Part shown: positions 1 through 64,000 of the stretch, one piece after another | Layout: every line of letters starts with the position of its first letter | Numbering within the stretch: the first letter of the stretch is position 1 | Source of the DNA: an uncultured Gemmatimonadaceae bacterium | GTDB lineage: Bacteria; Gemmatimonadota; Gemmatimonadetes; Gemmatimonadales; Gemmatimonadaceae | Direction of reading: 5' to 3' | NCBI GenBank assembly: GCA_963829055.1 | Contig: CAWHHI010000016.1 | Location: 864,001 to 928,000 of the forward strand | Length of the DNA: 64,000 bases | Translations under genes and position numbers: made by a program | Notes under the pieces: generated by a model | Databases searched by the model: none | Told to the model about the DNA's origin: nothing | Seen by the model: only the letters and a program-made list of their open reading frames with translations

Positions 1-820
<820 letters not shown>

Positions 821-841
821 AGGCCTCTGCTCGTCCTACTG

Positions 842-1418
842 CTACTGCAAGCTGGCGATGTACGGCAAATGACGGAAGTTCTCGGCGTGATCGAGTCCGT
901 AGCCAACCAGAAACTCGTTCGGCGCGTCGAAGCCCACGAACTTCGTGGGATAGCGCAAGTACTCGGCAATGTGCTTGTGAAGGAGCGCGCACACCTCGAG
1001 GGAGCGCGGACTACGCTCGGAGAGAAGATCCATCAACCGGCTCAACGTGCGACCGGAGTCGACGATGTCCTCTACGAGGAGAATGTGTTTTCCTTCCAGC
1101 GTGGTCTCGGGATCGTACACCAATCGTACGCTCCCGCTCGATACCATGGCGTCACCGTAACTCGCGGCGACGAGGAAATCTACTTGCAGGGGACGACGAA
1201 TCTCGCGCACGAGATCGCTGAGGAAGATGAAACTGCCCTTCAGCAAACCGAGCACGAGCAGGTCGCCCTCCGGGTATGCGTCTCCAATCTCGCGACCCAG
1301 CTCGACGCACGCGCGCCGCGATCTCGTCGGACCCGAACGCGATCCGCTTGACCGGGCGCCCGTCGAGGCGCGGATCTTCAGTTGCTGGCGTGCCGACTGA
1401 CGAAACGTTCACAGGCAT
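842..1418 (-). CDS. hpt: Hypoxanthine phosphoribosyltransferase (frameshift near 1310; start approximate)
   Basis: LGLLKGSFIFLSDL, LLVEDIVDSGRTL (PRT motif), FLVGYGLDHAENFRHLPYI. Confidence 0.95.
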
Positions 1419-2834
1419 ATCGGACTACCGGTCGGCCGGACCGTTCGGGCGCCGCAGCCCTGCGGCGAACACCAGGAATCCATACGATCTCGTTGTCCGC
1501 GAGGACGACCGGCCAGCCAGCGCGGCTGGGGCCCGGAATGCGCGCGTCACCGAAGAACCGCTTCACACGACGTGCCGACCCATCCTCTCGCCCTCGCATC
1601 CGGTCGGCCGGACGCCATTCGCGAATGGAGAGTCGTCGATCACCGGGCAGATCACACGTCCAAAGATCGTCCCGGTCCAGACCTGACGACTCGTCAGGCA
1701 ATGCGCCCGCCGCCGATTCGCCAACGTCCCGGCTGTTAGACACCGCGACGGGGCGGAAGCGCCACCCGCCAAACTCGACGACGCCAGCAAGCGAGCATTC
1801 AGTCGAAACCGGCGGGGAGCTCGCCGCGCGGCGGATGAGGAAGGCATCGCGATGGCGAACAACCTCGACGCCCCCCGACAGCTGGATGCGAGCTCCGGAC
1901 GCGCCCGAACTGGTAAACTGTGCCAGACGTAGAGTTCCGCGACGATCGAGGGTGACCAGGGCGCGCGCCGCGATCGCCGGCCAGAGCACGCAGAGCGCTG
2001 CTGAATCGTACGTTGCAAGCTCGCCTCTGGCAACGCGAAACGCACCGTCGTCGGCGCGTCCGGCGACGAACCTGGACACGATCTCGTCCACCTCCGCGCG
2101 CCACTCCGCTGCCCGATCGGCGACGCGAGCAGCTCGGCGTCAAACTGAGGACGGAGCTGACGAATCGCGGGCAACAGGTCGTGGCGCATCCGATTGCGGA
2201 GATGCTCGCGCGACTCGTTCGACGGGTCGTCGACGAAGCGGAATCCCACGGTCGTGTGCGTAGCGACGGATCGCGGCCCGCGAGAGCTGGAGGAACGGTC
2301 GCGCGACCCCTGGGGTGTCGGCTGCGAGACCCGCGATCCCCCGGGCGCCGGCGGCGCGCAGCACGCGCATCACGACTGTTTCGATCTGGTCGTCGCGGGT
2401 GTGGGCGGTCGCGACCAGTGAGCCACGTGGGCTCGCCTCGCGGAAGAACTGCCACCGCGCGCGGCGCCACTCCGCTTCAGTCGCACCCGCTAAGCTTCCG
2501 CGACCGATGCGCACGTCGAGTCCGAGTCGCCTGCCCTCATCCGCGACCAGCGTTGCGGCCTGCGGACGCGTGTGCTCCGGTGCCGTGGTCGAGCGTGACG
2601 ACGCGTGCCTGGCCGAGTCGATCAGGGCCACCGGCCCGACCGAGCGCGTGGGCGACGGCATGCATCAGCACCATCGAGTCCGCACCGCCTGAAACGGCCA
2701 GCACGATCGGCACGCCCGCCGAACGGGTCGCGTCGTACGAACGCTCGCGCGGCCTCGTCGATCGGGGTCAGATCGACACGGCTGCCTCGAGCTTGGCGAC
2801 GTACGGCAGGCGAAGGACGCGAGGGAGCGGGCAT
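1378..2834 (-). CDS. tilS: tRNA(Ile)-lysidine synthetase (several frameshifts)
   Basis: AVSGGADSM PP-loop at about 2670-2700, ATAHTRDDQIETV, DDPSN...RNRMRHDLLP, C-terminal WPVVLADNEIVWIPG. Conserved tilS-hpt-ftsH order. Confidence 0.93.
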
Positions 2835-2988
2835 GGAAGAGACGATCGTACGACGCCGCAACGTGATACGACGTGACGCAATGTCACGGAATGTGATCCA
2901 GTGTCTTGAAGCTAACGCGCGACCATGGCACTATTCGCCCGGATCGGCGGACGCCGCCGACTCATTCGACGCTCTCACGAGGCACACC

Positions 2989-3160
2989 TTGGAGACCCAC
3001 GGACCGCTCGGCACCCTGATCGCTGGACTCGGACTCGGCGCGTTCTACGCTGCGCTCACTCTGGGTCAACCTGCTGCTGGGGCACATGCTCACGCCGCTG
3101 TTTCTGATTCCGCTGACGTGGCTTCAGGACATGGTGCTCGGCCGTCGGCGATCGACCTGA
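2989..3160 (+). CDS. Putative small membrane protein upstream of lemA (one frameshift)
   Basis: Stitched reading: (M)ETHGPLGTLIAGLGLGAFYAALTL-WVNLLLGHMLTPLFLIPLTWLQDMVLGRRRST*, hydrophobic. Confidence 0.4.
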
Positions 3161-3181
3161 CCGACCGACCTGAGGAGACCC

Positions 3182-3781
3182 ATGGGCTTCATTGCGCTGC
3201 TCGTCGTTCTCGCACTGCTCGTCTTCTGGCTGATCGGCGCGTACAACAAGCTGATCGGCCTGAAGAACCAGGTCGCGAACGCGTGGAAGCAGATCGACGT
3301 GCAGCTCAAGCGGCGACACGACCTGATTCCGAACCTCGTGAACACCGTGAAGGGCGCGATGCAGTTCGAGCGCGAGACGCTCGAAGCGGTCGTGTCGGCG
3401 CGGAACAAGGCGATCCAGGTTCAGCAGGCTCCGGGCGACATCGGTGGCGCAGACGGCGGCCGCGGAATCGCAGCTGACGGGCGCGTTGAGCCGGCTGCTC
3501 GCGGTCGTCGAGTCCTATCCGGATCTCAAGGCGACCGGCAACGTCGCGCAGCTGCAGGAAGAGCTGACGTCCACCGAGAACAAGATCGCGTTCGCGCGGC
3601 AGCTCTACAACGACACGGCGACGCAGTACAACACGAAGCAGCAGCAGTTCCCGACGAATCTCGTCGCCGGCATGGCGGGCGCGTCGCCGGCGGAGCTCTG
3701 GGAGATCACCGACCAGGCGGAGCGCGCGGTGCCTAACGTCGATCTGTCGTTCGGAACGCCGCCGCGAGGACGGCGACGTAG
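3182..3781 (+). CDS. lemA: LemA family protein (frameshifted)
   Basis: [66 protein letters not shown]. Confidence 0.95.
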
Positions 3782-3884
3782 GGACTGGGGACTGGGGACT
3801 GGGGACTCGGCGGGACAGCGCTCCGCGCATCAGCGTCCGGCTCAGCCGTAGCTCCCAGTCCCCAGTCCCCAGTCCCCAGTCCCC
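3781..3884. repeat. Inverted heptamer arrays, (GGGGACT)x~4 ... (CCCCAGT)x~4
   Basis: Arrays at 3781-3807 and 3854-3884 are reverse complements and lie between lemA and htpX. Confidence 0.9.
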
Positions 3885-4928
3885 ATGTCTGACTTCGAAT
3901 CCACCAATCTCTTCGAGCAGCAGGACGCGAACCGGCGCCGGACGCGCTGGCTCGTCGTCGCGTTCATCGCGTTCTTCGCGCTGGCTCGGGTTCGGCGGCG
4001 ACTGGATTCTCTACGAGCTGACGCGCGGCGCGCCACCTAACGCGTATCGACACGTGTTTCCGTGGTTCGGGCATCGCGCTCACCGCGTTCGCCGGACTGC
4101 TCGCCGCGTACGCCTGGAAGACCGGGCCGAACAAGGTGCTGTGGTCCGCCGGCGCCCGCGAGATCGAGACCGCCGAGCGGCGACATGCCGAGACGCGGCT
4201 CGTGAACGTGGTGGAGGAGATGGCCATCGCGTCTGGCATGCCGCGGCCGCGCATCTGGCTCATCGCCGGACCCCGACCCGAACGCGTTCGCCACGGGACT
4301 CGACGCCGAGCACGCGCACATCGCCGTGACCGATGGGCTGCTGCGCGATGTGTAGCCGCGATGAGCTGCAGGCGGTGATCGCACACGAGATGGGGCACGT
4401 GAAGAATCTCGACGTGCGACTCATGACGTTTCTCGCCGCGCTCGTGGGCGCCGTCGCGCTCATGTCCGACGGCATGGGCCGCATGCTGCGCGGCGGCGCG
4501 CGATTCGGCGCGCTCACGGCGGCGGTCGCTCGCGCGACAAGCGCGACAACCTCGGGCCACTCGTGCTCGTGCTGATCGCGGTGTGGCTGCTCAGCTGGCT
4601 CATCGCGCCGTTCGTGACACGGCTGCTCGCGCTCGGCGTGAGCCGGAAGCGCGAGTTCCTCGCGGACGCGATGAGTGCGCAGTTCACGCGCAACCCGCTC
4701 GCGCTGGCGAGTGCGCTCGAGAAGATCGAGCACGCCGACGCGCCGACGATGTCGATCAAGCGCGGCAGCGCTCACCTGTGCATCGCGGACCCGTTAGGCA
4801 GGAAGGCATCACTCCGCGAAGGCACGCTCGCGGATATCTTCGGCACGCATCCACCCATGGCGATCCGCGTCGCGCGGCTCAAGGCGATGGGCTACCAGGA
4901 GGCCAAAGCCCTTTCGGCGAGCGCCTAG
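3885..4928 (+). CDS. htpX: HtpX-like M48 membrane zinc metalloprotease (frameshifted)
   Basis: NLFEQQDANRRRT, LVNVVEEMAIASGMPRP, PNAFATG, ELQAVIAHEMGHVKNLD, SRKREFLADA, THPPMAIRVARL. Typical lemA-htpX pair. Confidence 0.9.
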
Positions 4929-4974
4929 CTACAGACTGACGCTGGTTGCTGGGTGTGCGGTGCTGGTGGCTCAG

Positions 4975-6083
4975 CTAGGCGTTTGGGACGATGACGGCCT
5001 TGGTCACGTCCCTTCGCTCGACCGCCGCCAGCGCGTCGCCGGCGTGCGCCAGGTCGTAGCGGCCGCCGATCATCTCGCGCCACGGCACCCGGTCGCCGAA
5101 GCGCGCGGCAATCGCCACCGCGCGGTGAAAGTGCGAGTAGTCGCAGCCCCAGCAGCCGCGGATCTCCACGTGCTTGCGGTTCACCTGCCAGTGCGGATGG
5201 ATCTCGACCGGGCCGTTGTCCGTGTAGTGACCACAGATCACGACGCGTCCGCCGTCGCGCACGAGGTCCAGCGCCTGGCTCACGGCCGCCGGGCTTCCCG
5301 ACGCTTCGATCACGACGTCGACGCCGTGACCGCCCGTTAGGCGCCGCACCGCATCCGTCCGCTCGGCGGGTGGGACGTCGAGACCGAGCGTCGACGTCGC
5401 TCCCATGCGCGTCGCGAAGTCCAGGCGACTCGCCGGGATCGCCGACCGCGATGACCTCGCTGGCTCCCGAGAGCGCGGACAGCGCGATCGCCGACTGCCC
5501 CACCGGACCGGCGCCCAGCACGGCGACCGATTGCCCGAGGCGGATGCCCGCGAGGTCCACGGCGTGGAGCGACGTCACGAGGCCGCAGCCGCCGCCGATG
5601 AACGTCTCGGGATCCAACTGCTTCGGGAGATGAATGATCTTCACGCCGGGCCGCACATAGAGCGCCTGCGACCAGCCGCCCAGCAGTCCGTCGCTTCACG
5701 CCGTACGTGATGCCGTAGACCTTACGGTGCGGACAGCGCGTGGTCTGCTTCGTCACGAGGCAGTGGTAGCACGCGCCGCACGTCTCGTGCACGTCGAGAA
5801 ACGTGACGACGTCGCCTTCGTGGAACGCGTTGCCTTCGACGTCAGCGAGCGGGCCGCGAAGCTCCGCGATCGTCCCGACCGACACGTGCCCGGGAATGAG
5901 CGGGTACGGGACGCCCGACAGCTTGCCGTGATGGAGGTGCACGTCGGTCCCGCAGACCTCGGAGAACAGCACGTGGAGCAGCGCGGCGCCGGCATCGAGC
6001 GACGGCCGCGCGAACTCGACGACGCGGACGGGCTCGTTAGGCGCCGGGATTGTGGCGGCGAGAACGGACGACGAAGCGGCCAT
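4975..6083 (-). CDS. Zinc-binding alcohol dehydrogenase (MDR family)
   Basis: EVCGTDVH, IPGHV, CGACYHC...C, GAGPVG, GVDVVIEASG. Confidence 0.9.
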
Positions 6084-6251
6084 GATCTGAGTCGACGGTG
6101 AAAAGGGATGGGCGCCGTAAGGGCCGTAAGGAGGCAGACGACCCGCCGGCCGCAAGGGTGCGCCGGGGACTAGCCGGTCGCCGTGCACCACGCATCTTAG
6201 TCGACGTCAACAGAATACTGGTCCCTACCCTCACTGCCCGAGGTCCCGGAG

Positions 6252-6814
6252 ATGCGCCGCACTTCTCGCGTTCTGCCGTTCACGATGTCGCTCCTGGTGA
6301 TGCCGCTGGTCAGCACACCGCTCTCGACCGCCGCCGCGCAGGCGGGAACACCCACGTCCAATGCTGTCGCGGCCGAATCCCGCCGACGTCGGCTCGCTGG
6401 ACGCGATCATCAAGGCGCTCTACGACGTGATCTCGGGCCCCGCCGGTCAACCACGCAAATGGGATCGCATGCGCTCGCTGTTCATACCCGGCGCGCGACT
6501 CATCCCCGTCCTCGCGGACGCGGCGTCCACGTGTCCTCGACGTCGACGACTACATCGCGCAGGCAGGACCGATGCTCGAGAAGAACGGGTTCTTCGAGCG
6601 CGAGATCAGTAACAAGATCGAGACGTTCGGCACATCACGCACACGTTCAGCACGTACGAATCGCGTCGCACGACGGAGGATGCAAAACCATTCGCGCGGG
6701 GCATCAACAGCATCCAGCTCGTTCAACGATGGCACGCGGTGGTGGGTCGTGACGGTCTTCTGGGACAGCGAGCGACCGAACAACCCGATCCCGGCGAAGT
6801 ACCTGCCGAAGTAG
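6252..6814 (+). CDS. Secreted hypothetical protein, NTF2-like fold (frameshifted)
   Basis: Signal peptide; DVGSLDAIIKALYDVISGPAGQPRKWDRMRSLF; GFFEREI; RGINSIQL; WWVVTVFWDSE. Confidence 0.75.
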
Positions 6815-6818
6815 GGTC

Positions 6819-6976
6819 GTCATTCCGAGCGGGTTGTCATTCCGAGCGGAGCCGCGAAGCTGTGTCATTCCGAGCGAGCGGAGCGAGTCGAGGAATCGCG
6901 ACTATCCGGTAGAGCCCTCTATCGAACAGCATCGCGATTCCTCGACTGCGGCCTGCGGCCTCCGCTCGGAATGACA
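6819..6976. repeat. Palindromic REP/MITE-like element, copy 1 (with two extra truncated left ends)
   Basis: TGTCATTCCGAGCG...GAGGAATCGCG...CGCGATTCCTC...CGCTCGGAATGACA (core 6863-6976); GTCATTCCGAGCG also at 6819 and 6836. Confidence 0.85.
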
Positions 6977-7031
6977 CGGTCCGCCGATTTACCGATTCGC
7001 TCACCCTCGCGGCTGGCGTTAGGGTTCGAGC

Positions 7032-8936
7032 ATGAGTGGTCCTCCTGTGGTAATCGTTCAGTCCGGCGGACGACGCGGACGCGGTGGCGGCGAAGCGCGA
7101 ACGAGAAGCCGTCGTTCCGCGAGCGCATGCGACGCGCTTCGCTACGTCCCGCAGCTTCTCGAGCCTCGTCTGGAATACGCATCGCGGCTTCACCATCGCG
7201 ATGGCGGTGCTCCGTCTCATTCGCGCATTCGTTCCGATCGCCACGTTGTGGATCGGAAAGCTGATCATCGACGGCGTCGTGACGCGCGCAGCGCACCGGC
7301 GGGTCGTGGCGCTCCGTCGGCGTCGCTCGTCGCGATCGAGCTCGGCGATCGTCATCGTCGGCGAGTTGCTCGCGCGCGCGTCGAGCCTCGTCGAGAGTCT
7401 GCTCGGTGATCTCTTCAGCAACCGCATCAGCGTGCGTCTCATGGAGCACGCGGCGACGCTCGACCTCGCGCAGTTCGAGGATCCCGAGTTCTACGATCAC
7501 CTCGAGCGCGCACGGCGCCAGACCGTCGGACGCATTGGGCTGATCGCGCAGCTGCTCGGCCTCGCGCAGGACACGCTCACGCTCGTCACCCTGAGCGCCG
7601 CGCTGCTCGCGTTCAGTCCGTGGCTCATGCTGCTGCTCGTCGTCACGATCCTGCCGAGCTTCCTCGGCGAAACGCGGTTCGCGGCGATGGAGTATTCCCT
7701 GCTCTTCCGCTGGACTCCAGAACGACGGCAGCTCGACTACCTGCGCTACGTCGGCGCGAGCGACGACACCGCGAAGGAGGTCCAGCTGTTCGGACTCGCC
7801 GGCTGGCTCACCGAGCGCTATCGCGTGCTGTCCGAGCGATGGTACGCGGAGAACCGCAAGCTCGCGACGCGAAAGGCGATCGTCAGCTCGCTGCTGTCGT
7901 TCATCGGCACGGCCGGGTACTACGCGGCCTACATCGTCATCATCGCGCGAGCGGTCGCCGGCGCGATCACGCTCGGCTCGCTGACGTTTCTCGCCGCGTC
8001 GTTCGGTCGCGGACGCGATCTCATTCAGCGCCTCCTGCTCGGCGCGAGCTCGATCTACGAGCAGGGGCTCTACCTGCGCGACCTGTTCCTGTTCCTCGAG
8101 ATGAAGCCGACGATCAGCTCGCGACCGGGCGCGCCACCGGTGCCGAGGCCGATTCGAACCGGCTTCGTGTTCGAGGACGTCGGATTCAAGTATCCGGGCA
8201 GCGATCGATGGGCCGTGCGCCACGTGAGCTTCACGCTCAGCGCCCGGCGAGCGCATCGCGCTCGTCGGAGAGAACGGCGCCGGCAAGACGACGCTCACCA
8301 AGCTGCTCGCGCGCCTGTACGACCCGACCGAAGGACGCATCCTGCTCGATGGCATCGATCTCCGGGACTACGACCTCGCGTCGCTGCGTCGCGAGATCGG
8401 CGTGATCTTCCAGGACTTCGTGCGCTACGACATGCGGTTCGATGAGAACGTCGGCGTCGGCGAGATCGAATCCGTGCGCGACTATCTCGACGACGGCGCG
8501 ACGCTCCGACTCCGGCGCCGCTCGTCCACGCGGCCGAGGAATCGCTCGCATCGTCGCTCCTGCCGCGTCTTCCCGGCGGGTTATCGACAGATGCTCGGCC
8601 GCCGCTTCGAGGACGGCGTCGATCTCTCGGGCGGCGAGTGGCAGAAGATCGCGCTCGCGCGCGCCTACATGCGCGACGCGCAGGTGCTGATCCTCGACGA
8701 GCCGACGGCAGCGCTCGACGCGCGCGCGGAGTACGAGGTGTTCGAGCGCTTCTCCGAGCTGATGGCCGGGCGGATGGGCGTCCTCATCTCCCATCGCTTT
8801 TCGACGGTGCGCATGGCAGACCGGATCGTCGTGCTCGAAAGCGGGGAGGTCGAGGAAGAGGGAACGCACGAGGAGCTGGTCGCGCCGGTGGGTTGTACGC
8901 GGAGCTGTTTGGAATGCAGGCGGTGGGATACGGTAG
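7032..8936 (+). CDS. ABC exporter, fused permease/ATP-binding protein (frameshifted)
   Basis: TM domain, then GENGAGKTT Walker A, LSGGEWQKIALARA, ILDEPTAALD, ISHRFSTVRMAD. Confidence 0.93.
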
Positions 8937-8937
8937 C

Positions 8938-9135
8938 TGGGACTGGGGACTGGCGACTGCAGCTGGTGGCTGGGTGCTCGTGCTGGTTGCTGGGTGACGC
9001 TGGGTGCGGCTGCGTGCAGCGAGCAGCGCGTGGGTGACCGGCGGTATCGGCAGCAGCGGGCAGCGTGCGGCCGCAGCATGCAGCCGTCGGCAGACGTTCC
9101 CAGCGTGCAGCCCCGACTTCCCAGTCCCCCGTCCC
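8938..9135. repeat. Composite intergenic repeat: GGGACTG units, ~40-bp GCTGGTGGCTGGGTGCTCGTGCTGG... unit, degenerate CCCAGTC end
   Basis: 8962-9001 closely matches 60393-60433 and the reverse complement of 60458-60498. Confidence 0.75.
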
Positions 9136-9213
9136 CGCTTCCTTCCGCTCACCACCTCCGGCGTTTACCGTTGCCGTCGCTCGTAAACGTCCCTCCGATA
9201 TCGCGATCACGAA

Positions 9214-10321
9214 ATGCAGATTGGCGTTCCAAAGGAGACCGCTCCGCGCGAGCGGCGGGTAGCGCTTGCGCCCGACAGCGTCGCGAGGCTCGTGAAGGCT
9301 GGTGCACAGGTCGTCGTGGAGCACGACGCCGGCGTCGCCGCCTCGTTTCCCGACAGCGCGTACGACAGCCGCTGGCGCCACCCTCGCCGCGATCGGCGGC
9401 CGAGACGCTCGCGGACAGCGACGTCGTGACCAAGGTGCAGCGCCCGTCGGCGGACGAGGCGCGCGCGTTCAAGACCGGCGCTGTGCTCGTCAGTCTGTTT
9501 CAGCCCTCCACCGCCGCAGACGTCCTGCCGGTACTCGCCGAGCGGTCAGTGACGGCGTTCAGCCTCGAGCGCGTGCCGCGCATAACGCGGGCACAGTCGA
9601 TGGACGTGCTCTCGTCGCAGAGCACCGTCGCCGGCTACAAGGCCGTGCTGATCGGCGCGTCGATGATGCCGAAGTTTCTTCCGATGCTCACCACCGCGGC
9701 CGGCAACATCGCGCCGGCAAAGGCGTTCATCCTCGGCGCGGGCGTCGCGGGACTTCAGGCGATCGCGACCGCGCGGCGTCTCGGCGCCATCGTGTCCGCG
9801 TTCGACGTTCGACCCGCCGTGCGCGAGCAGGTACAGAGTCTCGGCGCAACGTTCGTCGCGGCGGAAGCCATCGCGAGCGACGCCGAAGACAAGGGTGGTT
9901 ACGCGCGCGAGCAGTCGGCCGAACAGCAGCAACGGACCGCGGCGTTGCTCCACGATCATCTGAAGCAGATGGATCTCGTCGTCACGACGGCGCAGATCCC
10001 CGGTCGGCCTGCGCCACGGCTGATCACGGAGGCGATGGTCGCGGACATGCGGGCCGGGTCCGTGATCGTCGATCTCGCGGCGGAGAGCGGCGGGAACTGC
10101 GCGCTCACGAAACCGGGCGAGACGTGAACGCGAACGGCGTGCTTGTCTACGGAGCCGTCGACGTGCCGAGCACCGTCCCGACGCACGCGAGTCAGATGTT
10201 CGGCCGCAACGTGCTGACGCTGCTGCAGCACCTGATGAAGGACGGCGCGATCACGATCGACGTGAACGACGAGATCGCCGGACCTATGTGCGTCGTGTAT
10301 CAGGGACAGCCACGAACGTGA
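9214..10321 (+). CDS. pntA: NAD(P) transhydrogenase subunit alpha, soluble domain I (frameshifted)
   Basis: MQIGVPKETAPRERRVALAP; VPRITRAQSMDVLSSQ; GAGVAGLQAIATARRLGA; DLAAESGGNC. Confidence 0.93.
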
Positions 10322-10327
10322 CGCGCG

Positions 10328-11474
10328 CTATGCCGCGTACTGGCGGCCGCGCCACGCGCGCGGCCGCCTAACGGTGGACAGCAACACGCGGAACACGGCA
10401 AGCGGGTCGGCGAATGGCGACAGCCAGAATGCCAGTCCGGGACGCTCGTACGAACCGGCTAGCGCGGCGAGCAACCCGACACGCATCAGCACGAACGCGG
10501 CGTTGATACCGATGAGCATGTCCATCGCGGTAGGCGACCCATGTGATGAGGCCCGCGGCGACTGCTGCCAGGATCGGGATGGGCAGCGCCTGAGCGAACA
10601 CGAGCAGAACAAGGTCGACGGCTTGCCGGACGCGCGACGTGGAATCGCGCAGGTCGATCGAGCGCCCCCACTCGCGCCACATCTGCCCTAACGACTCGTA
10701 CGCGCGGACGACGTACAGACGCGACCCGTCGAGGAAACCCACGCGGGCGCCTGACGCGGCGTAGTGACGAGCCAGCGTCACGTCGTCGCTGAACGAGCGT
10801 CGCGCGGGGGCGTAGCCTCCGCCTTCCGCAAGCAACGACGCGCGCGCGAGGAAGCACTGGCCATTGGCGAGCACGCGATCCGGCCGCGTGCCACGCCCAC
10901 CCGCGGCGCCGGTGCGATAGATGAGCGTCGTCAGCATCGCCGGCTGGACCCACTGCTCGGCGGGTGTCATGCCGGCGAACCGTGGCGCGAACGAGACCAT
11001 GTCGAAGCGGTTCGCGCGCGCGGCCTCGATCACGCCGGCGACGAGCCCCGGCCTCGGCTCCGTATCGGCGTCGATGCCAAGCAGCCACTCTCCGGTCGCG
11101 ACGGCGCGGCCACGCTCCAGCGCCCACACTTTCCCGATCCACCCCTCGGGGAGAGGACGATCGTCAATCAGGCGGAAGCGATCGTCGACCGCGCGCATGG
11201 CTTCGACCTGATCGCGCGTGTCGTCGGTCGACCCGCTGTCGATGACGATGATCTCGGTGAGCGGCGCGCCCTGCTGATGCAATCCCGCGAGGCACGGCCC
11301 GATCCGGCGTCCTTCGTTGAGCGTCGGCACGAGCACGCTGACCGTCGTGTCACTCGGGCCATCACGAATCGGCGAGACAGGGGGCGACCGTTTGCGTCCG
11401 CCCTTCAACCGCGACACCAGGAGCGCCAGGGCGATCGCCTGCAACGCGATGAGGATCGCCAGCGGATTCGTCAC
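10328..11474 (-). CDS. Family 2 glycosyltransferase, CruG-like (possible carotenoid glycosyltransferase)
   Basis: VSVLVPTLNE, IDSGSTDDT, LPEGWIGKVWAL, GIDADTEP, LANGQCF, SFSDDVTLAR, WREWGRSIDLRD. Confidence 0.85.
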
Positions 11475-11565
11475 GCCCTGGTCGACCGCACGGCGCCTGA
11501 TGCCGTACGACGCCGGCCGACACCCATCAGGGATGCCGGCCGGGGCCTAACGACGGAGATCAGCG

Positions 11566-13818
11566 TCAACGCGCTCCGTCGCTCGTCGTCGCTGTCTGTG
11601 GCTTCTCGTCCTTCAGCCAGTACCCGAACCACTGCCGGATGCGCGCCCAGCCGATCGACCAGCAGCCACGGCTCGCCGGTTCGCGACAGGTCGTGCGTCG
11701 ACCGCGGATAGCGTAACGAGCTCCACCGGCACGCCCTGCTTCTTGAGCGCCATGAACCACAGGTCGGCGTTACCCATCGGCGTGCGGAAGTCTTCCTCGC
11801 TCTGCACGATCAGCGTCGGCGTGCGCACCTTCGCGACGTGACGGATCGGCGACAGTGAGTCGTACATCGCGAAGTTGTCCCACGGCTTGCCGTAGAACTC
11901 GAACTCCGTGAGGCCCTGCGCGTCCGACGCGCCGTACCAGTACGTCCACTCGCTGATCATGCGATCGGCTTCGGCCGCCTTGAAGCGATTCGTCTTCGTC
12001 GTGATCCACGCGGTCATGAAGCCGCCGTACGATCCGCCGGTGACGCCCATGCGCGTGGAATCGACGTCGGGCCGCTTGGCCACGATGTCCACCGCCTTCA
12101 TGAGATCCTCGTAGTCCTCGGCGCCCCAGCGACCGCGCGTGGCGTACGTGAAGTCACCGCCGTAGCCGCTCGAGCCGCGCGGGTTCGTGTACAGCACCCA
12201 GACGCCGGCGCCGGCGAGGCTCTGGAATTCGTCGAACCAGCCCTCGTTGTACTGCGAGTGCGGGCCGCCGTGGATGTAGAGCACGAGCGGATACTTCTTC
12301 CCCGCTTCGTAGCCGGCGGGCTTCATCAGCCACCCTTCGATCTCGAGGCCGCCGACCGACGGATACGTGAATCGCTCGGCGGTGCGACCAGGCGATCTCG
12401 CTGATTCAGCTTGTCGTTGAACGACGTGAGCTTCCGCTCGCCGGTACCGTCGGCGTTCGCGATGTAGAGCTCCGTCGGCACATCCACGCTCGTGGAGACG
12501 TAGGCGACCGTGCTTCTTCGCCGCGTCGAACGCGAAGCCGTTGAGCCGACGACGTCCGCCGAGCACTTCCTTCGACCTGCTTCGTGCGCGGGTCGAGCCG
12601 GAACAGTGCCGACCGTCCGCCGACCGACGCCGAGATCGCGATCTCGCCCGTGGGCAGCCACTCGTAGACGTCCGGCTCGTACTGCCACGTGCCTAACAAG
12701 TTCGCCGGCTCACCGCCGGCGACGTCGACCGCGTAGATGCGCGCGCGACGCGACGCGCGTCGGCGCCGCCACGAACGAGATCCGCTTCCCGTCCGGCGAC
12801 CAGCGCGAGGTCACCCTCGTTGCCCGCGAACGTCGTGACGCGACGCGGCTGCCCGCCAGTGACCGGCACGACGAAGATGTCCGCTTCGTTGCGCTGGCGC
12901 CTCGTCGCGCTTGGCGTCGTACGGGAGCCGCGCGAGCGAGTCGCGCTCCGCCTCCGACGACCGAATCCGGACGCAGCGCGGGGTCGGCCATGAACGCGAT
13001 CCACTTGCCGTCCGGCGACACGGTCGCGCCGCGGCGCGAGTACGACGTCGTATCGAGCAGGCGCTTCTTCGACCCGTCGAGCTTCTGCACCCAGATCTGC
13101 GCGGGGCGCCAGACGCGCGCCTCACGCGGCCCCGGGAACAAAGCCCTGCCCGTTCGCCTTGTACCGCATGTCGTAGATGTGGCGACCGTCGAATCGCTTG
13201 GGATCGAGCGGCTGCGTGATGGCGCCGTACGGTGGCCGCGCCATCGGCTGCATGGCCGCATACGGATCGCGCCGACGCGTCGAGTCCGCGCTCGAATCGG
13301 GCGTCACCGACTCGCTCCACACGGCGAAGCTCTTGTCGCGCGGCAGCGAGCCGTTCGGGTAGTCGTTCATCTCCGCCGCTTCGCCGCCCGGCTGGTCCAT
13401 GCGCAGCCCCCACGTGCGCGCCTTCGACCCGGGGCGCGTCGAGTTGAACAGCAGATACTTGCCGTCCGCGCGAGAAGCGCGGGTTCGAGCTCTCCGTGCT
13501 CGGCGACGTGTATCGCGTCGCCTCGCCGCCGGCGGCCGGCACGACCCACACCTCGTTGTGCCGCTTGTTCTCGCTCTCGCGAACCGTCGTGACCGTGAAC
13601 GCGACGAGCTTCCCGTCGGGCGAGACGGCCGGCGCGCTCAGCGTCGTGACCCTGTACCAATCGGCCGGCGTGAACGCGCGACGTCGCCCCGCTGGTCGGC
13701 GGCGTCATGACGGCGGCGGCGCGCGTCTGCGCTGCCAGCTGCGGATGCGAGCGCGACGTACGATGCGAGCAACGTCGCGATTGCGATGGCTAGCGAACGG
13801 AGTCGATGTTTGCTTCAC
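11566..13818 (-). CDS. S9 family (prolyl oligopeptidase/acylaminoacyl) peptidase with beta-propeller (many frameshifts; 3' end uncertain)
   Basis: Signal peptide; SPDGK repeats; [27 protein letters not shown] nucleophile elbow; SEEDFRTP. Confidence 0.93.
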
Positions 13819-13954
13819 GGTTGCTCCACGCTCGAGGTGAGTCGTTGGCGGTGCCCGGAATGTAGGGCGCGTAGCGCTATTGGCGAGTCCCGCCCTGCGC
13901 GCACGTGTGCCACGTCGTTTCCCGCACGTTCGCATCGAGGTCGGGTCCGCTCGC

Positions 13955-14770
13955 ATGCCGTTTCTTCGCTCGATCGCAGCCAAAGCATCGCTTGGGCGAC
14001 GCGCCGAAGACGTTTCCGTTCTCGGTGCCCGTCGTGCGTGCGCTCGAGACGCTCGAGCTTTCCGACGCGCGGTCACGTTCTTCGTCGGCGAGAACGGGTC
14101 CGGCAAGTCGACGTTGCTCGAAGGCAATCGCGGCGGCGGTTGGTCTGCCAACCGTTGGCAGCGACGCGGTGCGCGACGACGCCACGCTCGCGGCTCAGCG
14201 AGCGCTCGCCGCGCAGTCTGCGGCTTGTCGTGGTCGCGTCGCACGCACAAGGGCTTCTTTCTCCGCGCCGAGGACTTCTTCGGCTTCACGAAGTACGTCG
14301 CGCGGCTTCGCGCGGAGCTGCAGGGCCGACTGGCCGAGATCGACGTGGAGTACGCGACGCGTTCGGCGTACGCGCAAGGGCTGGCGAGCGGGACCGTCGG
14401 CCAGCGTCGCTGGCCGAGCTCGAGCAACGGTACGGCGTGGACCTCGACGCGAACTCGCACGGCGAGAGCTTTCTGCGGCTGTTCCGGTCACGGTTCGTGC
14501 CCGGCGGGCTGTACCTGCTGGACGAGCCCGAAGCGCCGCTGTCGCCGCAGAGCCAGCTCGGGCTCATCGCGATGCTGAAGGACATGGTGAGCGAGGACGC
14601 GCAGTTCATCATCGCGACGCATTCGCCGATCCTGCTCGCGTTTCCCGGACGCCACCATCTACACGTTCGACGACCAGCCGCCGCGAACGGTCGAGTACGA
14701 GGAGCTCGAGCACGTGCGCCTGACGCGGGATTTTCTGAACGATCCGGATGCTTTTCTTCGTCACCTGTAA
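13955..14770 (+). CDS. Predicted P-loop ATPase (AAA_21/COG3910-like)
   Basis: [58 protein letters not shown]. Confidence 0.88.
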
Positions 14771-15038
14771 CACATCCGGCGGCGGCATGGCCAGTACCAA
14801 GTGCGTCAGCGACTGCTCAGAGCAGGTGTCAGGCATCAGGCCCGTATCCGCGGCTTGGGTCGCGCGGTGCTGCGGCGGACTGGCGACTGGGCTCGGAGAC
14901 TGATGCCTGAACCTCCTACTAAAACTGAGTGCTGAGTGCTGGCCAGGCCGCCGGAGATGCCAGCAACTCCGGCGTCAAGCCGACGAACGGTCGCTCGGAG
15001 CGCTGAACCGTGCATAGATTGAACGCACCTTCATTCGC

Positions 15039-15523
15039 GTGAGCACCACATGGCCGGCTTCTCTGGCGCGCGACTTCTCTCGTTATGGCGCATGCTCAGC
15101 CCGTGGCCCGGCGGCCGTTGGCTGTTCAGCGTCATCGTCGGCCGCACCGCGCCGTACACCGGGACCATCGGCGCGCGAATCATCGAGCTTCGACCCGGGC
15201 TACGCGCGCGCCGAGATGCGCGACCGTCGCATCGTGCGGAATCACCTCAAGTCCGTGCACGCCGTCGCGCTCGTGAACTTCGCGGAAGTGACGAGCGGGC
15301 TCGCGATGCTCACCGGGCTCCCACCGACATTGCGCGCGATCGTCGTCGGACTCTCGATCGACTATCTGAAGAAAGCCCGCGGCACGCTCGTCGCCGAGTC
15401 GACGGTGGATCTCCCGCCGATCACGGAATCGCGCGAGATCCAGATCCACGCGTCCATCCGCGACGCCGCCAGCGACGTCGTGGCGCGCGCGACCGTGCGG
15501 TGGCGCGTGGGCCCGGCGACTCG

Positions 15524-15527
<4 letters not shown>
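15039..15527 (+). CDS. Hotdog-fold / PaaI-like (DUF4442-type) protein
   Basis: [42 protein letters not shown]. Confidence 0.85.
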
Positions 15528-17191
<1,664 letters not shown>

Positions 17192-17279
17192 GACGCGTGG
17201 GAGTAGGAGTGTCAGCGGCGCAAGCTACTCGTGCCCGGACGACAGTCCAAGTCTCGGCCGTACGCGGCGCGGGGCCGGA

Positions 17280-17942
17280 TCAGCGACGCGTCGATCGTTT
17301 CGACGTCGAGCCGCGAGCCTTTGTGCGTCGCGATTTGTTGAGCCGAGCGAAGTCGATGTCCCCGGAGGAGACGATCTCCGCCTTCAGCACGCGCCGCATG
17401 TGAGCCAGCGCTTCGCGATGCGCCGGAACCGTGACGGCGGTAACGCAGTCGCGCGGGATGATCACCTCGAGGTCGCGCATATACGCATCCGCGGCCGTGA
17501 ACAGCACGCACGACATCGGTCGCCATCCCGGTGATGATGAGCGATCTTCGACCTGAAGGTATTCGAGCAGCAGATCGAGCGTGGTGTTGAAGAAGCCCGA
17601 GTGCTTCGGCTTGAGCACGAAGTAGTCCGCCTCGTCAGGCACCAGCATGCTCGACGACGGGTCGGCCGCGAACGTCCGTCGTCGAGACAGTGCGCGACGG
17701 TGCGGCGGAAGTCGGACCGCCACCGACCGAAGTTGTCGTTCACGTAGACCACCGGCACTCCCGACGCTCCGATGCCTTCGCCTTGAGCGCGGCGATACGA
17801 CGGGCCATCCGGATCGCGCGCGGGAGCATTCCGGCGCCCCCCTCGAACTCGAGATCGTTCACGACATCGAGGATGAGCAGAGCAACGCGGAGACGAGTCC
17901 GGGCGCGTTGCCGTGAAGATCGGTGTTACGATGAGCAGGCAT
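17280..17942 (-). CDS. Isochorismatase family cysteine hydrolase
   Basis: ALLILDVVNDLEF, VPVVYVNDNFGRWRSDF, LKPKHSGFF, CVLFTAADAYMRD. Confidence 0.88.
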
Positions 17943-18075
17943 GAGAAGAGTCTAACAACGGTGATGCGTCGCGCTGCCTGACGAGTCGATCGCATCATGC
18001 ACGTTCGCTACGATCGCAACACCGCGGCCATAGTTAGGACGGCAACTATTATAGATGCGCTACGAAGTCCGTACT

Positions 18076-18913
18076 CTACGCGGCGCCCAACCGAGAGGCG
18101 CAATCAGCGGAGATCCGCTCAGGCAGATGCGGCGCTGCGCGACGGGTGGAGACGAGCGTCTGGCGGAACGCGTGCAGCACGCAGCGAAGGCCGCCGTTCT
18201 CCCGCACTTCGCGCGGCGACAGTCCCGTGTATCGCTTGAGCATGTTGCGCAGCGACGCGGCCGACGAGAAGTCGAGCAGCAGCGCGATCTGCTCGACGGA
18301 GCGCGCGGGGTCCTCGAGCATCTGCGCCGCGAGCGTGAGGCGGCACCACGCGATCATCGCGCTCGGCGTCGGCAGTCCGCGCGGTCGCGAGTCGGTCGAC
18401 GAGCGTCTTGCGATGCACGCCGAGCGCGGCGGCGGCGTCGGCGACCGTGACTGCCTGACGAGCGTGCTCGAGCGAGTAGCGGAGAAACGGGACGACGCTC
18501 GGTGGCACGAGCGGTGCGATCGCTTCGAGCACGTGCTTCGCTCCGCAGTGTTCCTGCGCCGTCGTGATGACGGAGCGAAGCGCGACGCCGACATCATCGA
18601 CGCCACGAAGGATTAGATCATTCACACCCGCGCGCGCGAGCGCGAGAATCTCGCGCGATGAGTCGGGAGAGAGCGCGCAGTACGCGACGACGGGCACGCT
18701 CGGAAATCCTTCGCGAATGGTCCGGACCATTCCGAGTGTCGGAGCGCCGGTGCGATCGCGCAGATCGACGACGGCGACACCAACGAGCCCTTCCGTCACG
18801 AGCGCGAGCAGTTCGTCTTGCTGATCGCAGGTTCGAACAGCAGCATAACCGCGAAGCGCTTCCTGAATGCGCGCGCGTGCGGCCAGCTCGCGAACCAAAA
18901 CCGCGACGATCAC
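18076..18913 (-). CDS. AraC-family transcriptional regulator with receiver-like N-terminal domain
   Basis: VAVVDLRD...PSVPVVAY...AGVNDLI (receiver-like); VTVADAAAALGVHRKTL; SVEQIALLLDFSSAASLRNMLKRYTGLSPREVR (AraC HTH). Confidence 0.9.
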
Positions 18914-18942
18914 CGCAAATAATTCGGACTTGGGTTACATGG

Positions 18943-18963
18943 CGTATGGGCATTGCCCATACG
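18943..18963. promoter_or_regulatory. Perfect operator-like palindrome CGTATGGGCA-T-TGCCCATACG
   Basis: 10-bp arms with 1-nt spacer, in the short divergent intergenic region between the AraC gene and the small ORF. Confidence 0.6.
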
Positions 18964-19031
18964 ATGTCGGTCGCCGGTCACGCGACGTGGTAAATGTATC
19001 GCGCCAACCCCACCCCACACTGGAGCGATAC

Positions 19032-19198
19032 ATGTCCCGCACGATCCGCTACGCTGTTCTCTCCCTCGCCGTTGCCGCGACCGACTGCATGCTCGAGCTC
19101 GGTTACCGAACCGACCGCCGCCCGAAGTGCACTAGCGAAGTCCACAGAACGCGTCGCAGTCGTGCGTGTCGTTGGACTTTATCAATCCTAAGGTGTAA
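19032..19198 (+). CDS. Small lipoprotein-type peptide precursor (~50-55 aa; frame disturbed by indels)
   Basis: GGAG at 19022 then ATG; MSRTIRYAVLSLAVAA(T)TACSSSVTEPTAA...; C-terminus either ...VVGLYQS* (19190) or ...QNASQSCVSLDFINPKV* (19198). Confidence 0.6.
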
Positions 19199-20471
19199 GC
19201 GCGAGAGCGCAGCGATCCGGCTCGGTCTCGAGCGCTTCGAGCGACTGGATCACCTGCAGCGACGCGTCGCTCAACGGAGCCTTCGCACGCGTTACGCGCT
19301 GGCTGAGTCGCAGGTATCGCCTTCGGTTCGGTCGCCAGCACGATTTCGAAGAATCCATTCTTGCGCGCCAGCGCACGCGCGCGAAGCCGGTACTCCTCCG
19401 CGCGCGCGGCGTCGCCGACGATGTCGAACGCGTCAGTACAGCGAACTGAGCACGCCGGCGCTCTCGTACGGCAGCGCCGTCGCGGACGAGCGAGTCCTCC
19501 GCCACACGCGCGACCGCGGCGACGAGCTGCGGAGTCGCCGACGCGTCGCCGACGCCACCGCAGCGCCGCCGAGCACGGCAGGCGGAAACGCGTGGAGTCG
19601 GGTCCGCGACGAGCGATGCGAGAAACCCTCGCAGCGCTGCCCGCGGCGTGACCCGCGACCAGGCTCACCTGCGATAGGTTGATCAGGATCTCGGCCTGAC
19701 GATCGGCGTTGCCCTGCGCGAGCTCGTAGCGCTGCCCACCCATGCACGAGCGCCGTGTCTGAGATCGCCCGCCGTGCTGGCCGCGATGAGCAGCCCCTGG
19801 TGCCCGACGCCGCGAGACTCGGACAGGCCAACGTTCTCGGCGCAGCGCGAGGCCCTCGCGCAGACGCGTCGCGCGCCTTCGGGTAGTTGCCGCGAACACG
19901 CGCCGTGACGCCCTTGCCGAGCAGCGCGCGCGCCTGGAGTTCCGGTTCTCCGAATCGATCACCAGCGAGCGCGACGCCTCGTAGAGCTCGTCGGCGCTGT
20001 CGAGATCGCCGAGCGTGCGGCGATACCCACGCCTGGTCGGCCATCGCGAGACCCAGGTCGCGATGCGGCGCAGCCGTTGCAGCAGTGCGCACATGACCCG
20101 AGCGTGCTGAACGCGAGCCAGAGCGCGCCTGCGTCCGCCATCTGGTCTGCGAGGACGCGCGCCGAGTCCACGACCTCGCTCGCCGCGCGCGCCGTGTCGA
20201 TCAGCGGAAGCGCTCCGCGCAAGCGCGCGAGCTGCGAGACCATGGCCGCTTCTTCCGGCGTATCCGGCGAGACCGTGCTCGCGAGATCGCCGATCGCCGA
20301 CGCGCAGTTCTCCGCGATCGAGCGGCGCGCATCACCCTGCGCGCGCGAGAGGCGGTGCAGGCAATGCGCGACGAGCAGCCACACCGTGTCCGAGCGCCCG
20401 AAATCCGTCCGATTCGGGTGTCGACTCAGATCAGCGCGGTACGCTTCGAGCGGCGACTGGAGAGGAAGCAT
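19188..20471 (-). CDS. TPR-like all-helical protein (frameshifted)
   Basis: RTLGDLDSADELYE, QARALLGKGVTARVRGNYPKAR, QAEILINLSQVSL, GDAARAEEYRLRARALARKNGFFEIV. Confidence 0.75.
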
Positions 20472-20924
20472 TCGTACCCGGAGAAAGAAGGCGAAGCTAA
20501 GATTGGATATCGCGCTCTTTCGCACAAGGACGCATTACCACGACTCCTGCCGCATCGTGACGACCGTCCTGTGCGTTTGAAACAGACGACCGGTGATGGA
20601 GATCGCAATCACACGGCCCGGATGCGGATCGTCGCCGAGTGTCGGCGCGACACGCGACACAACTTCAGTCTTTCGAGGACGATTGCTTCACGCAAACGAT
20701 GCAATCTCCGGTCTCCACCGAACACTTCACGTGACATGGCAACGCGCAACGGACTGCGCATCACACGATGTGCACGTCATTGGCGTTTACTCATACGACG
20801 ACGTGCTCAACGCCACGCCGGAGTCGCATTGAGCCGGCCGACCCGATATGATGCCGTTCAGCAGCACGACGAAACCGTGAGCCCGTCAGCCCCGTGTACG
20901 TAGCGCGTCAACCCTGGAGCCTTC

Positions 20925-21515
20925 ATGACGCCGACCGCCCGTTCGAACATCGATGCGAACACCCATGACAGCCTCGATTCGCTGGGCACCACCATGATCG
21001 AGGACACCCTGCTCACATTCCGTCGGCAGAAGGAGCTCGCCGAGCGCGCGCTCGTCGCAGGTCGACGATCGAGGATTTCTTTCGCACTATCGATGCCGAA
21101 TCGAACAGCATCGCGATCATCGTGAAGCACGTCGGTGGAAATCTGAAGTCCCGCTGGACCGATTTCCTCACGACCGACGGCGAGAAGCCGGAGCGCGATC
21201 GTGACGGAGAGTTCATCGTGGCAGACGAGACGAGCCGCGCGCGCGATCATGGGGATCTGTGGAACGCCGGATGGGCGGCACTGTTCAATACGTTCTCCCA
21301 GCTCCGCCCTGCCGATCTCCTGGCGACCGTTCACGTGCGCGGTGAGTCGCTGACCGCCGTCGCGGCAATGCACCGCTCGGTGGCGCACATCGCCCAACAC
21401 GTCGGCCAGATCGTACTGCTCGCCAAGCACTACCGCGTCTGCCGATTGGAAAACACTAAGCATTCCCCGAGGGCAGTCGGCAAACGTGGCATCCTCGGCG
21501 TCGACTCCTCGATAG
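20925..21515 (+). CDS. DinB-superfamily (DUF1572-like) protein
   Basis: KELAERAL, SNSIAIIVKHVGGNLKSRWTDFLTTDGEKPERDRDGEF, HIAQHVGQIVLLAK. Confidence 0.88.
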
Positions 21516-21574
21516 GCATCCCGCAGGGTCGCTCCTCTCCGGCTCCTGCTCATCCCTCACGCTGCTACGAGTCC

Positions 21575-21847
21575 ATGAAACGTGGAACGCTGATCGGCAT
21601 CGTCGTCGCCGCGATCTTCGCGAGCTTTCTCCTCTGGTCCACGCTCTCGGCGCAGAAGACGTCGACTGCGAGGCGTGCGTCCAGTTCTCCGGGAAGCAGA
21701 ACTGCGCGAAGGCATCCGGCACCTCGGAGGCCGAGGCGCTACGCACGGCGGTCTCCACTGCGTGCGGGCCTGTCACGCAGGGAATGAACGAGTCCATTGC
21801 CTGCCAGAATCGGCCGCCGGTCAGTCCAGCGGTGCAAGACTCGTTAG
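21575..21847 (+). CDS. Small membrane-anchored Cys-rich hypothetical protein (frameshifted)
   Basis: MKRGTLIGIVVAAIFASFLLWSTLSAQ..DCEACVQFSGKQNCAKASG...TACGPVTQGMNESIACQNRPP..RCKTR*. Confidence 0.6.
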
Positions 21848-22700
21848 GGTACCGTGGCGTTGGCGGGCGCGCGAGGAGGCGGCGGCAGTTGCCGGACACG
21901 CGCCTGAAATTCGTGAAACGTCGGGTCATCGCGGACGAGCGTCCGACCGTCGGCGCGCGACGATGATCGGATCACACGCACGACCGCCGCGATGCGATCC
22001 TCCTCCATCGGGTGCGACGCGAACCAGCCCTCGACCATGTCGGGTCGCTGATCGCGCGTCTCGAGGAGCTTCGCGAACATTGTCGCGATGCCCTGCGGAT
22101 CATAGCCGGCGCGCGACACGATGCCGACGGCCGCCGAATCCGCCTCGAGCTCGTCGCTGCGACTGAACCGCGCGAACAGCGCGGCGCCACCCACGTCGAT
22201 CGCGACGCGGGCGGCCTCGCTCGAGCAGATGTTCGTGAGCCCGCACACCACGGATACGCCCACGTTCGTCTTCTGCTGCTTCTCGATGCGCTCGGCCGAG
22301 TGGCGCAGGAGCACGTGCCCGATCTCGTGTCCGAGCACGCCCGCCAGCTCCGAGCTCGACGTCGCGCGCTCGATGAGTCCACGGTTCACGTAGACGAAGC
22401 CACCGGGCAGCGCGAACGCGTTGAGGACCTCGGCGTCCACGATACGAAAGCGCCAGTCACGATTGCGGTCGTCACTCGCGGTGGCGAGCGCCGTCCCCAG
22501 GTTCGTCACGTAGCTGTTCGCGGCATCATCGGCGACCATCGGCACCTCGCGCTCGATCTGCGCCGCAGCCTCCTGGCCGAGTGCTTTCTCCTGCTCATCG
22601 CCGACGGTACACGCGACGCATCGCCATCGCGATGCCGGCAACGAGTACCGCGGCCCGGGCAGTGTTCGGCAATTCCCTTTCTCCCCTTGGGGTGTCGTCG
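21844..22700 (-). CDS. M48 (BepA/YfgC-like) metalloprotease (start approximate)
   Basis: LNAFALPGGFVYVNRGLI, ELAGVLGHEIGHV, FSRSDELEAD, SHPMEEDRI. Confidence 0.92.
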
Positions 22701-22761
22701 CCCGAGATGGGCAAGACACGTTCCCCGTACAGCTCGGCCTCGAGCAGTAGCCAGCGGAGCG

Positions 22762-23332
22762 TCAGCGATTGTAGATCGGACCACCGCGCTCGAGATACAG
22801 ATCGAACACGGCGTTCGCCTCGCTCCGCAGCACGCCGCGCTTCGATCACAATCCCGCGGTCCTCGAGGTACTCGTAGGACTCGGGGAACACCGGCCCCTC
22901 GTCGAAGCTCAGACGCGAGGCGTCCTCGCGCGTCGCCGCGAAAACAAGTCGGCTCACGCCACCCCAGAGCGTCGCGCCCAGGCACATTGCGCACGGCTCG
23001 CACGACGAGAACAGCTCGTGGCGAGGCTTGCCGTCGTTCTGAAGCGTGAAGCTCCCGACGTGCGCCTGCGCCATCATCAGCGCGACGACTTCCGCATGCG
23101 CGCTCGAATTGTTGAGGCGGACGACTCCGTTGGTGCCGACCCCGACCAATCGACCCGTGCCAGCCTCGAATACCGCGGCGCCGAATGGCCCGCCGGTGTT
23201 GCGGAGGACGTTCTCGCGCGCAAGTTCGATGGCGACGCGAATCCTCGCTTCGTCATCGGGGTACGGACGGTTGACGTCCACCGTCTCGCGCACCCAATCG
23301 GGATTCGTTATGCGGATCTCGGACGTGTGCAT
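22762..23332 (-). CDS. Nucleoside/guanine deaminase family protein
   Basis: GGPFGAAV, SAHAEVVA, SCEPCAMCLGA. Confidence 0.9.
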
Positions 23333-23471
23333 GTCACGTGCATTGTGCGGAGTGGGCGGCAGAATCGCTCAATTGAACTGGTCGCTCGTAAAACAGGCAA
23401 CCCCAGCCGCGCGCTCGCTCCGAGACCGAGGTCTCCGGAACGAGTCCACGACTGCGATCGTCTCGAACACG

Positions 23472-24726
23472 ATGATCCTCACGCTCCTCATCTCCGCGCT
23501 CGCATTCGGCGACACCACCGCCCTGCGCCGTCGTCCGCCGGCGGAAGTCGGGATGGACGCCGGTCGTCTCGTCCTGATCGATCGCGCGGTGAAGCAGGGG
23601 TTGGCGGCCGGCGGCTTTCCCGGTGCGGCCGTCGTTGTCGGACGACGCGGGGCGATCGTCTGGGAAAAGGGCTATGGGTCCGCCGATTGGGGCTTCGGTC
23701 TACCACCGGTGCGTCCGCCACAGCGACGATGTACGACATCGCGTCGCTCACGAAGGTCGTCGCCACGAGTGCGGCGGCGATGGTCCTGTACGATCGCGGG
23801 AAGCTCAAGCTCGACGTGCCGGTCTCGCGTTACCTGCCGGAATTCCGCGGTGGCGACAAGGGTCGGGTGACGGTACGCGAGCTGCTGACACACCGCTCCG
23901 GCCTTCCCGCGGGACGCGACCTGCGAGGCGCGCATAACGCGCGTCAGGCACGACGCCTCATTCTCGAAACGCCGCTCGATGCCATACCCGGCTCACGCAC
24001 CGAATACTCTGACGTCGGCGCGGACGTGCTCGGGCTTCGTCGTCGAAGCGGTTGCGGGCGAGCGGTTCGACCAGTTCGTATCGCGCACCATCTATCAGCG
24101 CCTCGGACTGCAAAACACGCTGTTCGTGCCCGGCCGCGACCGACGCGCGCGCATCGCGCCAACGGAGAACTTTCCGCCGCGCGGGTATCCGCTGCGCGGC
24201 GAGGTACACGACGACGCCGCATTCGCGCTCGGCGGCGTTGCCGGTCACGCCGGTCTGTTCGCGACCGCCAGCGACCTCGCGGTGTTCGCGCAGATGATGC
24301 TCAACGGCGGGACGTACAACGGCGTGCGCATCGTGAGCGACACGACGGTCGCACGCTTCACGCAACGAACCGTCGGCTCGCGCGCACTCGGCTGGGATAC
24401 GTGCATCGGCGGCGGCGAGCTGCGGCTTCTACTTCGGGCCCCGCGCGTACGGGCACACGGGCTACACCGGCACGTCGCTGTGGATCGACCCCGATCGGCA
24501 GGTGTTCGTGATCGTGCTGACGAACTGGGTGCACGCGGCTCCGAGCGCGCGCGTGGCACCCATCGCGGTGCTCGCGGACGTGCGGAGCGACATCGCCGAC
24601 ATCGCGGCGCTCTCCATTGTGGACGGCGCGTCAGGCGCGCTTCCCATGCCCGACCGCCTGCGCGCAGACCGGCAGATCGGCTGGAAGCGCGAGAACTACA
24701 TCTCGACCGGCGGCGACCCGCGTTAG
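23472..24726 (+). CDS. Serine hydrolase, beta-lactamase family (frameshifted)
   Basis: YDIASLTK (SxxK), LLTHRSGL, YSD, LRGEVHD, GGVAGHAGLF, GHTGYTGT. Confidence 0.9.
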
Positions 24727-24733
24727 GCCCGCG

Positions 24734-27371
24734 TCATTGCTGCGTGGTGCCGCGAATCCTCACGGTGCGAGTGAGCTCGTCTTCGGCCTGAAGGATCTTC
24801 TCGCGAATGTCACGCGGCAGATCCGCGTGCTCGCGAAGGAAACGATCGACCGCCAGCAGCGACTCGGCGCTCGTCTGCCCTTCGAGGAACGACGACAGCC
24901 ACGATCCGAGGAAGAAGATCCGCCGGTTCGTCTGGATCCAGCGCAGGGAGTCGAGCGCGGGAATCAGGTAGGGCCGAGTGAGGTCCGACTGGCGGACCGA
25001 GTTGAAGCCTTCGAGGCTCGCGGTTACCCAGTCTTCGTTGAGCGCCTCGTCCGCGAAGTAGCGCTGGAAGTACTCGCGCTTGACCTCCGGGATCAGGGCG
25101 TGCCGCCGCGGCGACGAACGCGCGACGCTTCCCTTCCGAGCCGGAGTCGCGACTCGCTTCGGCGGCGAAGCGTCGCTCCGCCGAGCGACTCCTTCGCTCG
25201 ATGAGCGCGGTGACGATTGCCCAGCGCGTCGGCGCCCGCAGCGGCGCGCCGGCCGCTTGCGGTGCTGTCGAGCAGCGCATCGAGATGCGACGAGCGCCGC
25301 GGGCGTTCCCGCGACGCGAATGTACGTGTCGAGGTACGGCTTTCGGATGCCGTACGGTCGCGACGCGTCCGCCGACGCCTGCGCGCAGCGCCTGCTCCAC
25401 CGAGGCCAGCGCCGAGTCTCGCCGCTCCGGCGGCAGGTACGCGAGCATCGCGCGTCCCACGCGTCCGAGCACGCCAGACACGATCTGCTCGTCGCGTTCG
25501 TTCGGCAGCTCGCGCAACGCGAGTGCGGCGATACCGAGCCGGATCGAAGCCGGGCCTCGCGCACGAGGTCCCACAGCGCGCCCCAGAGCATCGCGCGCAG
25601 AAACGAGTCCTGAACGCTCGAGATGTTGCTCCTCGAGCCACGCGACCGTCCGCTCGTCCGGAAGCACGAGCGCGTACGCATAGTCGTCGGCATTCGCGAA
25701 CACGAACGTCGGGCGAGACGCGCGCTTCGGGCAGCGCGGACGACCGTGCTCTCGGCGTCCAGCGACACGCGGCAGCCTAACGACGCCACCGTCCGACAGG
25801 CCGACGATCACGCTCGTGCGAATGGGCCACGGCTCCTTGCCGGACAGATCCTGCGCGGCGCGCTGACGAAGGATCGAGCCGTCGTCTGCCCATCGCGAGC
25901 CTTGCTTGAGCACCTGATCGATCATCGGCATGCCGGGGCGAAGGATGTACTCCTTGCCCCAGCCGTCGAGCGATCGACCACTCTCGGCGCCGATCGCGGC
26001 CAGCAGGTCGCGCCACGTCGCGTTGCCGTACGCGTGCGCGGTCGAGAAACCGGCGGAGACCGCGCTGAAACGCATCGGGACCGACGAGATAGTCGAGCTG
26101 CTTGAGAACGACGGCGCCTTGTTGTAGACGATCGCGCCGTAGTTGCTCTTCGCCTGATCGAGATTCGCGAGCGACTGCCAGACCGGTGTCGTGCCGCGCG
26201 TCTCGTCCACGGCGTACGCCGCGGGCTTGTTGCGCAGGTAGAACGTCTTCCAGACACCGGACGACGTGTCGAGCGACGCCTGCATCTTCGCCGCCATGTA
26301 CGTGGCGAAGCCTTCCTTGAGCCACAGGTCGTCGAACCAGCGCATCGTCACGAGATCGCCGAACCACTGATGCGCGACCTCGTGGTAGATCGTCGCGGTG
26401 CGTCCGAGTCGCTGCGTGAGCGTCGGCCGCTCGCGGAAGATGAAGCGGTCTTCGTTGTAGAAGATCGCGCCGGGGTGCTCCATGCCGCCGAACGGGAACG
26501 CCGGCGCGAGCAGGACGTCGAGCTTCTTGAATGGGAACGGTCGCGCGAAGTAGCCCTCGAGCCACCGCGCCGCCACATCGTTCGCGACGATGATCGAATC
26601 AGCTCTCGGCCTCGGCGACGCGTGACTTGCGCACGTACATCGTGATCGGCCGCTTGCTCGCCGACGATGTCACCGTCGCCCACGGTCCGGCCGCGAACGC
26701 GATCAGATAGGTGCTGATCGGCTCCGTCTCGGCGAACTCGGTGCTCGGCAGGCGTGGCCGCTGTCGGCGACATGCCGTGGAGGTCGCCGGACCGTTCGCG
26801 AGCACTCGCCACTCCCGGCGGTGCTCGCAGTCGCAGCGAGACTCTCGCCTTGAGGTCCGGCTGATCGAAGCACGGAAAGAGCTGATTCGCGTCAGCCGGG
26901 ACGAGCAGCGTGTAGAGGTATTCCGCTCCGTCCGTCGCGTCGCGATAGCGGATGATGCTGGCGCCTGCCGCCGCGATCTTCGTGACGAAGCCGATCGTGA
27001 CGACGTTCTCGCCGACGACGACGTCGCTCGCAGGCACTCGGAGGTGCGCGCCGTTGAACTCGCGGTGACGCGATGCGCCTTGCCGTTCACCTCGACGGCA
27101 CCGAGTCGCTGGCCGCGGAAATCGAGGATGACATCGCCCGGCTCGTGCCACGTGGAACCGCGCCGTCACCGTTCCTCGCGACGAGTCGCGCTCCGTGAGG
27201 TCGAACGACAGCGCGTAGCGAACATCGCGGATCTGCGCCGCACGAGCCGTCGCGAGCGCGCGCGACACACCGGTTCCCATGAGCGAGTCCGCTGGTCCGC
27301 GAACCGTATGCCGCCGGCGGATTCCCGGACGTGGCGATCGCGAACAGCACTGCGGAAACGGTCAGCGGCAT
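24734..27371 (-). CDS. M1 family aminopeptidase (frameshifted)
   Basis: FPCFDQPDLKA, ISTYLIAF, GGMEH, HEVAHQWFGDLVT...LWLKEGFATY, VYNK. Confidence 0.95.
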
Positions 27372-27608
27372 GATGGCCCATGGTCGACGTCGTAGTTCGC
27401 TCGTTCGCAGTATCCCCGCCGGAAATGCCTGACACAAGGGTCAACGAGAGTCGGTGAGCCCGACCAGCATGGTGACGACGTCATTCGACCTTCCCTCCGC
27501 TCGCTTCGCGAGCCGATCTTTTCGGCGCGACGCGACTGCGATCGTCGGGCCGGCGAGAGCGCGTCGTGGCGATCACGTGGCAACAACGGCGGCGAGGGCG
27601 GAGCGCAC

Positions 27609-29928
27609 ATGCGGATCGGCAAGATTGGGGTGATTGGTGCGGGCGCCATGGGAGCGGGCATTGCCGCGCTGGCAGCGTCGGCCGGATTTCCGGTGACGCT
27701 GCTCGACGTTCCCGGCGACGCCGACCGCAACGCGGCGGCGAAGGGCGGCGTACAGCGAGCGCTGAAGGCGAAGCCGCCGCAATTCATGAGCGCCGACCGC
27801 GCCGCGCTCATCACGGTCGGCAACACGGCGGATGATCTCGCGTCTGCTCGCCGACTGCGACTGGATCATCGAAGCGATCATCGAGCAGGCAGCGCCTAAG
27901 CGGCAGCTGTTCGAGCAGCTCGAGACAGATCGTCAAGCCGACGGCGATCGTATCGACGAACACGTCCGCGATTCCGATCCGCTCGCTGGTCGAGTCTCGC
28001 TCCGACGAATTCCGACGACGCTTCCTCGGCACGCACTTCTTCAATCCGCCGCGCTATCTCCATCTGCTGGAGCTCATTCCGACGGAGCGAACGGCACCGG
28101 AAGTCGTCGCGGGAATCCGCGACGTTCGGTGAACGCCTGCTCGGCAAGGGCATCGTCGTCGCGCGAGACGTTCCGGGATTCATCGCGAACCGCCTCGGCA
28201 TTCACGGGTTCCTGCGTGCGATTCGGCTACATGCAGGAGTTCGACCTAACGATCGACGAGGTCGACGCACTGACCGGACCGTTCATAGGCCGACCGAAAT
28301 CCGCGACGTTCCGTACCGGCGACATCTCCGGTATCGATGTGCTGAGCCACGTCGCGTCCGGTCTGTCCGCGAGCGACCGGCGAGGACTTCGCGCTACCCG
28401 ATTGGGTGCGCAAGCTCGTCGGCCGAGAATCGACTCGGCGAGAAAACGGGCGCGGGCTTCTACCGAAAGGTCGGGCAAGGACATCCACACGCTCGACTGG
28501 AAGACCGGCGAGCTACGCACCCGCCTCGAAGCCGCGGCTCGAGGCGCTGCAGAACATGCAGCAGCTGCCGCTCAACGAACGACTCCATGCGCTCACGACG
28601 GCGGGCGGCCGCCATGCGGAGTTCCTGCGCAAGCTGCTGCTGTTCGAGAGCCATTACACCCTGACGAGAACGCCCGAGATCGCGCCGGACATCGTGTCGG
28701 TCGACCGCGCGATGGAGTGGGGATATGCCTGGGATTGCGGTCCGTTCAAGCAGATGGACGCGATGGGCCTCGAGTTCCTGCGCGGCGGTTTCGGCGCGCT
28801 CGGCCTCGATGAGCCGACGTCTTCTGCGCACGGCGCAGGAGAGCTTCTACCGCCGGCCGGGCAATGGCGAGCGATACCTGACGTTCGCGGGTCAGTACTC
28901 GCCCGTCGACGAGCTCGCCGGGCATCTGAGCCTCGACGCGCTGCGGTTGCGCAACCGCGTGATGGAAGCGTCCGCCGATGCCGCACATGTACGACGTCGG
29001 CGACGGCGTGCTGCTGCTCGAGTTCCGCAGCAAGATGAATTCGTTAGGCGAAGGCGTGATGCGGATGCTCGAGGCGGCGCTCGATCGCGCCGAACGCGGC
29101 AAGCACACGGGTGTGATCATCGGCAACGACGATCCGCGCACGTTCACGGCCGGCGCGGATCTGGCGCCTGGTGCTGCGTCAGGCTGCAGCCGGCGACTGG
29201 AAGGCACTCGACGCGAACGTGCGAGTCGTTCCAGCGACTCGTGACGTCGCTCAGGCGGATGCCCTTCCCCGTCGTCGTCGCGCCATTCGGGCTCACGCTC
29301 GGCGGCGGCGCCGAGATGACGCTCCACGCGTCGCGCGTGCAGGCGCATGCCGAGTTGTACATGGGTCTCGTCGAGGTCGGCGTCGGGCTGATTCCGGCTG
29401 GCGGTGGCACGAAGGAGCTGCTCTTCCGCTTCACGGAGGAGCTCGCCGCTTACGACGAGGCCGATCCGTTCGAGGCGGTGAAGCGCGCGTTCAAGATGAT
29501 CGCGATGGCGACGACGAGCACGAGCGCGCTCGATGCGCGAAAGCTCGGCTTCCTCCGCGACGGCGATCGCATCTCGATGAACCGCGATCACCTGCTCGGC
29601 GACGCGAAGGCGCGTGTGCTCGAGCTCGCGCGGGACTACGTCGCGCCGCCTCCGCGCCGCATTCGTGCGCTCGGCCGTGAAGCGATCGGGAATCTCGAGT
29701 ACGCGCTGTGGGCGATGCGCGAGGGCGGTCAGGCGAGCGATCACGATGTGCGCATCGGACACGCGCTCGCGCGCGTGCTGGCCGGCGGCGACGGTCCGCC
29801 GCGTGAGGTGTCGGAGCAGGACGTGCTGGACCTCGAGCGCGAAGCATTCCTCTCGCTGCTCGGCACGAAGGAGACGCAGCAGCGCATCGAGCACATGCTG
29901 AAGACCGGGCAAGCCGTTGAGGAACTGA
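27609..29928 (+). CDS. fadN: 3-hydroxyacyl-CoA dehydrogenase / enoyl-CoA hydratase (FadN-like; frameshifted)
   Basis: [67 protein letters not shown]. Confidence 0.92.
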
Positions 29929-29994
29929 GCGGCTGGCAAGCGCCGCCGACCCGGACTTTATACTTCAGTCATTACCGCTTCCCACCGGAGTCCC

Positions 29995-31165
29995 ATGTCT
30001 CCCAACGACGCCGTCATCGTCTCGGCCGTTCGCACCGCCGTCGGGCGCGGCAAGAAGGACGGCTCGCTCGCCAACGTTCATCCCGTCGATCTCTCGGCCG
30101 AGGTGCTGAAGGCCGCGGTGAGTCGCGCCGGCGTCGCACCGAGCGACATCGACGACGTGATCTGGGGATGCGCGATGCCCGAGGCGTCGCAGGGACTCAA
30201 CGTCGCGCGCCTCTCCGTGCTGCGCGCCGGCTTCCCGGTCGACGTGCCTGCGACGACGGTCAATCGCTTCTGCTCGTCGGGACTGCAGACGATCGCGATG
30301 GGCGCGCAGGCCATCATGAGCGGGATGGCCGAGACCGTCATTGCCGGCGGCATCGAGATGATGAGCCAGGTGCCGATGTCCGGGTATCCACACCGGACTC
30401 AATCCGGCGATGACCGAGTCGTACATCGGCATGGGCTTCACGGCCGAGCGGGTCGCGCGAGCGATGGAAGGTGAGCCGCGCGGACCAGGACGCGTGGGCG
30501 TTAGGCAGTCAGGAGAAGGCGGCGCGCGCCTGGCAGGCTGGCCGATTCGCCGACCAGATCGTCCCGATCGAGGCCGAGCGGCTGGCGGCAATGGCGGCAG
30601 CCGAGCGTACGGCGTTCTGCGCGCGATGAGCTCGTGCGCGCCGACACGACCGCCGAGAAGCTCGCGAAGCTGCAGCCGGCGTTCAAAGTCGGCGGGACCG
30701 TCACGGCCGGCAATGCGAGCCCGTACTCCGACGGCGCCGCGGCGCTCGTGCTGATGAAGCGCTCGAAGGCCGACGCGTTAGGCCTCAAGCCGCTCGCGCG
30801 GTTCGTCACGTTCGCGGCGGCTGGCGTCGATCCCGACATCATGGGCGTCGGGCCGATCAAGGCCGTGCCGAAGGCGCTTCGCCTCGCCGGCATGTCGCTC
30901 GCCGACATCGACCTCATCGAGTTCAACGAGGCGTTCGCGTCGCAGATCGTCGCGTCGATGCGTGAGCTCGGAATGCCGGAGGATCGCGTGAACGTCAACG
31001 GCGGCGCGATTGCGCTCGGCCATCCGCTCGGCGCGACTGGCGCGAAGCTCACGACGCAGCTGATCCACGAGCTACGAGCGCCGTGGTGGTGGTCGCGGCC
31101 TCGTGACGATGTGCGTCGGCGGCGGCATGGGCGCCGCGGGGATCTTCGAGGTCGACGCCGCCTAA
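29995..31165 (+). CDS. fadA: Acetyl-CoA C-acyltransferase (thiolase)
   Basis: [53 protein letters not shown]. Confidence 0.95.
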
Positions 31166-31176
31166 CGCACGAGCGC

Positions 31177-31947
31177 TCAGGTCATCCAGCCGCCGTCGAC
31201 CACGTACACGCCGCCGGTACAGTAGCTGCCCGGCGTCGGAGGCCAGAAACAGCGCGAGCCCCGCGACGTCCTCGGGAGTGCCAAGACGCGGCAGCGGCTG
31301 CCGCGCGAGCTGTGCCGCAACCGCGGCGTTGTCGTTCCACATCGCGGCGCTGAAGTCGGTCTTGATGAGGCCCGGGCAGATCGCGTTCGCGCGCACGTTC
31401 TGCGCACCCCACTCGAGCGCCATCGCCTTCGTCAGGTTGATCAGCGCGGCCTTGCTGACACTGTAGATCCCGAGCCCCGTGTCCGGCCGCAGACCATCGA
31501 CGCTCGACAGGTTCACGATGGAGCCTCCGCCGCGCGCTGCCATGATCGGGTAACGCGCGACAGCCGAGCTCCAGCGGCGCCTTCACGTTCACGGCCATGA
31601 TCTTGTCGAACGCAGCTCTCGGTCATCGACGTGAGCGGCCCATAGAGCGGACTCACGGCGGCGTTGTTGACGAGCACGTCGATGCCTCCGAGCTCGGTCG
31701 CGGCGAACGCGATGAGCGCGCGCGCTTCGTCGAGCCGGCCGACGTTCGCGGGAAATCCGCGCGCGATGATGCCTCGGCCAGCGAGTGCCTGCACGGTGGA
31801 CTCGACGGCGTCAGGCTTTCTGCTGCTGACGACGACCGCGGCGCCGGCGCGGCCGAGTTGAAATGCGATCGCGCGGCCGATCCCACGCGTGGCGCCGGTG
31901 ATGACGGCGATCTTTCCCGAGAGATCGAAGCGTTGATCGTTTTGCAT
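31177..31947 (-). CDS. Short-chain dehydrogenase/reductase (SDR)
   Basis: [27 protein letters not shown]. Confidence 0.93.
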
Positions 31948-31988
31948 GGCGGGAAGGTGTCGATGTTCGACGCGCGTCGCCATTGGGC

Positions 31989-32126
31989 GTCATTCCGAGC
32001 GAGCGAAGCCGGGTGCCCGCCAAAGGCGGGCGCATGAGGAATCCTCGGCTTACGTAGTAGAGGGCTCTCTACCAAGACGCCAAGGATTCCTCGACTGCGC
32101 GCCTGCGGCGCTCCGCTCGGAATGAC
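31989..32126. repeat. Palindromic REP/MITE-like element, copy 2
   Basis: GTCATTCCGAGCG...GAGGAATCCT...AGGATTCCTCGACTGCG...CGCTCGGAATGAC. Confidence 0.85.
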
Positions 32127-32199
32127 AGGGTGACGAAAGCGGCGACCGCTCCGTTCGCGCCCGCCGCCATCCGCCTTCCTCCGTCCGCCTGCCGAGGTC

Positions 32200-33000
32200 C
32201 TACCGCACGACCTGCAGCGGCTGTCCGTTGCGATAGATCTCAACCGCATCCGCACGACCGTCGCGATCCTCGTCGCTCCACACCTGCAGCACCGTTCCGT
32301 TCGCGTCATACCAGGTCGCCCGCTCCGGCACGCCATCACCATTGGCGTCCACCGTCTCGGATCGAAGGTCCGAGCGCCCGAGCCAGTTCTGTACGTCCAC
32401 CGTGCGTACGCCAACGCGAATGAGCACCGCGCCCGTCATGGCCGGCATCTGCTGCGGGTACTGTGTGCGGTCGACCGGGCCCGTGTTGCCGCCGTTGTTG
32501 CCACCGTTATTGCCACCGTTGATTACCGCCGTTGTTGCCCGAGTTGTCGCGTGCCGCCCGGATGCACACCCGATCGGATGTCCGGGTGGTAGTCGCACCA
32601 GCCATCGCGGTTCTTGTCGATGCACGACGGATCGTAGGGGTGTCCGTGCGAATCCCGGCTGTAGCCGCCATTGCTGGCGTCGCGGTTCCGGCCGTTGCGT
32701 CGGCCGTGGCGATCGTACCGGCTGTTCGCATTGGAGACGACCGGTTACGATCCGTGTTGTCTCCCCAGATGATCTGCGAGTTGCGCGGCTGATTGCGCAC
32801 CGCGGTCTCGCAGTCGGTCGGCGCAGGCTGGTGGCCCGGCGGAACGCCGTCGATCCAGAATGCGACACATACCCGCGGGCGGACGCTGTCCGTGCGGCAC
32901 GCCCTGATTTCCGCGGCCGCGGCCCTGCGCTTCAGCCGTCGTGGCCAGTACCCAGCACCGCCGCGGTAAGTCCTGTAAGAATCACGCTCGAAGCTTTCAT
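32200..33000 (-). CDS. Exported hypothetical protein with DxDxDG-like motifs (frameshifted)
   Basis: Signal-like N-terminus; [31 protein letters not shown] repeats; [18 protein letters not shown]. Confidence 0.6.
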
Positions 33001-33282
33001 CGTTGGATCCTCCCTGGAAGTGCCGCTCGAGTGGCAAGCAGACACCATCCGTAAAGCACGTGCGGTGCCAACTGCGACTGCGAATGGCACGTCGCACGGC
33101 TGGTCTCCAACTGGCCACAGACGAACGACTTACACGGCGCAGCCCGCATCCAACTCAACCGTTAGGCGTCCCCCGATCCACACGATCGCCGTCTCGCTCG
33201 CGAGACAACGCCGGCTCGGCTACAATTCACAGCCATCGCGTCGTCGCGACCGACACTTCTTTCTTCCCTCCGTCCCACCGCC

Positions 33283-34541
33283 ATGGGCACTGCCAACGCC
33301 ACGTCGTACAAGGATCTCGCCGCCTCCCACGTCCGGTGAGTCGATCACGATGCGCGACGGTCGGCTCGACGTGCCGAACGAGCCCATCGTCCCATTCATC
33401 GAGGGCGACGGCACGGGTCCGGACATCTGGCGTGCCTCACAGCACGTCTTCGACTCGGCGGTGAAGAAGGCGTATGGCGCCAAGCGGCGAATCGCGTGGT
33501 TCGAAGTGCTGGCAGGCGAGAAGTCGAAGGCGAAGCTCGACACGTATCTCCCCGACGACACGCTGATGGCCATCGACCGTCACCTCGTGGCGATCAAGGG
33601 CCCGTTAGGCACGCCGGTGGGCGGCGGCTTCCGATCGCTCAACGTGACGGTCAGGCAGAAGCTCGATCTCTACGCGTGCGTTCGTCCCGTCCGCTACTTC
33701 GCCGGCGTCCCCTCGCCGGTGAAGCGGCCGGAGGACGTGGACATGGTGATCTTCCGCGAGAACACGGAGGACATCTACGCCGGCATCGAGTACAAGGCGG
33801 AGTCGGACGCAGGCGCGGAAGCTCATTCGCTTCCTGCAGGACGAGATGGGCGTGAAGGCCATACGCTTCCCTGAGACGAGCGGTATCGGCATCAAGCCCA
33901 TCAGCGCCGAAGGCACGAAGCGGCTCGTGCGATCCGCCATCGAGCACGCGATCCTGCGCAAGTCGAAGAGCGTGACGCTCGTGCACAAGGGCAACATCAT
34001 GAAGTACACGGAGGGCGGCTTCCGCGACTGGGGCTACGAGCTCGCGAAGCAGGAGTACGGCGCCGTGGACATCGACGGTGGACCGTGGCAGCGGCTGCCT
34101 AACGGGATGGTGATCAAGGATGCGATCGCCGACGCGTTCCTGCAGCAGATCCTGACGCGCCCGACGGAGTACGACGTCATCGCCACACCGAACCTGAACG
34201 GCGACTACATCTCGGACGCGCTGGCGGCGCAGGTGGGCGGCATCGGGATCGCGCCGGGCGCGAACATCAACTACCAGACTGGCCACGCGGTATTCGAAGC
34301 CACGCACGGGACGGCGCCGAAGTACGCGAACCAGGACAAGGTGAATCCCGGGTCCGTCATCCTCTCCGGTGAGATGATGTTCCGCTACATGGGCTGGAAC
34401 GAAGCCGCGGATCTCATCATCACGAGTCTCGAGAAGGCGATCGCCCAGAAACGCGTGACGTACGACTTCGAGCGCCTCATGGAGGGCGCGACGCTGACGT
34501 CCACGAGCGGCTTCGCGAACGCGATGGTCGAGAACATGTAG
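33283..34541 (+). CDS. icd: NADP-dependent isocitrate dehydrogenase (frameshifted)
   Basis: [77 protein letters not shown]. Confidence 0.97.
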
Positions 34542-34547
34542 GGACTG

Positions 34548-34668
34548 TTGTCATCCCGAGCGCAGCTAGCGACGAGGCCTTCCGGTGATGTCATCGTAGC
34601 CAGTCCGGCCACGAGTCCTTCAGCGACGCCTCATGTGCGCCTCGCGGGCCCCGCGCTCGGGATGACAA
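34548..34668. repeat. Palindromic REP/MITE-like element, copy 3 (variant ends)
   Basis: TTGTCATCCCGAGCGC...GCGCTCGGGATGACAA, between convergent icd and protease genes. Confidence 0.75.
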
Positions 34669-34674
34669 AGGGGC

Positions 34675-36231
34675 CTAGTTCACCGTCGCACCGTACGAGT
34701 ACGTCTCCGCCGACCCCTCCGTTCCCACGATCGCCGGCACGAGCGTGATCTTCGACCACTTCGTGCCGAAGTTGGCGATCGAGATCGAACCAGCACTCGA
34801 CCCGTCGAGCGAAATCGGATAGACGGTCGGCATCCCGCCGGTCCTCGGCGTCGCGATGACGAGTGCACGCCACGCGAAGCCATCGGCACCGTCGAACGTG
34901 AGGGTGAGCGTTCCGGTACCGGCCGGCAAGAACTCTACGAAGTTCGCTCCGCCGTACGCCCACGGCGCGCCATTGCCGACCTTCTTCGTGCCCGGGGCGA
35001 TCGACACGCTGACCGGGTAAGCGTTGTGCGTCGCCGCGATGACGTTCGTCGGTAGCGGAATGACCGTCGGTGCGTCCGACGTGAAGTCGTTGATGCCAAG
35101 CGTGTACTCGGCGGCGGCAAAGTTCTTCAGCGGCTCCCACGTGCCTCCGAAGGCGGTCGAGTCGAATCGCGTCACGCATCGTGTTGGTCTTCGCCGCCAG
35201 CCAGATCTGACGCTGGATGTCCGCGCCGTACGTCTCGCTGAGCCAGTTCTGGAAGTACGCCGCGCCGTACAGGAAGCGGCTGAACAGCGGAAGGTCGGGC
35301 GTCGCGAGGAACCTGTTGATGTACCAGTGCCAGTCGTTCACGCCGTCGTACACGGCGTCTTCCGCCCACGTCGCGTGCGACTCCATCAGCCAGCCTGACT
35401 GCAGCACGTTCATGTTGAACTGGATGGCGTGCATGAACTCGTGCGCCTGCGTGACCTTGAGCGCGCCGCTGCGGACGGTCTCCGCGCCCGTGACATCCTC
35501 GTCGTTAGGCGGGAACCCGTCGTAGAAGTCGTTCTCGACCACGATGTAGGCGCTCGCCGTGCCGAGCGGGACGGGGCTCGTCGCCTGTACGGTTACGTTT
35601 TCCGGGTAGGTCGCACCGTAGTACGTCGTCAGGTCCTTGTAGTACACGTGGAACTTCTGCGCCGGCGTCCCGACCGGTGGTGGGTATCGGAGCTCGACGA
35701 TCTCCCGCTGCCACACCGCCTCGAGGCTCCTGGCAGCGACGTCAATGAAATCGGGGATCCGGTTCTTGTTCGCGTCGAGCGTCGGAACCGAGTGGTTCCC
35801 GATCGTCGTGTAATGCAGGACGAAGTGCGGCGTCTCGAACGTTTGAGACAGGTTGCCCAGCCCCTTGGCGCGCAGGTCGAGGATCTGCTGCTGGGTCGAC
35901 TTGGAGAGCGAGCTCCAGTCGCGGGCCATCTGCACGAGCGAGTACGTCGCGTCCTTTCCGATGACCGACGAGCGGTACTTGGCGGGCAGCTGATCGGATC
36001 GCTGAGGGCCGCCTCGCGGTAGACGTTGGCGTTCTGCTTGTCCAGCGCCCCGCCGGAATAGTCGTCCTCGACGAGTTCGAGTGACGTCTTGCCGTTGCCG
36101 CCCTGCATGGCGACTGGGGACACGCTCACGGTCCGCGGCGCAGCAGGCGTCGTCGGCTCGTTAGGCAGATCCGTACAGGACGCGGCAACGACCACCAGCA
36201 ATGCGACACCACCGACGAATCGAGAACGCAT
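34675..36231 (-). CDS. Lipoprotein zinc metalloprotease, MXAN_6640-like
   Basis: Lipobox VAASC; FETPHFVLHYT; LKVTQAHEFMHAIQF; WLMESHATWAED. Confidence 0.8.
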
Positions 36232-36531
36232 GCACCCTCCACAATGAACGGCGACGCGGGCGCCCGAGCGGCTCCCGCCGCGCGTTACTGAACGGGCGGT
36301 CACACGGCGTGTCAAGGTTCCGGAGCGTCCGGGCCCGTCACAGGACGGGTGGGCCCGCTCTTGCAATGAAGGCCGGGTTGCGGTGCCACTTCGGCGGCTA
36401 TTGGCAGACTCGTGGCTGCGAAGCAGCCACGGCGGTAATACATTGCGTTCCTAGTATCCGAGCGTTGTGGGCGGCCCTCTGATTGCGGCCGTTGTGTTTA
36501 GCGCTCACCAACCAGGTGAATTGGAGGTCGA

Positions 36532-37284
36532 GTGGCGCTTCGCGATGAGCTGGAACGCTCCGGGACGTGGCTGTTTCGTTGGCGGGGCTACCTGCCACTT
36601 CTCCTGTTCGTGCCCGTGTTGGCAGGGCTGTCGGAATCGTCGACAGCGCCGCTCGGCTCCGGGATGGACACGCTGTGGGAAGCGTTCTGCTGCGTGGTGG
36701 GCCTTCTCGGCCTCGCGATTCGTGTCGCGACCGTTGGTCGTGCACCTGGCGGCACGTCCGGCCGGCGCACGCTCGGCGGCCCAAAAGCATCGCAGCTGAG
36801 CACGACCGGGATGTATTCGGTCGTGCGACACCCGCTATACCTCGGGAACTACTTCCAGTGGCTCGGCGTCGCGATGCTCCCGCGGAACCCGTGGGTGGCC
36901 ATCACGGTGAGCCTCGTGTTCTGGATCTATTACGAACGGATCATGTTCGCGGAGGAGGAATATCTCCGACGCACGTTCGGCGCGGAGTTCGAACAGTGGG
37001 CATCGCGCACGCCCGCGTTCATTCCGGATTTCGCCCACTGGATTCCCGCTGCGCTGCCGTTCTGCTGGCGGACGGCCGTGCGCCGCGAAAACTCCGGGAT
37101 GTTCGCGTTCGTCGCCGCCATCACGTTCGTCGGCCTCGTGCAGGACGTCGTGATCGCGCGACGCTTCGCTACCCGACCCGTTCTGGTCCGCGACGTTCGC
37201 GACGGGTGCTCTGACGTACGTCACTCTGCTGCTCGTAGGCCGCCGGACGAGTCTCCTGCGGGTTCCAGGCCGGTGACTCGTTAG
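36532..37284 (+). CDS. ICMT/PEMT-family membrane methyltransferase, LmtA-like
   Basis: GGAGG RBS; LFRWRGYLP; TSGRRT; LSTTGMYSVVRHPLYLGN; YYERIMFAEEEYL; TPAFIP. Confidence 0.85.
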   Translation: MALRDELERSGTWLFRWRGYLPLLLFVPVLAGLSESSTAPLGSGMDTLWEAFCCVVGLLGLAIRVATVGRAPGGTSGRRTLGGPKASQLSTTGMYSVVRHPLYLGNYFQWLGVAMLPRNPWVAITVSLVFWIYYERIMFAEEEYLRRTFGAEFEQWASRTPAFIPDFAHWIPAALPFCWRTAVRRENSGMFAFVAAITFVGLVQDVVIARRFATRPVLVRDVRDGCSDVRHSAARRPPDESPAGSRPVTR

Positions 37285-37310
37285 GACGTTCGCGGTCGTG
37301 TGAGACGGCG

Positions 37311-37691
37311 TTAGGTGCGCACGGCGGCGATCGCCTGAATCTCGATCTGGTAGCCGTAGTGAAGGTCCTTCACCGGTACTACGGCCCGCGCGGGACGGTG
37401 GGCGCCCATGATACGTGCGTACGTGGTGTTGACGCCGCCCCACAGCTCAATGTCCGACACGTAGATGGTCATCTGCAGCACCTGATCGAGCCCGCTGCCC
37501 GCGGCGACGAGAATCGCCTCGACGTTGCGCAACGTTCGCTCCGTTTGCTGTTCGATCGAGCCCACCGTTCGGTCGCTGCTCTTCGGATCGATCGGAAGCT
37601 GTCCCGCGACGTAGACGACGCCGTTATGCACGATCGCCTGCGAGTAGTGGCCGGCTGCGGTGGGCGCGTCGCGCGTTTCGATCGCTTGCAT
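37311..37691 (-). CDS. RidA/YjgF family protein
   Basis: GHYSQA, VYVAGQLP, RPARAVVPV, IEIQAIA. Confidence 0.92.
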   Translation of the reverse strand: MQAIETRDAPTAAGHYSQAIVHNGVVYVAGQLPIDPKSSDRTVGSIEQQTERTLRNVEAILVAAGSGLDQVLQMTIYVSDIELWGGVNTTYARIMGAHRPARAVVPVKDLHYGYQIEIQAIAAVRT

Positions 37692-37700
37692 TGTCGTATC

Positions 37701-39046
37701 CTATGAAGTGATGGACGTGTCTCGAGGCGCGCCCGCGATCGTGCCGCGGCACTCGCCGAACCCAATGCGCGCGAAGCCATCTCGCTCGCAGAACCCGCGG
37801 AAGACGACTTCGTCGCCGTCTTCGAGAAACCGGCGCTGCTCACCGGTCGGAAGCATGACGGGCTCCGTGCCTCGCCACGCCAGTTCCAGCAGACAACCGC
37901 GAGAGTCCTTCGTCGGCACCGGACACCGTCCCACTGGCGATGAGATCGCCCGGCGGTCAGGTTACATCCGTTGCTCGCGTGGTGCGTGACGAGCTGCGCG
38001 AGCGTCCAGTACATCTCCGTGAACCGGACGCGACTGAGGCGCACTGCGCTCACGCTCTCACGCCGCATTCGCTCCGAGCGAATCCAGACCTCGAGCTGAA
38101 TGTCGATGCCGCCCCCGGCGTCGTTCGACGTGTGACGCCAGATACGGCAGCGGCGCAGGATCACCAGCAGCTCGCGCGAAGGCCGGTGCGCGAAACGGCG
38201 CCAATGCGTCGATCGTCACGACCCACGGCGATACGGTGGTCGCGAAGTTCTTCGCCAGGAACGGTCCGAGCGGCTGATACTCCCAGCTCTGAAGGTCGCG
38301 CGCCGACCAGTCGTTCACGAGGCAGAGCCCGAACATGCGCTCTTCCGCCTCCTCGAGCGGGATGGTGTGGCCGAGTTGGTTTCCGCTTCCGATGAACGCG
38401 CCGACTTCGAGCTCGTAGTCGAACCGCCGACTCGGTCCGAACGTCGGCTCGGCATCCGCGTCGCCTTTCGATTGCCCGCGCGGCCGCACTATCCGCGAAC
38501 CGCTCGCACGATGGACGACGCACGGCCGTGGTAGCCGATCGGGACGTACTTGTAGTTAGGCAGCAGCGGATTGTCGGGTCGGAACATGCTGCCGACGTTC
38601 GTGGCGTGGTGAATCGACGCGTAGAAGTCGGTGTAGTCGCCGATGGCCGCCGGGACGAGCATCTCGACATTGGCCGCGTTCACGAGGAAGTCGGCCGCCG
38701 CATCGCGCGCGCGCGCCGCCCTGATCCGTGTCCGCCCGCAGCAGATCGACGAGCCCGCCACGGAGGGCGCGTCGCGCGGCAGCACCAGCCGCCATCAACG
38801 GAGTTGAGCGTTCCGCCGGCACACAACCGGGCAGCGTCGCGTGCTGCACCCGTCACGAGACCGAGCCGTACCAACGCGTCGACGACGAGCACCTGGTCGC
38901 CGATGGCGACGCCGACTCGCGGCGTCTCGCTACCGCCACCGCGGAACACGCCTAACGGGAGATTCTGAATCGGGAAGTCTGTCGCCGCGATCGTTCGCTG
39001 AGTCCACCCAGGAGCGCAGGTCGGCGCGATGTGTTTCGTCGACCAC
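37701..39046 (-). CDS. fahA: Fumarylacetoacetase (frameshifted)
   Basis: [82 protein letters not shown]. Confidence 0.95.
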
Positions 39047-39047
39047 G

Positions 39048-40000
39048 TCAGAGCATTCCGAGTGCGGTGAGGTCGTCGAGCGGCTCACGGAACGAGCAGG
39101 ACCCGAAGGACACCATTGCGAGCTGTCGCGCCTCGGCAAGCTGCTCGTTCGTGAACCGATGCTGGCGCCACGACACGCCGTCGTCGTGACAGTCGCACGG
39201 CGTCTGGCGATCGCTCCTCGATGAGTTCGCGCGCCGTCGCGGGATCGCCACCGCGTTGAAGAAGAACCGACGCCAGAAACAGGTTCAGGAAACCGTACAT
39301 CGTTCCGCGAGCGCTGTCGGTCGCGTACGTGAGCGCGTAATCACCACGCAGTGGGTGGTGAAGTCCGGCAGTCGCCTTGAATGCCACTCGCTTCGCTCGA
39401 CGCACGCGACGAGAAATCGCACGAGATCGTCGCTCGACGGAAACGCATCCGGAGTCGTTCCGCCTGTTCGTACCTTGGCGATGCACGGCTGCGCCGCAAC
39501 GGCGCGGACGAGCGGTCGAGGGATCGCCGGCGATGGGAATCTCCACGAAGCATTGCATCGAGCCGCCGGACAGCCTGCGCCGCTGCCGCAACGGCGTCAG
39601 GCGTGGACGCCCGGACTTCGATCGAATCAACGCGACCCAGCCACGCCTCGCCGGATTCCTCCTGCGCCGCATTGAACGCGTGCACGAGCGCCATGTCCTG
39701 GCGCGACACTGGCGCCCAGGAGCGCGCTCAGGCGCCAGGGACGCACCGCGATGCCTAACGAGCGCGCGCTGCGGCGGCGTCCGCGGCCGCCGCGTCGGCC
39801 AACTCGGCGAGCCGCGCCGCCGGAACCACGAAGCGACCGAGGGCCCAGCTGTCCGCCGAGTCGAGGTACGCGGCGTACTCCGCGACGGCGCCGGGCATGT
39901 CGAGTTGCGCCGGCGGAAACAGCCCCGCGTAGTCGATGGCGTCCGCGAGAAGCACCCGCACCGCGGGCCCGTCTCGCACGACGCGGTGCGCCGTCGTCAC
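39048..40000 (-). CDS. Conserved hypothetical protein upstream of fahA (frameshifted)
   Basis: [60 protein letters not shown]. Confidence 0.8.
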
Positions 40001-40007
40001 GTGTGGA

Positions 40008-40571
40008 TCACTTCTTGGCGCGCGGCGTCTTTTTCGGCGCCAGGATCGTCCCGCGACACGTCGGCGCGCCGCACTTGCAGACGTAGAGCTTCTCCCACTC
40101 TTCGTCCTCGGTGCCGTCGCGCTCGTACGCGTAGTCGTACGTCAGCTCGTCGCCTTCGGCGATGTCGCGGATAGCCTCGATGTAGATGCGCTGCTTGTCA
40201 TCGATCGCTTCGCAGTTCGGCGCGCAACTGTGGTTGATGAAACGCGCGTCGTTGCCGCCGACGGCGGCATCGATCACCATCGACCGGCCGACGCTGAACA
40301 GGAAGGTGTGATGACGCCCCATGCCGGAATCGTCATAACGCTTGTCGGCTTCCTTATGGGAGATGCGTTCTCCGACGTACTCGATGATGCGCGTGCCTTT
40401 CTTGATCGGGCGAGTGGCGAAGGCGCCACGTCCCTGGATCTTCGAGCGGCGCAGCTCGAAATACTTGTTGGGCTTCGGCGCGGCGGATTTGGCGGCCGCA
40501 GGCTTCGCCTTGGACTTGGCGGCCGACGTGGTCCGCTTTCGCTTCGTGGTTGCAGGAGTGCTGGAGGCCAT
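40008..40571 (-). CDS. SET-domain protein-lysine methyltransferase with post-SET
   Basis: SKIQGRGAFA, EYVGERI, ARFINHSCAPNC, ELTYDY, CKCGAPTCRG. Confidence 0.93.
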   Translation of the reverse strand: MASSTPATTKRKRTTSAAKSKAKPAAAKSAAPKPNKYFELRRSKIQGRGAFATRPIKKGTRIIEYVGERISHKEADKRYDDSGMGRHHTFLFSVGRSMVIDAAVGGNDARFINHSCAPNCEAIDDKQRIYIEAIRDIAEGDELTYDYAYERDGTEDEEWEKLYVCKCGAPTCRGTILAPKKTPRAKK

Positions 40572-40681
40572 TTCGCTATGAAGGTGAAGTCTCGACGACG
40601 CGCGCAAAATGCCCAACCCCGTGCGCCGATGCTAGCGGTCGCGTGTGGATGTGTAGCGATTGCCGCCCGCAGCGCGATCGC

Positions 40682-40861
40682 TCAGCGATCGCGTGTCGCG
40701 CGACCGCGATCCTGATCGGGCTCCTGCGGCGCTGCTCTCGTGGCGCCACTGCGGTCGCGGCGCGTTGTTTCCGAATCGGCATGTTCGTCGGTGCCGCGTG
40801 GAATGTCGCGACCGTCAGCCGGCTCCGCGGGTTCATCGCGTTTGGTGTCTCGCTCGCTCAC
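40682..40861 (-). CDS. Putative small charged protein (59 aa)
   Basis: GAGGAG 8 nt before GTG; MSERDTKRDEPAEPADGRDIPRGTDEHADSETTRRDRSG...RDR*. Confidence 0.45.
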   Translation of the reverse strand: MSERDTKRDEPAEPADGRDIPRGTDEHADSETTRRDRSGATRAAPQEPDQDRGRATRDR

Positions 40862-41057
40862 GGGTACTGCTCCTCGAGGTAGGAGCTTCTCCGGCGGGCA
40901 GACGGTATGCCACGGTCATGCATAGCCAACTGGCGCGGGCTGCGACATCTTCCTGACCAACTCGCCAGGCCCGGGATTAGCGCGACGCGCTTCGGAACAT
41001 TCGCTGCACTTCCGGTCTCTAACGATTCGTAGGACACAAACCATTCCGGAGGAGTCG

Positions 41058-41408
41058 ATGTTCACACGGCGCCATTTCATCGTCGTGACACTCGGTCTCA
41101 CGCTCGCCGCGTGCGGCGGGTCGAAAAAGGGGTCAGCGCCGGTGCCGCAGCCCCGGACGAGCATCCGCATCGAGAATCAAGGGTTCTCCGACATGACGAT
41201 ATACGCGATTCGAAGCGGCCAGCGCGTGCGCCTCGGCAACGCACCGGGGAACTCCACCACGACTTTCACGATCCCGTCGAATCTCATTTTCGGCGCGACG
41301 CCGTTGCGCTTCCTCGCCGATCCCATCGGCAGCAACCGCACGCCAGTGAGCGACGAGATCACGGTACAGCCGGGCGATCAGGTGCGCCTGGTGCTCCCAC
41401 CACGGTAA
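41058..41408 (+). CDS. Hypothetical lipoprotein
   Basis: GGAGGAG RBS; lipobox LAAC; intact 116-aa ORF. Confidence 0.8.
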   Translation: MFTRRHFIVVTLGLTLAACGGSKKGSAPVPQPRTSIRIENQGFSDMTIYAIRSGQRVRLGNAPGNSTTTFTIPSNLIFGATPLRFLADPIGSNRTPVSDEITVQPGDQVRLVLPPR

Positions 41409-41437
41409 TCGCGGGCGATCACGTACAATCGAAACGC

Positions 41438-41483
41438 GATGCACGAGGGGCCCGGTGATTTTTCACCGGGCCCCTCGTGCATC
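41438..41483. terminator. Perfect hairpin (21-bp arms) between convergent genes
   Basis: GATGCACGAGGGGCCCGGTGA-TTTT-TCACCGGGCCCCTCGTGCATC. Confidence 0.75.
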
Positions 41484-41508
41484 GGCCGCAGGACCGTCCG
41501 TGTTCGTA

Positions 41509-42185
41509 TCAGCGCGGGAACGTCGGGCGCCGCGGATACCGGCCGCCGTTCGGGACGCCACGCCGATCGGAACGCGCGAATCGGGGATCACCACTGTCCC
41601 GCCTCGCCCACGTCCCTCGGTACGCGGGTCGCAGTGATCGATACCGCCCCCGCCGCCGCGGATGACCGCGACACCGATGATCGTCCCGATCGCCTCGCCA
41701 ATGCCGCCCAGACCACCGCCACGCGAGCCACCGCCGACGCCGCCACTACCTACGTCAGTGGACGCCGGCGCGCTGCCGACCGGGGTCGGACGCGGGGTCA
41801 CGGCCACGTTGGTTGGCGTGTCGATCGTCGGAGCTGGAGCCTCGGTAGACGGCGTCGGCTCGGCGACGTCGACCTTGTTCTCAGGCGCCGGATCCGGAGC
41901 CTTGGCGACTTCCTGCTGCGTCGCAGCCGTGTGGTGCACGACCGGACGACGCACGTTGCGACGGCGAACCGGTGCGCTCGTTGCCGGCGATTCTATCGCC
42001 GACACGAATCGCGCCGGCTGATATTCGCGTGACGTCGATGCGAGCTCGACACTGGATGCCGTTGCCGCCGCCAGATCGCGCTGGAGATCAGCGCTGAGCG
42101 CCGTCTGCTCGTTGGAGTTCCCACGCCCGCATGCAACGGCCAATGCGGCGACGGGTAGCACCGAGAGTTTCACGAAGTTTCTCAC
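41509..42185 (-). CDS. Hypothetical Pro/Gly-rich lipoprotein
   Basis: GAGGAGG RBS; MRNFVKLSVLPVAALAVACG; GVAVIRGGGGGIDHCDPR. Confidence 0.7.
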
Positions 42186-42469
42186 GTAACCTCCTCGCAT
42201 CGTTCCGACCACTGACCCGCGGTCATCCCAACGACACTGCTGTACAAAAAGGTATAGTGTGAATGCACACCATGCACCATCAATTGATCAACTCATCGCG
42301 CCTCTAACGCGCGGCGGCGTCCACTCACGCGGACAAGCCGGTGTCCGAATTCCCGGACGCGCCACCCGCTGGAACCGCGTTGGAACGCGTTGGCTCGATG
42401 GGCGTACACTTGCTGGTTGCCGCGTTGATTCGACCTCATCCTGCCGCTCCCCTCGCCTCTTCGCCTCCC

Positions 42470-43036
42470 ATGCGCCGGCCACATCGCCGTCTGGCCCTCC
42501 TCGCCGTCACCGCCGCGGTCTCCGCGTTCGCGACGTTTGCCTGCCAACCAACGTCGGCCGCCACGCTCACGCCGGCGCAGCGCAAAGCCATCGGCGACTC
42601 ACTCACGGCGATGATCCGTTCCGCCTACGACCTCAAGTCGAAGGATGTCGTCGGGCGGTTCATGAGTCTATACCCCGATAGCGGCCGCGTGATCTCCGCC
42701 AGCGGCGGTCGCGTCACGACGACGCACGCCGCAGTGGAATCGGGGATCAAGGCGTTCTGGGAAAATGTCGGGCGGAACATGCAGGATCCGACGTGGATCT
42801 GGGGCACCCCCGAAGTCGATGTGCTGTCTCCGGACGCGGCTGCCGTGACCATGACCTACCGGATACCCCACCGCACTCCCGCCGGAGACCCGCACACCGT
42901 GGCCGGAGCGTGGACGGCGGTGTTCGCCCGGCGTGCCGGGAAATGGGTCATCGTGCAGGAACACCTCTCGGAGATGCCGGCGGAGTTGCTCGCCGCCGAC
43001 ACCAGTGACGCGCCGCCGGCGCACGCGCACCACTAG
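42470..43036 (+). CDS. NTF2/SnoaL-like lipoprotein
   Basis: Lipobox TFAC; EVDVLSPDAA; GAWTAVFARRAGKWVIVQEHLS. Confidence 0.8.
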   Translation: MRRPHRRLALLAVTAAVSAFATFACQPTSAATLTPAQRKAIGDSLTAMIRSAYDLKSKDVVGRFMSLYPDSGRVISASGGRVTTTHAAVESGIKAFWENVGRNMQDPTWIWGTPEVDVLSPDAAAVTMTYRIPHRTPAGDPHTVAGAWTAVFARRAGKWVIVQEHLSEMPAELLAADTSDAPPAHAHH

Positions 43037-43129
43037 TGAGCAGATGTTGAGAGCAGGCGATCTGGCTACAGAGCCGCCGCCTGCTCTCGACAGCCTAACG
43101 CGCAGTCCACTCGCGGGCGCAGTCCGGAC

Positions 43130-43691
43130 CTAACGCGACTGCATCGCAGGGCAGCTCGCGTCCTCGACATTCGGCGCTCCATAACGCGATCTGATCAGAC
43201 GCGGTGGACCCGCATCACCGAGGATCACCACGAAGACCTGATCGTACTCGCTGTCGCAGAGATCGCGCGGCTGCGGCGCGCCCAGCGCGCCGACGATCGC
43301 CGGAATCGTGTTGCTGTGACCGACGACGAGCACTGTGCCGCCAGCGTGCTTCATCACCTGGTCGGCTACCGCCTTCGCGTGCTGCGCCGCTGGACCAGCC
43401 GCCACGACGTCCGGCGTGATGTGCAATGCGATGGCGGTCGGTTCCGCGGTCTTCCGCGTGCGCTCGAACTGCGTCGTGATGATTGCGCTCACGCCTGCAT
43501 CCCGCGCGACGCCGACGAGCGCTTTCGCGCGCTCCGACCCGCCTTCCGTAAGCGGCGGGTCCTGGGCGGGCTGCGAGCCCTTCTCGGCATGACGCACGAG
43601 AATCACGACCGTCGGAGGCGCTACCAGCGACGTCGGCCGCGGAAGCAGGTCCGGCGAGGAAGGCGGCGAGCGTGAGAGCGAGTACGCGCAT
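43130..43691 (-). CDS. Histidine phosphatase family (SixA/PGM-like), secreted
   Basis: ILVRHAEK, RTRKT, LVVGHSNTIP. Confidence 0.88.
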
Positions 43692-43758
43692 TGGAGAAAG
43701 AGGTGTGAGGGCGCGGAAATCCGTGGTGGCGATCAGCGGTTGGTCCTTCGTTGGCGCT

Positions 43759-44121
43759 CTACCCCGCCGAGCGGGGCTTGGTCGCGGTCCAGATCAGGGG
43801 ATCATCGGTCTCGATTTCGAGCGTGAGCGCGGACGCGCCACGGGCTACCTCTGAGTCGCGCCGGATGTGAAGGTCGCGAACCGCTACCGAACTGCCTGAC
43901 GAGTCTTGAAGCTCCAGCCGCAACGCGTCGCGCGCCTTTCGGTACCGGGCCAGTGCATCCGGATCACCAGCCGCCTGGTCGAACAACATGAAGACCGGCT
44001 CCGCGAGCTCGTAGCCCAATCCTGGACGGAATGCGCCATGGGCGATGCTCCGCGTGGCGTCGCGTGTTTCGAGCTCGGAACGCCCGACGATGACGCCCGA
44101 CATCCGAAGGATGAAGCTCAT
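43759..44121 (-). CDS. Hypothetical protein
   Basis: MSFILRMSGVIVGRSELE...GAFRPGLGYELAEPVF; protein-like composition, co-oriented with neighbours. Confidence 0.6.
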   Translation of the reverse strand: MSFILRMSGVIVGRSELETRDATRSIAHGAFRPGLGYELAEPVFMLFDQAAGDPDALARYRKARDALRLELQDSSGSSVAVRDLHIRRDSEVARGASALTLEIETDDPLIWTATKPRSAG

Positions 44122-44275
44122 GACGGAATTGGCCCCCCGCGGCTGGCGCGAAGATCGACAGCCGATTGTAGTGCGCGGCCACCTTGGCGGAAAGTGCGTC
44201 GGCGTCACCGGTGCCCTGGCCGCGGCGTTCACCGCCGCCGCTTGCCAGTTCGCCCTCGGGTTGCCAGCTAAGCAC

Positions 44276-47027
44276 TCACTGCGACGCCGACGTCCTCGGC
44301 TCCAGAATCTCACGAAAGGCCGGGAAGTCGCGTAGCGACTCGAAGTCGTGCTCGGCGTGGAGGGAGTGGGTACGAGCGTATCCCTCTCTCAACGCCTGAC
44401 GAATGAGTGCGACGGCGCCTTCCCGGTCTCCTTTCACCGCCGCGATTCGTGCGGCCCACAGCCGCGGGCTACCGAAGGTGTACGGCCGTGGATCCGCAAC
44501 GAGACGCGCAGCAATGCTGTCCGCCTCCGCCGTCCTGCCCAAGTCTCGCCGCCAGTACGCCGAGCGCCCCCGCGTCCTCGGTCGTGCTCGAGTCCTCGGC
44601 GAACAGCGCCGCGTAGAGCACCCGCGCGTCGGCCCAGCGCTCGAGTTCAGCGAGCACGCGCGCCATGCTGCGCCGGTGGGCTCGCCTCGCCTGCTCGTCC
44701 CGCGGCCGCGCTGCGTACCACCGCTCCGCGCGCTGAAACGCGTCGCGCGCGAGCGCGGCGTGGCCATGTGCGCGAAGCTCGCGGCCGCACTCCCACAGGA
44801 AGTCGCCGGGCGTGTAGTCCTCCCACGTCTCGGTTGTCGATGGGAACGACGCCCCGTCCATGGCGAGGTCGAACGCCTCCTTGCCGCGTCCGAGGGCCGC
44901 GGTCGCCTTCACTTCCTCGAGGCGGGTCCAGCCCACGTTAGGCTCGCTGGCCCGGAGCTGCTTCGCCCATTCGAGATCGTGTTGGTAGTCGCCGAGCTGA
45001 TGGTATGAACGGGCAATGAGGTTGAAGACGCGGGGAGCCCACGACTTTCCCCACCCTTCCTTCGTGTTGATGCGCTGGAGCACTTCGATCGCTTCACGCG
45101 GCCGGTTCGTGATCTCCGACGTTAGGCCGGCCGCGTAGAGGGCGTGGGCAGCACCCGGCGCGAGCTCCACCATTCGCCGTGCGCCACGGTAGGACATCTC
45201 CCAGTTGCCACGTACGAATCCGGCGTAGAAATAGTCGAGGTTCGCCTCGTCGTAGGACGCCAGGTTGGCGCGATTGCGATCGAGGATACGAAAGAGCGAA
45301 TCGGCGGTCGCGTAGCGACGAAGATTCGCGGTCGCCATCGCGTCCCAGAGCAACGCCTGCCAGTAGGTGGAGTCGAGCTGCGCGGCGCGGGTGAAATGCC
45401 GCACCGAGTTCTCGTAGTCGGGGCCGAACGTCTCCATTCCCAGCAGGAACTCGCCGTACGCCTCGTACGTCGGCGGCTGGCTCGTGCGCGCCGTCCAGTT
45501 GTTGAGACGCGGATCGAGCAGCACGGCGAGCGCGCCGGTGATACGCTGCCGGAGCGGTTCGAGCGCTGCGGTCGGGCGCGTGATCGGCGCGTTGACGACG
45601 TCCACCGTGTGCCGTACTTCTCCGGACGGCGCACCGGTAATGCGCATGAGAAACCGCAGTTGATCGCCTTCGATGAAGTAGCTGCCCGACACCACCGTCC
45701 CGGCACCGGTGCGTTCCGCGAGGGTGCGCAGGTAGTCGTCGCCGCGCGACGGACCGGCGTCGCGCGCAGTCTCGAGCATCGTCCTCGCGTCGACGACCTG
45801 CACCAGCCCCGTTCTCAGCAGTCCTTGCGTCACCCAATCGGCCACCATTGAACCGACGGCTTCGAGTGCGGGGTTGCCGGTGCGATTCTCCAGCGGCGCG
45901 ACCACGACACGGGACGGAACGACCACCGCGGCGCTCGCCACGCTGCGTCCGCGCGCGAACCAGACGCCGCCGGCGACGGACAGAAAGCCCACGGCGGCAA
46001 GCGTCGCGCTGATCGCGAATCGGCGGCGACGACGCGGCGCGGCAGCCGCCGCGGTTCGCAGCGGTGGCCCGACAGCAGGCGCCGGGGACTCGCCTAACGA
46101 CAGCGGTGCCACGACGGGCGCCAACGCCGACGACGGCGGAACCGCGATGCCCGAAGTACCGGGCGAGTACTCCGAGGCTGGTGCGCGCGGAGCGGCGGTT
46201 GCCCCAACGACCTGCGCTGCTTGCGCTACCTGCGGTGCTTGCGCTACGACATCCGCTGCCGCGACTGCAGGTGCCGTCGGGGCAGGCGCAGGTGGCGGCC
46301 CGACCGGCGCGTGCGCACCGGCACGCAGCTCATCCGCGAACCGCACGACTTGCGCGTCCGCCGGAAGGTCGAGCTGCTCCTGAACGAGCGCCTGATGAAT
46401 CGCGGCGTGGCGAATGGCGCCATTCCGATCGCCCGCGGCGGCGAGCGCCTTCATGAGCCGGATCGCGACACGCGCGTTGATCGGGTCTTTCGCCGCCAGG
46501 CGACGCCACCAGATGACGGCCGTCGCGTGATCGCCACGCGTCTCCGCGGCGAGCGCACACTTCTCGAATGCGGTATCGCCGTCATGCTCGAGCGAGCGCC
46601 GCTCTTCCTCTACCCAGCGCTCGAACTCGCCCGCGCCGGGGAGATGGAAGCCGTCGAGAAACGGTCCACCGTAGAGAGTCGCGGCACGCTCATACGCGCG
46701 CGACTCGAGCGCCTCCTGGAACTCGGCGACATCGCTCGTGAGGACGTCTGCACCAAGCCGGAGGTCGCGCACTCCCACAATCGCATCGTCGGACCCGAGG
46801 TCTCGCCGCAGCATGTACACCGCTTGCGACAGCAGGCGGCGAGCACGCTCCTCGTCGGAATCCGGCCAGAGGTAGCCAATGACCTTTTCACGCGTGATCC
46901 CCCGGTCACCCGACCTCGCCAGCAGCGCAAGGATCGCCAGGCGACGAGGTTGAGACGCGGCGCCGGCCAGTGGCTGCCCGTCGTCGCGCAGCACTGACAG
47001 CTGACCGAGACACTTGATGCGAAGCAA
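44276..47027 (-). CDS. BTAD/SARP-type transcriptional regulator with TM helix and C-terminal TPR region
   Basis: QPRRLAILALLA, ITREKVIGYLWPD, LYGGPFLDGF, FERWVEEER; Pro/Ala linker; TM; VVVAPLENRTG; TPRs. Confidence 0.88.
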
Positions 47028-47039
47028 TCGGGATCCTCG

Positions 47040-47405
47040 TTAGGTGCGCGTGCGCACCACGTTGCGCACATACCACGCGGCAAGCAGCAGGAACGCGAAG
47101 ATCAGCACGGCACCCTGAATCGCCGCGCGCCACATGCCGGGAGCGAGTGCGTCAGCCGGCGCCGCGGCCGGGAGGGCAATGCAGAGTGCGCTGCCCACGA
47201 CGCCACAAACGATGAGCAGCAGAGGTCCCTTCTTCTCGATGCGCCAGACCGAGAGCGTCGCCGCTCCGGCGGCAACGGCAAACACCAGGGCCGCGGTCGC
47301 GACGAGCCACCACCGGTACCGCTCATCGCGCTCGGTGAGCATGCGAACGGCGAGCAGAAAGCCAGCCATCGTGTACACCGTCAGCAACGCCGCGAGTAGC
47401 TGCAT
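47040..47405 (-). CDS. Small integral membrane protein
   Basis: Four hydrophobic segments (MQLLAALLTVYTMAGFLLAV...). Confidence 0.65.
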   Translation of the reverse strand: MQLLAALLTVYTMAGFLLAVRMLTERDERYRWWLVATAALVFAVAAGAATLSVWRIEKKGPLLLIVCGVVGSALCIALPAAAPADALAPGMWRAAIQGAVLIFAFLLLAAWYVRNVVRTRT

Positions 47406-47665
47406 TCCGAACGGCCGGCGGTGTTTCACGTGATGACCGATCCAGAGTACGCTGGGATGAGGCGATCTCGGGTCCGAGGACCGTCGAGGCAATTTGGCGC
47501 GCGGCGTCCGCCCCACAACCGCCCCAAGGTCTGACACGTTGACAACATAGCCGCGGTTTCGCCCCTCGTGGAACCGGAGGTCACGGCGGCCTTGTGAACG
47601 AGCGGCGGCGAGGGCGACGATAGGCGCGCGGAAAAGCGACTCCTGAGCGACCCTTTCCAACTCCC

Positions 47666-48596
47666 ATGAGCCAATCCCATCACGTGACGTTCGCGCGCTT
47701 GTCGCGCGCTGCCCTTCTCACCTGCGCGCTCTGCGGCGTGCTTCCCTCACTGGCGAGCGCGCAGCGTCCGCTCAAGGTCTACATCTCGGTCGACATGGAG
47801 GGCATCGCGGGCGTGGTCACGGGCGATCAGCTCGGCCCGACTGGATTCGAGTACGGTCGCGCGCGCGAGTTCATGACGGCGGAGGCGTTGGCCGCGATCG
47901 CCGGCGCGCGCGATGCGGGCGCGACCGAGATCGTCGTCAGCGATTCGCACGGCAACGGCGAGAGTCTCCTCATCGATCAGTTCCCGGATGACGTGCGCAT
48001 CGTGCGATCGTGGCCGCGTCCGCTCATGATGATGGAGGGAATCGACTCGACGTTCGCGGCAGCGATCTTCGTCGGCTACCACGCGTCGACGACGAGCCCC
48101 GCGGGCGTTCGCGCACACACGATCTCGAGCGCGAACTACGCATCGGTCTCGCTCAACGGCGTCGCGATGCCCGAGGCGGGCATCAACGCCGCCATCGCCG
48201 GACGCTTCGGCGTCCCAGTCGTGTTCATCTCGGGCGACGACGTAGCGGTAGACGAGACGCGCCGCCTCCTGGGCGACGTCGAAGGCGCGGTCGTCAAGCG
48301 CGCGATCAGCTTTCACGCGGCGTCGACGATGACGCCGAAGGCGGCGCAGCAGCTGATCCGGGCGCACGTGAAGACGGCGCTGCGATCGTCGCAGCGCGTT
48401 CAAGCCGTACGTGGTGCGCGCGCCGGTGACGCTCGACCTGGTCTTCAAGAACTATCGTCCGGCGGAGATGCTGTCGTACCTGTCGATCGTGCAGCGGACG
48501 ACGTCGCACGGCATCCGGTTGATCGGGAAGGACATGATCGAGGTATCGAAGTTCCTCGAGTTCATCGGCACGTACGAGCCGGGGCTGGCGCCGTGA
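47666..48596 (+). CDS. M55 family D-aminopeptidase (DppA-type), secreted
   Basis: VYISVDMEGIAG, VSDSHG, FVGYHA, AHT, ISGDD. Confidence 0.93.
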
Positions 48597-48770
48597 TGGC
48601 CGGCGGCCAGCCACCTGACTACGCCAGCGTTCGCGTGCGACCGCTGGCCGGCTCGACCTGTCAGAGTGTTGTTAGGCTGCCGGCTCCAGGCTGACCGCTG
48701 CGCACAGATTTCGCCCCTGCGCCGCGCAACCGCAGGGCGTACTCGTTCACGCCAGCATTGAGAACACGAC

Positions 48771-49507
48771 ATGGACTGGCTGACCGACCCGAACGCGTGG
48801 ATCGGACTGCTCACGCTCACGGTGCTCGAGATCGTCCTCGGCATCGACAACATCATCTTCATCTCGATCCTCGCCGGGAAGCTGCCCGAGGATCAGCGCG
48901 CCGAAGGCTCGGCGTCTCGGACTTGCTCGGCGCGTTCTTCTCGCGGACTGCTCCTGCTGCTGAGCATCGCGTGGGTCGTTCGACTGACGGCGCCGCTGTT
49001 CACCGTCGCTCGGCGTCGACATCTCGGGACGCGGACTCATCCTGATCCTCGGCGGCCTGTTCCTCATCGGAAAGGCGACGCACGAGATTCACGAGCAAGT
49101 TCGAGGGCGACGAACAGACGGGGACGGCGAAAGCGCGCGCAGCGCGATCACTGACCGCCGTCGTCGCGCAGATCATGGTGATCGACATCGTCTTCTCGCT
49201 CGATTCGGTCATCACCGCGGTCGGCATGGTCGATCAGGTGTCGATCATGATCGCGGCCAACGTCATCGCGCTCGGCATCATGCTGGTCGCGTCGGGACCG
49301 ATCAGCGCGTTCGTCGATCGTCACCCGACGGTGAAGATGCTCGCGCTGAGCTTCCTCGTGCTGATCGGCACGAACCTGGTGGCGGAGGGCATCGGCCAGC
49401 ACATCCCGAAGGGCTACACGTACTTCGCGATGGCGTTCTCGGTGCTGGTCGAGATGCTGAACATCAGAGTCCGGAAGGCGGAAGGAGGCCAGAGGAAGGA
49501 GGCCTGA
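48771..49507 (+). CDS. TerC family membrane protein
   Basis: LEIVLGIDNIIFI, DIVFSLDSVITAVG, HPTVKMLALSFL, IPKGYTYFAMAFS. Confidence 0.93.
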
Positions 49508-49522
49508 CGGAGGCCTCGTTCC

Positions 49523-50789
49523 TCAGGCCTCTTTCCTAACGCCTGAGGCCTCCGGCCTCGCGATCACCGTCGTGGATGCCATGTGGCCCGTCACGTTCGC
49601 CAGCGTGTTGAACATGTCGGGAATGGTGTCGACCGCGATGAGAAGGCCGACGCCCTCCGGCGGCAGGCCGAGTGACACGAGCACCGGCGCGATCATGAAG
49701 AGGCTCGCGCTCGGAATGCCCGGCACGCTGAAGCTGATGAGCACCGCCGTGATCAGCACCCACACCAGCGCCGTGAATCCCACCGTCCACCCCGTAGAGC
49801 TGACCGAGGAACACCGCGCTGATCACCCAGCGCGGCGGGACGTTCATCCGGAGGACCGACACCGCGAGCGGCAGCGCGAAGCTCGTCGCCACCGGCGGCA
49901 GCAGCCAGACGGTCACGCGTCTCGCGCAGCATCGCCGGCAACGCCGCGAGCGACGATCGCGAGCTCATCGCCACCGCCTGCGCCGGTAACGCGGCGACCG
50001 CGAAGGAGCGCAGCGACACTCGGCCGAACAGCGAGCACCGGCATGTACAGCATCAGCCGTCACGAGCAGCAGCGTGGCCGACAAGCACGACGATGTAGAA
50101 CAGCAGCGCGCCCGCCGCCTGAATGCCCGTGCGCGCCGCAACCGACAGGGACAGCGCGAACACGCCGACCGGAGCAGCCGCGAGCACCCATCCGACGATC
50201 ACCAGCATGGCGTCGCTCACGCCACTGAAGAAGCCGACGATCGACGTCGCGCAGCGGCGGCGCGAGACGTGCGATGGCGAGCGCCAGCACCAGCGTGAAG
50301 ACGACGAGCGGCAGCATTGCGCCGTCCGCCGCCGCGCGAATGGGATTCGCGGGAACGTCTCGACGATGCGCTGCGCGAGCGACGGAAGCTGCTGCACCGC
50401 CGTCGACGGTCGACGACGCCGCCGTTGTGGCCGACGCCCGGAGGCGTTCCGCGACGTCAGGAGTGAGTGGAAGACGCGCCAGCAGCGGCGGCGCGATCGC
50501 GAGCGCGATCAGTCCGCCAAGCGACGAGCAGAACGGCGAACGTCACGAGCGCGCGCGCGCCGAGCCGACCGAGCGACCGCGAACCGAAGTCCGGTGACGA
50601 CGCCGGTGATGAGCACCGCAACGACCAGCGGCACGACGGTCATGCGAATGGCGTTGACCCACAGCGTGCCTAACGGCTCGATGATCGCGACGAGCCGCAG
50701 CACGCCCGGACTACGAGGTCGCGGCGGCGATGCTGCCGAGCACGAAGCCCGGCGACGAGCGCGGCGAGAACGTAGGTTGCGGATCTCAC
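49523..50789 (-). CDS. Dicarboxylate/amino acid:cation symporter (frameshifted)
   Basis: LWVNAIRMTVVPLV, SSRSSLAALP, FALPLAVS, SVPGIP, IAVDTIPDMFNTLANVTG. Confidence 0.9.
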
Positions 50790-50835
50790 GAGGCGGATGA
50801 GGGGACGACCGGTGTTGACGCTCACGGCCGCGAGG

Positions 50836-51331
50836 TCAGAGATCGGCGACGCGATGCAGCGCGTCACCGTGAGTCGGTACACCGTCCAATCGTTCATCGG
50901 AATCGCGCGCCGATGCTCTGATAGAACCGGATGGCGGACTCGTTCCAGTCGAGCACCCACCATTCCAGGCGGCCGCATTTGCGCTCGACCGCGAGACGCG
51001 CAAGGTGCGACAGTAGACGCCGCCCGACACCGCGGCTGCGATATGCAGGGAGGACGAACAGGTCCTCGAGGTAGAGCCCGCGGCGTCCGAGGAACGTCGA
51101 GTAGTTGTGGAAGAAGAGCGCGAATCCCGCGACCTCGGCGCCGACGTACGCGAGCACGACCTCTGCGCGCCGGCCAGTCGCCGAACAGGGACTCGCGAAT
51201 GTCGTCCTCCGTCGCCTCGACCTCGTGCTCGAGCCGCTCGTACTCCGCGAGTCCCCTGATGAGCGAGAGGATCGTACTGGCGTGTCGCGTTCCGTCGCAG
51301 TCACGATGCGGATGTCGGCGGCAGGCGTCAT
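50836..51331 (-). CDS. GNAT acetyltransferase (SSAT-like)
   Basis: LAEYER, FFHNYSTFLGRRGLYLEDLFV, RSRGVG, VLDWNESAIRFY. Confidence 0.92.
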
Positions 51332-52454
51332 CGCTCGAGGAAGATGGTCGCAACGCCGTCGGAGAGCGCGTCGATGGGAGCCGCGCCGCGATTGACGAGC
51401 ACGACCACCGTGAGGCCAACGTCAGGATATCGCTGGATCGCGGTGCGGAACCCTATGCTGTCACCCTCGTGACGTTGTCGTCGCTGGCCGCGAAAGCTGT
51501 CGAGGAACCACCCGAATCCGTACGACGTGCGCTCGCCTGACGCGAGGGTGGACGGCGTGGTTGCCGCCTGCGAAGCTCGCGGCGCTCAACACCGCGTTAT
51601 GCGCGAGGGCCGCACTCCAGTGTGCGAGCTCCTCGGCTGACGCGTAGATGCCGCCGTCGCCGAGGACTGCGCTGGTTCGGTTCTGATCGGTTCGCGTCCA
51701 CGCGCCCGACTGGCCCGAGTGACCGTAGGCGCGGTTGGCCACCGTGTCCACGCCCTCCTCGTGCGCGACGGCGGTCGGCATGCCCGCGCGATCAAACACT
51801 CGGTGTCGGAGGTATTGGGCGAACGACTCACCGGACACGCGCTCGACGATGAGCGCCAGGAGCGCGTAGCCGGAGTTGCTGTAGCGCCACGACGTACCCG
51901 GCGGGAAATACAACTTCTTCGCCCGATGGAGCAACGTCAGGACGTCACGATCCTTCGAGCTGAGGGCCGTCGTCGCTGCCGAGCAACACTTCGTAGTCGG
52001 GGATGCCGGACGTGTGCGCGAGGAGATGCCTAACGCGCACATCGCGGGCATAGACGGGCACGTCGTCGAGCACGTCCCCGACCCTGTCATCGAGGCGGAG
52101 CTTCCCTGCCTCCACCAGCGTGAGGATCGCCGCAGCCGTGAACTGCTTCGTCACCGACGCCAGTCGAAACGAAGTCGACGGCGTCACGCCGATGCCGTGC
52201 TCGACATCCGCGAGGCCGTACCCGCGCGCGAACACGATGGAATCCCCACGCGCCACGACGACCGCGGCGCCAGGCGCGCCCGGTTCAGCGAAGGCCGTGA
52301 ACAGCGCGTCCACGCGCGCCTGCTGGGCAGTGTCTACCGCCTCGCGCGACGACTGCGCCAGCACAGACTCGTGCGCTATGGACATCGCAGCGACAAACAG
52401 CGCGACCGACGTCGTGACGCGCCAGCCGCGATCATGCCGGCGCGCTGCGTTCAC
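51328..52454 (-). CDS. Serine hydrolase, beta-lactamase family
   Basis: FRLASVTKQF, LLAHTSGIPDY, YSNSGY, GDGGIY. Confidence 0.9.
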
Positions 52455-52936
52455 GAAGCTGCTCTTCGGTCAGCCCGTAGAGCGGCGGCGTTCGCACATC
52501 GAGCATGCCGAGCATGAGGTAGAGCTGCCCGCGATGATGGATCTCGTGCTCGACCATCGCGCGCAGCCACTTCCACGTCGTGATGCTGGTGCCGGCCGGC
52601 GTCGTGCAGCGGCCGGCGAGCGCCTCGGGCGTGAGCGAGCGGTAGATGTCGAGCGCCTCGGCGTGCGTGCGATCGAGGTAGGCGAGCACGGCGTCGTAGC
52701 CGTCGGCGAGTCGCGACCGTGACCGGGATACGTGCTCGTGTTCCCGCGCGCCGTCTCGGCGAACATGTAGCGCTCGGTCGCGCCGAGGTGCCGCACGAGG
52801 TCGCCGAGCGTGAACGCGCCATCGCGATGCGTCCACTCGATCCGATCGGGCGGGATGCGTCTCGACGACGCGGCGCGTGCGACCGCGCACGCTGTCCACG
52901 TAGCTCGAGGAAGTCGTCAATGCGGGAAATGATCAC
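52432..52936 (-). CDS. DinB family protein
   Basis: TLGDLVRHLGATERYMF; WKWLRAMVEHEIHHRGQLY. Confidence 0.88.
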
Positions 52937-53482
52937 GGGAGATCGATCCGTTGAAGCGTTCAGGCGACCAGCGACGATCTTCGCGGTCGTCACGAGCTGG
53001 CCCGTGTGCCGGTGCGTATGCTCGGCCGCAGTGAAACAGCAGGCCGAGCACGTTGGATGGCAGAGCGCGGCGCGCCCGACCGACCGCGCGAGCATGAGGT
53101 CCGAATCGGGGTCGACGCGCAGCGACCTCGACGGCGGAGTCGATGGCGGTCTGCGCGACGCGACCAGCGTGGCAGCGGTGTCGGGCGGTTCGTCCCGGCT
53201 CAGCCTTCGGCACGCAGGAGCCAGCGATCTGCTCGCGATCGAGCTGCGCGCCGCGCGCGTACGTGAGCAGTCGGTCGAGGCTTCCGACAATGTGGCGCAG
53301 GTGAAAGCCGGCCGACGCCGCGCCGCCGGGCCGGCCCAGAGCTGCTCCGTCGTTAGGCGGGATGCCGCGGCTTCGATCTCCTCGCGGCACTGCAGCAGGC
53401 AGTGCGCCGCAGGCATGAGCAGCGGCGACACGCCCGGCAGCGGTCCGCGGAGCCAGACTTCGGGAAGCTGTTCGGAGCTCAT
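52933..53482 (-). CDS. DinB family protein
   Basis: PEVWLRGPL; GFHLRHIVGSLDRLLTYA; AEHTHRHTGQLVTT. Confidence 0.85.
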
Positions 53483-53533
53483 GGTCGGAACCGAGCCGGG
53501 GCGCCGTCGACGGCGCGCCCGGCCACTCGTCGT

Positions 53534-56500
53534 CTACTTCTGCGGCTTCTTCGACAGCGATCGGTAGTACTCGTCGACCATCTGCCGGAAGCCCGGCCGG
53601 CACGTCGCCCGACACCCCCGAGCACTGGGCCGACCCTTGTCGTTGCCTTCGACCTGGCGTCGGAGCGCAAACTCGAACGCCTTGAGCCCTTCGATCAGCG
53701 AATGCTGCAGCCGCTCGACCGACGCGGGATCATCGTAGTTCTTCCCGTTCTCGAGCTGACGCATCTGGTCGATCATCCGATTGAGATCCGACGGATCGAC
53801 GCCCATCTGCTGCAGCTCGCGCTTGAGCTGCTCCGCCGACTGGCGCTGATTCCGGAACTCACGCGAGAACTGGCGGATGTCGTCGGCGCTGAGGCGCGCC
53901 CGTTAGGCGTGCCCGCCCTGCTGCGTTGCCGCCGAGTCGACCACCGGGACCCTGCTGGTTGCTCTGCGAGCCACCACCACCCATCTGGCCGCCCTGTCCG
54001 CTGCTGCCACCCTGCTGACCGCCCTGTCCTTGCTGGCCCTGGCCCTGTTGACCCTGGCCTTGGCCCTGTTGTCCTTGCTGTCCCTGTCCTTGTTGCCCCT
54101 GCTGGCCCTGTTGCCCCTGGCCCTGCTGGCCGTTCTGGCCCTGCTGCTGACCACGTTGACCCTGCTGGCCACTCTGCCTTGCTGGCCACTCTGCTGTCCG
54201 CTCTGCCCCTGCTGGCCGTTCTGCTGTCCGTTCTGGGCGCTCTGTTGCCCTGCTGCCCGTTCTGTCCCTGCTGATTGCCCGGAGCGCCTCGCGAGCCCTG
54301 CGCGCCCGCGCGCGACGAATCCTCCTGATCGCCACCCTCGACCGAGTCGGCGCTGTCGCATCCGTTCGCTGAGCGACTCCTGGCCGCGCACGAGGTCGCG
54401 AGCTCGGTCGAGCGACTTGCTCGCCGCCTTGACCATCCGCCTCGCCGCGCGACGCGCGCCGCGGCCTCGTTCACCTTCTGACGCATCTCCTCGACGCCGT
54501 CGGTGATCGCCGACTCGAACTGCTTGGCGTACTCCGGCGACGTCGTCCCTGCACCAGCGCCTGCGTTAGGCGCTGGCGATGCCTGCACCCGATCGGCGAG
54601 CCGGTTCTCGCGCATCGACTCGACCGCCTCCTGCATCTTCCGCGACGCCTGTCCGCGTGGTCCTTCTGCGAGTCGCGCCGCATGCGATCGAGCTGGCGAC
54701 TCGAGCTGCCTAACGTCGTTCTCGATCCCTTCTGACGTCCTCGGCCAACCGATTCACCTTCCGCCGCGTCCGGCCTGCCGCTCGCGGCGCCCTTCCCGAG
54801 CTTGTCGACGTCATCCGGCAATCTGACGCTGATCGTTCGCGATCTTCTCGGCTTTCTGCACGGCGTCATCGAGGTCGCGCGCCGTGCGACCGTTGCGGTT
54901 CTCGTCGAGCAGTCGCCGCGCTTCCTGCAGTCGATCGAGCGCCGACGCGCCCTGCGAGACGCCGCCATCGTTCGCGCCGGTGGCCGAGCGACGCATGGCG
55001 TTCGCCGCATCCTGCAGGCGTCGCGCACTCTCCTCGATCTTGTCGTTGTTCGCGATCTGCGGATTCTCGCGCGTCGAGCCGCTCGAGCTGACGCGCCATC
55101 TGCTCGGCCTCGTCGGCGAGTTGGCGCTGACTCCCACCGCCACCGCCGCTCTGCTGGCCCGGCTGACCGCGCATGCCGTTCTTGAGACGCTCGTTCTCCT
55201 GCTGCAGTCGGCTCGAGAGCTGCTTCAGCTTCTCCGCCGTCTCGTCGACCTGGTTGTCGGCCTGCTGCTGCTGGCGTGCCGCGATCGACCGTCTCGTACT
55301 GATTGCGAAGCTTGTTCGCGTCGAGCTCGAACAGGTCGGCGAGATCCTCGGCGTTCGACTGCTTGTTGCCCGCCGCCACCGCCGCCGCTGTTGGCCGCGC
55401 GTAATCTGGTATTCCTTGAACGCCGCCTCGGCACGCTGCAGGTGCTGGAGCGCGCGCTGCTCGGGCGGAAGCGCGTCGACGGAATTGCGCGCGAGGAGCT
55501 TCTCCTCGGCGACCTGCATCTCCTTCGCGGCCTGCGGCAGCTCCTCGGCGATGATGCTGAACGCCGTGTCGATCGCCGTGATGTTGCGCTCCATCATGCG
55601 GCGCGACGAGCGTCTCGACCGCTTCGCGCACGCGCCCCTGCGAGAGGTTGAGCGTCGCGAAGTTCTCGCGCAGCCGGTTCGCGGGCGTCGTCTTGCGATC
55701 GCGGTCGACGTTGAACGTGCCGGCGACGACCTGACGCTGTCGCTCGGTCAGCTCGCCCGGATCGTCGGCCGCCACCACCGCCGCCGCCGCCGGCCTGCTC
55801 CGACTGCTTGTAGGTCTGGTCGAACGGCCTAACGCTCATGAAGTAGATGTCGGTCTTCGCTTCCTGACCGTTGCCGCCATTGTCGCGAGCGCGCGCGTAG
55901 TAGGACACGAGGTCGCCGGGCTTGAGGCCGAGCTCCTCGAGGAAGAACGTGTGTCCGGCGACGACTTCGCGGAGTCGCTTGCCTCCCGCCTGCAGCGACG
56001 ACCGTCTTCTCTGGCCCGCCGTTCACCGAGTACATGAGATCGATCGTTCGAGACGCCGTAGTCGTCGGTGGCCTGCACCTGCGTGAAGACCTCGTCCACC
56101 GCAGTGACCTTCGTGTCGCGCCCCGGCTTCTCGAACGTGATCGTCGGCGGCCGGTCGTCGAGCACGTCGATCGTGTAGTCGAGCGAGCCGGGAACGAACT
56201 CTCCGCGCTCGCGTCTGCAGCTCGAGCTTGTAGAAGCCGTTCGCGATCACCTGAATCGGCGCCGTGAGCGTGCCGTCGCCGTTCAGCGTGAGCGGCGTCG
56301 GCTCCTTGCCTTCGATGAGCAGCCGACCGCCCTTCACCGGCATGGTGCGTCGTCGCGTGCACGATGACCGTCGTTCCACGCGGCGCCGCGATGTCGCCGC
56401 CGTCCGGCAACGGTCTCCGACGGCATCCCGGTGTACCCGGGATAGCGATACTCGAGATCGATCTTCTTGACGTACGGCAGATTGGCGACGTCGATGCGGA

Positions 56501-57350
56501 AGAGCGCGAGACCTGACGCCGTTCGACTCGACGTAGTACTCGGTTCGCTCGGCGATGTCGAACAGCCGAATCGAGAAGTGAGCGGAGTCGCCGCCGGCCG
56601 TCATGGGGAGTCGCTCCCACTGCGGCCGCCGCGCCGCGGCGCACCGCGAGCTGCACGCCCTCGGCCGTGAAGCCGCGCAGCGTCGCGGCTCACTTCCTGA
56701 TCGCCGCCCTTGGCGACGGTCACGTTACCCGGCAGGACGGCGATCGCGTACGGCTGCGCCGCTTCCGCGCTGCGCCACGGCGCCAGCAGCAGACGCGCGC
56801 CATCGCGCAGGAACGTCGGGCCCGACTCCGACCGCGAGAAGCCCAATCAGCGCCGCACCGCGCCGCGAACATCGCCGCGCGCAGAATTTGTGGCTGATCG
56901 ACGCGCGCTCCATCGGAGACCGCATGGCTCCGCTCGATCGCGCTCTCGACGAGGCGCCGCGCGAGCAGCGGCGAGCGATCGGGCGTGTCCTGCGGTGAGC
57001 TTGCCGTGTTCGACCGCGCTCAGCACGGCGGCGTCGAGCGACGGCTCGTGCTCCTCGAGGTAGAGCGCGACGTGCTCGTCGCTCGCGCGTCGCAGCAGCG
57101 GCCGCACGAGGTACTGGACGAGGAGCACCGCGAGCATGACATAGGCCGCGATCCGCACGCCGGTGATCGCGCCGGGCGCGAAGCGCGCGGTCTGCATGAC
57201 GTAGGCGCCGACGAGTACCGCGACGACGAGCGCGCCGAGGACGATCGCGGCACCGCGGAGCGCGAGCTTGAGGCGCCAGCGTGCACGCACGCGGCGGATG
57301 ACACCGAGCAGCGTTTCGTGGGCCGAGGTGATCTCGATCGTGCTGGCCAT
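53534..57350 (-). CDS. Large membrane-anchored coiled-coil protein with Q/G-rich tail (DUF4175-like; many frameshifts)
   Basis: N-terminal TM helices; Ig-like middle (DDRPPTITF, ATDDYGV, SYYARARDN); coiled coil; QQGQ repeats 53960-54300; ends MVDEYYRSLS. Confidence 0.75.
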
Positions 57351-57364
57351 CGTCGCTCTCCTGC

Positions 57365-59459
57365 CTAACGTGGAACCGCGATGCGCCGCGACAGCTGGTT
57401 CGAGAGCAAGGTCTCCCCCACCAGCAACAGCAGCACCGCAGCCAACAAGATACCACCAGAATCCCTGACGCCGTTCGAGCTCGACGGGCGTGGAGGCCTC
57501 GACGCCGACGACGCGGAGTCCGCCCCCGCGCGGGCGACCATCGCTCCCGTGAGCAGCTGCGGCTCGACCGCCGTCAGGTCCGACTCGGCGAGGTCGACGT
57601 TCACCGCAACCACTCGCGGCTCTCCGCGCGACCCCGCGCGCTGCAACTCGTAGAAGCCCTGCTCCGCCAAGCTCGACCGACCGTTTTGCTGTCCCCTCGA
57701 GACGTGTGCGCTCACCCGACGGTGCGACGACGACGTAGTCCGCCTTGTTCGCGGCGTCGCCCGACCCGGTGCTATCGCGAAAAATGGCCGGGAGGTTCGC
57801 GACCTGTCCAACCACGCTCCACGGCCGCTCGTCCGCATAGGCCGCGGCGTACTTCGCCATCTGATGTGCTACCGGGAGGAATACCGGCTGGAGCGGCAGG
57901 TCGTTCCAGATGCCGTCGAACGACGACGTCCAGACGAGCACGCGTCCGCGGCCGACCTTCCGCTCGAGCAACGCGATGTGTCCGTCGTCGAAGCGCGCGA
58001 GCTGTTCGTCGCCGGGCGCGGGGGTGACGCTGCGATAGCGGAAGAAGCGCGGCGTCGAGAAGTCACCGCTCCGCGGCGCGCTGAACAGCTCGAAGATCGG
58101 ATGACTCCGGTCGATGTAGCCGAGCGTGCCGCCACGATCGCCGCTGCGATCGATCGGCGCGTCCGCGGTGGCGGGCAGCAGCTGCTCGGCATACGCGGGC
58201 CGGTCACGCGGCGCGGCGCGGTCACCCATGGCGACGAGCAGTCCGCCACCGTTCTGCACGTACTCGACGAGTCGACGACCGAGCTCGCCACCAGGGAGAT
58301 CGGAATCGTTGAAGAGGATCAGCGATCGGCCGACGAAATCGGCCGCGGTCACGGAGCCGAGCCGCTTCGTCGTCACGCGGAAGTTCGGCTGCGATCCCGA
58401 TGCCGAGCGCACGCTCGACGTACAGACTGCGCGGCGCGCCGCCTTCGCGGTCGATCGATCACGAGAACCGACAGCGCCTGTCCGCGGGAGATCGCGAAGA
58501 AGAACGAGTTGTCTCGCGGCAACGCATCGTCGCGCGCTGCGCACGACACCACGCGTCGTGCCCGCCGGCAGTGGAGCGGCCGTGAACTCGACTGTCGCCG
58601 CGGCGTTCGCGGCGAGATTCACCTGCTTCGTCTCGAGCACGCGACCATTGAGCTCGAGCGTCACCGAGTGCCCGGTCTTCGCCTCGGCCGATCGGTTGAC
58701 GAGCCGGGCCGTGATCGCGACGCGCTCGCGATCCTCGGCGTAGTCGCGACGGAAGTCGACGCCCGTAACGGCAATGTTCGACGTCTTCGGTGTCCGCGAG
58801 ATCGACCTTGTTGATCGTTGTTCCGGACGGCACCGACGGCGAATCCCGCCCATCCCAGCCGACGCGCTGGAAGTCGGAGATGAGCAGGACCTCGCGCCGC
58901 GGCAGCTTGGAGTCGGCGAGGACGCGCTGCGCGAGCTTGAACGCCGGCTCGTAGCGGGTCGCGCCGGCGCTCGGCCTAACGCCGATCGAGCGACGTCGTC
59001 AGCACGGCCTTGTCGGCGGTCGGCTCGGTGGCGGCGGTCGCGGTCCGTCGAACAACACGAGGACGCGCGATCGTTCGCGCCAAGCCCGCCGATCGCCCGC
59101 TTGGCGGCATCGACGGCGCGCGTCCAGCGATCGCCGTAGCCATGCTGTACGAGCGATCGAGCAGGATCACGAGCTCACGCGCCCCGAGCGACCGCTGACG
59201 GGCGTCGCGGCGGCAGGCTCGGTTGAGGAACGGCCGAGCGAATGCGAGCGCGAGCAGGATCAGCGCGAGGCAGCGGAGCGCGAACAGCAGCCAGTGCCGG
59301 ATACGTTGGCGGCGCACCGCCTGATACGGGATGCGACTCAGGAACATCAGCGACGGGAAGACGACGACGTCCTTCCGCTCCTTGTGCGTGAGGTGCACGA
59401 GGATCGGAACGGCGAGGGCGACGAGCCCGGCGAAGAAACAGTGGCGCGAGGAAAGACAT
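57365..59459 (-). CDS. BatA-domain / vWA membrane protein (frameshifted)
   Basis: MSFLAPLF..LAVPILVHL..FPSLMFL..LAFARP; LLDRSYSM; LISDFQ; WNDLPLQPVF; AVNVDLAESD; C-terminal TM. Confidence 0.85.
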
Positions 59460-60369
59460 TACCGCACCCGCGTCAGGAACTGACGCCGCGAAAGGAACGC
59501 GAACAACGCGTGGTCGAGCGGCATCGACGTGTCGAACAGCTGGTAGTCGACGCCCTGATCGCCGCAGAGCTGCTCGATCTCGGCGATGTGCGCGCGGATC
59601 ATCGTGCGGTACTGGTCGCGCAGATATTCCGGAATCACCGGGAATGCGCTCACCGGTCTCGATGTCCTCGAAGCTCGTGGCACCGTCGTACGGGAACTCG
59701 AGCTCCGCCGTGTCGAGGACGTGCATCGCCATGATGTCGTTGCCGCGGCCGCGCAGCTGCGCGAACGCGTCGAGGATCTTGCGCGGATCCTCGTAGAAAT
59801 CGGAGATGACGAGCAGCATGCTGCGCCGCTTGAACTGCTCGGCGAGCTTGCGGAACACGCGCTCGATGTTCCCCGCGCGCTGCGGCGTCGCACGCGCGAG
59901 CGCGTGCAGCACGTTAGGCAGGTGCTTCGCCGACGGCGGCACGATCTCGACGACGTCCTCGTCCAACGTGATGAGCCCGACGCGGTCGCGCTGCTGGTTC
60001 GAGAAGTAGGCGAGGCACGCGGCGAGCGTGCGCGCGTAGTCGAGCTTCGTCACGGTGCCGCTGCCGAAGCTCATGGACTTCGAGACGTCGAGCAGCACGT
60101 TGAAGTTCGTGTTGGTGTCGGCCTCGTATTCCTTGATGTAGTAGCGGTCGACGCGCCCGTAGAGCCGCCAGTCGATGCGCCGAATGTCGTCGCCGGGCAT
60201 GTACTGCCGGTGCTCCGCGAAGTCGATCGATGTGCCGAGATGCGGCGACCGATGGAGACCGCCGAGAAACCCCTCGACGACGCGTGCGCGCGACGAGCTC
60301 GAGGTTCCCGATCCGCGCGAGGACGGCCGGATCGAGGAACTGGATCCCGGGGAGGGGTTGTTGGCTCAC
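59459..60369 (-). CDS. DUF58 family protein
   Basis: FAEHRQYMPGDDIRRIDWRLY; LLDVSKSM; VISDF. Confidence 0.92.
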
Positions 60370-60392
60370 TCAGCCTCCCCGCCGAACTGCAG

Positions 60393-60498
60393 GCTGGTGG
60401 CTGGGTGCTCGTGCTGGTCGGCTGGGTGACGCTTGTTGCCGGCTGGGCGCCGCACTCAGCGTCACCCAGCAACAAGCACGAGCACCCAGCAACCAGCG
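60393..60498. repeat. Inverted pair of the ~40-bp GCTGG-rich dispersed repeat
   Basis: GCTGGTGGCTGGGTGCTCGTGCTGG..GCTGGGTGACGCT and CAGCGTCACCCAGCAACAAGCACGAGCACCCAGCAACCAGC. Confidence 0.8.
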
Positions 60499-60509
60499 CT
60501 TGTCGCCGT

Positions 60510-61553
60510 TCACAAGTCCACTCTTTGGCGTGGGCACGACCTTGATGAGCTGACGCGATGATCTGGTCTGTCGTCACTCGCTCCGACTGCGCGTGGAAGT
60601 TGAGCAGGATGCGGTGGCGCAGCACCGGGCTGCGCCAGCGCGCGGATGTCGTCGAAGCCGACGTGGTAGCGTCCGTGCATGAGCGCCCGCGCCTTGCCGC
60701 CGAGGATCATCCACTGCGCCGCGCGCACGCTGGCGCCGTAGTTCACCCACTTCTTGATGAAGTCCGGCGCGTCGTCGCGACGTCGGACGCGAATACCGCG
60801 CGACGTTCACCGCATAACGAGTCACCGCTTCCGACACCGGCACTCGGCGCACGAGGCGCTGGAACTCGACGATGTCCTGGCCGTTGACGGCGTGCGAGAA
60901 CTGCGGATTCTGGATCGACGTCGTCGAACGCACGACGTCGATCTCCTGATCTTCCGTCAGGTACTCGATGATGATCTGGAACATGAATCGGTCGAGCTGC
61001 GCTTCGGGCAGCGGATACGTGCCCTCGAGCTCGATCGGGTTCTGCGTGGCGAAGACGAAGAACGGCTCCGTGAGCTCGTACGTCTTGCCCTGCACCGTCA
61101 CGCGATGCTCCTGCATCGCCTCGAGCATCGCCGACTGCGTCTTCGGCGGCGTGCGGTTGATCTCGTCGGCGAGCACGATGTTCGCGAACACCGGGCCCGG
61201 CGTGAAGACCATCCGCCGCTGCCCGGTCGCCGGCATCGTCCTGGATGATGTCGGTGCCGGTGATGTCCGACGGCATCAGGTCGGGCGTGAACTGGATGCG
61301 CGAGTACTTGAGATCGAGCACGCGCGCGATCGTGTGCACGAGCAGCGTCTTGGCGAGGCCGGGCACGCCGATGATCAGGCAGTTGCCGCCGGCGAACAAC
61401 GAGATGAGCATCTGCTCGATGACGTCGTCCTGGCCGATGATGAGCTTGCGCAGCTCCGCAGATGATCTGCTGGTGACCGCTGCGCAGGCGTCGGCGAGGG
61501 CAATGTCATCGGCGCTCGTAAGCGCGACTTGTTGTTCGACGGTTGAACTGCAT
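60510..61553 (-). CDS. MoxR family AAA+ ATPase
   Basis: [59 protein letters not shown]. Confidence 0.95.
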
Positions 61554-61632
61554 CGGGAATCGGGAATCGGGAATCGGGAATCGAACAATGTCGCTGGTCG
61601 TTCGACGGCTGATGGCTGATGGCTGATGGCTA
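61554..61632. repeat. Heptamer arrays (GGGAATC)x4 and (GATGGCT)x3
   Basis: Read directly at 61554-61582 and 61606-61632. Confidence 0.85.
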
Positions 61633-62372
61633 GTGCGTCAGTCCGTACGTGACATAGTTGACGGCGAACTTGTACGCGTCGTTCGTCAGGTTCACCGGAT
61701 ACAGATCATCGTTCGACCACTCCATGTAGTCGCCGATGTCGTTGTTGTAGTTGATGATCACCATCAACCGCTTCGTCCGGGTCGTTGTCCTCGAAGATGC
61801 CGTGGAACTCCGCCTGGATCGACGGGCGGTTCGGGTACGTCATCGCGAGCGACTCGAGATGGAAGAACGAATCGAACACCGGATGCGACACGTCCATCGG
61901 AACGATCTGAGCGCCGGGGAGCACCCGCAGCATCTGCTCCTCGAAGTTGAGCCACTCGCCGCCCCATGAAGTCGTCCACAATGAGGAAGCCACCTTGAGC
62001 AGATACTCACGCAGTCCCTTTGCTTCCGCATCGTTCATCACCCAGTAGCCGGGCTCCGACAGGTACGCGATCGGGAACTTGTACAGCTCCGGGTCATCCA
62101 GGTTGTGGATGTTGCTGCCATCCACGCGCGGGTTGATGCTCGTGATCTCCTTCAACGACCTTCATGAAGTGCCGCTCCATCGCCGGGTAATCGTACGACC
62201 ATCCGGCACTTCGGACTTCCTGATACCGCAGTCGCACGAACGTGAATCGCCCGTCGTACGGCACGTTAGGCTCCACGAACACGCGTCTCCGCCCGCCGAA
62301 CCCCTGCGCGAGGAGCGGAGCGGCCGCGACGATGGCCGCGAGAGCGATGAGGCGACGTCGACGCACGAGCAC
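61630..62372 (-). CDS. DUF4159 family protein (paralog 1)
   Basis: [51 protein letters not shown]. Confidence 0.85.
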
Positions 62373-62408
62373 GTTAGGTACGGGAATCGAGACCTCGATC
62401 GTTGGAGC

Positions 62409-62470
62409 GTGATGGCTGATAGCTGGATGGCTGATGGCTACGATGGCTGATGGCTGATGGCTGCGTGGCT
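62409..62470. repeat. Degenerate (GATGGCT)n heptamer array
   Basis: GATGGCTGATAGCTGGATGGCTGATGGCTACGATGGCTGATGGCTGATGGCT. Confidence 0.85.
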
Positions 62471-62523
62471 GAATCCGGCATGATGGCCAGATCGCCTGCT
62501 CTCAGCATGCTACGTCCGCTCCA

Positions 62524-63294
62524 CTAGTGCGTCAACGCGTACATGACGTAGTTCACGCCGAGCTGGTACGCCTCGTTCGTCAGGTCGATCGGGAGAAATC
62601 CCTGATCCGACCACTGCCACGCGTCGCCCATGTCGTTGTTGTAGTTCGCGATCACCATGAGACGCTTGGTCGGATCGTTGTTCTCGAAGATGCCGAGGTA
62701 CTGGACCGGCGGTCCGTAGATCCCGGGTTGCTGCAGATCCTCCTCATCGATGCGGAAGAACGAATCCCACACCGGGTGGTCCGGCGTCGACCGGCACCCA
62801 CTGCGCCTCGGGCAGCACGCGCTTCATCTGCTCCTGCAGGTTGTACCAGTGCTGAACACGCGGAAGTCGTCGATGATCATGAAGCCGCCCTTGAGGAGAT
62901 AGTCGTGAACGTTCTTCACGTCTTCGTCCGTCGGCTGCCAGTACCCGGGCTCCGAGAAGTACAGCGATCGGAGACCGCATGATCTCCGGATTCCCGAAGT
63001 CGAGCACGTTGCTCGAGTCCTGCCGCGGCTTCAGATACGACATCTCGGACAGGATCTTCATCGAGATGCCGCTCGGCCGTCGGATAGTCGTGCATCCAGC
63101 CCGGGCCCTTCGTTCGTCATGCCGCCGTAGCCGGGATAGCGGAGCCGCGTGAACGTTAGGCGCCCGTCGTACGACGGGTTGCCTTCGACCGGGAGGTCGC
63201 CGCCAAGAAAGCGTCGCTGCGCAGACAGCGTCACCGACGCGACGCCAATGAGCGCCAGACCCACGTACCGTCCGTACCGCCGCTGGAATTTCAT
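62524..63294 (-). CDS. DUF4159 family protein (paralog 2)
   Basis: YDGRLTFTRLRY, WMHDYP, EPGYW, GIFENNDPTKRLMVIANYNNDMGD, YALTH*. Confidence 0.85.
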
Positions 63295-64000
63295 GTCAGT
63301 CGCCTCCGCCTCCCGATCGGTTCGCCCTCTGCAGCCGGAGCAGAAGCTCCTGCGCCTTCTCGAAGTTCGGTGCATCCTCGAGCGCCCGCAGCACCTCGCG
63401 CCGCGCCGCCTGTGCTTCGCCCGCCTGGTAGTACGCGAGCGCGAGCTGATACAACGCCTCGGCGCGATCCACCGGGATTCAGCGCGACGACCGCCAACCG
63501 CTCACGCACCGTTCTCGGCTTGTCACCCGAGCCGACCGTAGAGGTTCGCGAGCCTAACGTGCAGCGCGCGCATCGTACGGCGAGATGAACATCGCGCGAT
63601 CGAGCGCCGCGGCGGCGCCCGCGCGTGTCGCCGAGTTGCTCGAGGACGGTCGCGAGCTCGACGTTCGCCGCGTAGTTGATCCTCGTTGCGAATCGTCAGC
63701 GCCGTCAGCTCCGCGGCTTCCGCGCGCGCGTTGCCCTTGGCCTTGTACGCCTGCGCCAGGAACCAGTACGGACTCTGCGCGCTCGCGTCCTCCGGGAACA
63801 GCGCCTTCGCCTGTCTCGAGCGCGGTGATCGCCTCGTCGTAGTTCTTCGTCTCGAACGCGCCGATGCCCGCGCGACAGTGCCCGCATGTATTCGCCGTCG
63901 ACGGCGGGTGCGCGCACCGCCGCATCGCCGCGCACGTCCTTCGGCTCGACCGCGGCGAGCCCCTTCGCGAACCGCTCCTTCAGGTACGCGTCGAACTTCG
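63291..64000 (-). CDS. TPR-containing protein, C-terminal part (runs off window end)
   Basis: AFETKNYDEAITALE, AQSPYWFLAQAY, EALYQLALAYYQAG, APNFEKAQELLLRL. Confidence 0.8.

What the first reader, a model, noticed from the sequence alone, without database searches (positions are those of the whole stretch)
3732..63559. Highly iterated non-palindromic motif CGTTAGG(C) / (G)CCTAACG: candidate DNA-uptake-sequence-like or HIP1-like genomic signal
SEEN: I counted 49 exact copies by eye, about 1 per 1.3 kb. CGTTAGG on + (27 copies): 4792, 5335, 6035, 7017, 15522, 15736, 21842, 24721, 29042, 30499, 30776, 33160, 33603, 35503, 36159, 37279, 37309, 44936, 45120, 47038, 53351, 53901, 54564, 59912, 62264, 62372, 63154. 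CCTAACG on + (22 copies): 3732, 4036, 10367, 10687, 11546, 25776, 28245, 31161, 34098, 38951, 39754, 43094, 43129, 46093, 49535, 50669, 52029, 54709, 55828, 57364, 58975, 63553. Of these, 38 extend to the 8-mer CGTTAGGC. Assuming 68% GC and independent bases, about 7 heptamers and 2-3 octamers are expected on both strands. TTAG/CTAA looks rare outside this motif, and the few other occurrences are mostly one-base variants (e.g. 12692, 38554, 48670). KNOWN: Neisseria DUS and Pasteurellaceae USS are non-palindromic, occur in both orientations at roughly 1 per kb and sit inside genes. Chi and KOPS are strand-polarised. Cyanobacterial HIP1 is palindromic. INFERENCE: the balanced orientation argues against Chi/KOPS and favours an uptake sequence, a methyltransferase/repair-driven iterated motif, or a nucleoid-protein site. 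I do not know of such a motif described for this lineage.
Basis: partly seen in the sequence, partly recalled or inferred. Interest (0 to 1): 0.9.

Follow-up and report, generated by a model that had tools for sequence, protein, structure and literature searches.

The report
Genome-wide iterated octamer in Gemmatimonadaceae
An eight-letter DNA word, CGTTAGGC, is written about once per 1.2 kb into genes and spacers throughout this soil bacterium's genome and its relatives', much like the DNA uptake tags of Neisseria and Haemophilus, and it has not been described for this phylum in the papers I could search.

Summary
The window holds 49 CGTTAGG and 38 CGTTAGGC, against 2.6 and 1.1 in shuffles. 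The 7.78-Mb genome, a Gemmatimonadaceae MAG, holds 6391 and 5004. CGTTAGGC is the genome's most over-represented octamer: 49x over an order-2 Markov model and 11.7x over synonymous-codon shuffles.

- **Placement:** it lies on both strands, in every reading frame and between genes. It shows no replichore polarity and no conserved flanks.
- **Origin:** sites arise by point substitution inside conserved genes. In rpoB, Leu CTC/CTG becomes the rare TTA.
- **Conservation and spacing:** sites are kept twice as well as their surroundings and avoid each other below 200 bp.
- **Foreign DNA:** three blocks of foreign-looking DNA carry no copies.
- **Phylogeny:** the trait fills whole clades of the family. 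Dialects exist: CGTTAGGC, CGTCAGGC and CGT(G/C)AGGC.
- **Rivals tested:** no DNA methyltransferase family, RecBCD/AddAB or integron integrase tracks the trait.

My best reading, at about 0.4, is a DUS/USS-like self tag kept up by biased DNA uptake and recombination.

Unexpectedly, the T dialect is identical to the R' core of integron attC sites in this order. The genomic copies themselves are not attC sites.

The parts
3732..3738 (-). motif copy ACGTTAGGCA; in predicted CDS, antisense, CCT-AAC-G
4036..4042 (-). motif copy GCGTTAGGTG; in predicted CDS, sense, xxC-GTT-AGG
4792..4798 (+). motif copy CCGTTAGGCA; in predicted CDS, sense, xCG-TTA-GGC (Leu TTA)
5335..5341 (+). motif copy CCGTTAGGCG; in predicted CDS, antisense, xxC-CTA-ACG
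6035..6041 (+). motif copy TCGTTAGGCG; in predicted CDS, sense, xxC-GTT-AGG
7017..7023 (+). motif copy GCGTTAGGGT; between predicted CDS
10367..10373 (-). motif copy CCGTTAGGCG; its TAG is the stop of the glycosyltransferase ORF 10368-11474 (-)
10687..10693 (-). motif copy TCGTTAGGGC; in predicted CDS, sense, Leu TTA
11546..11552 (-). motif copy TCGTTAGGCC; between predicted CDS
15522..15528 (+). motif copy TCGTTAGGCT; its TAG is the stop of a predicted CDS
15736..15742 (+). motif copy GCGTTAGGCC; between predicted CDS
21842..21848 (+). motif copy TCGTTAGGGT; its TAA (opposite strand) is the stop of the M48 peptidase ORF 21844-22641 (-)
24721..24727 (+). motif copy GCGTTAGGCC; its TAG is the stop of a predicted CDS
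25776..25782 (-). motif copy TCGTTAGGCT; inside the M1 peptidase ORF, sense, xxC-GTT-AGG
28245..28251 (-). motif copy TCGTTAGGTC; between predicted CDS
29042..29048 (+). motif copy TCGTTAGGCG; in predicted CDS, sense, Leu TTA
30499..30505 (+). motif copy GCGTTAGGCA; in predicted CDS, sense, Leu TTA
30776..30782 (+). motif copy GCGTTAGGCC; in predicted CDS, sense, Leu TTA
31161..31167 (-). motif copy GCGTTAGGCG; in predicted CDS, antisense, xxC-CTA-ACG
33160..33166 (+). motif copy CCGTTAGGCG; between predicted CDS by my crude caller (lies in the frameshifted isocitrate/isopropylmalate dehydrogenase region)
33603..33609 (+). motif copy CCGTTAGGCA; in predicted CDS, sense, Leu TTA
34098..34104 (-). 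motif copy CCGTTAGGCA; in the Iso_dh ORF, antisense, CCT-AAC-G
35503..35509 (+). motif copy TCGTTAGGCG; in predicted CDS, antisense, CCT-AAC-G
36159..36165 (+). motif copy TCGTTAGGCA; between predicted CDS
37279..37285 (+). motif copy TCGTTAGGAC; its TAG is the stop of ORF 36532-37284 (+)
37309..37315 (+). motif copy GCGTTAGGTG, 30 bp after the previous one; its TAA (opposite strand) is the stop of ORF 37311-37691 (-)
38951..38957 (-). motif copy CCGTTAGGCG; between predicted CDS
39754..39760 (-). motif copy TCGTTAGGCA; its TAG is the stop of a predicted CDS
43094..43100 (-). motif copy GCGTTAGGCT; between predicted CDS
43129..43135 (-). motif copy GCGTTAGGTC; its TAG is the stop of ORF 43130-43606 (-)
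44936..44942 (+). motif copy ACGTTAGGCT; in the BTAD regulator ORF, antisense, CCT-AAC-G
45120..45126 (+). motif copy ACGTTAGGCC; in the BTAD regulator ORF, antisense, xxC-CTA-ACG
46093..46099 (-). motif copy TCGTTAGGCG; in the BTAD regulator ORF, sense, Leu TTA
47038..47044 (+). motif copy TCGTTAGGTG; its TAA (opposite strand) is the stop of ORF 47040-47405 (-)
49535..49541 (-). motif copy GCGTTAGGAA; present in G000 only among 7 congeners at this aligned place
50669..50675 (-). motif copy CCGTTAGGCA; conserved at the homologous place in all 7 genomes of the genus
52029..52035 (-). motif copy GCGTTAGGCA; in predicted CDS, sense, xxC-GTT-AGG
53351..53357 (+). motif copy TCGTTAGGCG; between predicted CDS
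53901..53907 (+). motif copy CCGTTAGGCG; between predicted CDS
54564..54570 (+). motif copy GCGTTAGGCG; between predicted CDS
54709..54715 (-). motif copy ACGTTAGGCA; between predicted CDS
55828..55834 (-). motif copy GCGTTAGGCC; its TAA (opposite strand) is the stop of a predicted CDS
57364..57370 (-). motif copy ACGTTAGGCA; in predicted CDS, sense, Leu TTA
58975..58981 (-). motif copy GCGTTAGGCC; between predicted CDS
59912..59918 (+). motif copy ACGTTAGGCA; in the DUF58 ORF, antisense, CCT-AAC-G
62264..62270 (+). motif copy ACGTTAGGCT; between predicted CDS
62372..62378 (+). motif copy ACGTTAGGTA; between predicted CDS
63154..63160 (+). motif copy ACGTTAGGCG; between predicted CDS
63553..63559 (-). 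motif copy ACGTTAGGCT; in predicted CDS, sense, xxC-GTT-AGG

Best explanation
CGTTAGGC, in full (G/T)CGTTAGGC(G), is a signature kept up at the DNA level rather than the protein level. It characterises a large clade of Gemmatimonadaceae. I think it most likely works like the DNA uptake sequences of Neisseriaceae (DUS) and Pasteurellaceae (USS). In that model a component of the transformation machinery prefers DNA fragments that carry the word. Fragments from kin are therefore taken up and recombined more often, and this bias writes the word into every tolerant place in the genome (molecular drive). Shown here: hyper-abundance, independence from reading frame and strand, origin by point substitution, above-background conservation, mutual avoidance at short range, absence from foreign-looking DNA, clade-wide inheritance and single-base dialects.
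For: 1. Abundance and background. There are 6391 heptamers and 5004 octamers. The octamer is 49x over an order-2 Markov model and is the top 8-mer of the genome. Predicted CDS hold 4197 copies against 359 +/- 14 in synonymous-codon shuffles.
2. Placement. Copies occur in all frames, on both strands and between genes: 1692 intergenic, 1598 as xCG-TTA-GGC, 1237 as CCT-AAC-G, 786 as xxC-CTA-ACG, 554 as xxC-GTT-AGG and 524 at stop codons. There is no information beyond positions -3 to +8. Of 2794 TTA codons, 1604 lie in the motif.
3. Origin. Sites appear by substitution at homologous positions. In rpoB the conserved A/P-L-G tripeptides read xCG-CTS-GGC in all 9 motif-poor genomes and xCG-TTA-GGC in up to 14 motif-rich ones. 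rpoB carries 0 copies in 9 of 9 poor genomes and 1 to 10 copies in 19 richer ones.
4. Maintenance. Over 197 kb aligned at 81% identity, 87 of 152 G000 sites and 87 of 148 G005 sites are identical in the other species. The figure for any 7-column window is 27%.
5. Spacing. There are 408 gaps under 200 bp where an exponential model expects 978, and gaps of 500 to 1000 bp are 1.3x in excess. This fits a signal that counts per DNA segment, not per site.
6. Foreign DNA. Blocks of 49.6, 44.1 and 31.5 kb hold no copy. They carry housekeeping genes. The one block tested (C6:25441-45440) matches congeners only in 67-72% patches, against 76-83% synteny for the window.
7. Phylogeny and dialects. All 7 genomes of the genus are rich, and 15 of 301 genomes of the order hold 1000 or more copies. 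A well-supported rpoB clade of 13 rows is entirely rich or intermediate. Counts for the T/C/G variants are: G127 3896/212/370, G044 191/2387/2254, G207 85/2094/1537 and G240 858/1928/401. The top 9-mers in G044 are TCGTGAGGC and TCGTCAGGC.
8. Machinery. A type IV pilus locus, ComEC and DprA are present.
Against: No uptake experiment exists, and no cultured member of the motif-rich clade is known to me. ComEC is found in motif-poor genomes as well (5 of 5), so the competence genes do not discriminate. The ComP_DUS family gave no significant match in motif-rich genomes; the only match over its cut-off is in motif-poor G016. A pilus-cluster protein that I tested as a candidate receptor is present in rich and poor genomes alike (64 of 80). 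Inverted pairs, typical of Neisseria DUS at terminators, are not enriched: 64 inverted against 88 direct within 100 bp, both below random expectation. The identity of the T dialect with the integron attC R' box is not predicted by a plain uptake model. Every pattern listed as support would also follow from any other reader that acts on DNA segments.
Confidence: 0.4

Rival explanations
1. The word is read by the integron integrase or a related tyrosine recombinase. The genome is seeded with integron core sites that serve as decoys, landing pads or recombination points.
For: GTTAGGC fits the integron core site GTTRRRY and GCCTAAC fits the inverse core RYYYAAC (passages of PMC3053210). In motif-poor genomes of family f2 the octamer is the R' end of textbook attC hairpins. 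In three loci, 33 of 39 copies (38 of them on the array strand) sit 92-135 nt after G(C/T)CTAAC, in one-strand arrays at roughly 550 bp spacing. One array lies next to an integrase gene. G000 has an integron integrase at C20:208041-208958, scoring 265.7 bits against a cut-off of 265. Beside it lie attC-like hairpins ending in GCGTTAGG(C/T). Integrases are common in the order: 59 of 80 genomes.
Against: Integrase presence does not follow the trait. Motif-poor G155, G007, G008, G016, G042 and others have one; motif-rich G002, G004, G215, G283, G258 and G270 gave none at E <= 1e-30. The C and G dialects (GTCAGGC, GTGAGGC) lose the GTT of the GTTRRRY core consensus (that this triplet is required for cleavage is recalled), yet they are just as abundant in g32 and g53. 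The genomic copies are not attC sites. None of the 49 window copies is hit by an attC covariance model (the two weak window hits lie elsewhere), and none is hit in 51 kb of G014. The flanks carry no information. Efficient insertion targets should be purged from essential genes, yet rpoB of G014 holds 10 copies.
Confidence: 0.15
2. HIP1-like: a motif kept abundant by a cognate DNA methyltransferase, by a sequence-specific repair bias, or by both.
For: HIP1 of cyanobacteria is likewise an 8-mer at about one per gene, in all frames, conserved and quasi-periodic, and it has cognate methylases (abstracts of PMC5861425 and PMC13756078; passages). The commonest alternative allele, CGTCAGG, differs by a single C/T transition (15 of 126 unshared sites), as deamination of a modified C would give.
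Against: G000 and G127 gave no match to N6_N4_Mtase, N6_Mtase or the C5 DNA_methylase family. The motif-poor genomes G155 and G016 carry more of these genes. The D12-class enzyme is present in G000, G127 and G155 and absent from G014 and G016. The motif is not palindromic. A site-autonomous repair bias does not predict the deficit of short spacings. G000 is only 86% complete and other methyltransferase families were not searched.
Confidence: 0.12
3. A binding site for a chromosome-organising or nucleoid-associated protein, selected for regular coverage of the chromosome.
For: The spacing is even at the kilobase scale, orientation is balanced, and sites are conserved.
Against: No candidate protein was found. 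Known systems of this kind use few sites or polar ones. Nothing in this reading predicts the dialects or the loss of the trait in sister lineages (G155 within g46; G098 beside G270).
Confidence: 0.12
4. A Chi-like recombination hotspot that protects the cell's own DNA from a RecBCD/AddAB-type nuclease.
For: Chi sites are lineage-specific, over-represented 5-8-mers (recalled). G000 has an AddAB-like pair of PDDEXK_1 matches at C15:11673-16010.
Against: There is no replichore polarity: 201:159 and 246:248. RecC is absent from 5 of 5 genomes. PDDEXK_1 is absent from motif-rich G270 and G127 but present in motif-poor G155. A 49-fold enrichment is far above that recalled for any Chi.
Confidence: 0.03
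5. Not a real feature: the result of chance, codon usage, a dispersed repeat or a base-calling artefact.
For: The assembly has frameshifts: rpoB, Iso_dh and the D12 methylase are split.
Against: The shuffle, Markov and codon-aware controls all pass. The flanks are not conserved, so it is not a repeat element. Independent MAG assemblies and 7 species share the word. No single-base neighbour of the octamer is expected to be frequent enough to be a miscalled 'true' word.
Confidence: 0.01

Closest known systems
DNA uptake sequences: DUS of Neisseriaceae and USS of Pasteurellaceae
   Same: A short, non-palindromic word at about 1 per kb, on both strands, inside genes in several frames and between them. 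It is shared by related genera with single-base dialects (title and abstract of PMC3630211), more evenly spaced than chance (recalled for USS), and missing from imported DNA (abstract of PMC7371117).
   Different: The phylum is different (Gemmatimonadota, uncultured). The word is 8 bp rather than 9-12. No ComP_DUS-type receptor was found, and there are no inverted pairs at gene ends. Uptake has not been tested. The trait is absent from many genera of the same family.
HIP1 (GCGATCGC) of cyanobacteria
   Same: An octamer, 15- to 300-fold over-represented, at up to more than one per gene, conserved and quasi-periodic (abstract of PMC5861425). It has recently been proposed to act as an uptake tag (passages of PMC13756078).
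   Different: HIP1 is palindromic and has cognate methylases. This word is not palindromic, and no methyltransferase family tracks it.
Integron attC/attI core site (GTTRRRY, inverse core RYYYAAC)
   Same: The T dialect is letter for letter the R' box of attC sites in this order, including the preceding C: 31 of 31 aligned attC sites end in CGTTAGGC.
   Different: The genomic copies have no partner arm, no hairpin and no cassette. They arise by substitution inside core genes. Their abundance does not follow integrase presence, and the other dialects break the GTT.
Chi and KOPS/AIMS
   Same: Over-represented oligomers that differ between lineages.
   Different: Those are strand-polarised with replication. 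This word is not.

Membership tests
DNA uptake sequence (DUS/USS) | Short word hyper-abundant at about 1 per kb, with both orientations about equal | tested here: met
   There are 6391 copies at 0.82 per kb. Per-contig counts on the two strands are near equal. The enrichment is 49x.
DNA uptake sequence (DUS/USS) | Present in coding DNA in several frames and in non-coding DNA, beyond what codon usage explains | tested here: met
   Six frame classes plus intergenic copies. Predicted CDS hold 4197 copies against 359 in codon shuffles. rpoB is recoded towards the word.
DNA uptake sequence (DUS/USS) | Shared by related genera, with dialects | tested here: met
DNA uptake sequence (DUS/USS) | Depleted in recently imported DNA | tested here: met
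   Three motif-free blocks of 31-50 kb that lack synteny to congeners. They sit at contig ends, so chimeric assembly is an equal reading.
DNA uptake sequence (DUS/USS) | Competent cells prefer DNA that carries the word | not testable with these tools
   This needs uptake or transformation assays.
DNA uptake sequence (DUS/USS) | Transformation machinery is encoded | tested here: met
   PilQ, PilMNOP-like genes, pilins, ComEC and DprA are present. ComEC is also present in motif-poor genomes, so this does not discriminate.
DNA uptake sequence (DUS/USS) | A dedicated receptor of the ComP_DUS type (Neisseria) | tested here: not met
   The best match in G000 has E = 0.31. The only match over the cut-off is in motif-poor G016.
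HIP1-type iterated palindrome | A palindromic word | tested here: not met
   CGTTAGGC differs from its reverse complement.
HIP1-type iterated palindrome | Cognate DNA methyltransferases | tested here: inconclusive
   No PF01555, PF02384 or PF00145 match in G000 or G127. PF02086 does not track the trait. Other families and base modification itself were not tested.
Chi / KOPS | Orientation polarised with replication | tested here: not met
   201:159 and 246:248 across the skew switch at about 550 kb on contig 16.
Chi | A RecBCD or AddAB reader | tested here: not met
   RecC is found in 0 of 5 genomes. PDDEXK_1 is absent from motif-rich G270 and G127.
Integron attC site | An imperfect hairpin from the RYYYAAC inverse core to the GTTRRRY core, 57-141 bp long, in one-strand arrays beside intI | tested here: not met
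   Not met for the genomic copies: 0 of 49 window copies are hit by the attC model, the flanks carry no information, and close inverted pairs are depleted. Met for the arrays in G027, G083 and G025. Weakly met for G000 C20:198-208 kb.

The most novel reading that the evidence does not exclude
The uptake or recombination tag of this clade was borrowed from the integron. In this reading the cell's DNA receptor recognises the attC R-box CGTTAGGC, so cassette arrays, which carry one such box per cassette, are imported preferentially from the environment. The same bias then wrote the integron core site thousands of times into the cell's own genes. That would tie natural transformation and integron cassette capture into one system. 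It would also make Gemmatimonadaceae the first lineage outside Proteobacteria with a sequence-specific uptake tag.
Probability: 0.1. Interest if true: 0.95.

Novelty: new variant of a known kind. Interest (0 to 1): 0.8.

Why it matters
Sequence-specific uptake tags are textbook cases known from only two proteobacterial families, and the function of the third comparable signal, cyanobacterial HIP1, is still debated. This finding adds a fourth, independent case in an abundant but barely cultured soil phylum. In practice the word is a sharp marker for foreign or chimeric DNA in these MAGs. It accounts for 57% of the rare TTA codons in predicted genes (1604 of 2794). It will also mislead integron-finding tools that key on the core site. 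If the link to the integron core is causal, it joins two major routes of gene acquisition.

Tried and rejected
1. **Unrelated motifs in other lineages.** Several loci seemed to carry their own words: GGGAGTAGG, AGAGTTGA and AGCCACTA. These are short tandem heptamer arrays, and a REP-like repeat in L077. True dialects were found later at position 4 of the same word.
2. **Another word in motif-poor sisters.** I sampled 80-120 kb each of G155, G098, G139 and G008. No dispersed word reaches the 44x seen in the G005 control. G098 has GTCGAGCAG at 30 against 3.0 expected, which I leave open.
3. **Methyltransferase profiling** on a 5-genome panel gave no family that tracks the trait.
4. **ComP_DUS** gave nothing significant in motif-rich genomes.
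5. **Candidate receptor.** The 383-aa protein of the pilus minor-pilin cluster has homologues in 64 of 80 genomes, rich and poor alike.
6. **Integrase profiling.** Matches occur in 59 of 80 genomes, with no relation to motif density.
7. **My simple arm-complementarity score for attC sites** was too crude; its best score was 15 of 24. I replaced it with a covariance model.
8. **Special enrichment at stop codons.** 303 of 902 TAA stops and 254 of 1924 TAG stops lie in the word. That matches the genome-wide shares of TAA (31%) and TAG (12%) in the word, so there is no extra enrichment.
9. **Maximal-order Markov ranking** hides the word, because its sub-words are themselves made by it. Order-2 is the informative background.
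10. **Literature.** There was no hit for either strand of the octamer as a whole word, none for 'DNA uptake sequence' plus 'Gemmatimonad', and none in PMC2843746. Earlier notes of this scan returned nothing.

Full report
**Observation.** CGTTAGG occurs 49 times in the window, 27 on + and 22 on -, against 2.58 in dinucleotide-preserving shuffles (largest 9). The octamer CGTTAGGC occurs 38 times against 1.09. The window is G000:C16:864001-928000 of a 7.78-Mb, 20-contig assembly with 66.7% G+C. Every contig carries the word at 0.64 to 1.09 per kb. In total there are 6391 heptamers and 5004 octamers.

Of 8933 TTAG in the genome, 6391 lie in the word. In the window the figure is 49 of 69. Against an order-2 Markov model the octamer is 49-fold enriched and ranks first of all 8-mers; the next ranks are its own overlapping extensions. 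A maximal-order Markov model hides it, because its sub-words exist almost only inside it.

**Anatomy.** Aligning all copies gives (G/T)CGTTAGGC(G). There is no information outside positions -3 to +8, so this is not a dispersed repeat element. Position 8 is C in 78% of copies. One-off variants that are themselves enriched are TGTTAGGC (14.8x), CGTTAGGT (17x), CGTTAGGG (9x), CGTTATGC (7.7x) and CGTCAGGC (2.1x).

I wrote a crude gene caller: codon log-odds on ORFs, 7423 calls, 77% coding. With it the copies fall as follows:

| Class | Copies |
|---|---|
| Between genes | 1692 |
| Sense xCG-TTA-GGC | 1598 |
| Antisense CCT-AAC-G | 1237 |
| Antisense xxC-CTA-ACG | 786 |
| Sense xxC-GTT-AGG | 554 |
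| Supplying a TAA or TAG stop | 524 |

The shares at stops (303 of 902 TAA stops, 254 of 1924 TAG stops) equal the genome-wide shares of TAA and TAG that lie in the word. Stops are therefore not special. The motif contains 1604 of 2794 TTA codons. Shuffling synonymous codons within each gene leaves 359 +/- 14 copies where 4197 are observed.

Orientation is balanced. Contig 16 has a switch in GC skew and gene strand near 550 kb. The counts are 201:159 on one side and 246:248 on the other.

**Spacing and gaps.** The mean gap is 1201 bp. Gaps under 200 bp number 408 where an exponential model expects 978, and gaps of 500-1000 bp are 1.3-fold in excess. Close inverted pairs are not favoured: 64 inverted against 88 direct within 100 bp.

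Three blocks have no copy at all: C6:5440-55038, C11:0-44055 and C6:591808-623330. They encode ordinary housekeeping enzymes. The one block I tested, C6:25441-45440, matches congeners only in scattered 67-72% patches, whereas the window is syntenic at 76-83%. All three blocks touch contig ends, so they are either imported DNA or chimeric joins. Either way the word marks the lineage's own DNA.

**Who has it.** Titles of related loci place the genome in Gemmatimonadaceae/Gemmatimonadales. Several of those independent MAG loci have the same word as their top 8-mer: L001 12 against 0.26 expected, L002 7 against 0.16, L003 9 against 0.18. That rules out a base-calling artefact, although this assembly does have frameshifts.

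All 7 genomes of the genus hold 2501 to 5112 octamers, and G014 of another genus holds 6360 in 5.1 Mb. Of 301 genomes of the order, 15 hold 1000 or more. Most hold fewer copies than the reversed-word control. Those two tallies include four genomes flagged unpublished (G013, G094, G212, G266), all motif-poor. No other claim rests on them.

I built a quick maximum-likelihood rpoB tree of 31 rows with SH-aLRT support. One row, G169, picked a wrong ORF and is disregarded. A clade with 98% support holds 13 rows, all rich or intermediate: g1, g9, g16, g51, g44, g54, g48 and g38. A second clade, g45 plus g46, is also all rich. Motif-rich G270 sits beside motif-poor G098. Within g46, G155 has 66 copies while 4 congeners have 3244 to 4141. 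The trait is therefore mainly inherited, with a few gains or losses.

**Dialects.** Whole-genome counts of CGTTAGGC / CGTCAGGC / CGTGAGGC are:

| Genome (genus) | T | C | G |
|---|---|---|---|
| G000 | 5004 | 1763 | 717 |
| G014 (g9) | 6360 | 785 | 316 |
| G127 (g46) | 3896 | 212 | 370 |
| G240 (g16) | 858 | 1928 | 401 |
| G093 (g41) | 452 | 1549 | 432 |
| G044 (g32) | 191 | 2387 | 2254 |
| G137 (g32) | 110 | 1514 | 1899 |
| G207 (g53) | 85 | 2094 | 1537 |

Reversed-word controls for the C and G variants lie at 173-347 in the genomes of g32, g53, g16 and g41. In motif-poor genomes those two variants sit at about their control. In 120 kb of G044 the top 9-mers are TCGTGAGGC (38 against 3.3) and TCGTCAGGC (30 against 2.5). 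The family word is therefore CGT-N-AGGC, with a lineage-specific choice at N. Four motif-poor genomes sampled at 80-120 kb show no dispersed word of comparable strength.

**How copies arise and persist.** In a 7-species alignment of part of the window, copies appear by substitution at homologous positions. At window 49668, G000 reads GCCGAGTG where four congeners read GCCTAACG. The copy at 50669 is shared by all seven.

Over 197 kb aligned between G000 and G005 at 81% identity, 87 of 152 and 87 of 148 sites are identical in the partner, against 27% for any 7-column window. Unshared sites differ at 1/2/3/4/5-or-more bases in 31/42/34/14/5 cases. The commonest alternative is CGTCAGG, in 15 cases.

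In rpoB, the 9 motif-poor genomes have no copy, and 19 richer ones have 1 to 10, in step with genome-wide density. At conserved A/P-L-G tripeptides the poor genomes read xCG-CTC/CTG-GGC and up to 14 rich ones read xCG-TTA-GGC. That is a two-step synonymous change to the rarest Leu codon. A few changes alter the protein: F to L, K to R and D to N. The force therefore acts on DNA, overrides codon preference, and reaches essential genes.

**The integron connection.** In motif-poor f2 genomes the few octamers cluster on one strand at roughly 550 bp spacing. I fetched three such places, and 33 of 39 copies (38 on the array strand) end a 92-135 nt hairpin that begins G(C/T)CTAAC. These are attC sites as the literature defines them: RYYYAAC inverse core, GTTRRRY core, 57-141 bp (passages of PMC3053210). 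All 31 aligned sites end in CGTTAGGC. A covariance model built from them finds further copies beside the integrase gene of G027.

G000 has an integron integrase at C20:208041-208958, scoring 265.7 bits against a cut-off of 265; Pfam finds Phage_integrase plus the SAM-like domain. Beside it lie hairpins ending GCGTTAGG(C/T), two of which the model hits weakly at E = 0.04 and 0.37. The T dialect is thus the integron R' box of this order.

The genomic copies, however, are not attC sites. None of the 49 window copies is hit by the model, and none in 51 kb of G014. Integrases are found in 59 of 80 genomes, rich and poor alike, and are missing from several rich ones. The C and G dialects break the GTT of the core. 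I therefore report the identity as shown and a causal link as open.

**Other readers tested.**
- *Methyltransferases.* On a 5-genome panel (rich G000, G014, G127; poor G155, G016), motif-rich G000 and G127 gave no match to the N6_N4, N6 or C5 families. The poor genomes gave several. The D12 family is present in G000, G127 and G155 only.
- *Helicase-nucleases.* RecC is absent from 5 of 5 genomes. PDDEXK_1 (AddAB/RecB) is absent from motif-rich G270 and G127.
- *Transformation genes.* ComEC is in 5 of 5 genomes. DprA and a type IV pilus locus are present in G000: a PilQ secretin with AMIN domain, PilMNOP-like genes, two pilins and three minor pilin-like genes.
- *Receptor candidates.* ComP_DUS is not found in motif-rich genomes. 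A pilus-cluster protein does not discriminate.

**Reading.** Eight patterns fit the uptake sequences of Neisseriaceae and Pasteurellaceae more closely than any other known system, with HIP1 second:
- hyper-abundance;
- balanced strands;
- independence from reading frame;
- recoding of core genes;
- above-background conservation with turnover;
- mutual avoidance at short range;
- absence from foreign DNA;
- clade-wide inheritance with dialects.

I put 0.4 on a DUS/USS-like tag kept up by biased uptake and recombination. The rivals are a recombinase-related role (0.15), a methylation or repair drive (0.12), a nucleoid protein site (0.12), Chi (0.03) and an artefact (0.01). The rest I leave for something not yet thought of.

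**Literature.** I found nothing on this word or on uptake sequences in this phylum. The library lacks most subscription journals, so an earlier description cannot be excluded.

Noticed in passing
window 3781-3807 and 3854-3885; 61552-61583; 61607-61631; 62410-62472; also L011:1829-1870, 9385-9433, 12647-12667; L009; L006; L013:11960-11995: There are short perfect tandem arrays of heptamers between genes: (GGGACTG)x3.9 and its reverse complement x4.6 47 bp apart, (ATCGGGA)x4.6 and (TGATGGC)x8.4. Related MAGs have the same kind of array with other units: GGGAGTA, GAGAGTT, AGCCACT, AGAAAGC in G155 and TACTGAG in G207. This looks like a family-wide intergenic feature with lineage-specific units.
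   Followed up: partly
G000 C20:197000-218500 (L181 covers 196001-212000): An integron integrase lies at 208041-208958 (-). On its low side, 12 of 15 GTTAGG copies point to the - strand and several end attC-like hairpins. On its high side, 11 of 12 copies between 209.8 and 218.2 kb point to the + strand, without the conserved arm. The orientation switches at the integrase gene.
   Followed up: partly
L172 (G027:C95:1-20000), L173 (G083:C3), L174 (G025:C3), L177 (G027:C80): These are large chromosomal integron cassette arrays in motif-poor Gemmatimonadales. They have very uniform attC sites of 92-135 nt, and one array has at least 26 cassettes in 20 kb. Integron integrases are found in 59 of 80 genomes of the order that I surveyed.
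   Followed up: yes
G000 C6:5440-55038, C6:591808-623330, C11:0-44055: Three blocks at contig ends carry no motif copy. They hold housekeeping genes: trpA/B-like, DAHP synthase, GreA, glutamine synthetase and ilvD. The one tested, C6:25441-45440, shows only patchy 67-72% similarity to congeners. They are probably chimeric joins or large imports, and the bin is rated at 3.95% contamination.
   Followed up: partly
window 32342-34541, 9426-10321, 11613-12487; G000 C19:47991-52509; C8:134909-135647: Genes are split between frames: isocitrate/isopropylmalate dehydrogenase, alanine dehydrogenase, an S9 peptidase, rpoB and a D12 methylase. The assembly carries indel errors, which also lowers its completeness score (86%).
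   Followed up: partly
L208-L213 (G098, 120 kb sampled): The motif-poor sister of G270 has a dispersed GTCGAGCAG/CTGCTCGAC at 30 copies against 3.0 expected, in 21 of 60 two-kb bins. This may be codon-driven (Leu-Leu-Asp) or a weaker iterated word of its own.
   Followed up: no
G000 genome-wide: The tetramers GGGG/CCCC stand at 0.19 of the base-composition expectation. TCGA, GATC and CGAT are 2.7- to 3.3-fold over it.
   Followed up: no
L077:5131-17020: An Acidobacteriaceae MAG locus has 7 copies of a longer dispersed repeat, GTAGGGGCGCAGCA(T/C), REP-like and mostly on one strand.
   Followed up: no

Follow-up and report, generated by a model that had tools for sequence, protein, structure and literature searches.

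An AraC-family regulator, a small lipoprotein-type precursor, and a stand-alone TPR protein form a three-gene cassette, conserved across the Gemmatimonadota, that likely operates as a Rap/Phr-like peptide signaling loop with the AraC protein as its output and the lipoprotein as the precursor of the signal. We describe it from a 64,000-nucleotide stretch of the genome of an uncultured Gemmatimonadaceae bacterium (the window; ~67% GC), which had been predicted from its sequence to hold a module analogous to the RRNPP systems. The cassette is real and conserved, and it appears to be as yet undescribed; a literature search, with supplements and most subscription journals outside its scope, found no description of it, and its likeness to Rap-Phr is drawn from comparison.

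In the window, the AraC gene, recognized from an HTH_18 match, a REC fold model of its N-terminal pseudo-receiver, and 88 homologs, occupies 18119..18913 on the minus strand. The precursor ORF runs on the plus strand at 19032..19198, from an ATG at 19032 through a lipobox Cys codon at 19090-19092 to a stop at 19196-19198, behind a GGAG RBS at 19022..19025, and its 3' end shares 11 nt with that of the convergent TPR gene (minus strand, 19188..20471; ATG 20471, stop 19188-19190). The original prediction had rightly recognized the RBS and lipoprotein-type leader of the small ORF and its overlap with the TPR stop, and it had all three genes in place, except that the AraC end it gave, 18076, is the end of an ORF in an alternative frame and the true end is 18119. 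Single-base indels are abundant in the window: the AraC gene has three extra bases, the small ORF is frameshifted, and the TPR gene is heavily frameshifted; the corresponding intact proteins are 263 aa in relatives for AraC, and 53-54 aa and 420-424 aa in close relatives for the small ORF and the TPR protein. The frameshifted 3' part of the window AraC gene still matches HTH_18 (E 4.8e-12), and an intact ortholog is 97% identical to the window protein over its first 178 aa.

The closest sequence found, a metagenomic contig (L238) 93% identical to the window, has long open frames across the same genes. Relative to it, every gene over 5.8 kb carries indels, mostly one-base insertions, including 6 in an RNA helicase gene, 7 in an isochorismatase gene, 3 in AraC, 4 in the small ORF, 25 in TPR, and 5 in a DUF1572 gene. 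Because all of these genes are affected and the L238 frames are open, the window indels most likely reflect long-read consensus or assembly errors. The 25 indels in 1.3 kb of the TPR gene are denser per base than those in the helicase gene, so it is possible that this gene has decayed in the window strain. Contigs of four rhizosphere sequencing runs come from relatives, mostly with less than 90% identity to the window; among the public runs, no RNA run was listed and no DNA run held more than 0.13 of the window's words.

The three genes travel together. From the pooled related loci L016-L153 we retained 92 distinct ones in which the sequence covers the C-terminus of TPR and extends 250 nt or more past it. 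The conclusions do not hinge on one row, L057, which is from G013, an unpublished genome. A fixed rule, requiring an ORF on the strand opposite to TPR with an RBS, a charged N-region, a hydrophobic stretch, and a lipobox, found a small lipobox ORF at 86/92 loci, compared with 0/92 on the control (TPR) strand and 4/3000 random 430-nt segments of the window genome, which excludes a chance origin of the small ORF. Conservation of this ORF next to TPR homologs had been set beforehand as a test on which the idea could fail. The six loci missed by the rule are the window itself, two with an ORF recognizable by eye (L100 and L103), and three (L101, L102, and L152) where the ORF is absent and the gap is 46-135 nt. 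In a second batch of 56 TPR loci, 21 had already been seen, 32 were new and carried the ORF, and 3 lacked it by the rule, one of these having an ORF by eye. The AraC gene lies 30-1200 nt downstream of TPR at 88/92 loci across the phylum, so the anticipated synteny of the three genes holds, and two loci in which AraC has relocated upstream still retain the small ORF. No such ORF was present at the eight AraC paralog loci without TPR (0/8), and the small ORF thus follows the TPR gene.

Within the genus, TPR is present in 6/6 other genomes (77-90% identity over the first 114 aa), and the whole cassette lies on one contig with intact frames in five of them (TPR 420-422 aa, ORF 53 aa, AraC 263 aa); in the sixth it is divided between two short contigs. 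With four candidates scored per genome, 58/401 genomes of the phylum, in 6/12 families, matched the TPR profile. At E 1e-30, 396 clusters (50%-identity representatives) matched it, of which the best 150 span 197-516 aa, and 41/42 related-locus rows are labeled Gemmatimonadota or Gemmatimonadaceae. Look-alike TPR clusters occur in the ESM Atlas in Bacteroidota and Acidobacteriota at 0.94, known there without gene context, and a search of a viral collection with close-range patterns found no relative of the AraC partner. The window genome itself holds a second intact cassette, on contig C11, whose tail is of the Pro-Trp type and which does not match the operator described below, as well as two AraC paralogs without partners, an arrangement that fits separate signal channels.

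The small ORFs are 39-88 aa long (median 57.5; 86 ORFs) and have no family match over cut-off. The window precursor begins with a charged N-region and a hydrophobic stretch ahead of the lipobox Cys, and continues with a linker that contains a Cys pair and then the C-terminal unit. The predicted lipobox leader, present in 86/86 because the pattern rule selected for it, fits Sec/SPII and not Sec/SPI, and the residue at +2 after the lipobox Cys is mostly Ser, Ala, or Gly, with Asp in 2 of the 86. Beyond the lipobox there are no cysteines in 31 ORFs and two in 55; odd numbers do not occur, a pattern indicative of a linker disulfide and hence of export of the precursor. The ORF is under selection at the protein level: copies of the repeat within an ORF differ by 141 synonymous and only 11 amino-acid variants (33 multi-copy loci), and pN/pS is 0.31 among five same-genus copies. 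In these copies, the terminal heptapeptide, which at its end shares coding sequence with the TPR stop, shows no extra constraint (pN/pS 0.42 versus 0.23-0.34 for the rest).

This heptapeptide, DFINPKV (19175..19195, plus strand), is the candidate mature signal. The tail had been read with uncertainty, as holding two Cys and a compact terminal heptapeptide, and two close metagenomic relatives (L236 and L255) bear the reading out, ending QSCVS-x-DFINPKV with two Cys; the 53-54 aa ORFs of close relatives end in DFINPKV or a variant. Since the same 7-mer is tandemly repeated in relatives, the terminal heptapeptide is the conserved repeat unit, and the window carries one copy. Tails differ by lineage and are often tandem 7-residue repeats: in the window's clade (39 loci), the unit is D/N-x-x-N-P-x-x in 1-5 copies, and other clades have a Pro-Trp-x end, a Cys-closed ring, or other repeats.

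The TPR protein is a candidate cytoplasmic receptor, with no HTH found in Pfam/NCBIfam scans and no export leader seen. Ten full-length homologs span 418-434 aa, alongside one contig-truncated copy, and TPR_12 scores over cut-off in 4/8 homologs, the other four having TPR matches below it. A model built from a 137-row alignment (pLDDT 95) is all-helical, with four N-terminal helices (conserved A10, D14, and W31), seven TPR-like hairpins, and capping helices; no GAF-like N-terminal domain is seen in it. Its top fold matches are eukaryotic (LGN, Z 24.4; Pins, 22.6), and the best bacterial match is Rap-phi105 with peptide (Z 22.1, rmsd 4.7, 297 aligned), followed by MalT domain III (21.3), RapH-Spo0F (20.9, covering model residues 25-370), Rap-pLS20 (20.4), RapI (20.2), NprR (18.2), and AimR (17.0); Foldseek agrees with this list. 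The alignments to Rap folds have 9-12% identity, no RRNPP chain occurs among 55 PDB sequence matches, and the Pfam/NCBIfam scans return generic TPR and no RRNPP family. Because LGN and Pins outrank Rap and the PDB sequence matches include no RRNPP chain, the likeness to Rap may be generic to TPR proteins. One distant homolog has a weak match to TIGR02552 (E 2e-7) that falls well short of the cut-off.

We next compared groove positions between peptide classes in the 68 rows, out of 86, that were left once sequences had been thinned at 80% identity. The presumed groove positions were assigned to the model from the TPR register and not from coordinates. Within peptide classes, these positions are better conserved than outer ones (0.49 versus 0.34). 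Between classes, they differ more than outer positions (0.29 versus 0.16, p ~1e-4, the sites not being independent), and the difference from core positions is not significant (0.29 versus 0.24, p 0.07). All 39 training loci of the window's clade follow one pattern: Asn at unit position 1 pairs with Asp or Glu at TPR 336, and His or Asn at position 6 pairs with Arg148; Trp148 accompanies Lys or Arg at position 6, as in the window (Trp148 with Lys), and a hydrophobic residue at 148 accompanies Leu, Met, Trp, or Ala. The columns were picked after inspection, when columns 280, 386, and 290 separated the training set equally well, and were then fixed as predictions before new loci were added. The predictions held at 31/31 (position 1/336) and 25/25 (position 6/148) informative new loci, most of them close kin of training loci, with new events only from L191 and L172; in L172, the pairing change is nested within another clade. 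Mapped onto the tree, the concordant pairs that are independent number 3 + 3, with none discordant, which is too few for significance (p 0.25 each), and outside this count L184/L216 combine Asn at position 6 with Lys148, not Arg. The pattern suggests, short of proof, that two predicted groove residues, 148 and 336, track residues of the peptide. Peptide class also follows the TPR phylogeny, requiring 6 changes on a quick tree where shuffled classes require 38; this is expected from co-inheritance, so we do not count it as co-evolution.

The AraC protein has a C-terminal double HTH (PF12833, 54.1 bits, cut-off 33.6), and its N-terminal domain (model residues 1-133) has a REC fold closest to NtrX (Z 18.6, rmsd 2.1, 129 aligned). 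With active-site positions placed from the strands of the model, the acceptor site in 88 partners is Asp in 57 and Glu in 20, the first acidic position is W, R, or V, the T/S site is Thr in 12, and the Lys site is R, Q, A, or E. The domain predicted to be receiver-like is therefore receiver-like in fold and, judged from the model, a pseudo-receiver lacking most active-site residues. A fused TPR-AraC protein (P0151, 646 aa) was considered as evidence of interaction and rejected as a possible artifact, being a single sequence on one 2.6-kb contig with part of the REC domain missing.

A conserved DNA element lies between the AraC start and the peptide-gene start. In the window it is a candidate AraC operator at 18934..18971 (plus strand), with half-sites at ~18934-18947 and ~18954-18967 and a 20-nt period, followed at 18991..18996 (plus strand) by a -10-like hexamer, TAAATG, at the spacing fixed at other sites; the conserved A of the hexamer is present and its last T is replaced by G. 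In a test for 12-nt direct repeats with at least 9 matches, 33/82 intergenic regions contained a 20-21 nt repeat, compared with ~3 after shuffling, with periods peaking at 20 nt (20 loci) and 21 nt (14 loci) and other periods found at 0-4. Only 3/39 loci of the window's clade pass, their half-sites having diverged from each other and yet being conserved. We read the element as two half-sites because a perfect palindrome at 18945-18963, a candidate for the element itself, is lost outside close relatives. A matrix from those 39 loci finds three sites above 11 bits in the window genome (7.8 Mb), the cassette site at 56.5 and others at 42.8 and 41.1. The element pattern occurs two to three times per genome in 7/7 genus genomes, with no control matches, and in 24/151 family genomes, all 24 of which hold the cassette and two of which carry 10 and 7 sites. 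At 19/21 non-cassette sites, which come from eight genomes and are in part orthologous, the -10 positions, which the matrix does not include, read A (offset 58) and T (offset 62); A58 is present in 99% of 71 cassette sites.

Element and hexamer together have the layout of an activator-dependent promoter, the second half-site abutting the -35 region, as for AraC/RhaS (PMC11983282). AraC uses direct repeats separated by 4 bp, and half-sites of 17-18 bp are reported for PBAD/PRha-type promoters (PMC11983282). The cassette resembles these in having two half-sites by the -35 region and a close period of 20-21 nt; PBAD/PRha regulators differ in carrying a sugar-binding N-terminal domain where the cassette AraC has a REC fold. 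From position and spacing, we infer that the AraC protein binds the two half-sites and is the transcriptional output of the cassette; the proposal of AraC as output gains support from the conserved element and its fixed-spacing hexamer. The non-cassette sites mostly precede other regulators or sensors. Among the genes downstream of them are hybrid kinases, regulators of the NarL and LuxR types, and five distant full-length homologs of the cassette AraC; Kelch or PASTA proteins occur there too. Of the two extra sites of the window genome, the one on contig C17 (near 234892) may be a relic, since it lacks the -10-like hexamer and leads into a convergent gene; the other lies on contig C16 near 43012.

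These features suggest how the loop could work. The precursor would be exported as a lipoprotein through Sec and SPase II, the latter encoded by the window host, and its linker disulfide would form; proteolysis, probably cutting before the unit-initial Asp or Asn, would release the 7-residue unit, which could be re-imported through an Opp/Dpp-type transporter. Such a system is encoded on contig C19 of the window host, where SBP_bac_5 and oligo_HPY proteins are adjacent; the flanks of the cassette contain no peptidase or transporter common to all clades. In the TPR groove, the C-terminal end of the unit would sit at an arginine patch of repeats 2-3 (148, 151, and 181), and residue 336 of repeat 7 would be close to the start of the unit. 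The least certain step is that the peptide-free TPR protein would use its N-terminal helices to keep AraC inactive, in the way that RapF restrains ComA. Once the peptide is bound, AraC would be freed and would activate the peptide promoter in positive feedback and also a small regulon, mainly other regulators and sensors. We lean slightly toward this inhibitory sign over wiring in which TPR protein and peptide together form a co-activator.

The main rival to this loop is self-sensing without cell-to-cell transfer, in which the TPR protein would read fragments that the cell recycles from its periplasm, or precursor molecules left unexported, as a timer or as a monitor of lipoprotein export and periplasmic proteolysis. 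The precursor is predicted to be lipid-anchored, the window's clade has peptidases of families M1, M48, and S9 close to the cassette, and all of the comparative evidence for binding fits this reading equally well. We nevertheless consider it unlikely, as lineage-specific tails and two to five identical units are more in keeping with a signal that is released, becomes diluted, and has specificity groups, as described for duplicated Phr and RRNPPA propeptides (PMC9765709, PMC11343458), and the second cassette of the window genome has a different tail and is without this operator. Alternatively, the anchored lipoprotein could be a contact-range kin tag displayed by vesicles or the outer membrane, sensed by the TPR protein after direct transfer or read by a separate membrane sensor. 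In E. coli, residue +2 determines lipoprotein sorting under the Lol rule, which applied to the +2 residues here predicts an outer-membrane location; the leaders all have a lipobox (by selection), and sensor kinases lie downstream of the operator in some genomes. That would be an improbable arrangement, however, for a TPR protein that lacks an export leader and whose predicted groove residues nonetheless track single residues of the unit, and no conserved membrane sensor was found beside the cassette in its flanks.

Leaders followed by repeated cores also characterize multi-core RiPP precursors, which the small ORF resembles in its leader and tandem units, and TPR and AraC could in that case regulate expression without binding the product. 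This we regard as very improbable: the flanks of 52 loci (2-6 kb) share no modifying enzyme family, the leader has a lipobox and is of the export type, and TPR residues track unit residues. The frameshift of the window ORF and its overlap with the TPR stop could finally suggest that the ORF is an assembly artifact or merely shadows the 3' end of TPR, beside neighbors linked by chance; the counts of intact ORFs against the control strand and random segments, together with the synonymous excess, refute this, and we give it virtually no weight.

How the Rap/Phr-like loop relates to known systems depends on what is compared. The RRNPP(A) signature is a propeptide of 10-100 aa, exported by Sec/SPI (strict) or Sec/SPII (relaxed), directly neighboring a receptor of 250-500 aa with TPRs (PMC10075063). 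By sequence, the cassette has these sizes, the TPRs, and the adjacency, and its predicted lipobox fits the relaxed Sec/SPII level. Common descent with Rap, NprR, PlcR, Rgg, PrgX, or AimR is not established by sequence or fold, and we therefore do not file the cassette as RRNPP; the analogy originally proposed is supported in part, and the TPR protein is no RRNPP member by sequence. With Rap-Phr the cassette shares a stand-alone TPR receptor without HTH and with extra N-terminal helices, an adjacent small propeptide, here predicted to be exported, and a short C-terminal unit that is sometimes tandem (PMC11343458), with up to six copies in RRNPPA propeptides (PMC9765709). In the Rap subfamily, a bundle of three N-terminal helices binds the response regulator; the four helices here align with RapH from model residue 25. 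Rap proteins are described as targeting the response regulators ComA and Spo0F, with the peptide relieving inhibition (PMC3601965), and here too the target would be a response-regulator-type protein, alongside the fold match of Z 20-22. The two differ in that there is no detectable sequence homology, the host of the cassette is diderm, its precursor has an SPase II lipobox where Phr has an SPase I leader, its peptide gene is on the opposite strand and convergent with the receptor gene, 55/86 precursors have a Cys-pair loop, and its dedicated pseudo-receiver AraC, unlike the targets of Rap, cannot be a normal phosphatase substrate.

NprR-NprX, PlcR-PapR, and AimR-AimP resemble the cassette in having a TPR groove (here predicted) for a unit of 6-8 residues and in their specificity groups, but NprR, PlcR, and AimR act on DNA or RNA themselves, and the cassette TPR, without HTH, needs a separate regulator. 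Control of an AraC protein by a partner without a DNA-binding domain, which we infer here, is known from MxiE-IpgC and InvF-SicA. IpgC is a TPR protein, and such T3SS chaperones are ~155 aa long; IpgC and SicA bind secretion substrates in T3SS loci, whereas the cassette has a 420-aa TPR protein with a dedicated micro-lipoprotein. The partner in these systems is in turn regulated by the polypeptides that it binds (10.1101/2022.04.20.488988), and MxiE-IpgC is a model for co-activator wiring by TPR plus peptide.

Peptide signaling through cytoplasmic TPR proteins has been described from Bacillota, diderm phyla being associated mainly with small-molecule signals (PMC10075063). It is possible, though we would put it at somewhat less than even, that the phylum evolved intracellular peptide communication independently of RRNPP, with a micro-lipoprotein as pheromone precursor, a non-RRNPP TPR protein reading linear, repeated, or disulfide-closed tails as lineage-specific channels, and a pseudo-receiver AraC atop a regulator cascade. 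With a lipid-anchored precursor and two membranes, release and uptake are less direct than in Bacillota. The analysis specifies a candidate ligand, DFINPKV, with cognate and non-cognate variants, two candidate specificity residues, a candidate operator, and candidate target promoters. If the reading is true, these lipoproteins would be precursors of C-terminal signals, and bacteria with two membranes would have, throughout a phylum, a peptide system that acts between cells and is read by a cytoplasmic receptor; such a conserved system, in an abundant and barely cultured soil phylum, would carry peptide logic across the outer membrane.

The source genome (G000) carries a second intact cassette on contig C11 (152279-154620; L029:6280-8620), made up, like that of the window, of a TPR gene, a lipobox ORF and an AraC gene. 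Its TPR protein is 434 aa long and its lipobox ORF 60 aa, with a Cys-closed tail of the Pro-Trp type, and the operator matrix built from the window's clade finds no match at this locus. Two further paralogues of the pseudo-receiver AraC gene, on contigs C12 (near 360000-360730; L030) and C19 (near 129850-130630; L031), have neither a TPR gene nor a lipobox ORF upstream.

At two loci of family f4 (L094 and L097) AraC lies upstream of TPR, and despite this rearrangement the lipobox ORF, here with an acidic linker and an NNN end, is still found downstream of TPR. Seven loci of family f2 (within L103-L111) share a response-regulator receiver gene adjoining the cassette. The small ORF is absent from the TPR-AraC pairs of L101, L102 (genome G411) and L152, where the gap is 46-135 nt; their TPR proteins are possibly orphan or eavesdropping receptors. 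P0151, a single sequence from one short metagenomic contig, is a TPR-AraC fusion of 646 aa with an internal deletion within the REC domain. The window cassette itself is flanked by genes for S9 (11613-13551), M48 (21844-22719) and M1 (24810-27280) peptidases, syntenic with the cassette in 12-19 of 52 loci, almost all of these loci belonging to the window's clade; the peptidases are candidates for processing or turnover, or mere chromosomal neighbours.

Strong copies of the operator-like element also occur elsewhere in the source genome, at C16:43012 (L155), with a -10-like hexamer and a downstream short ORF belonging to no known family, and at C17:234892 (L154), without the hexamer. A conserved series of ORFs (one of ~625 aa, one of 250 aa and others) lies downstream of orthologous operator-like sites in genomes G444 and G445 (L208 and L211); a Pfam scan of its first ORF, in the L208 copy, gave no match. 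At other operator-like sites of these two genomes (L203, L204, L206 and L210), the genes downstream encode distant homologues of AraC, five in all, and one regulator of the LuxR type; after them come secreted-looking ORFs that encode a DsbA-like protein, a beta-propeller-like protein and an 83-aa Cys-rich protein. These regulators may form a second regulatory tier.
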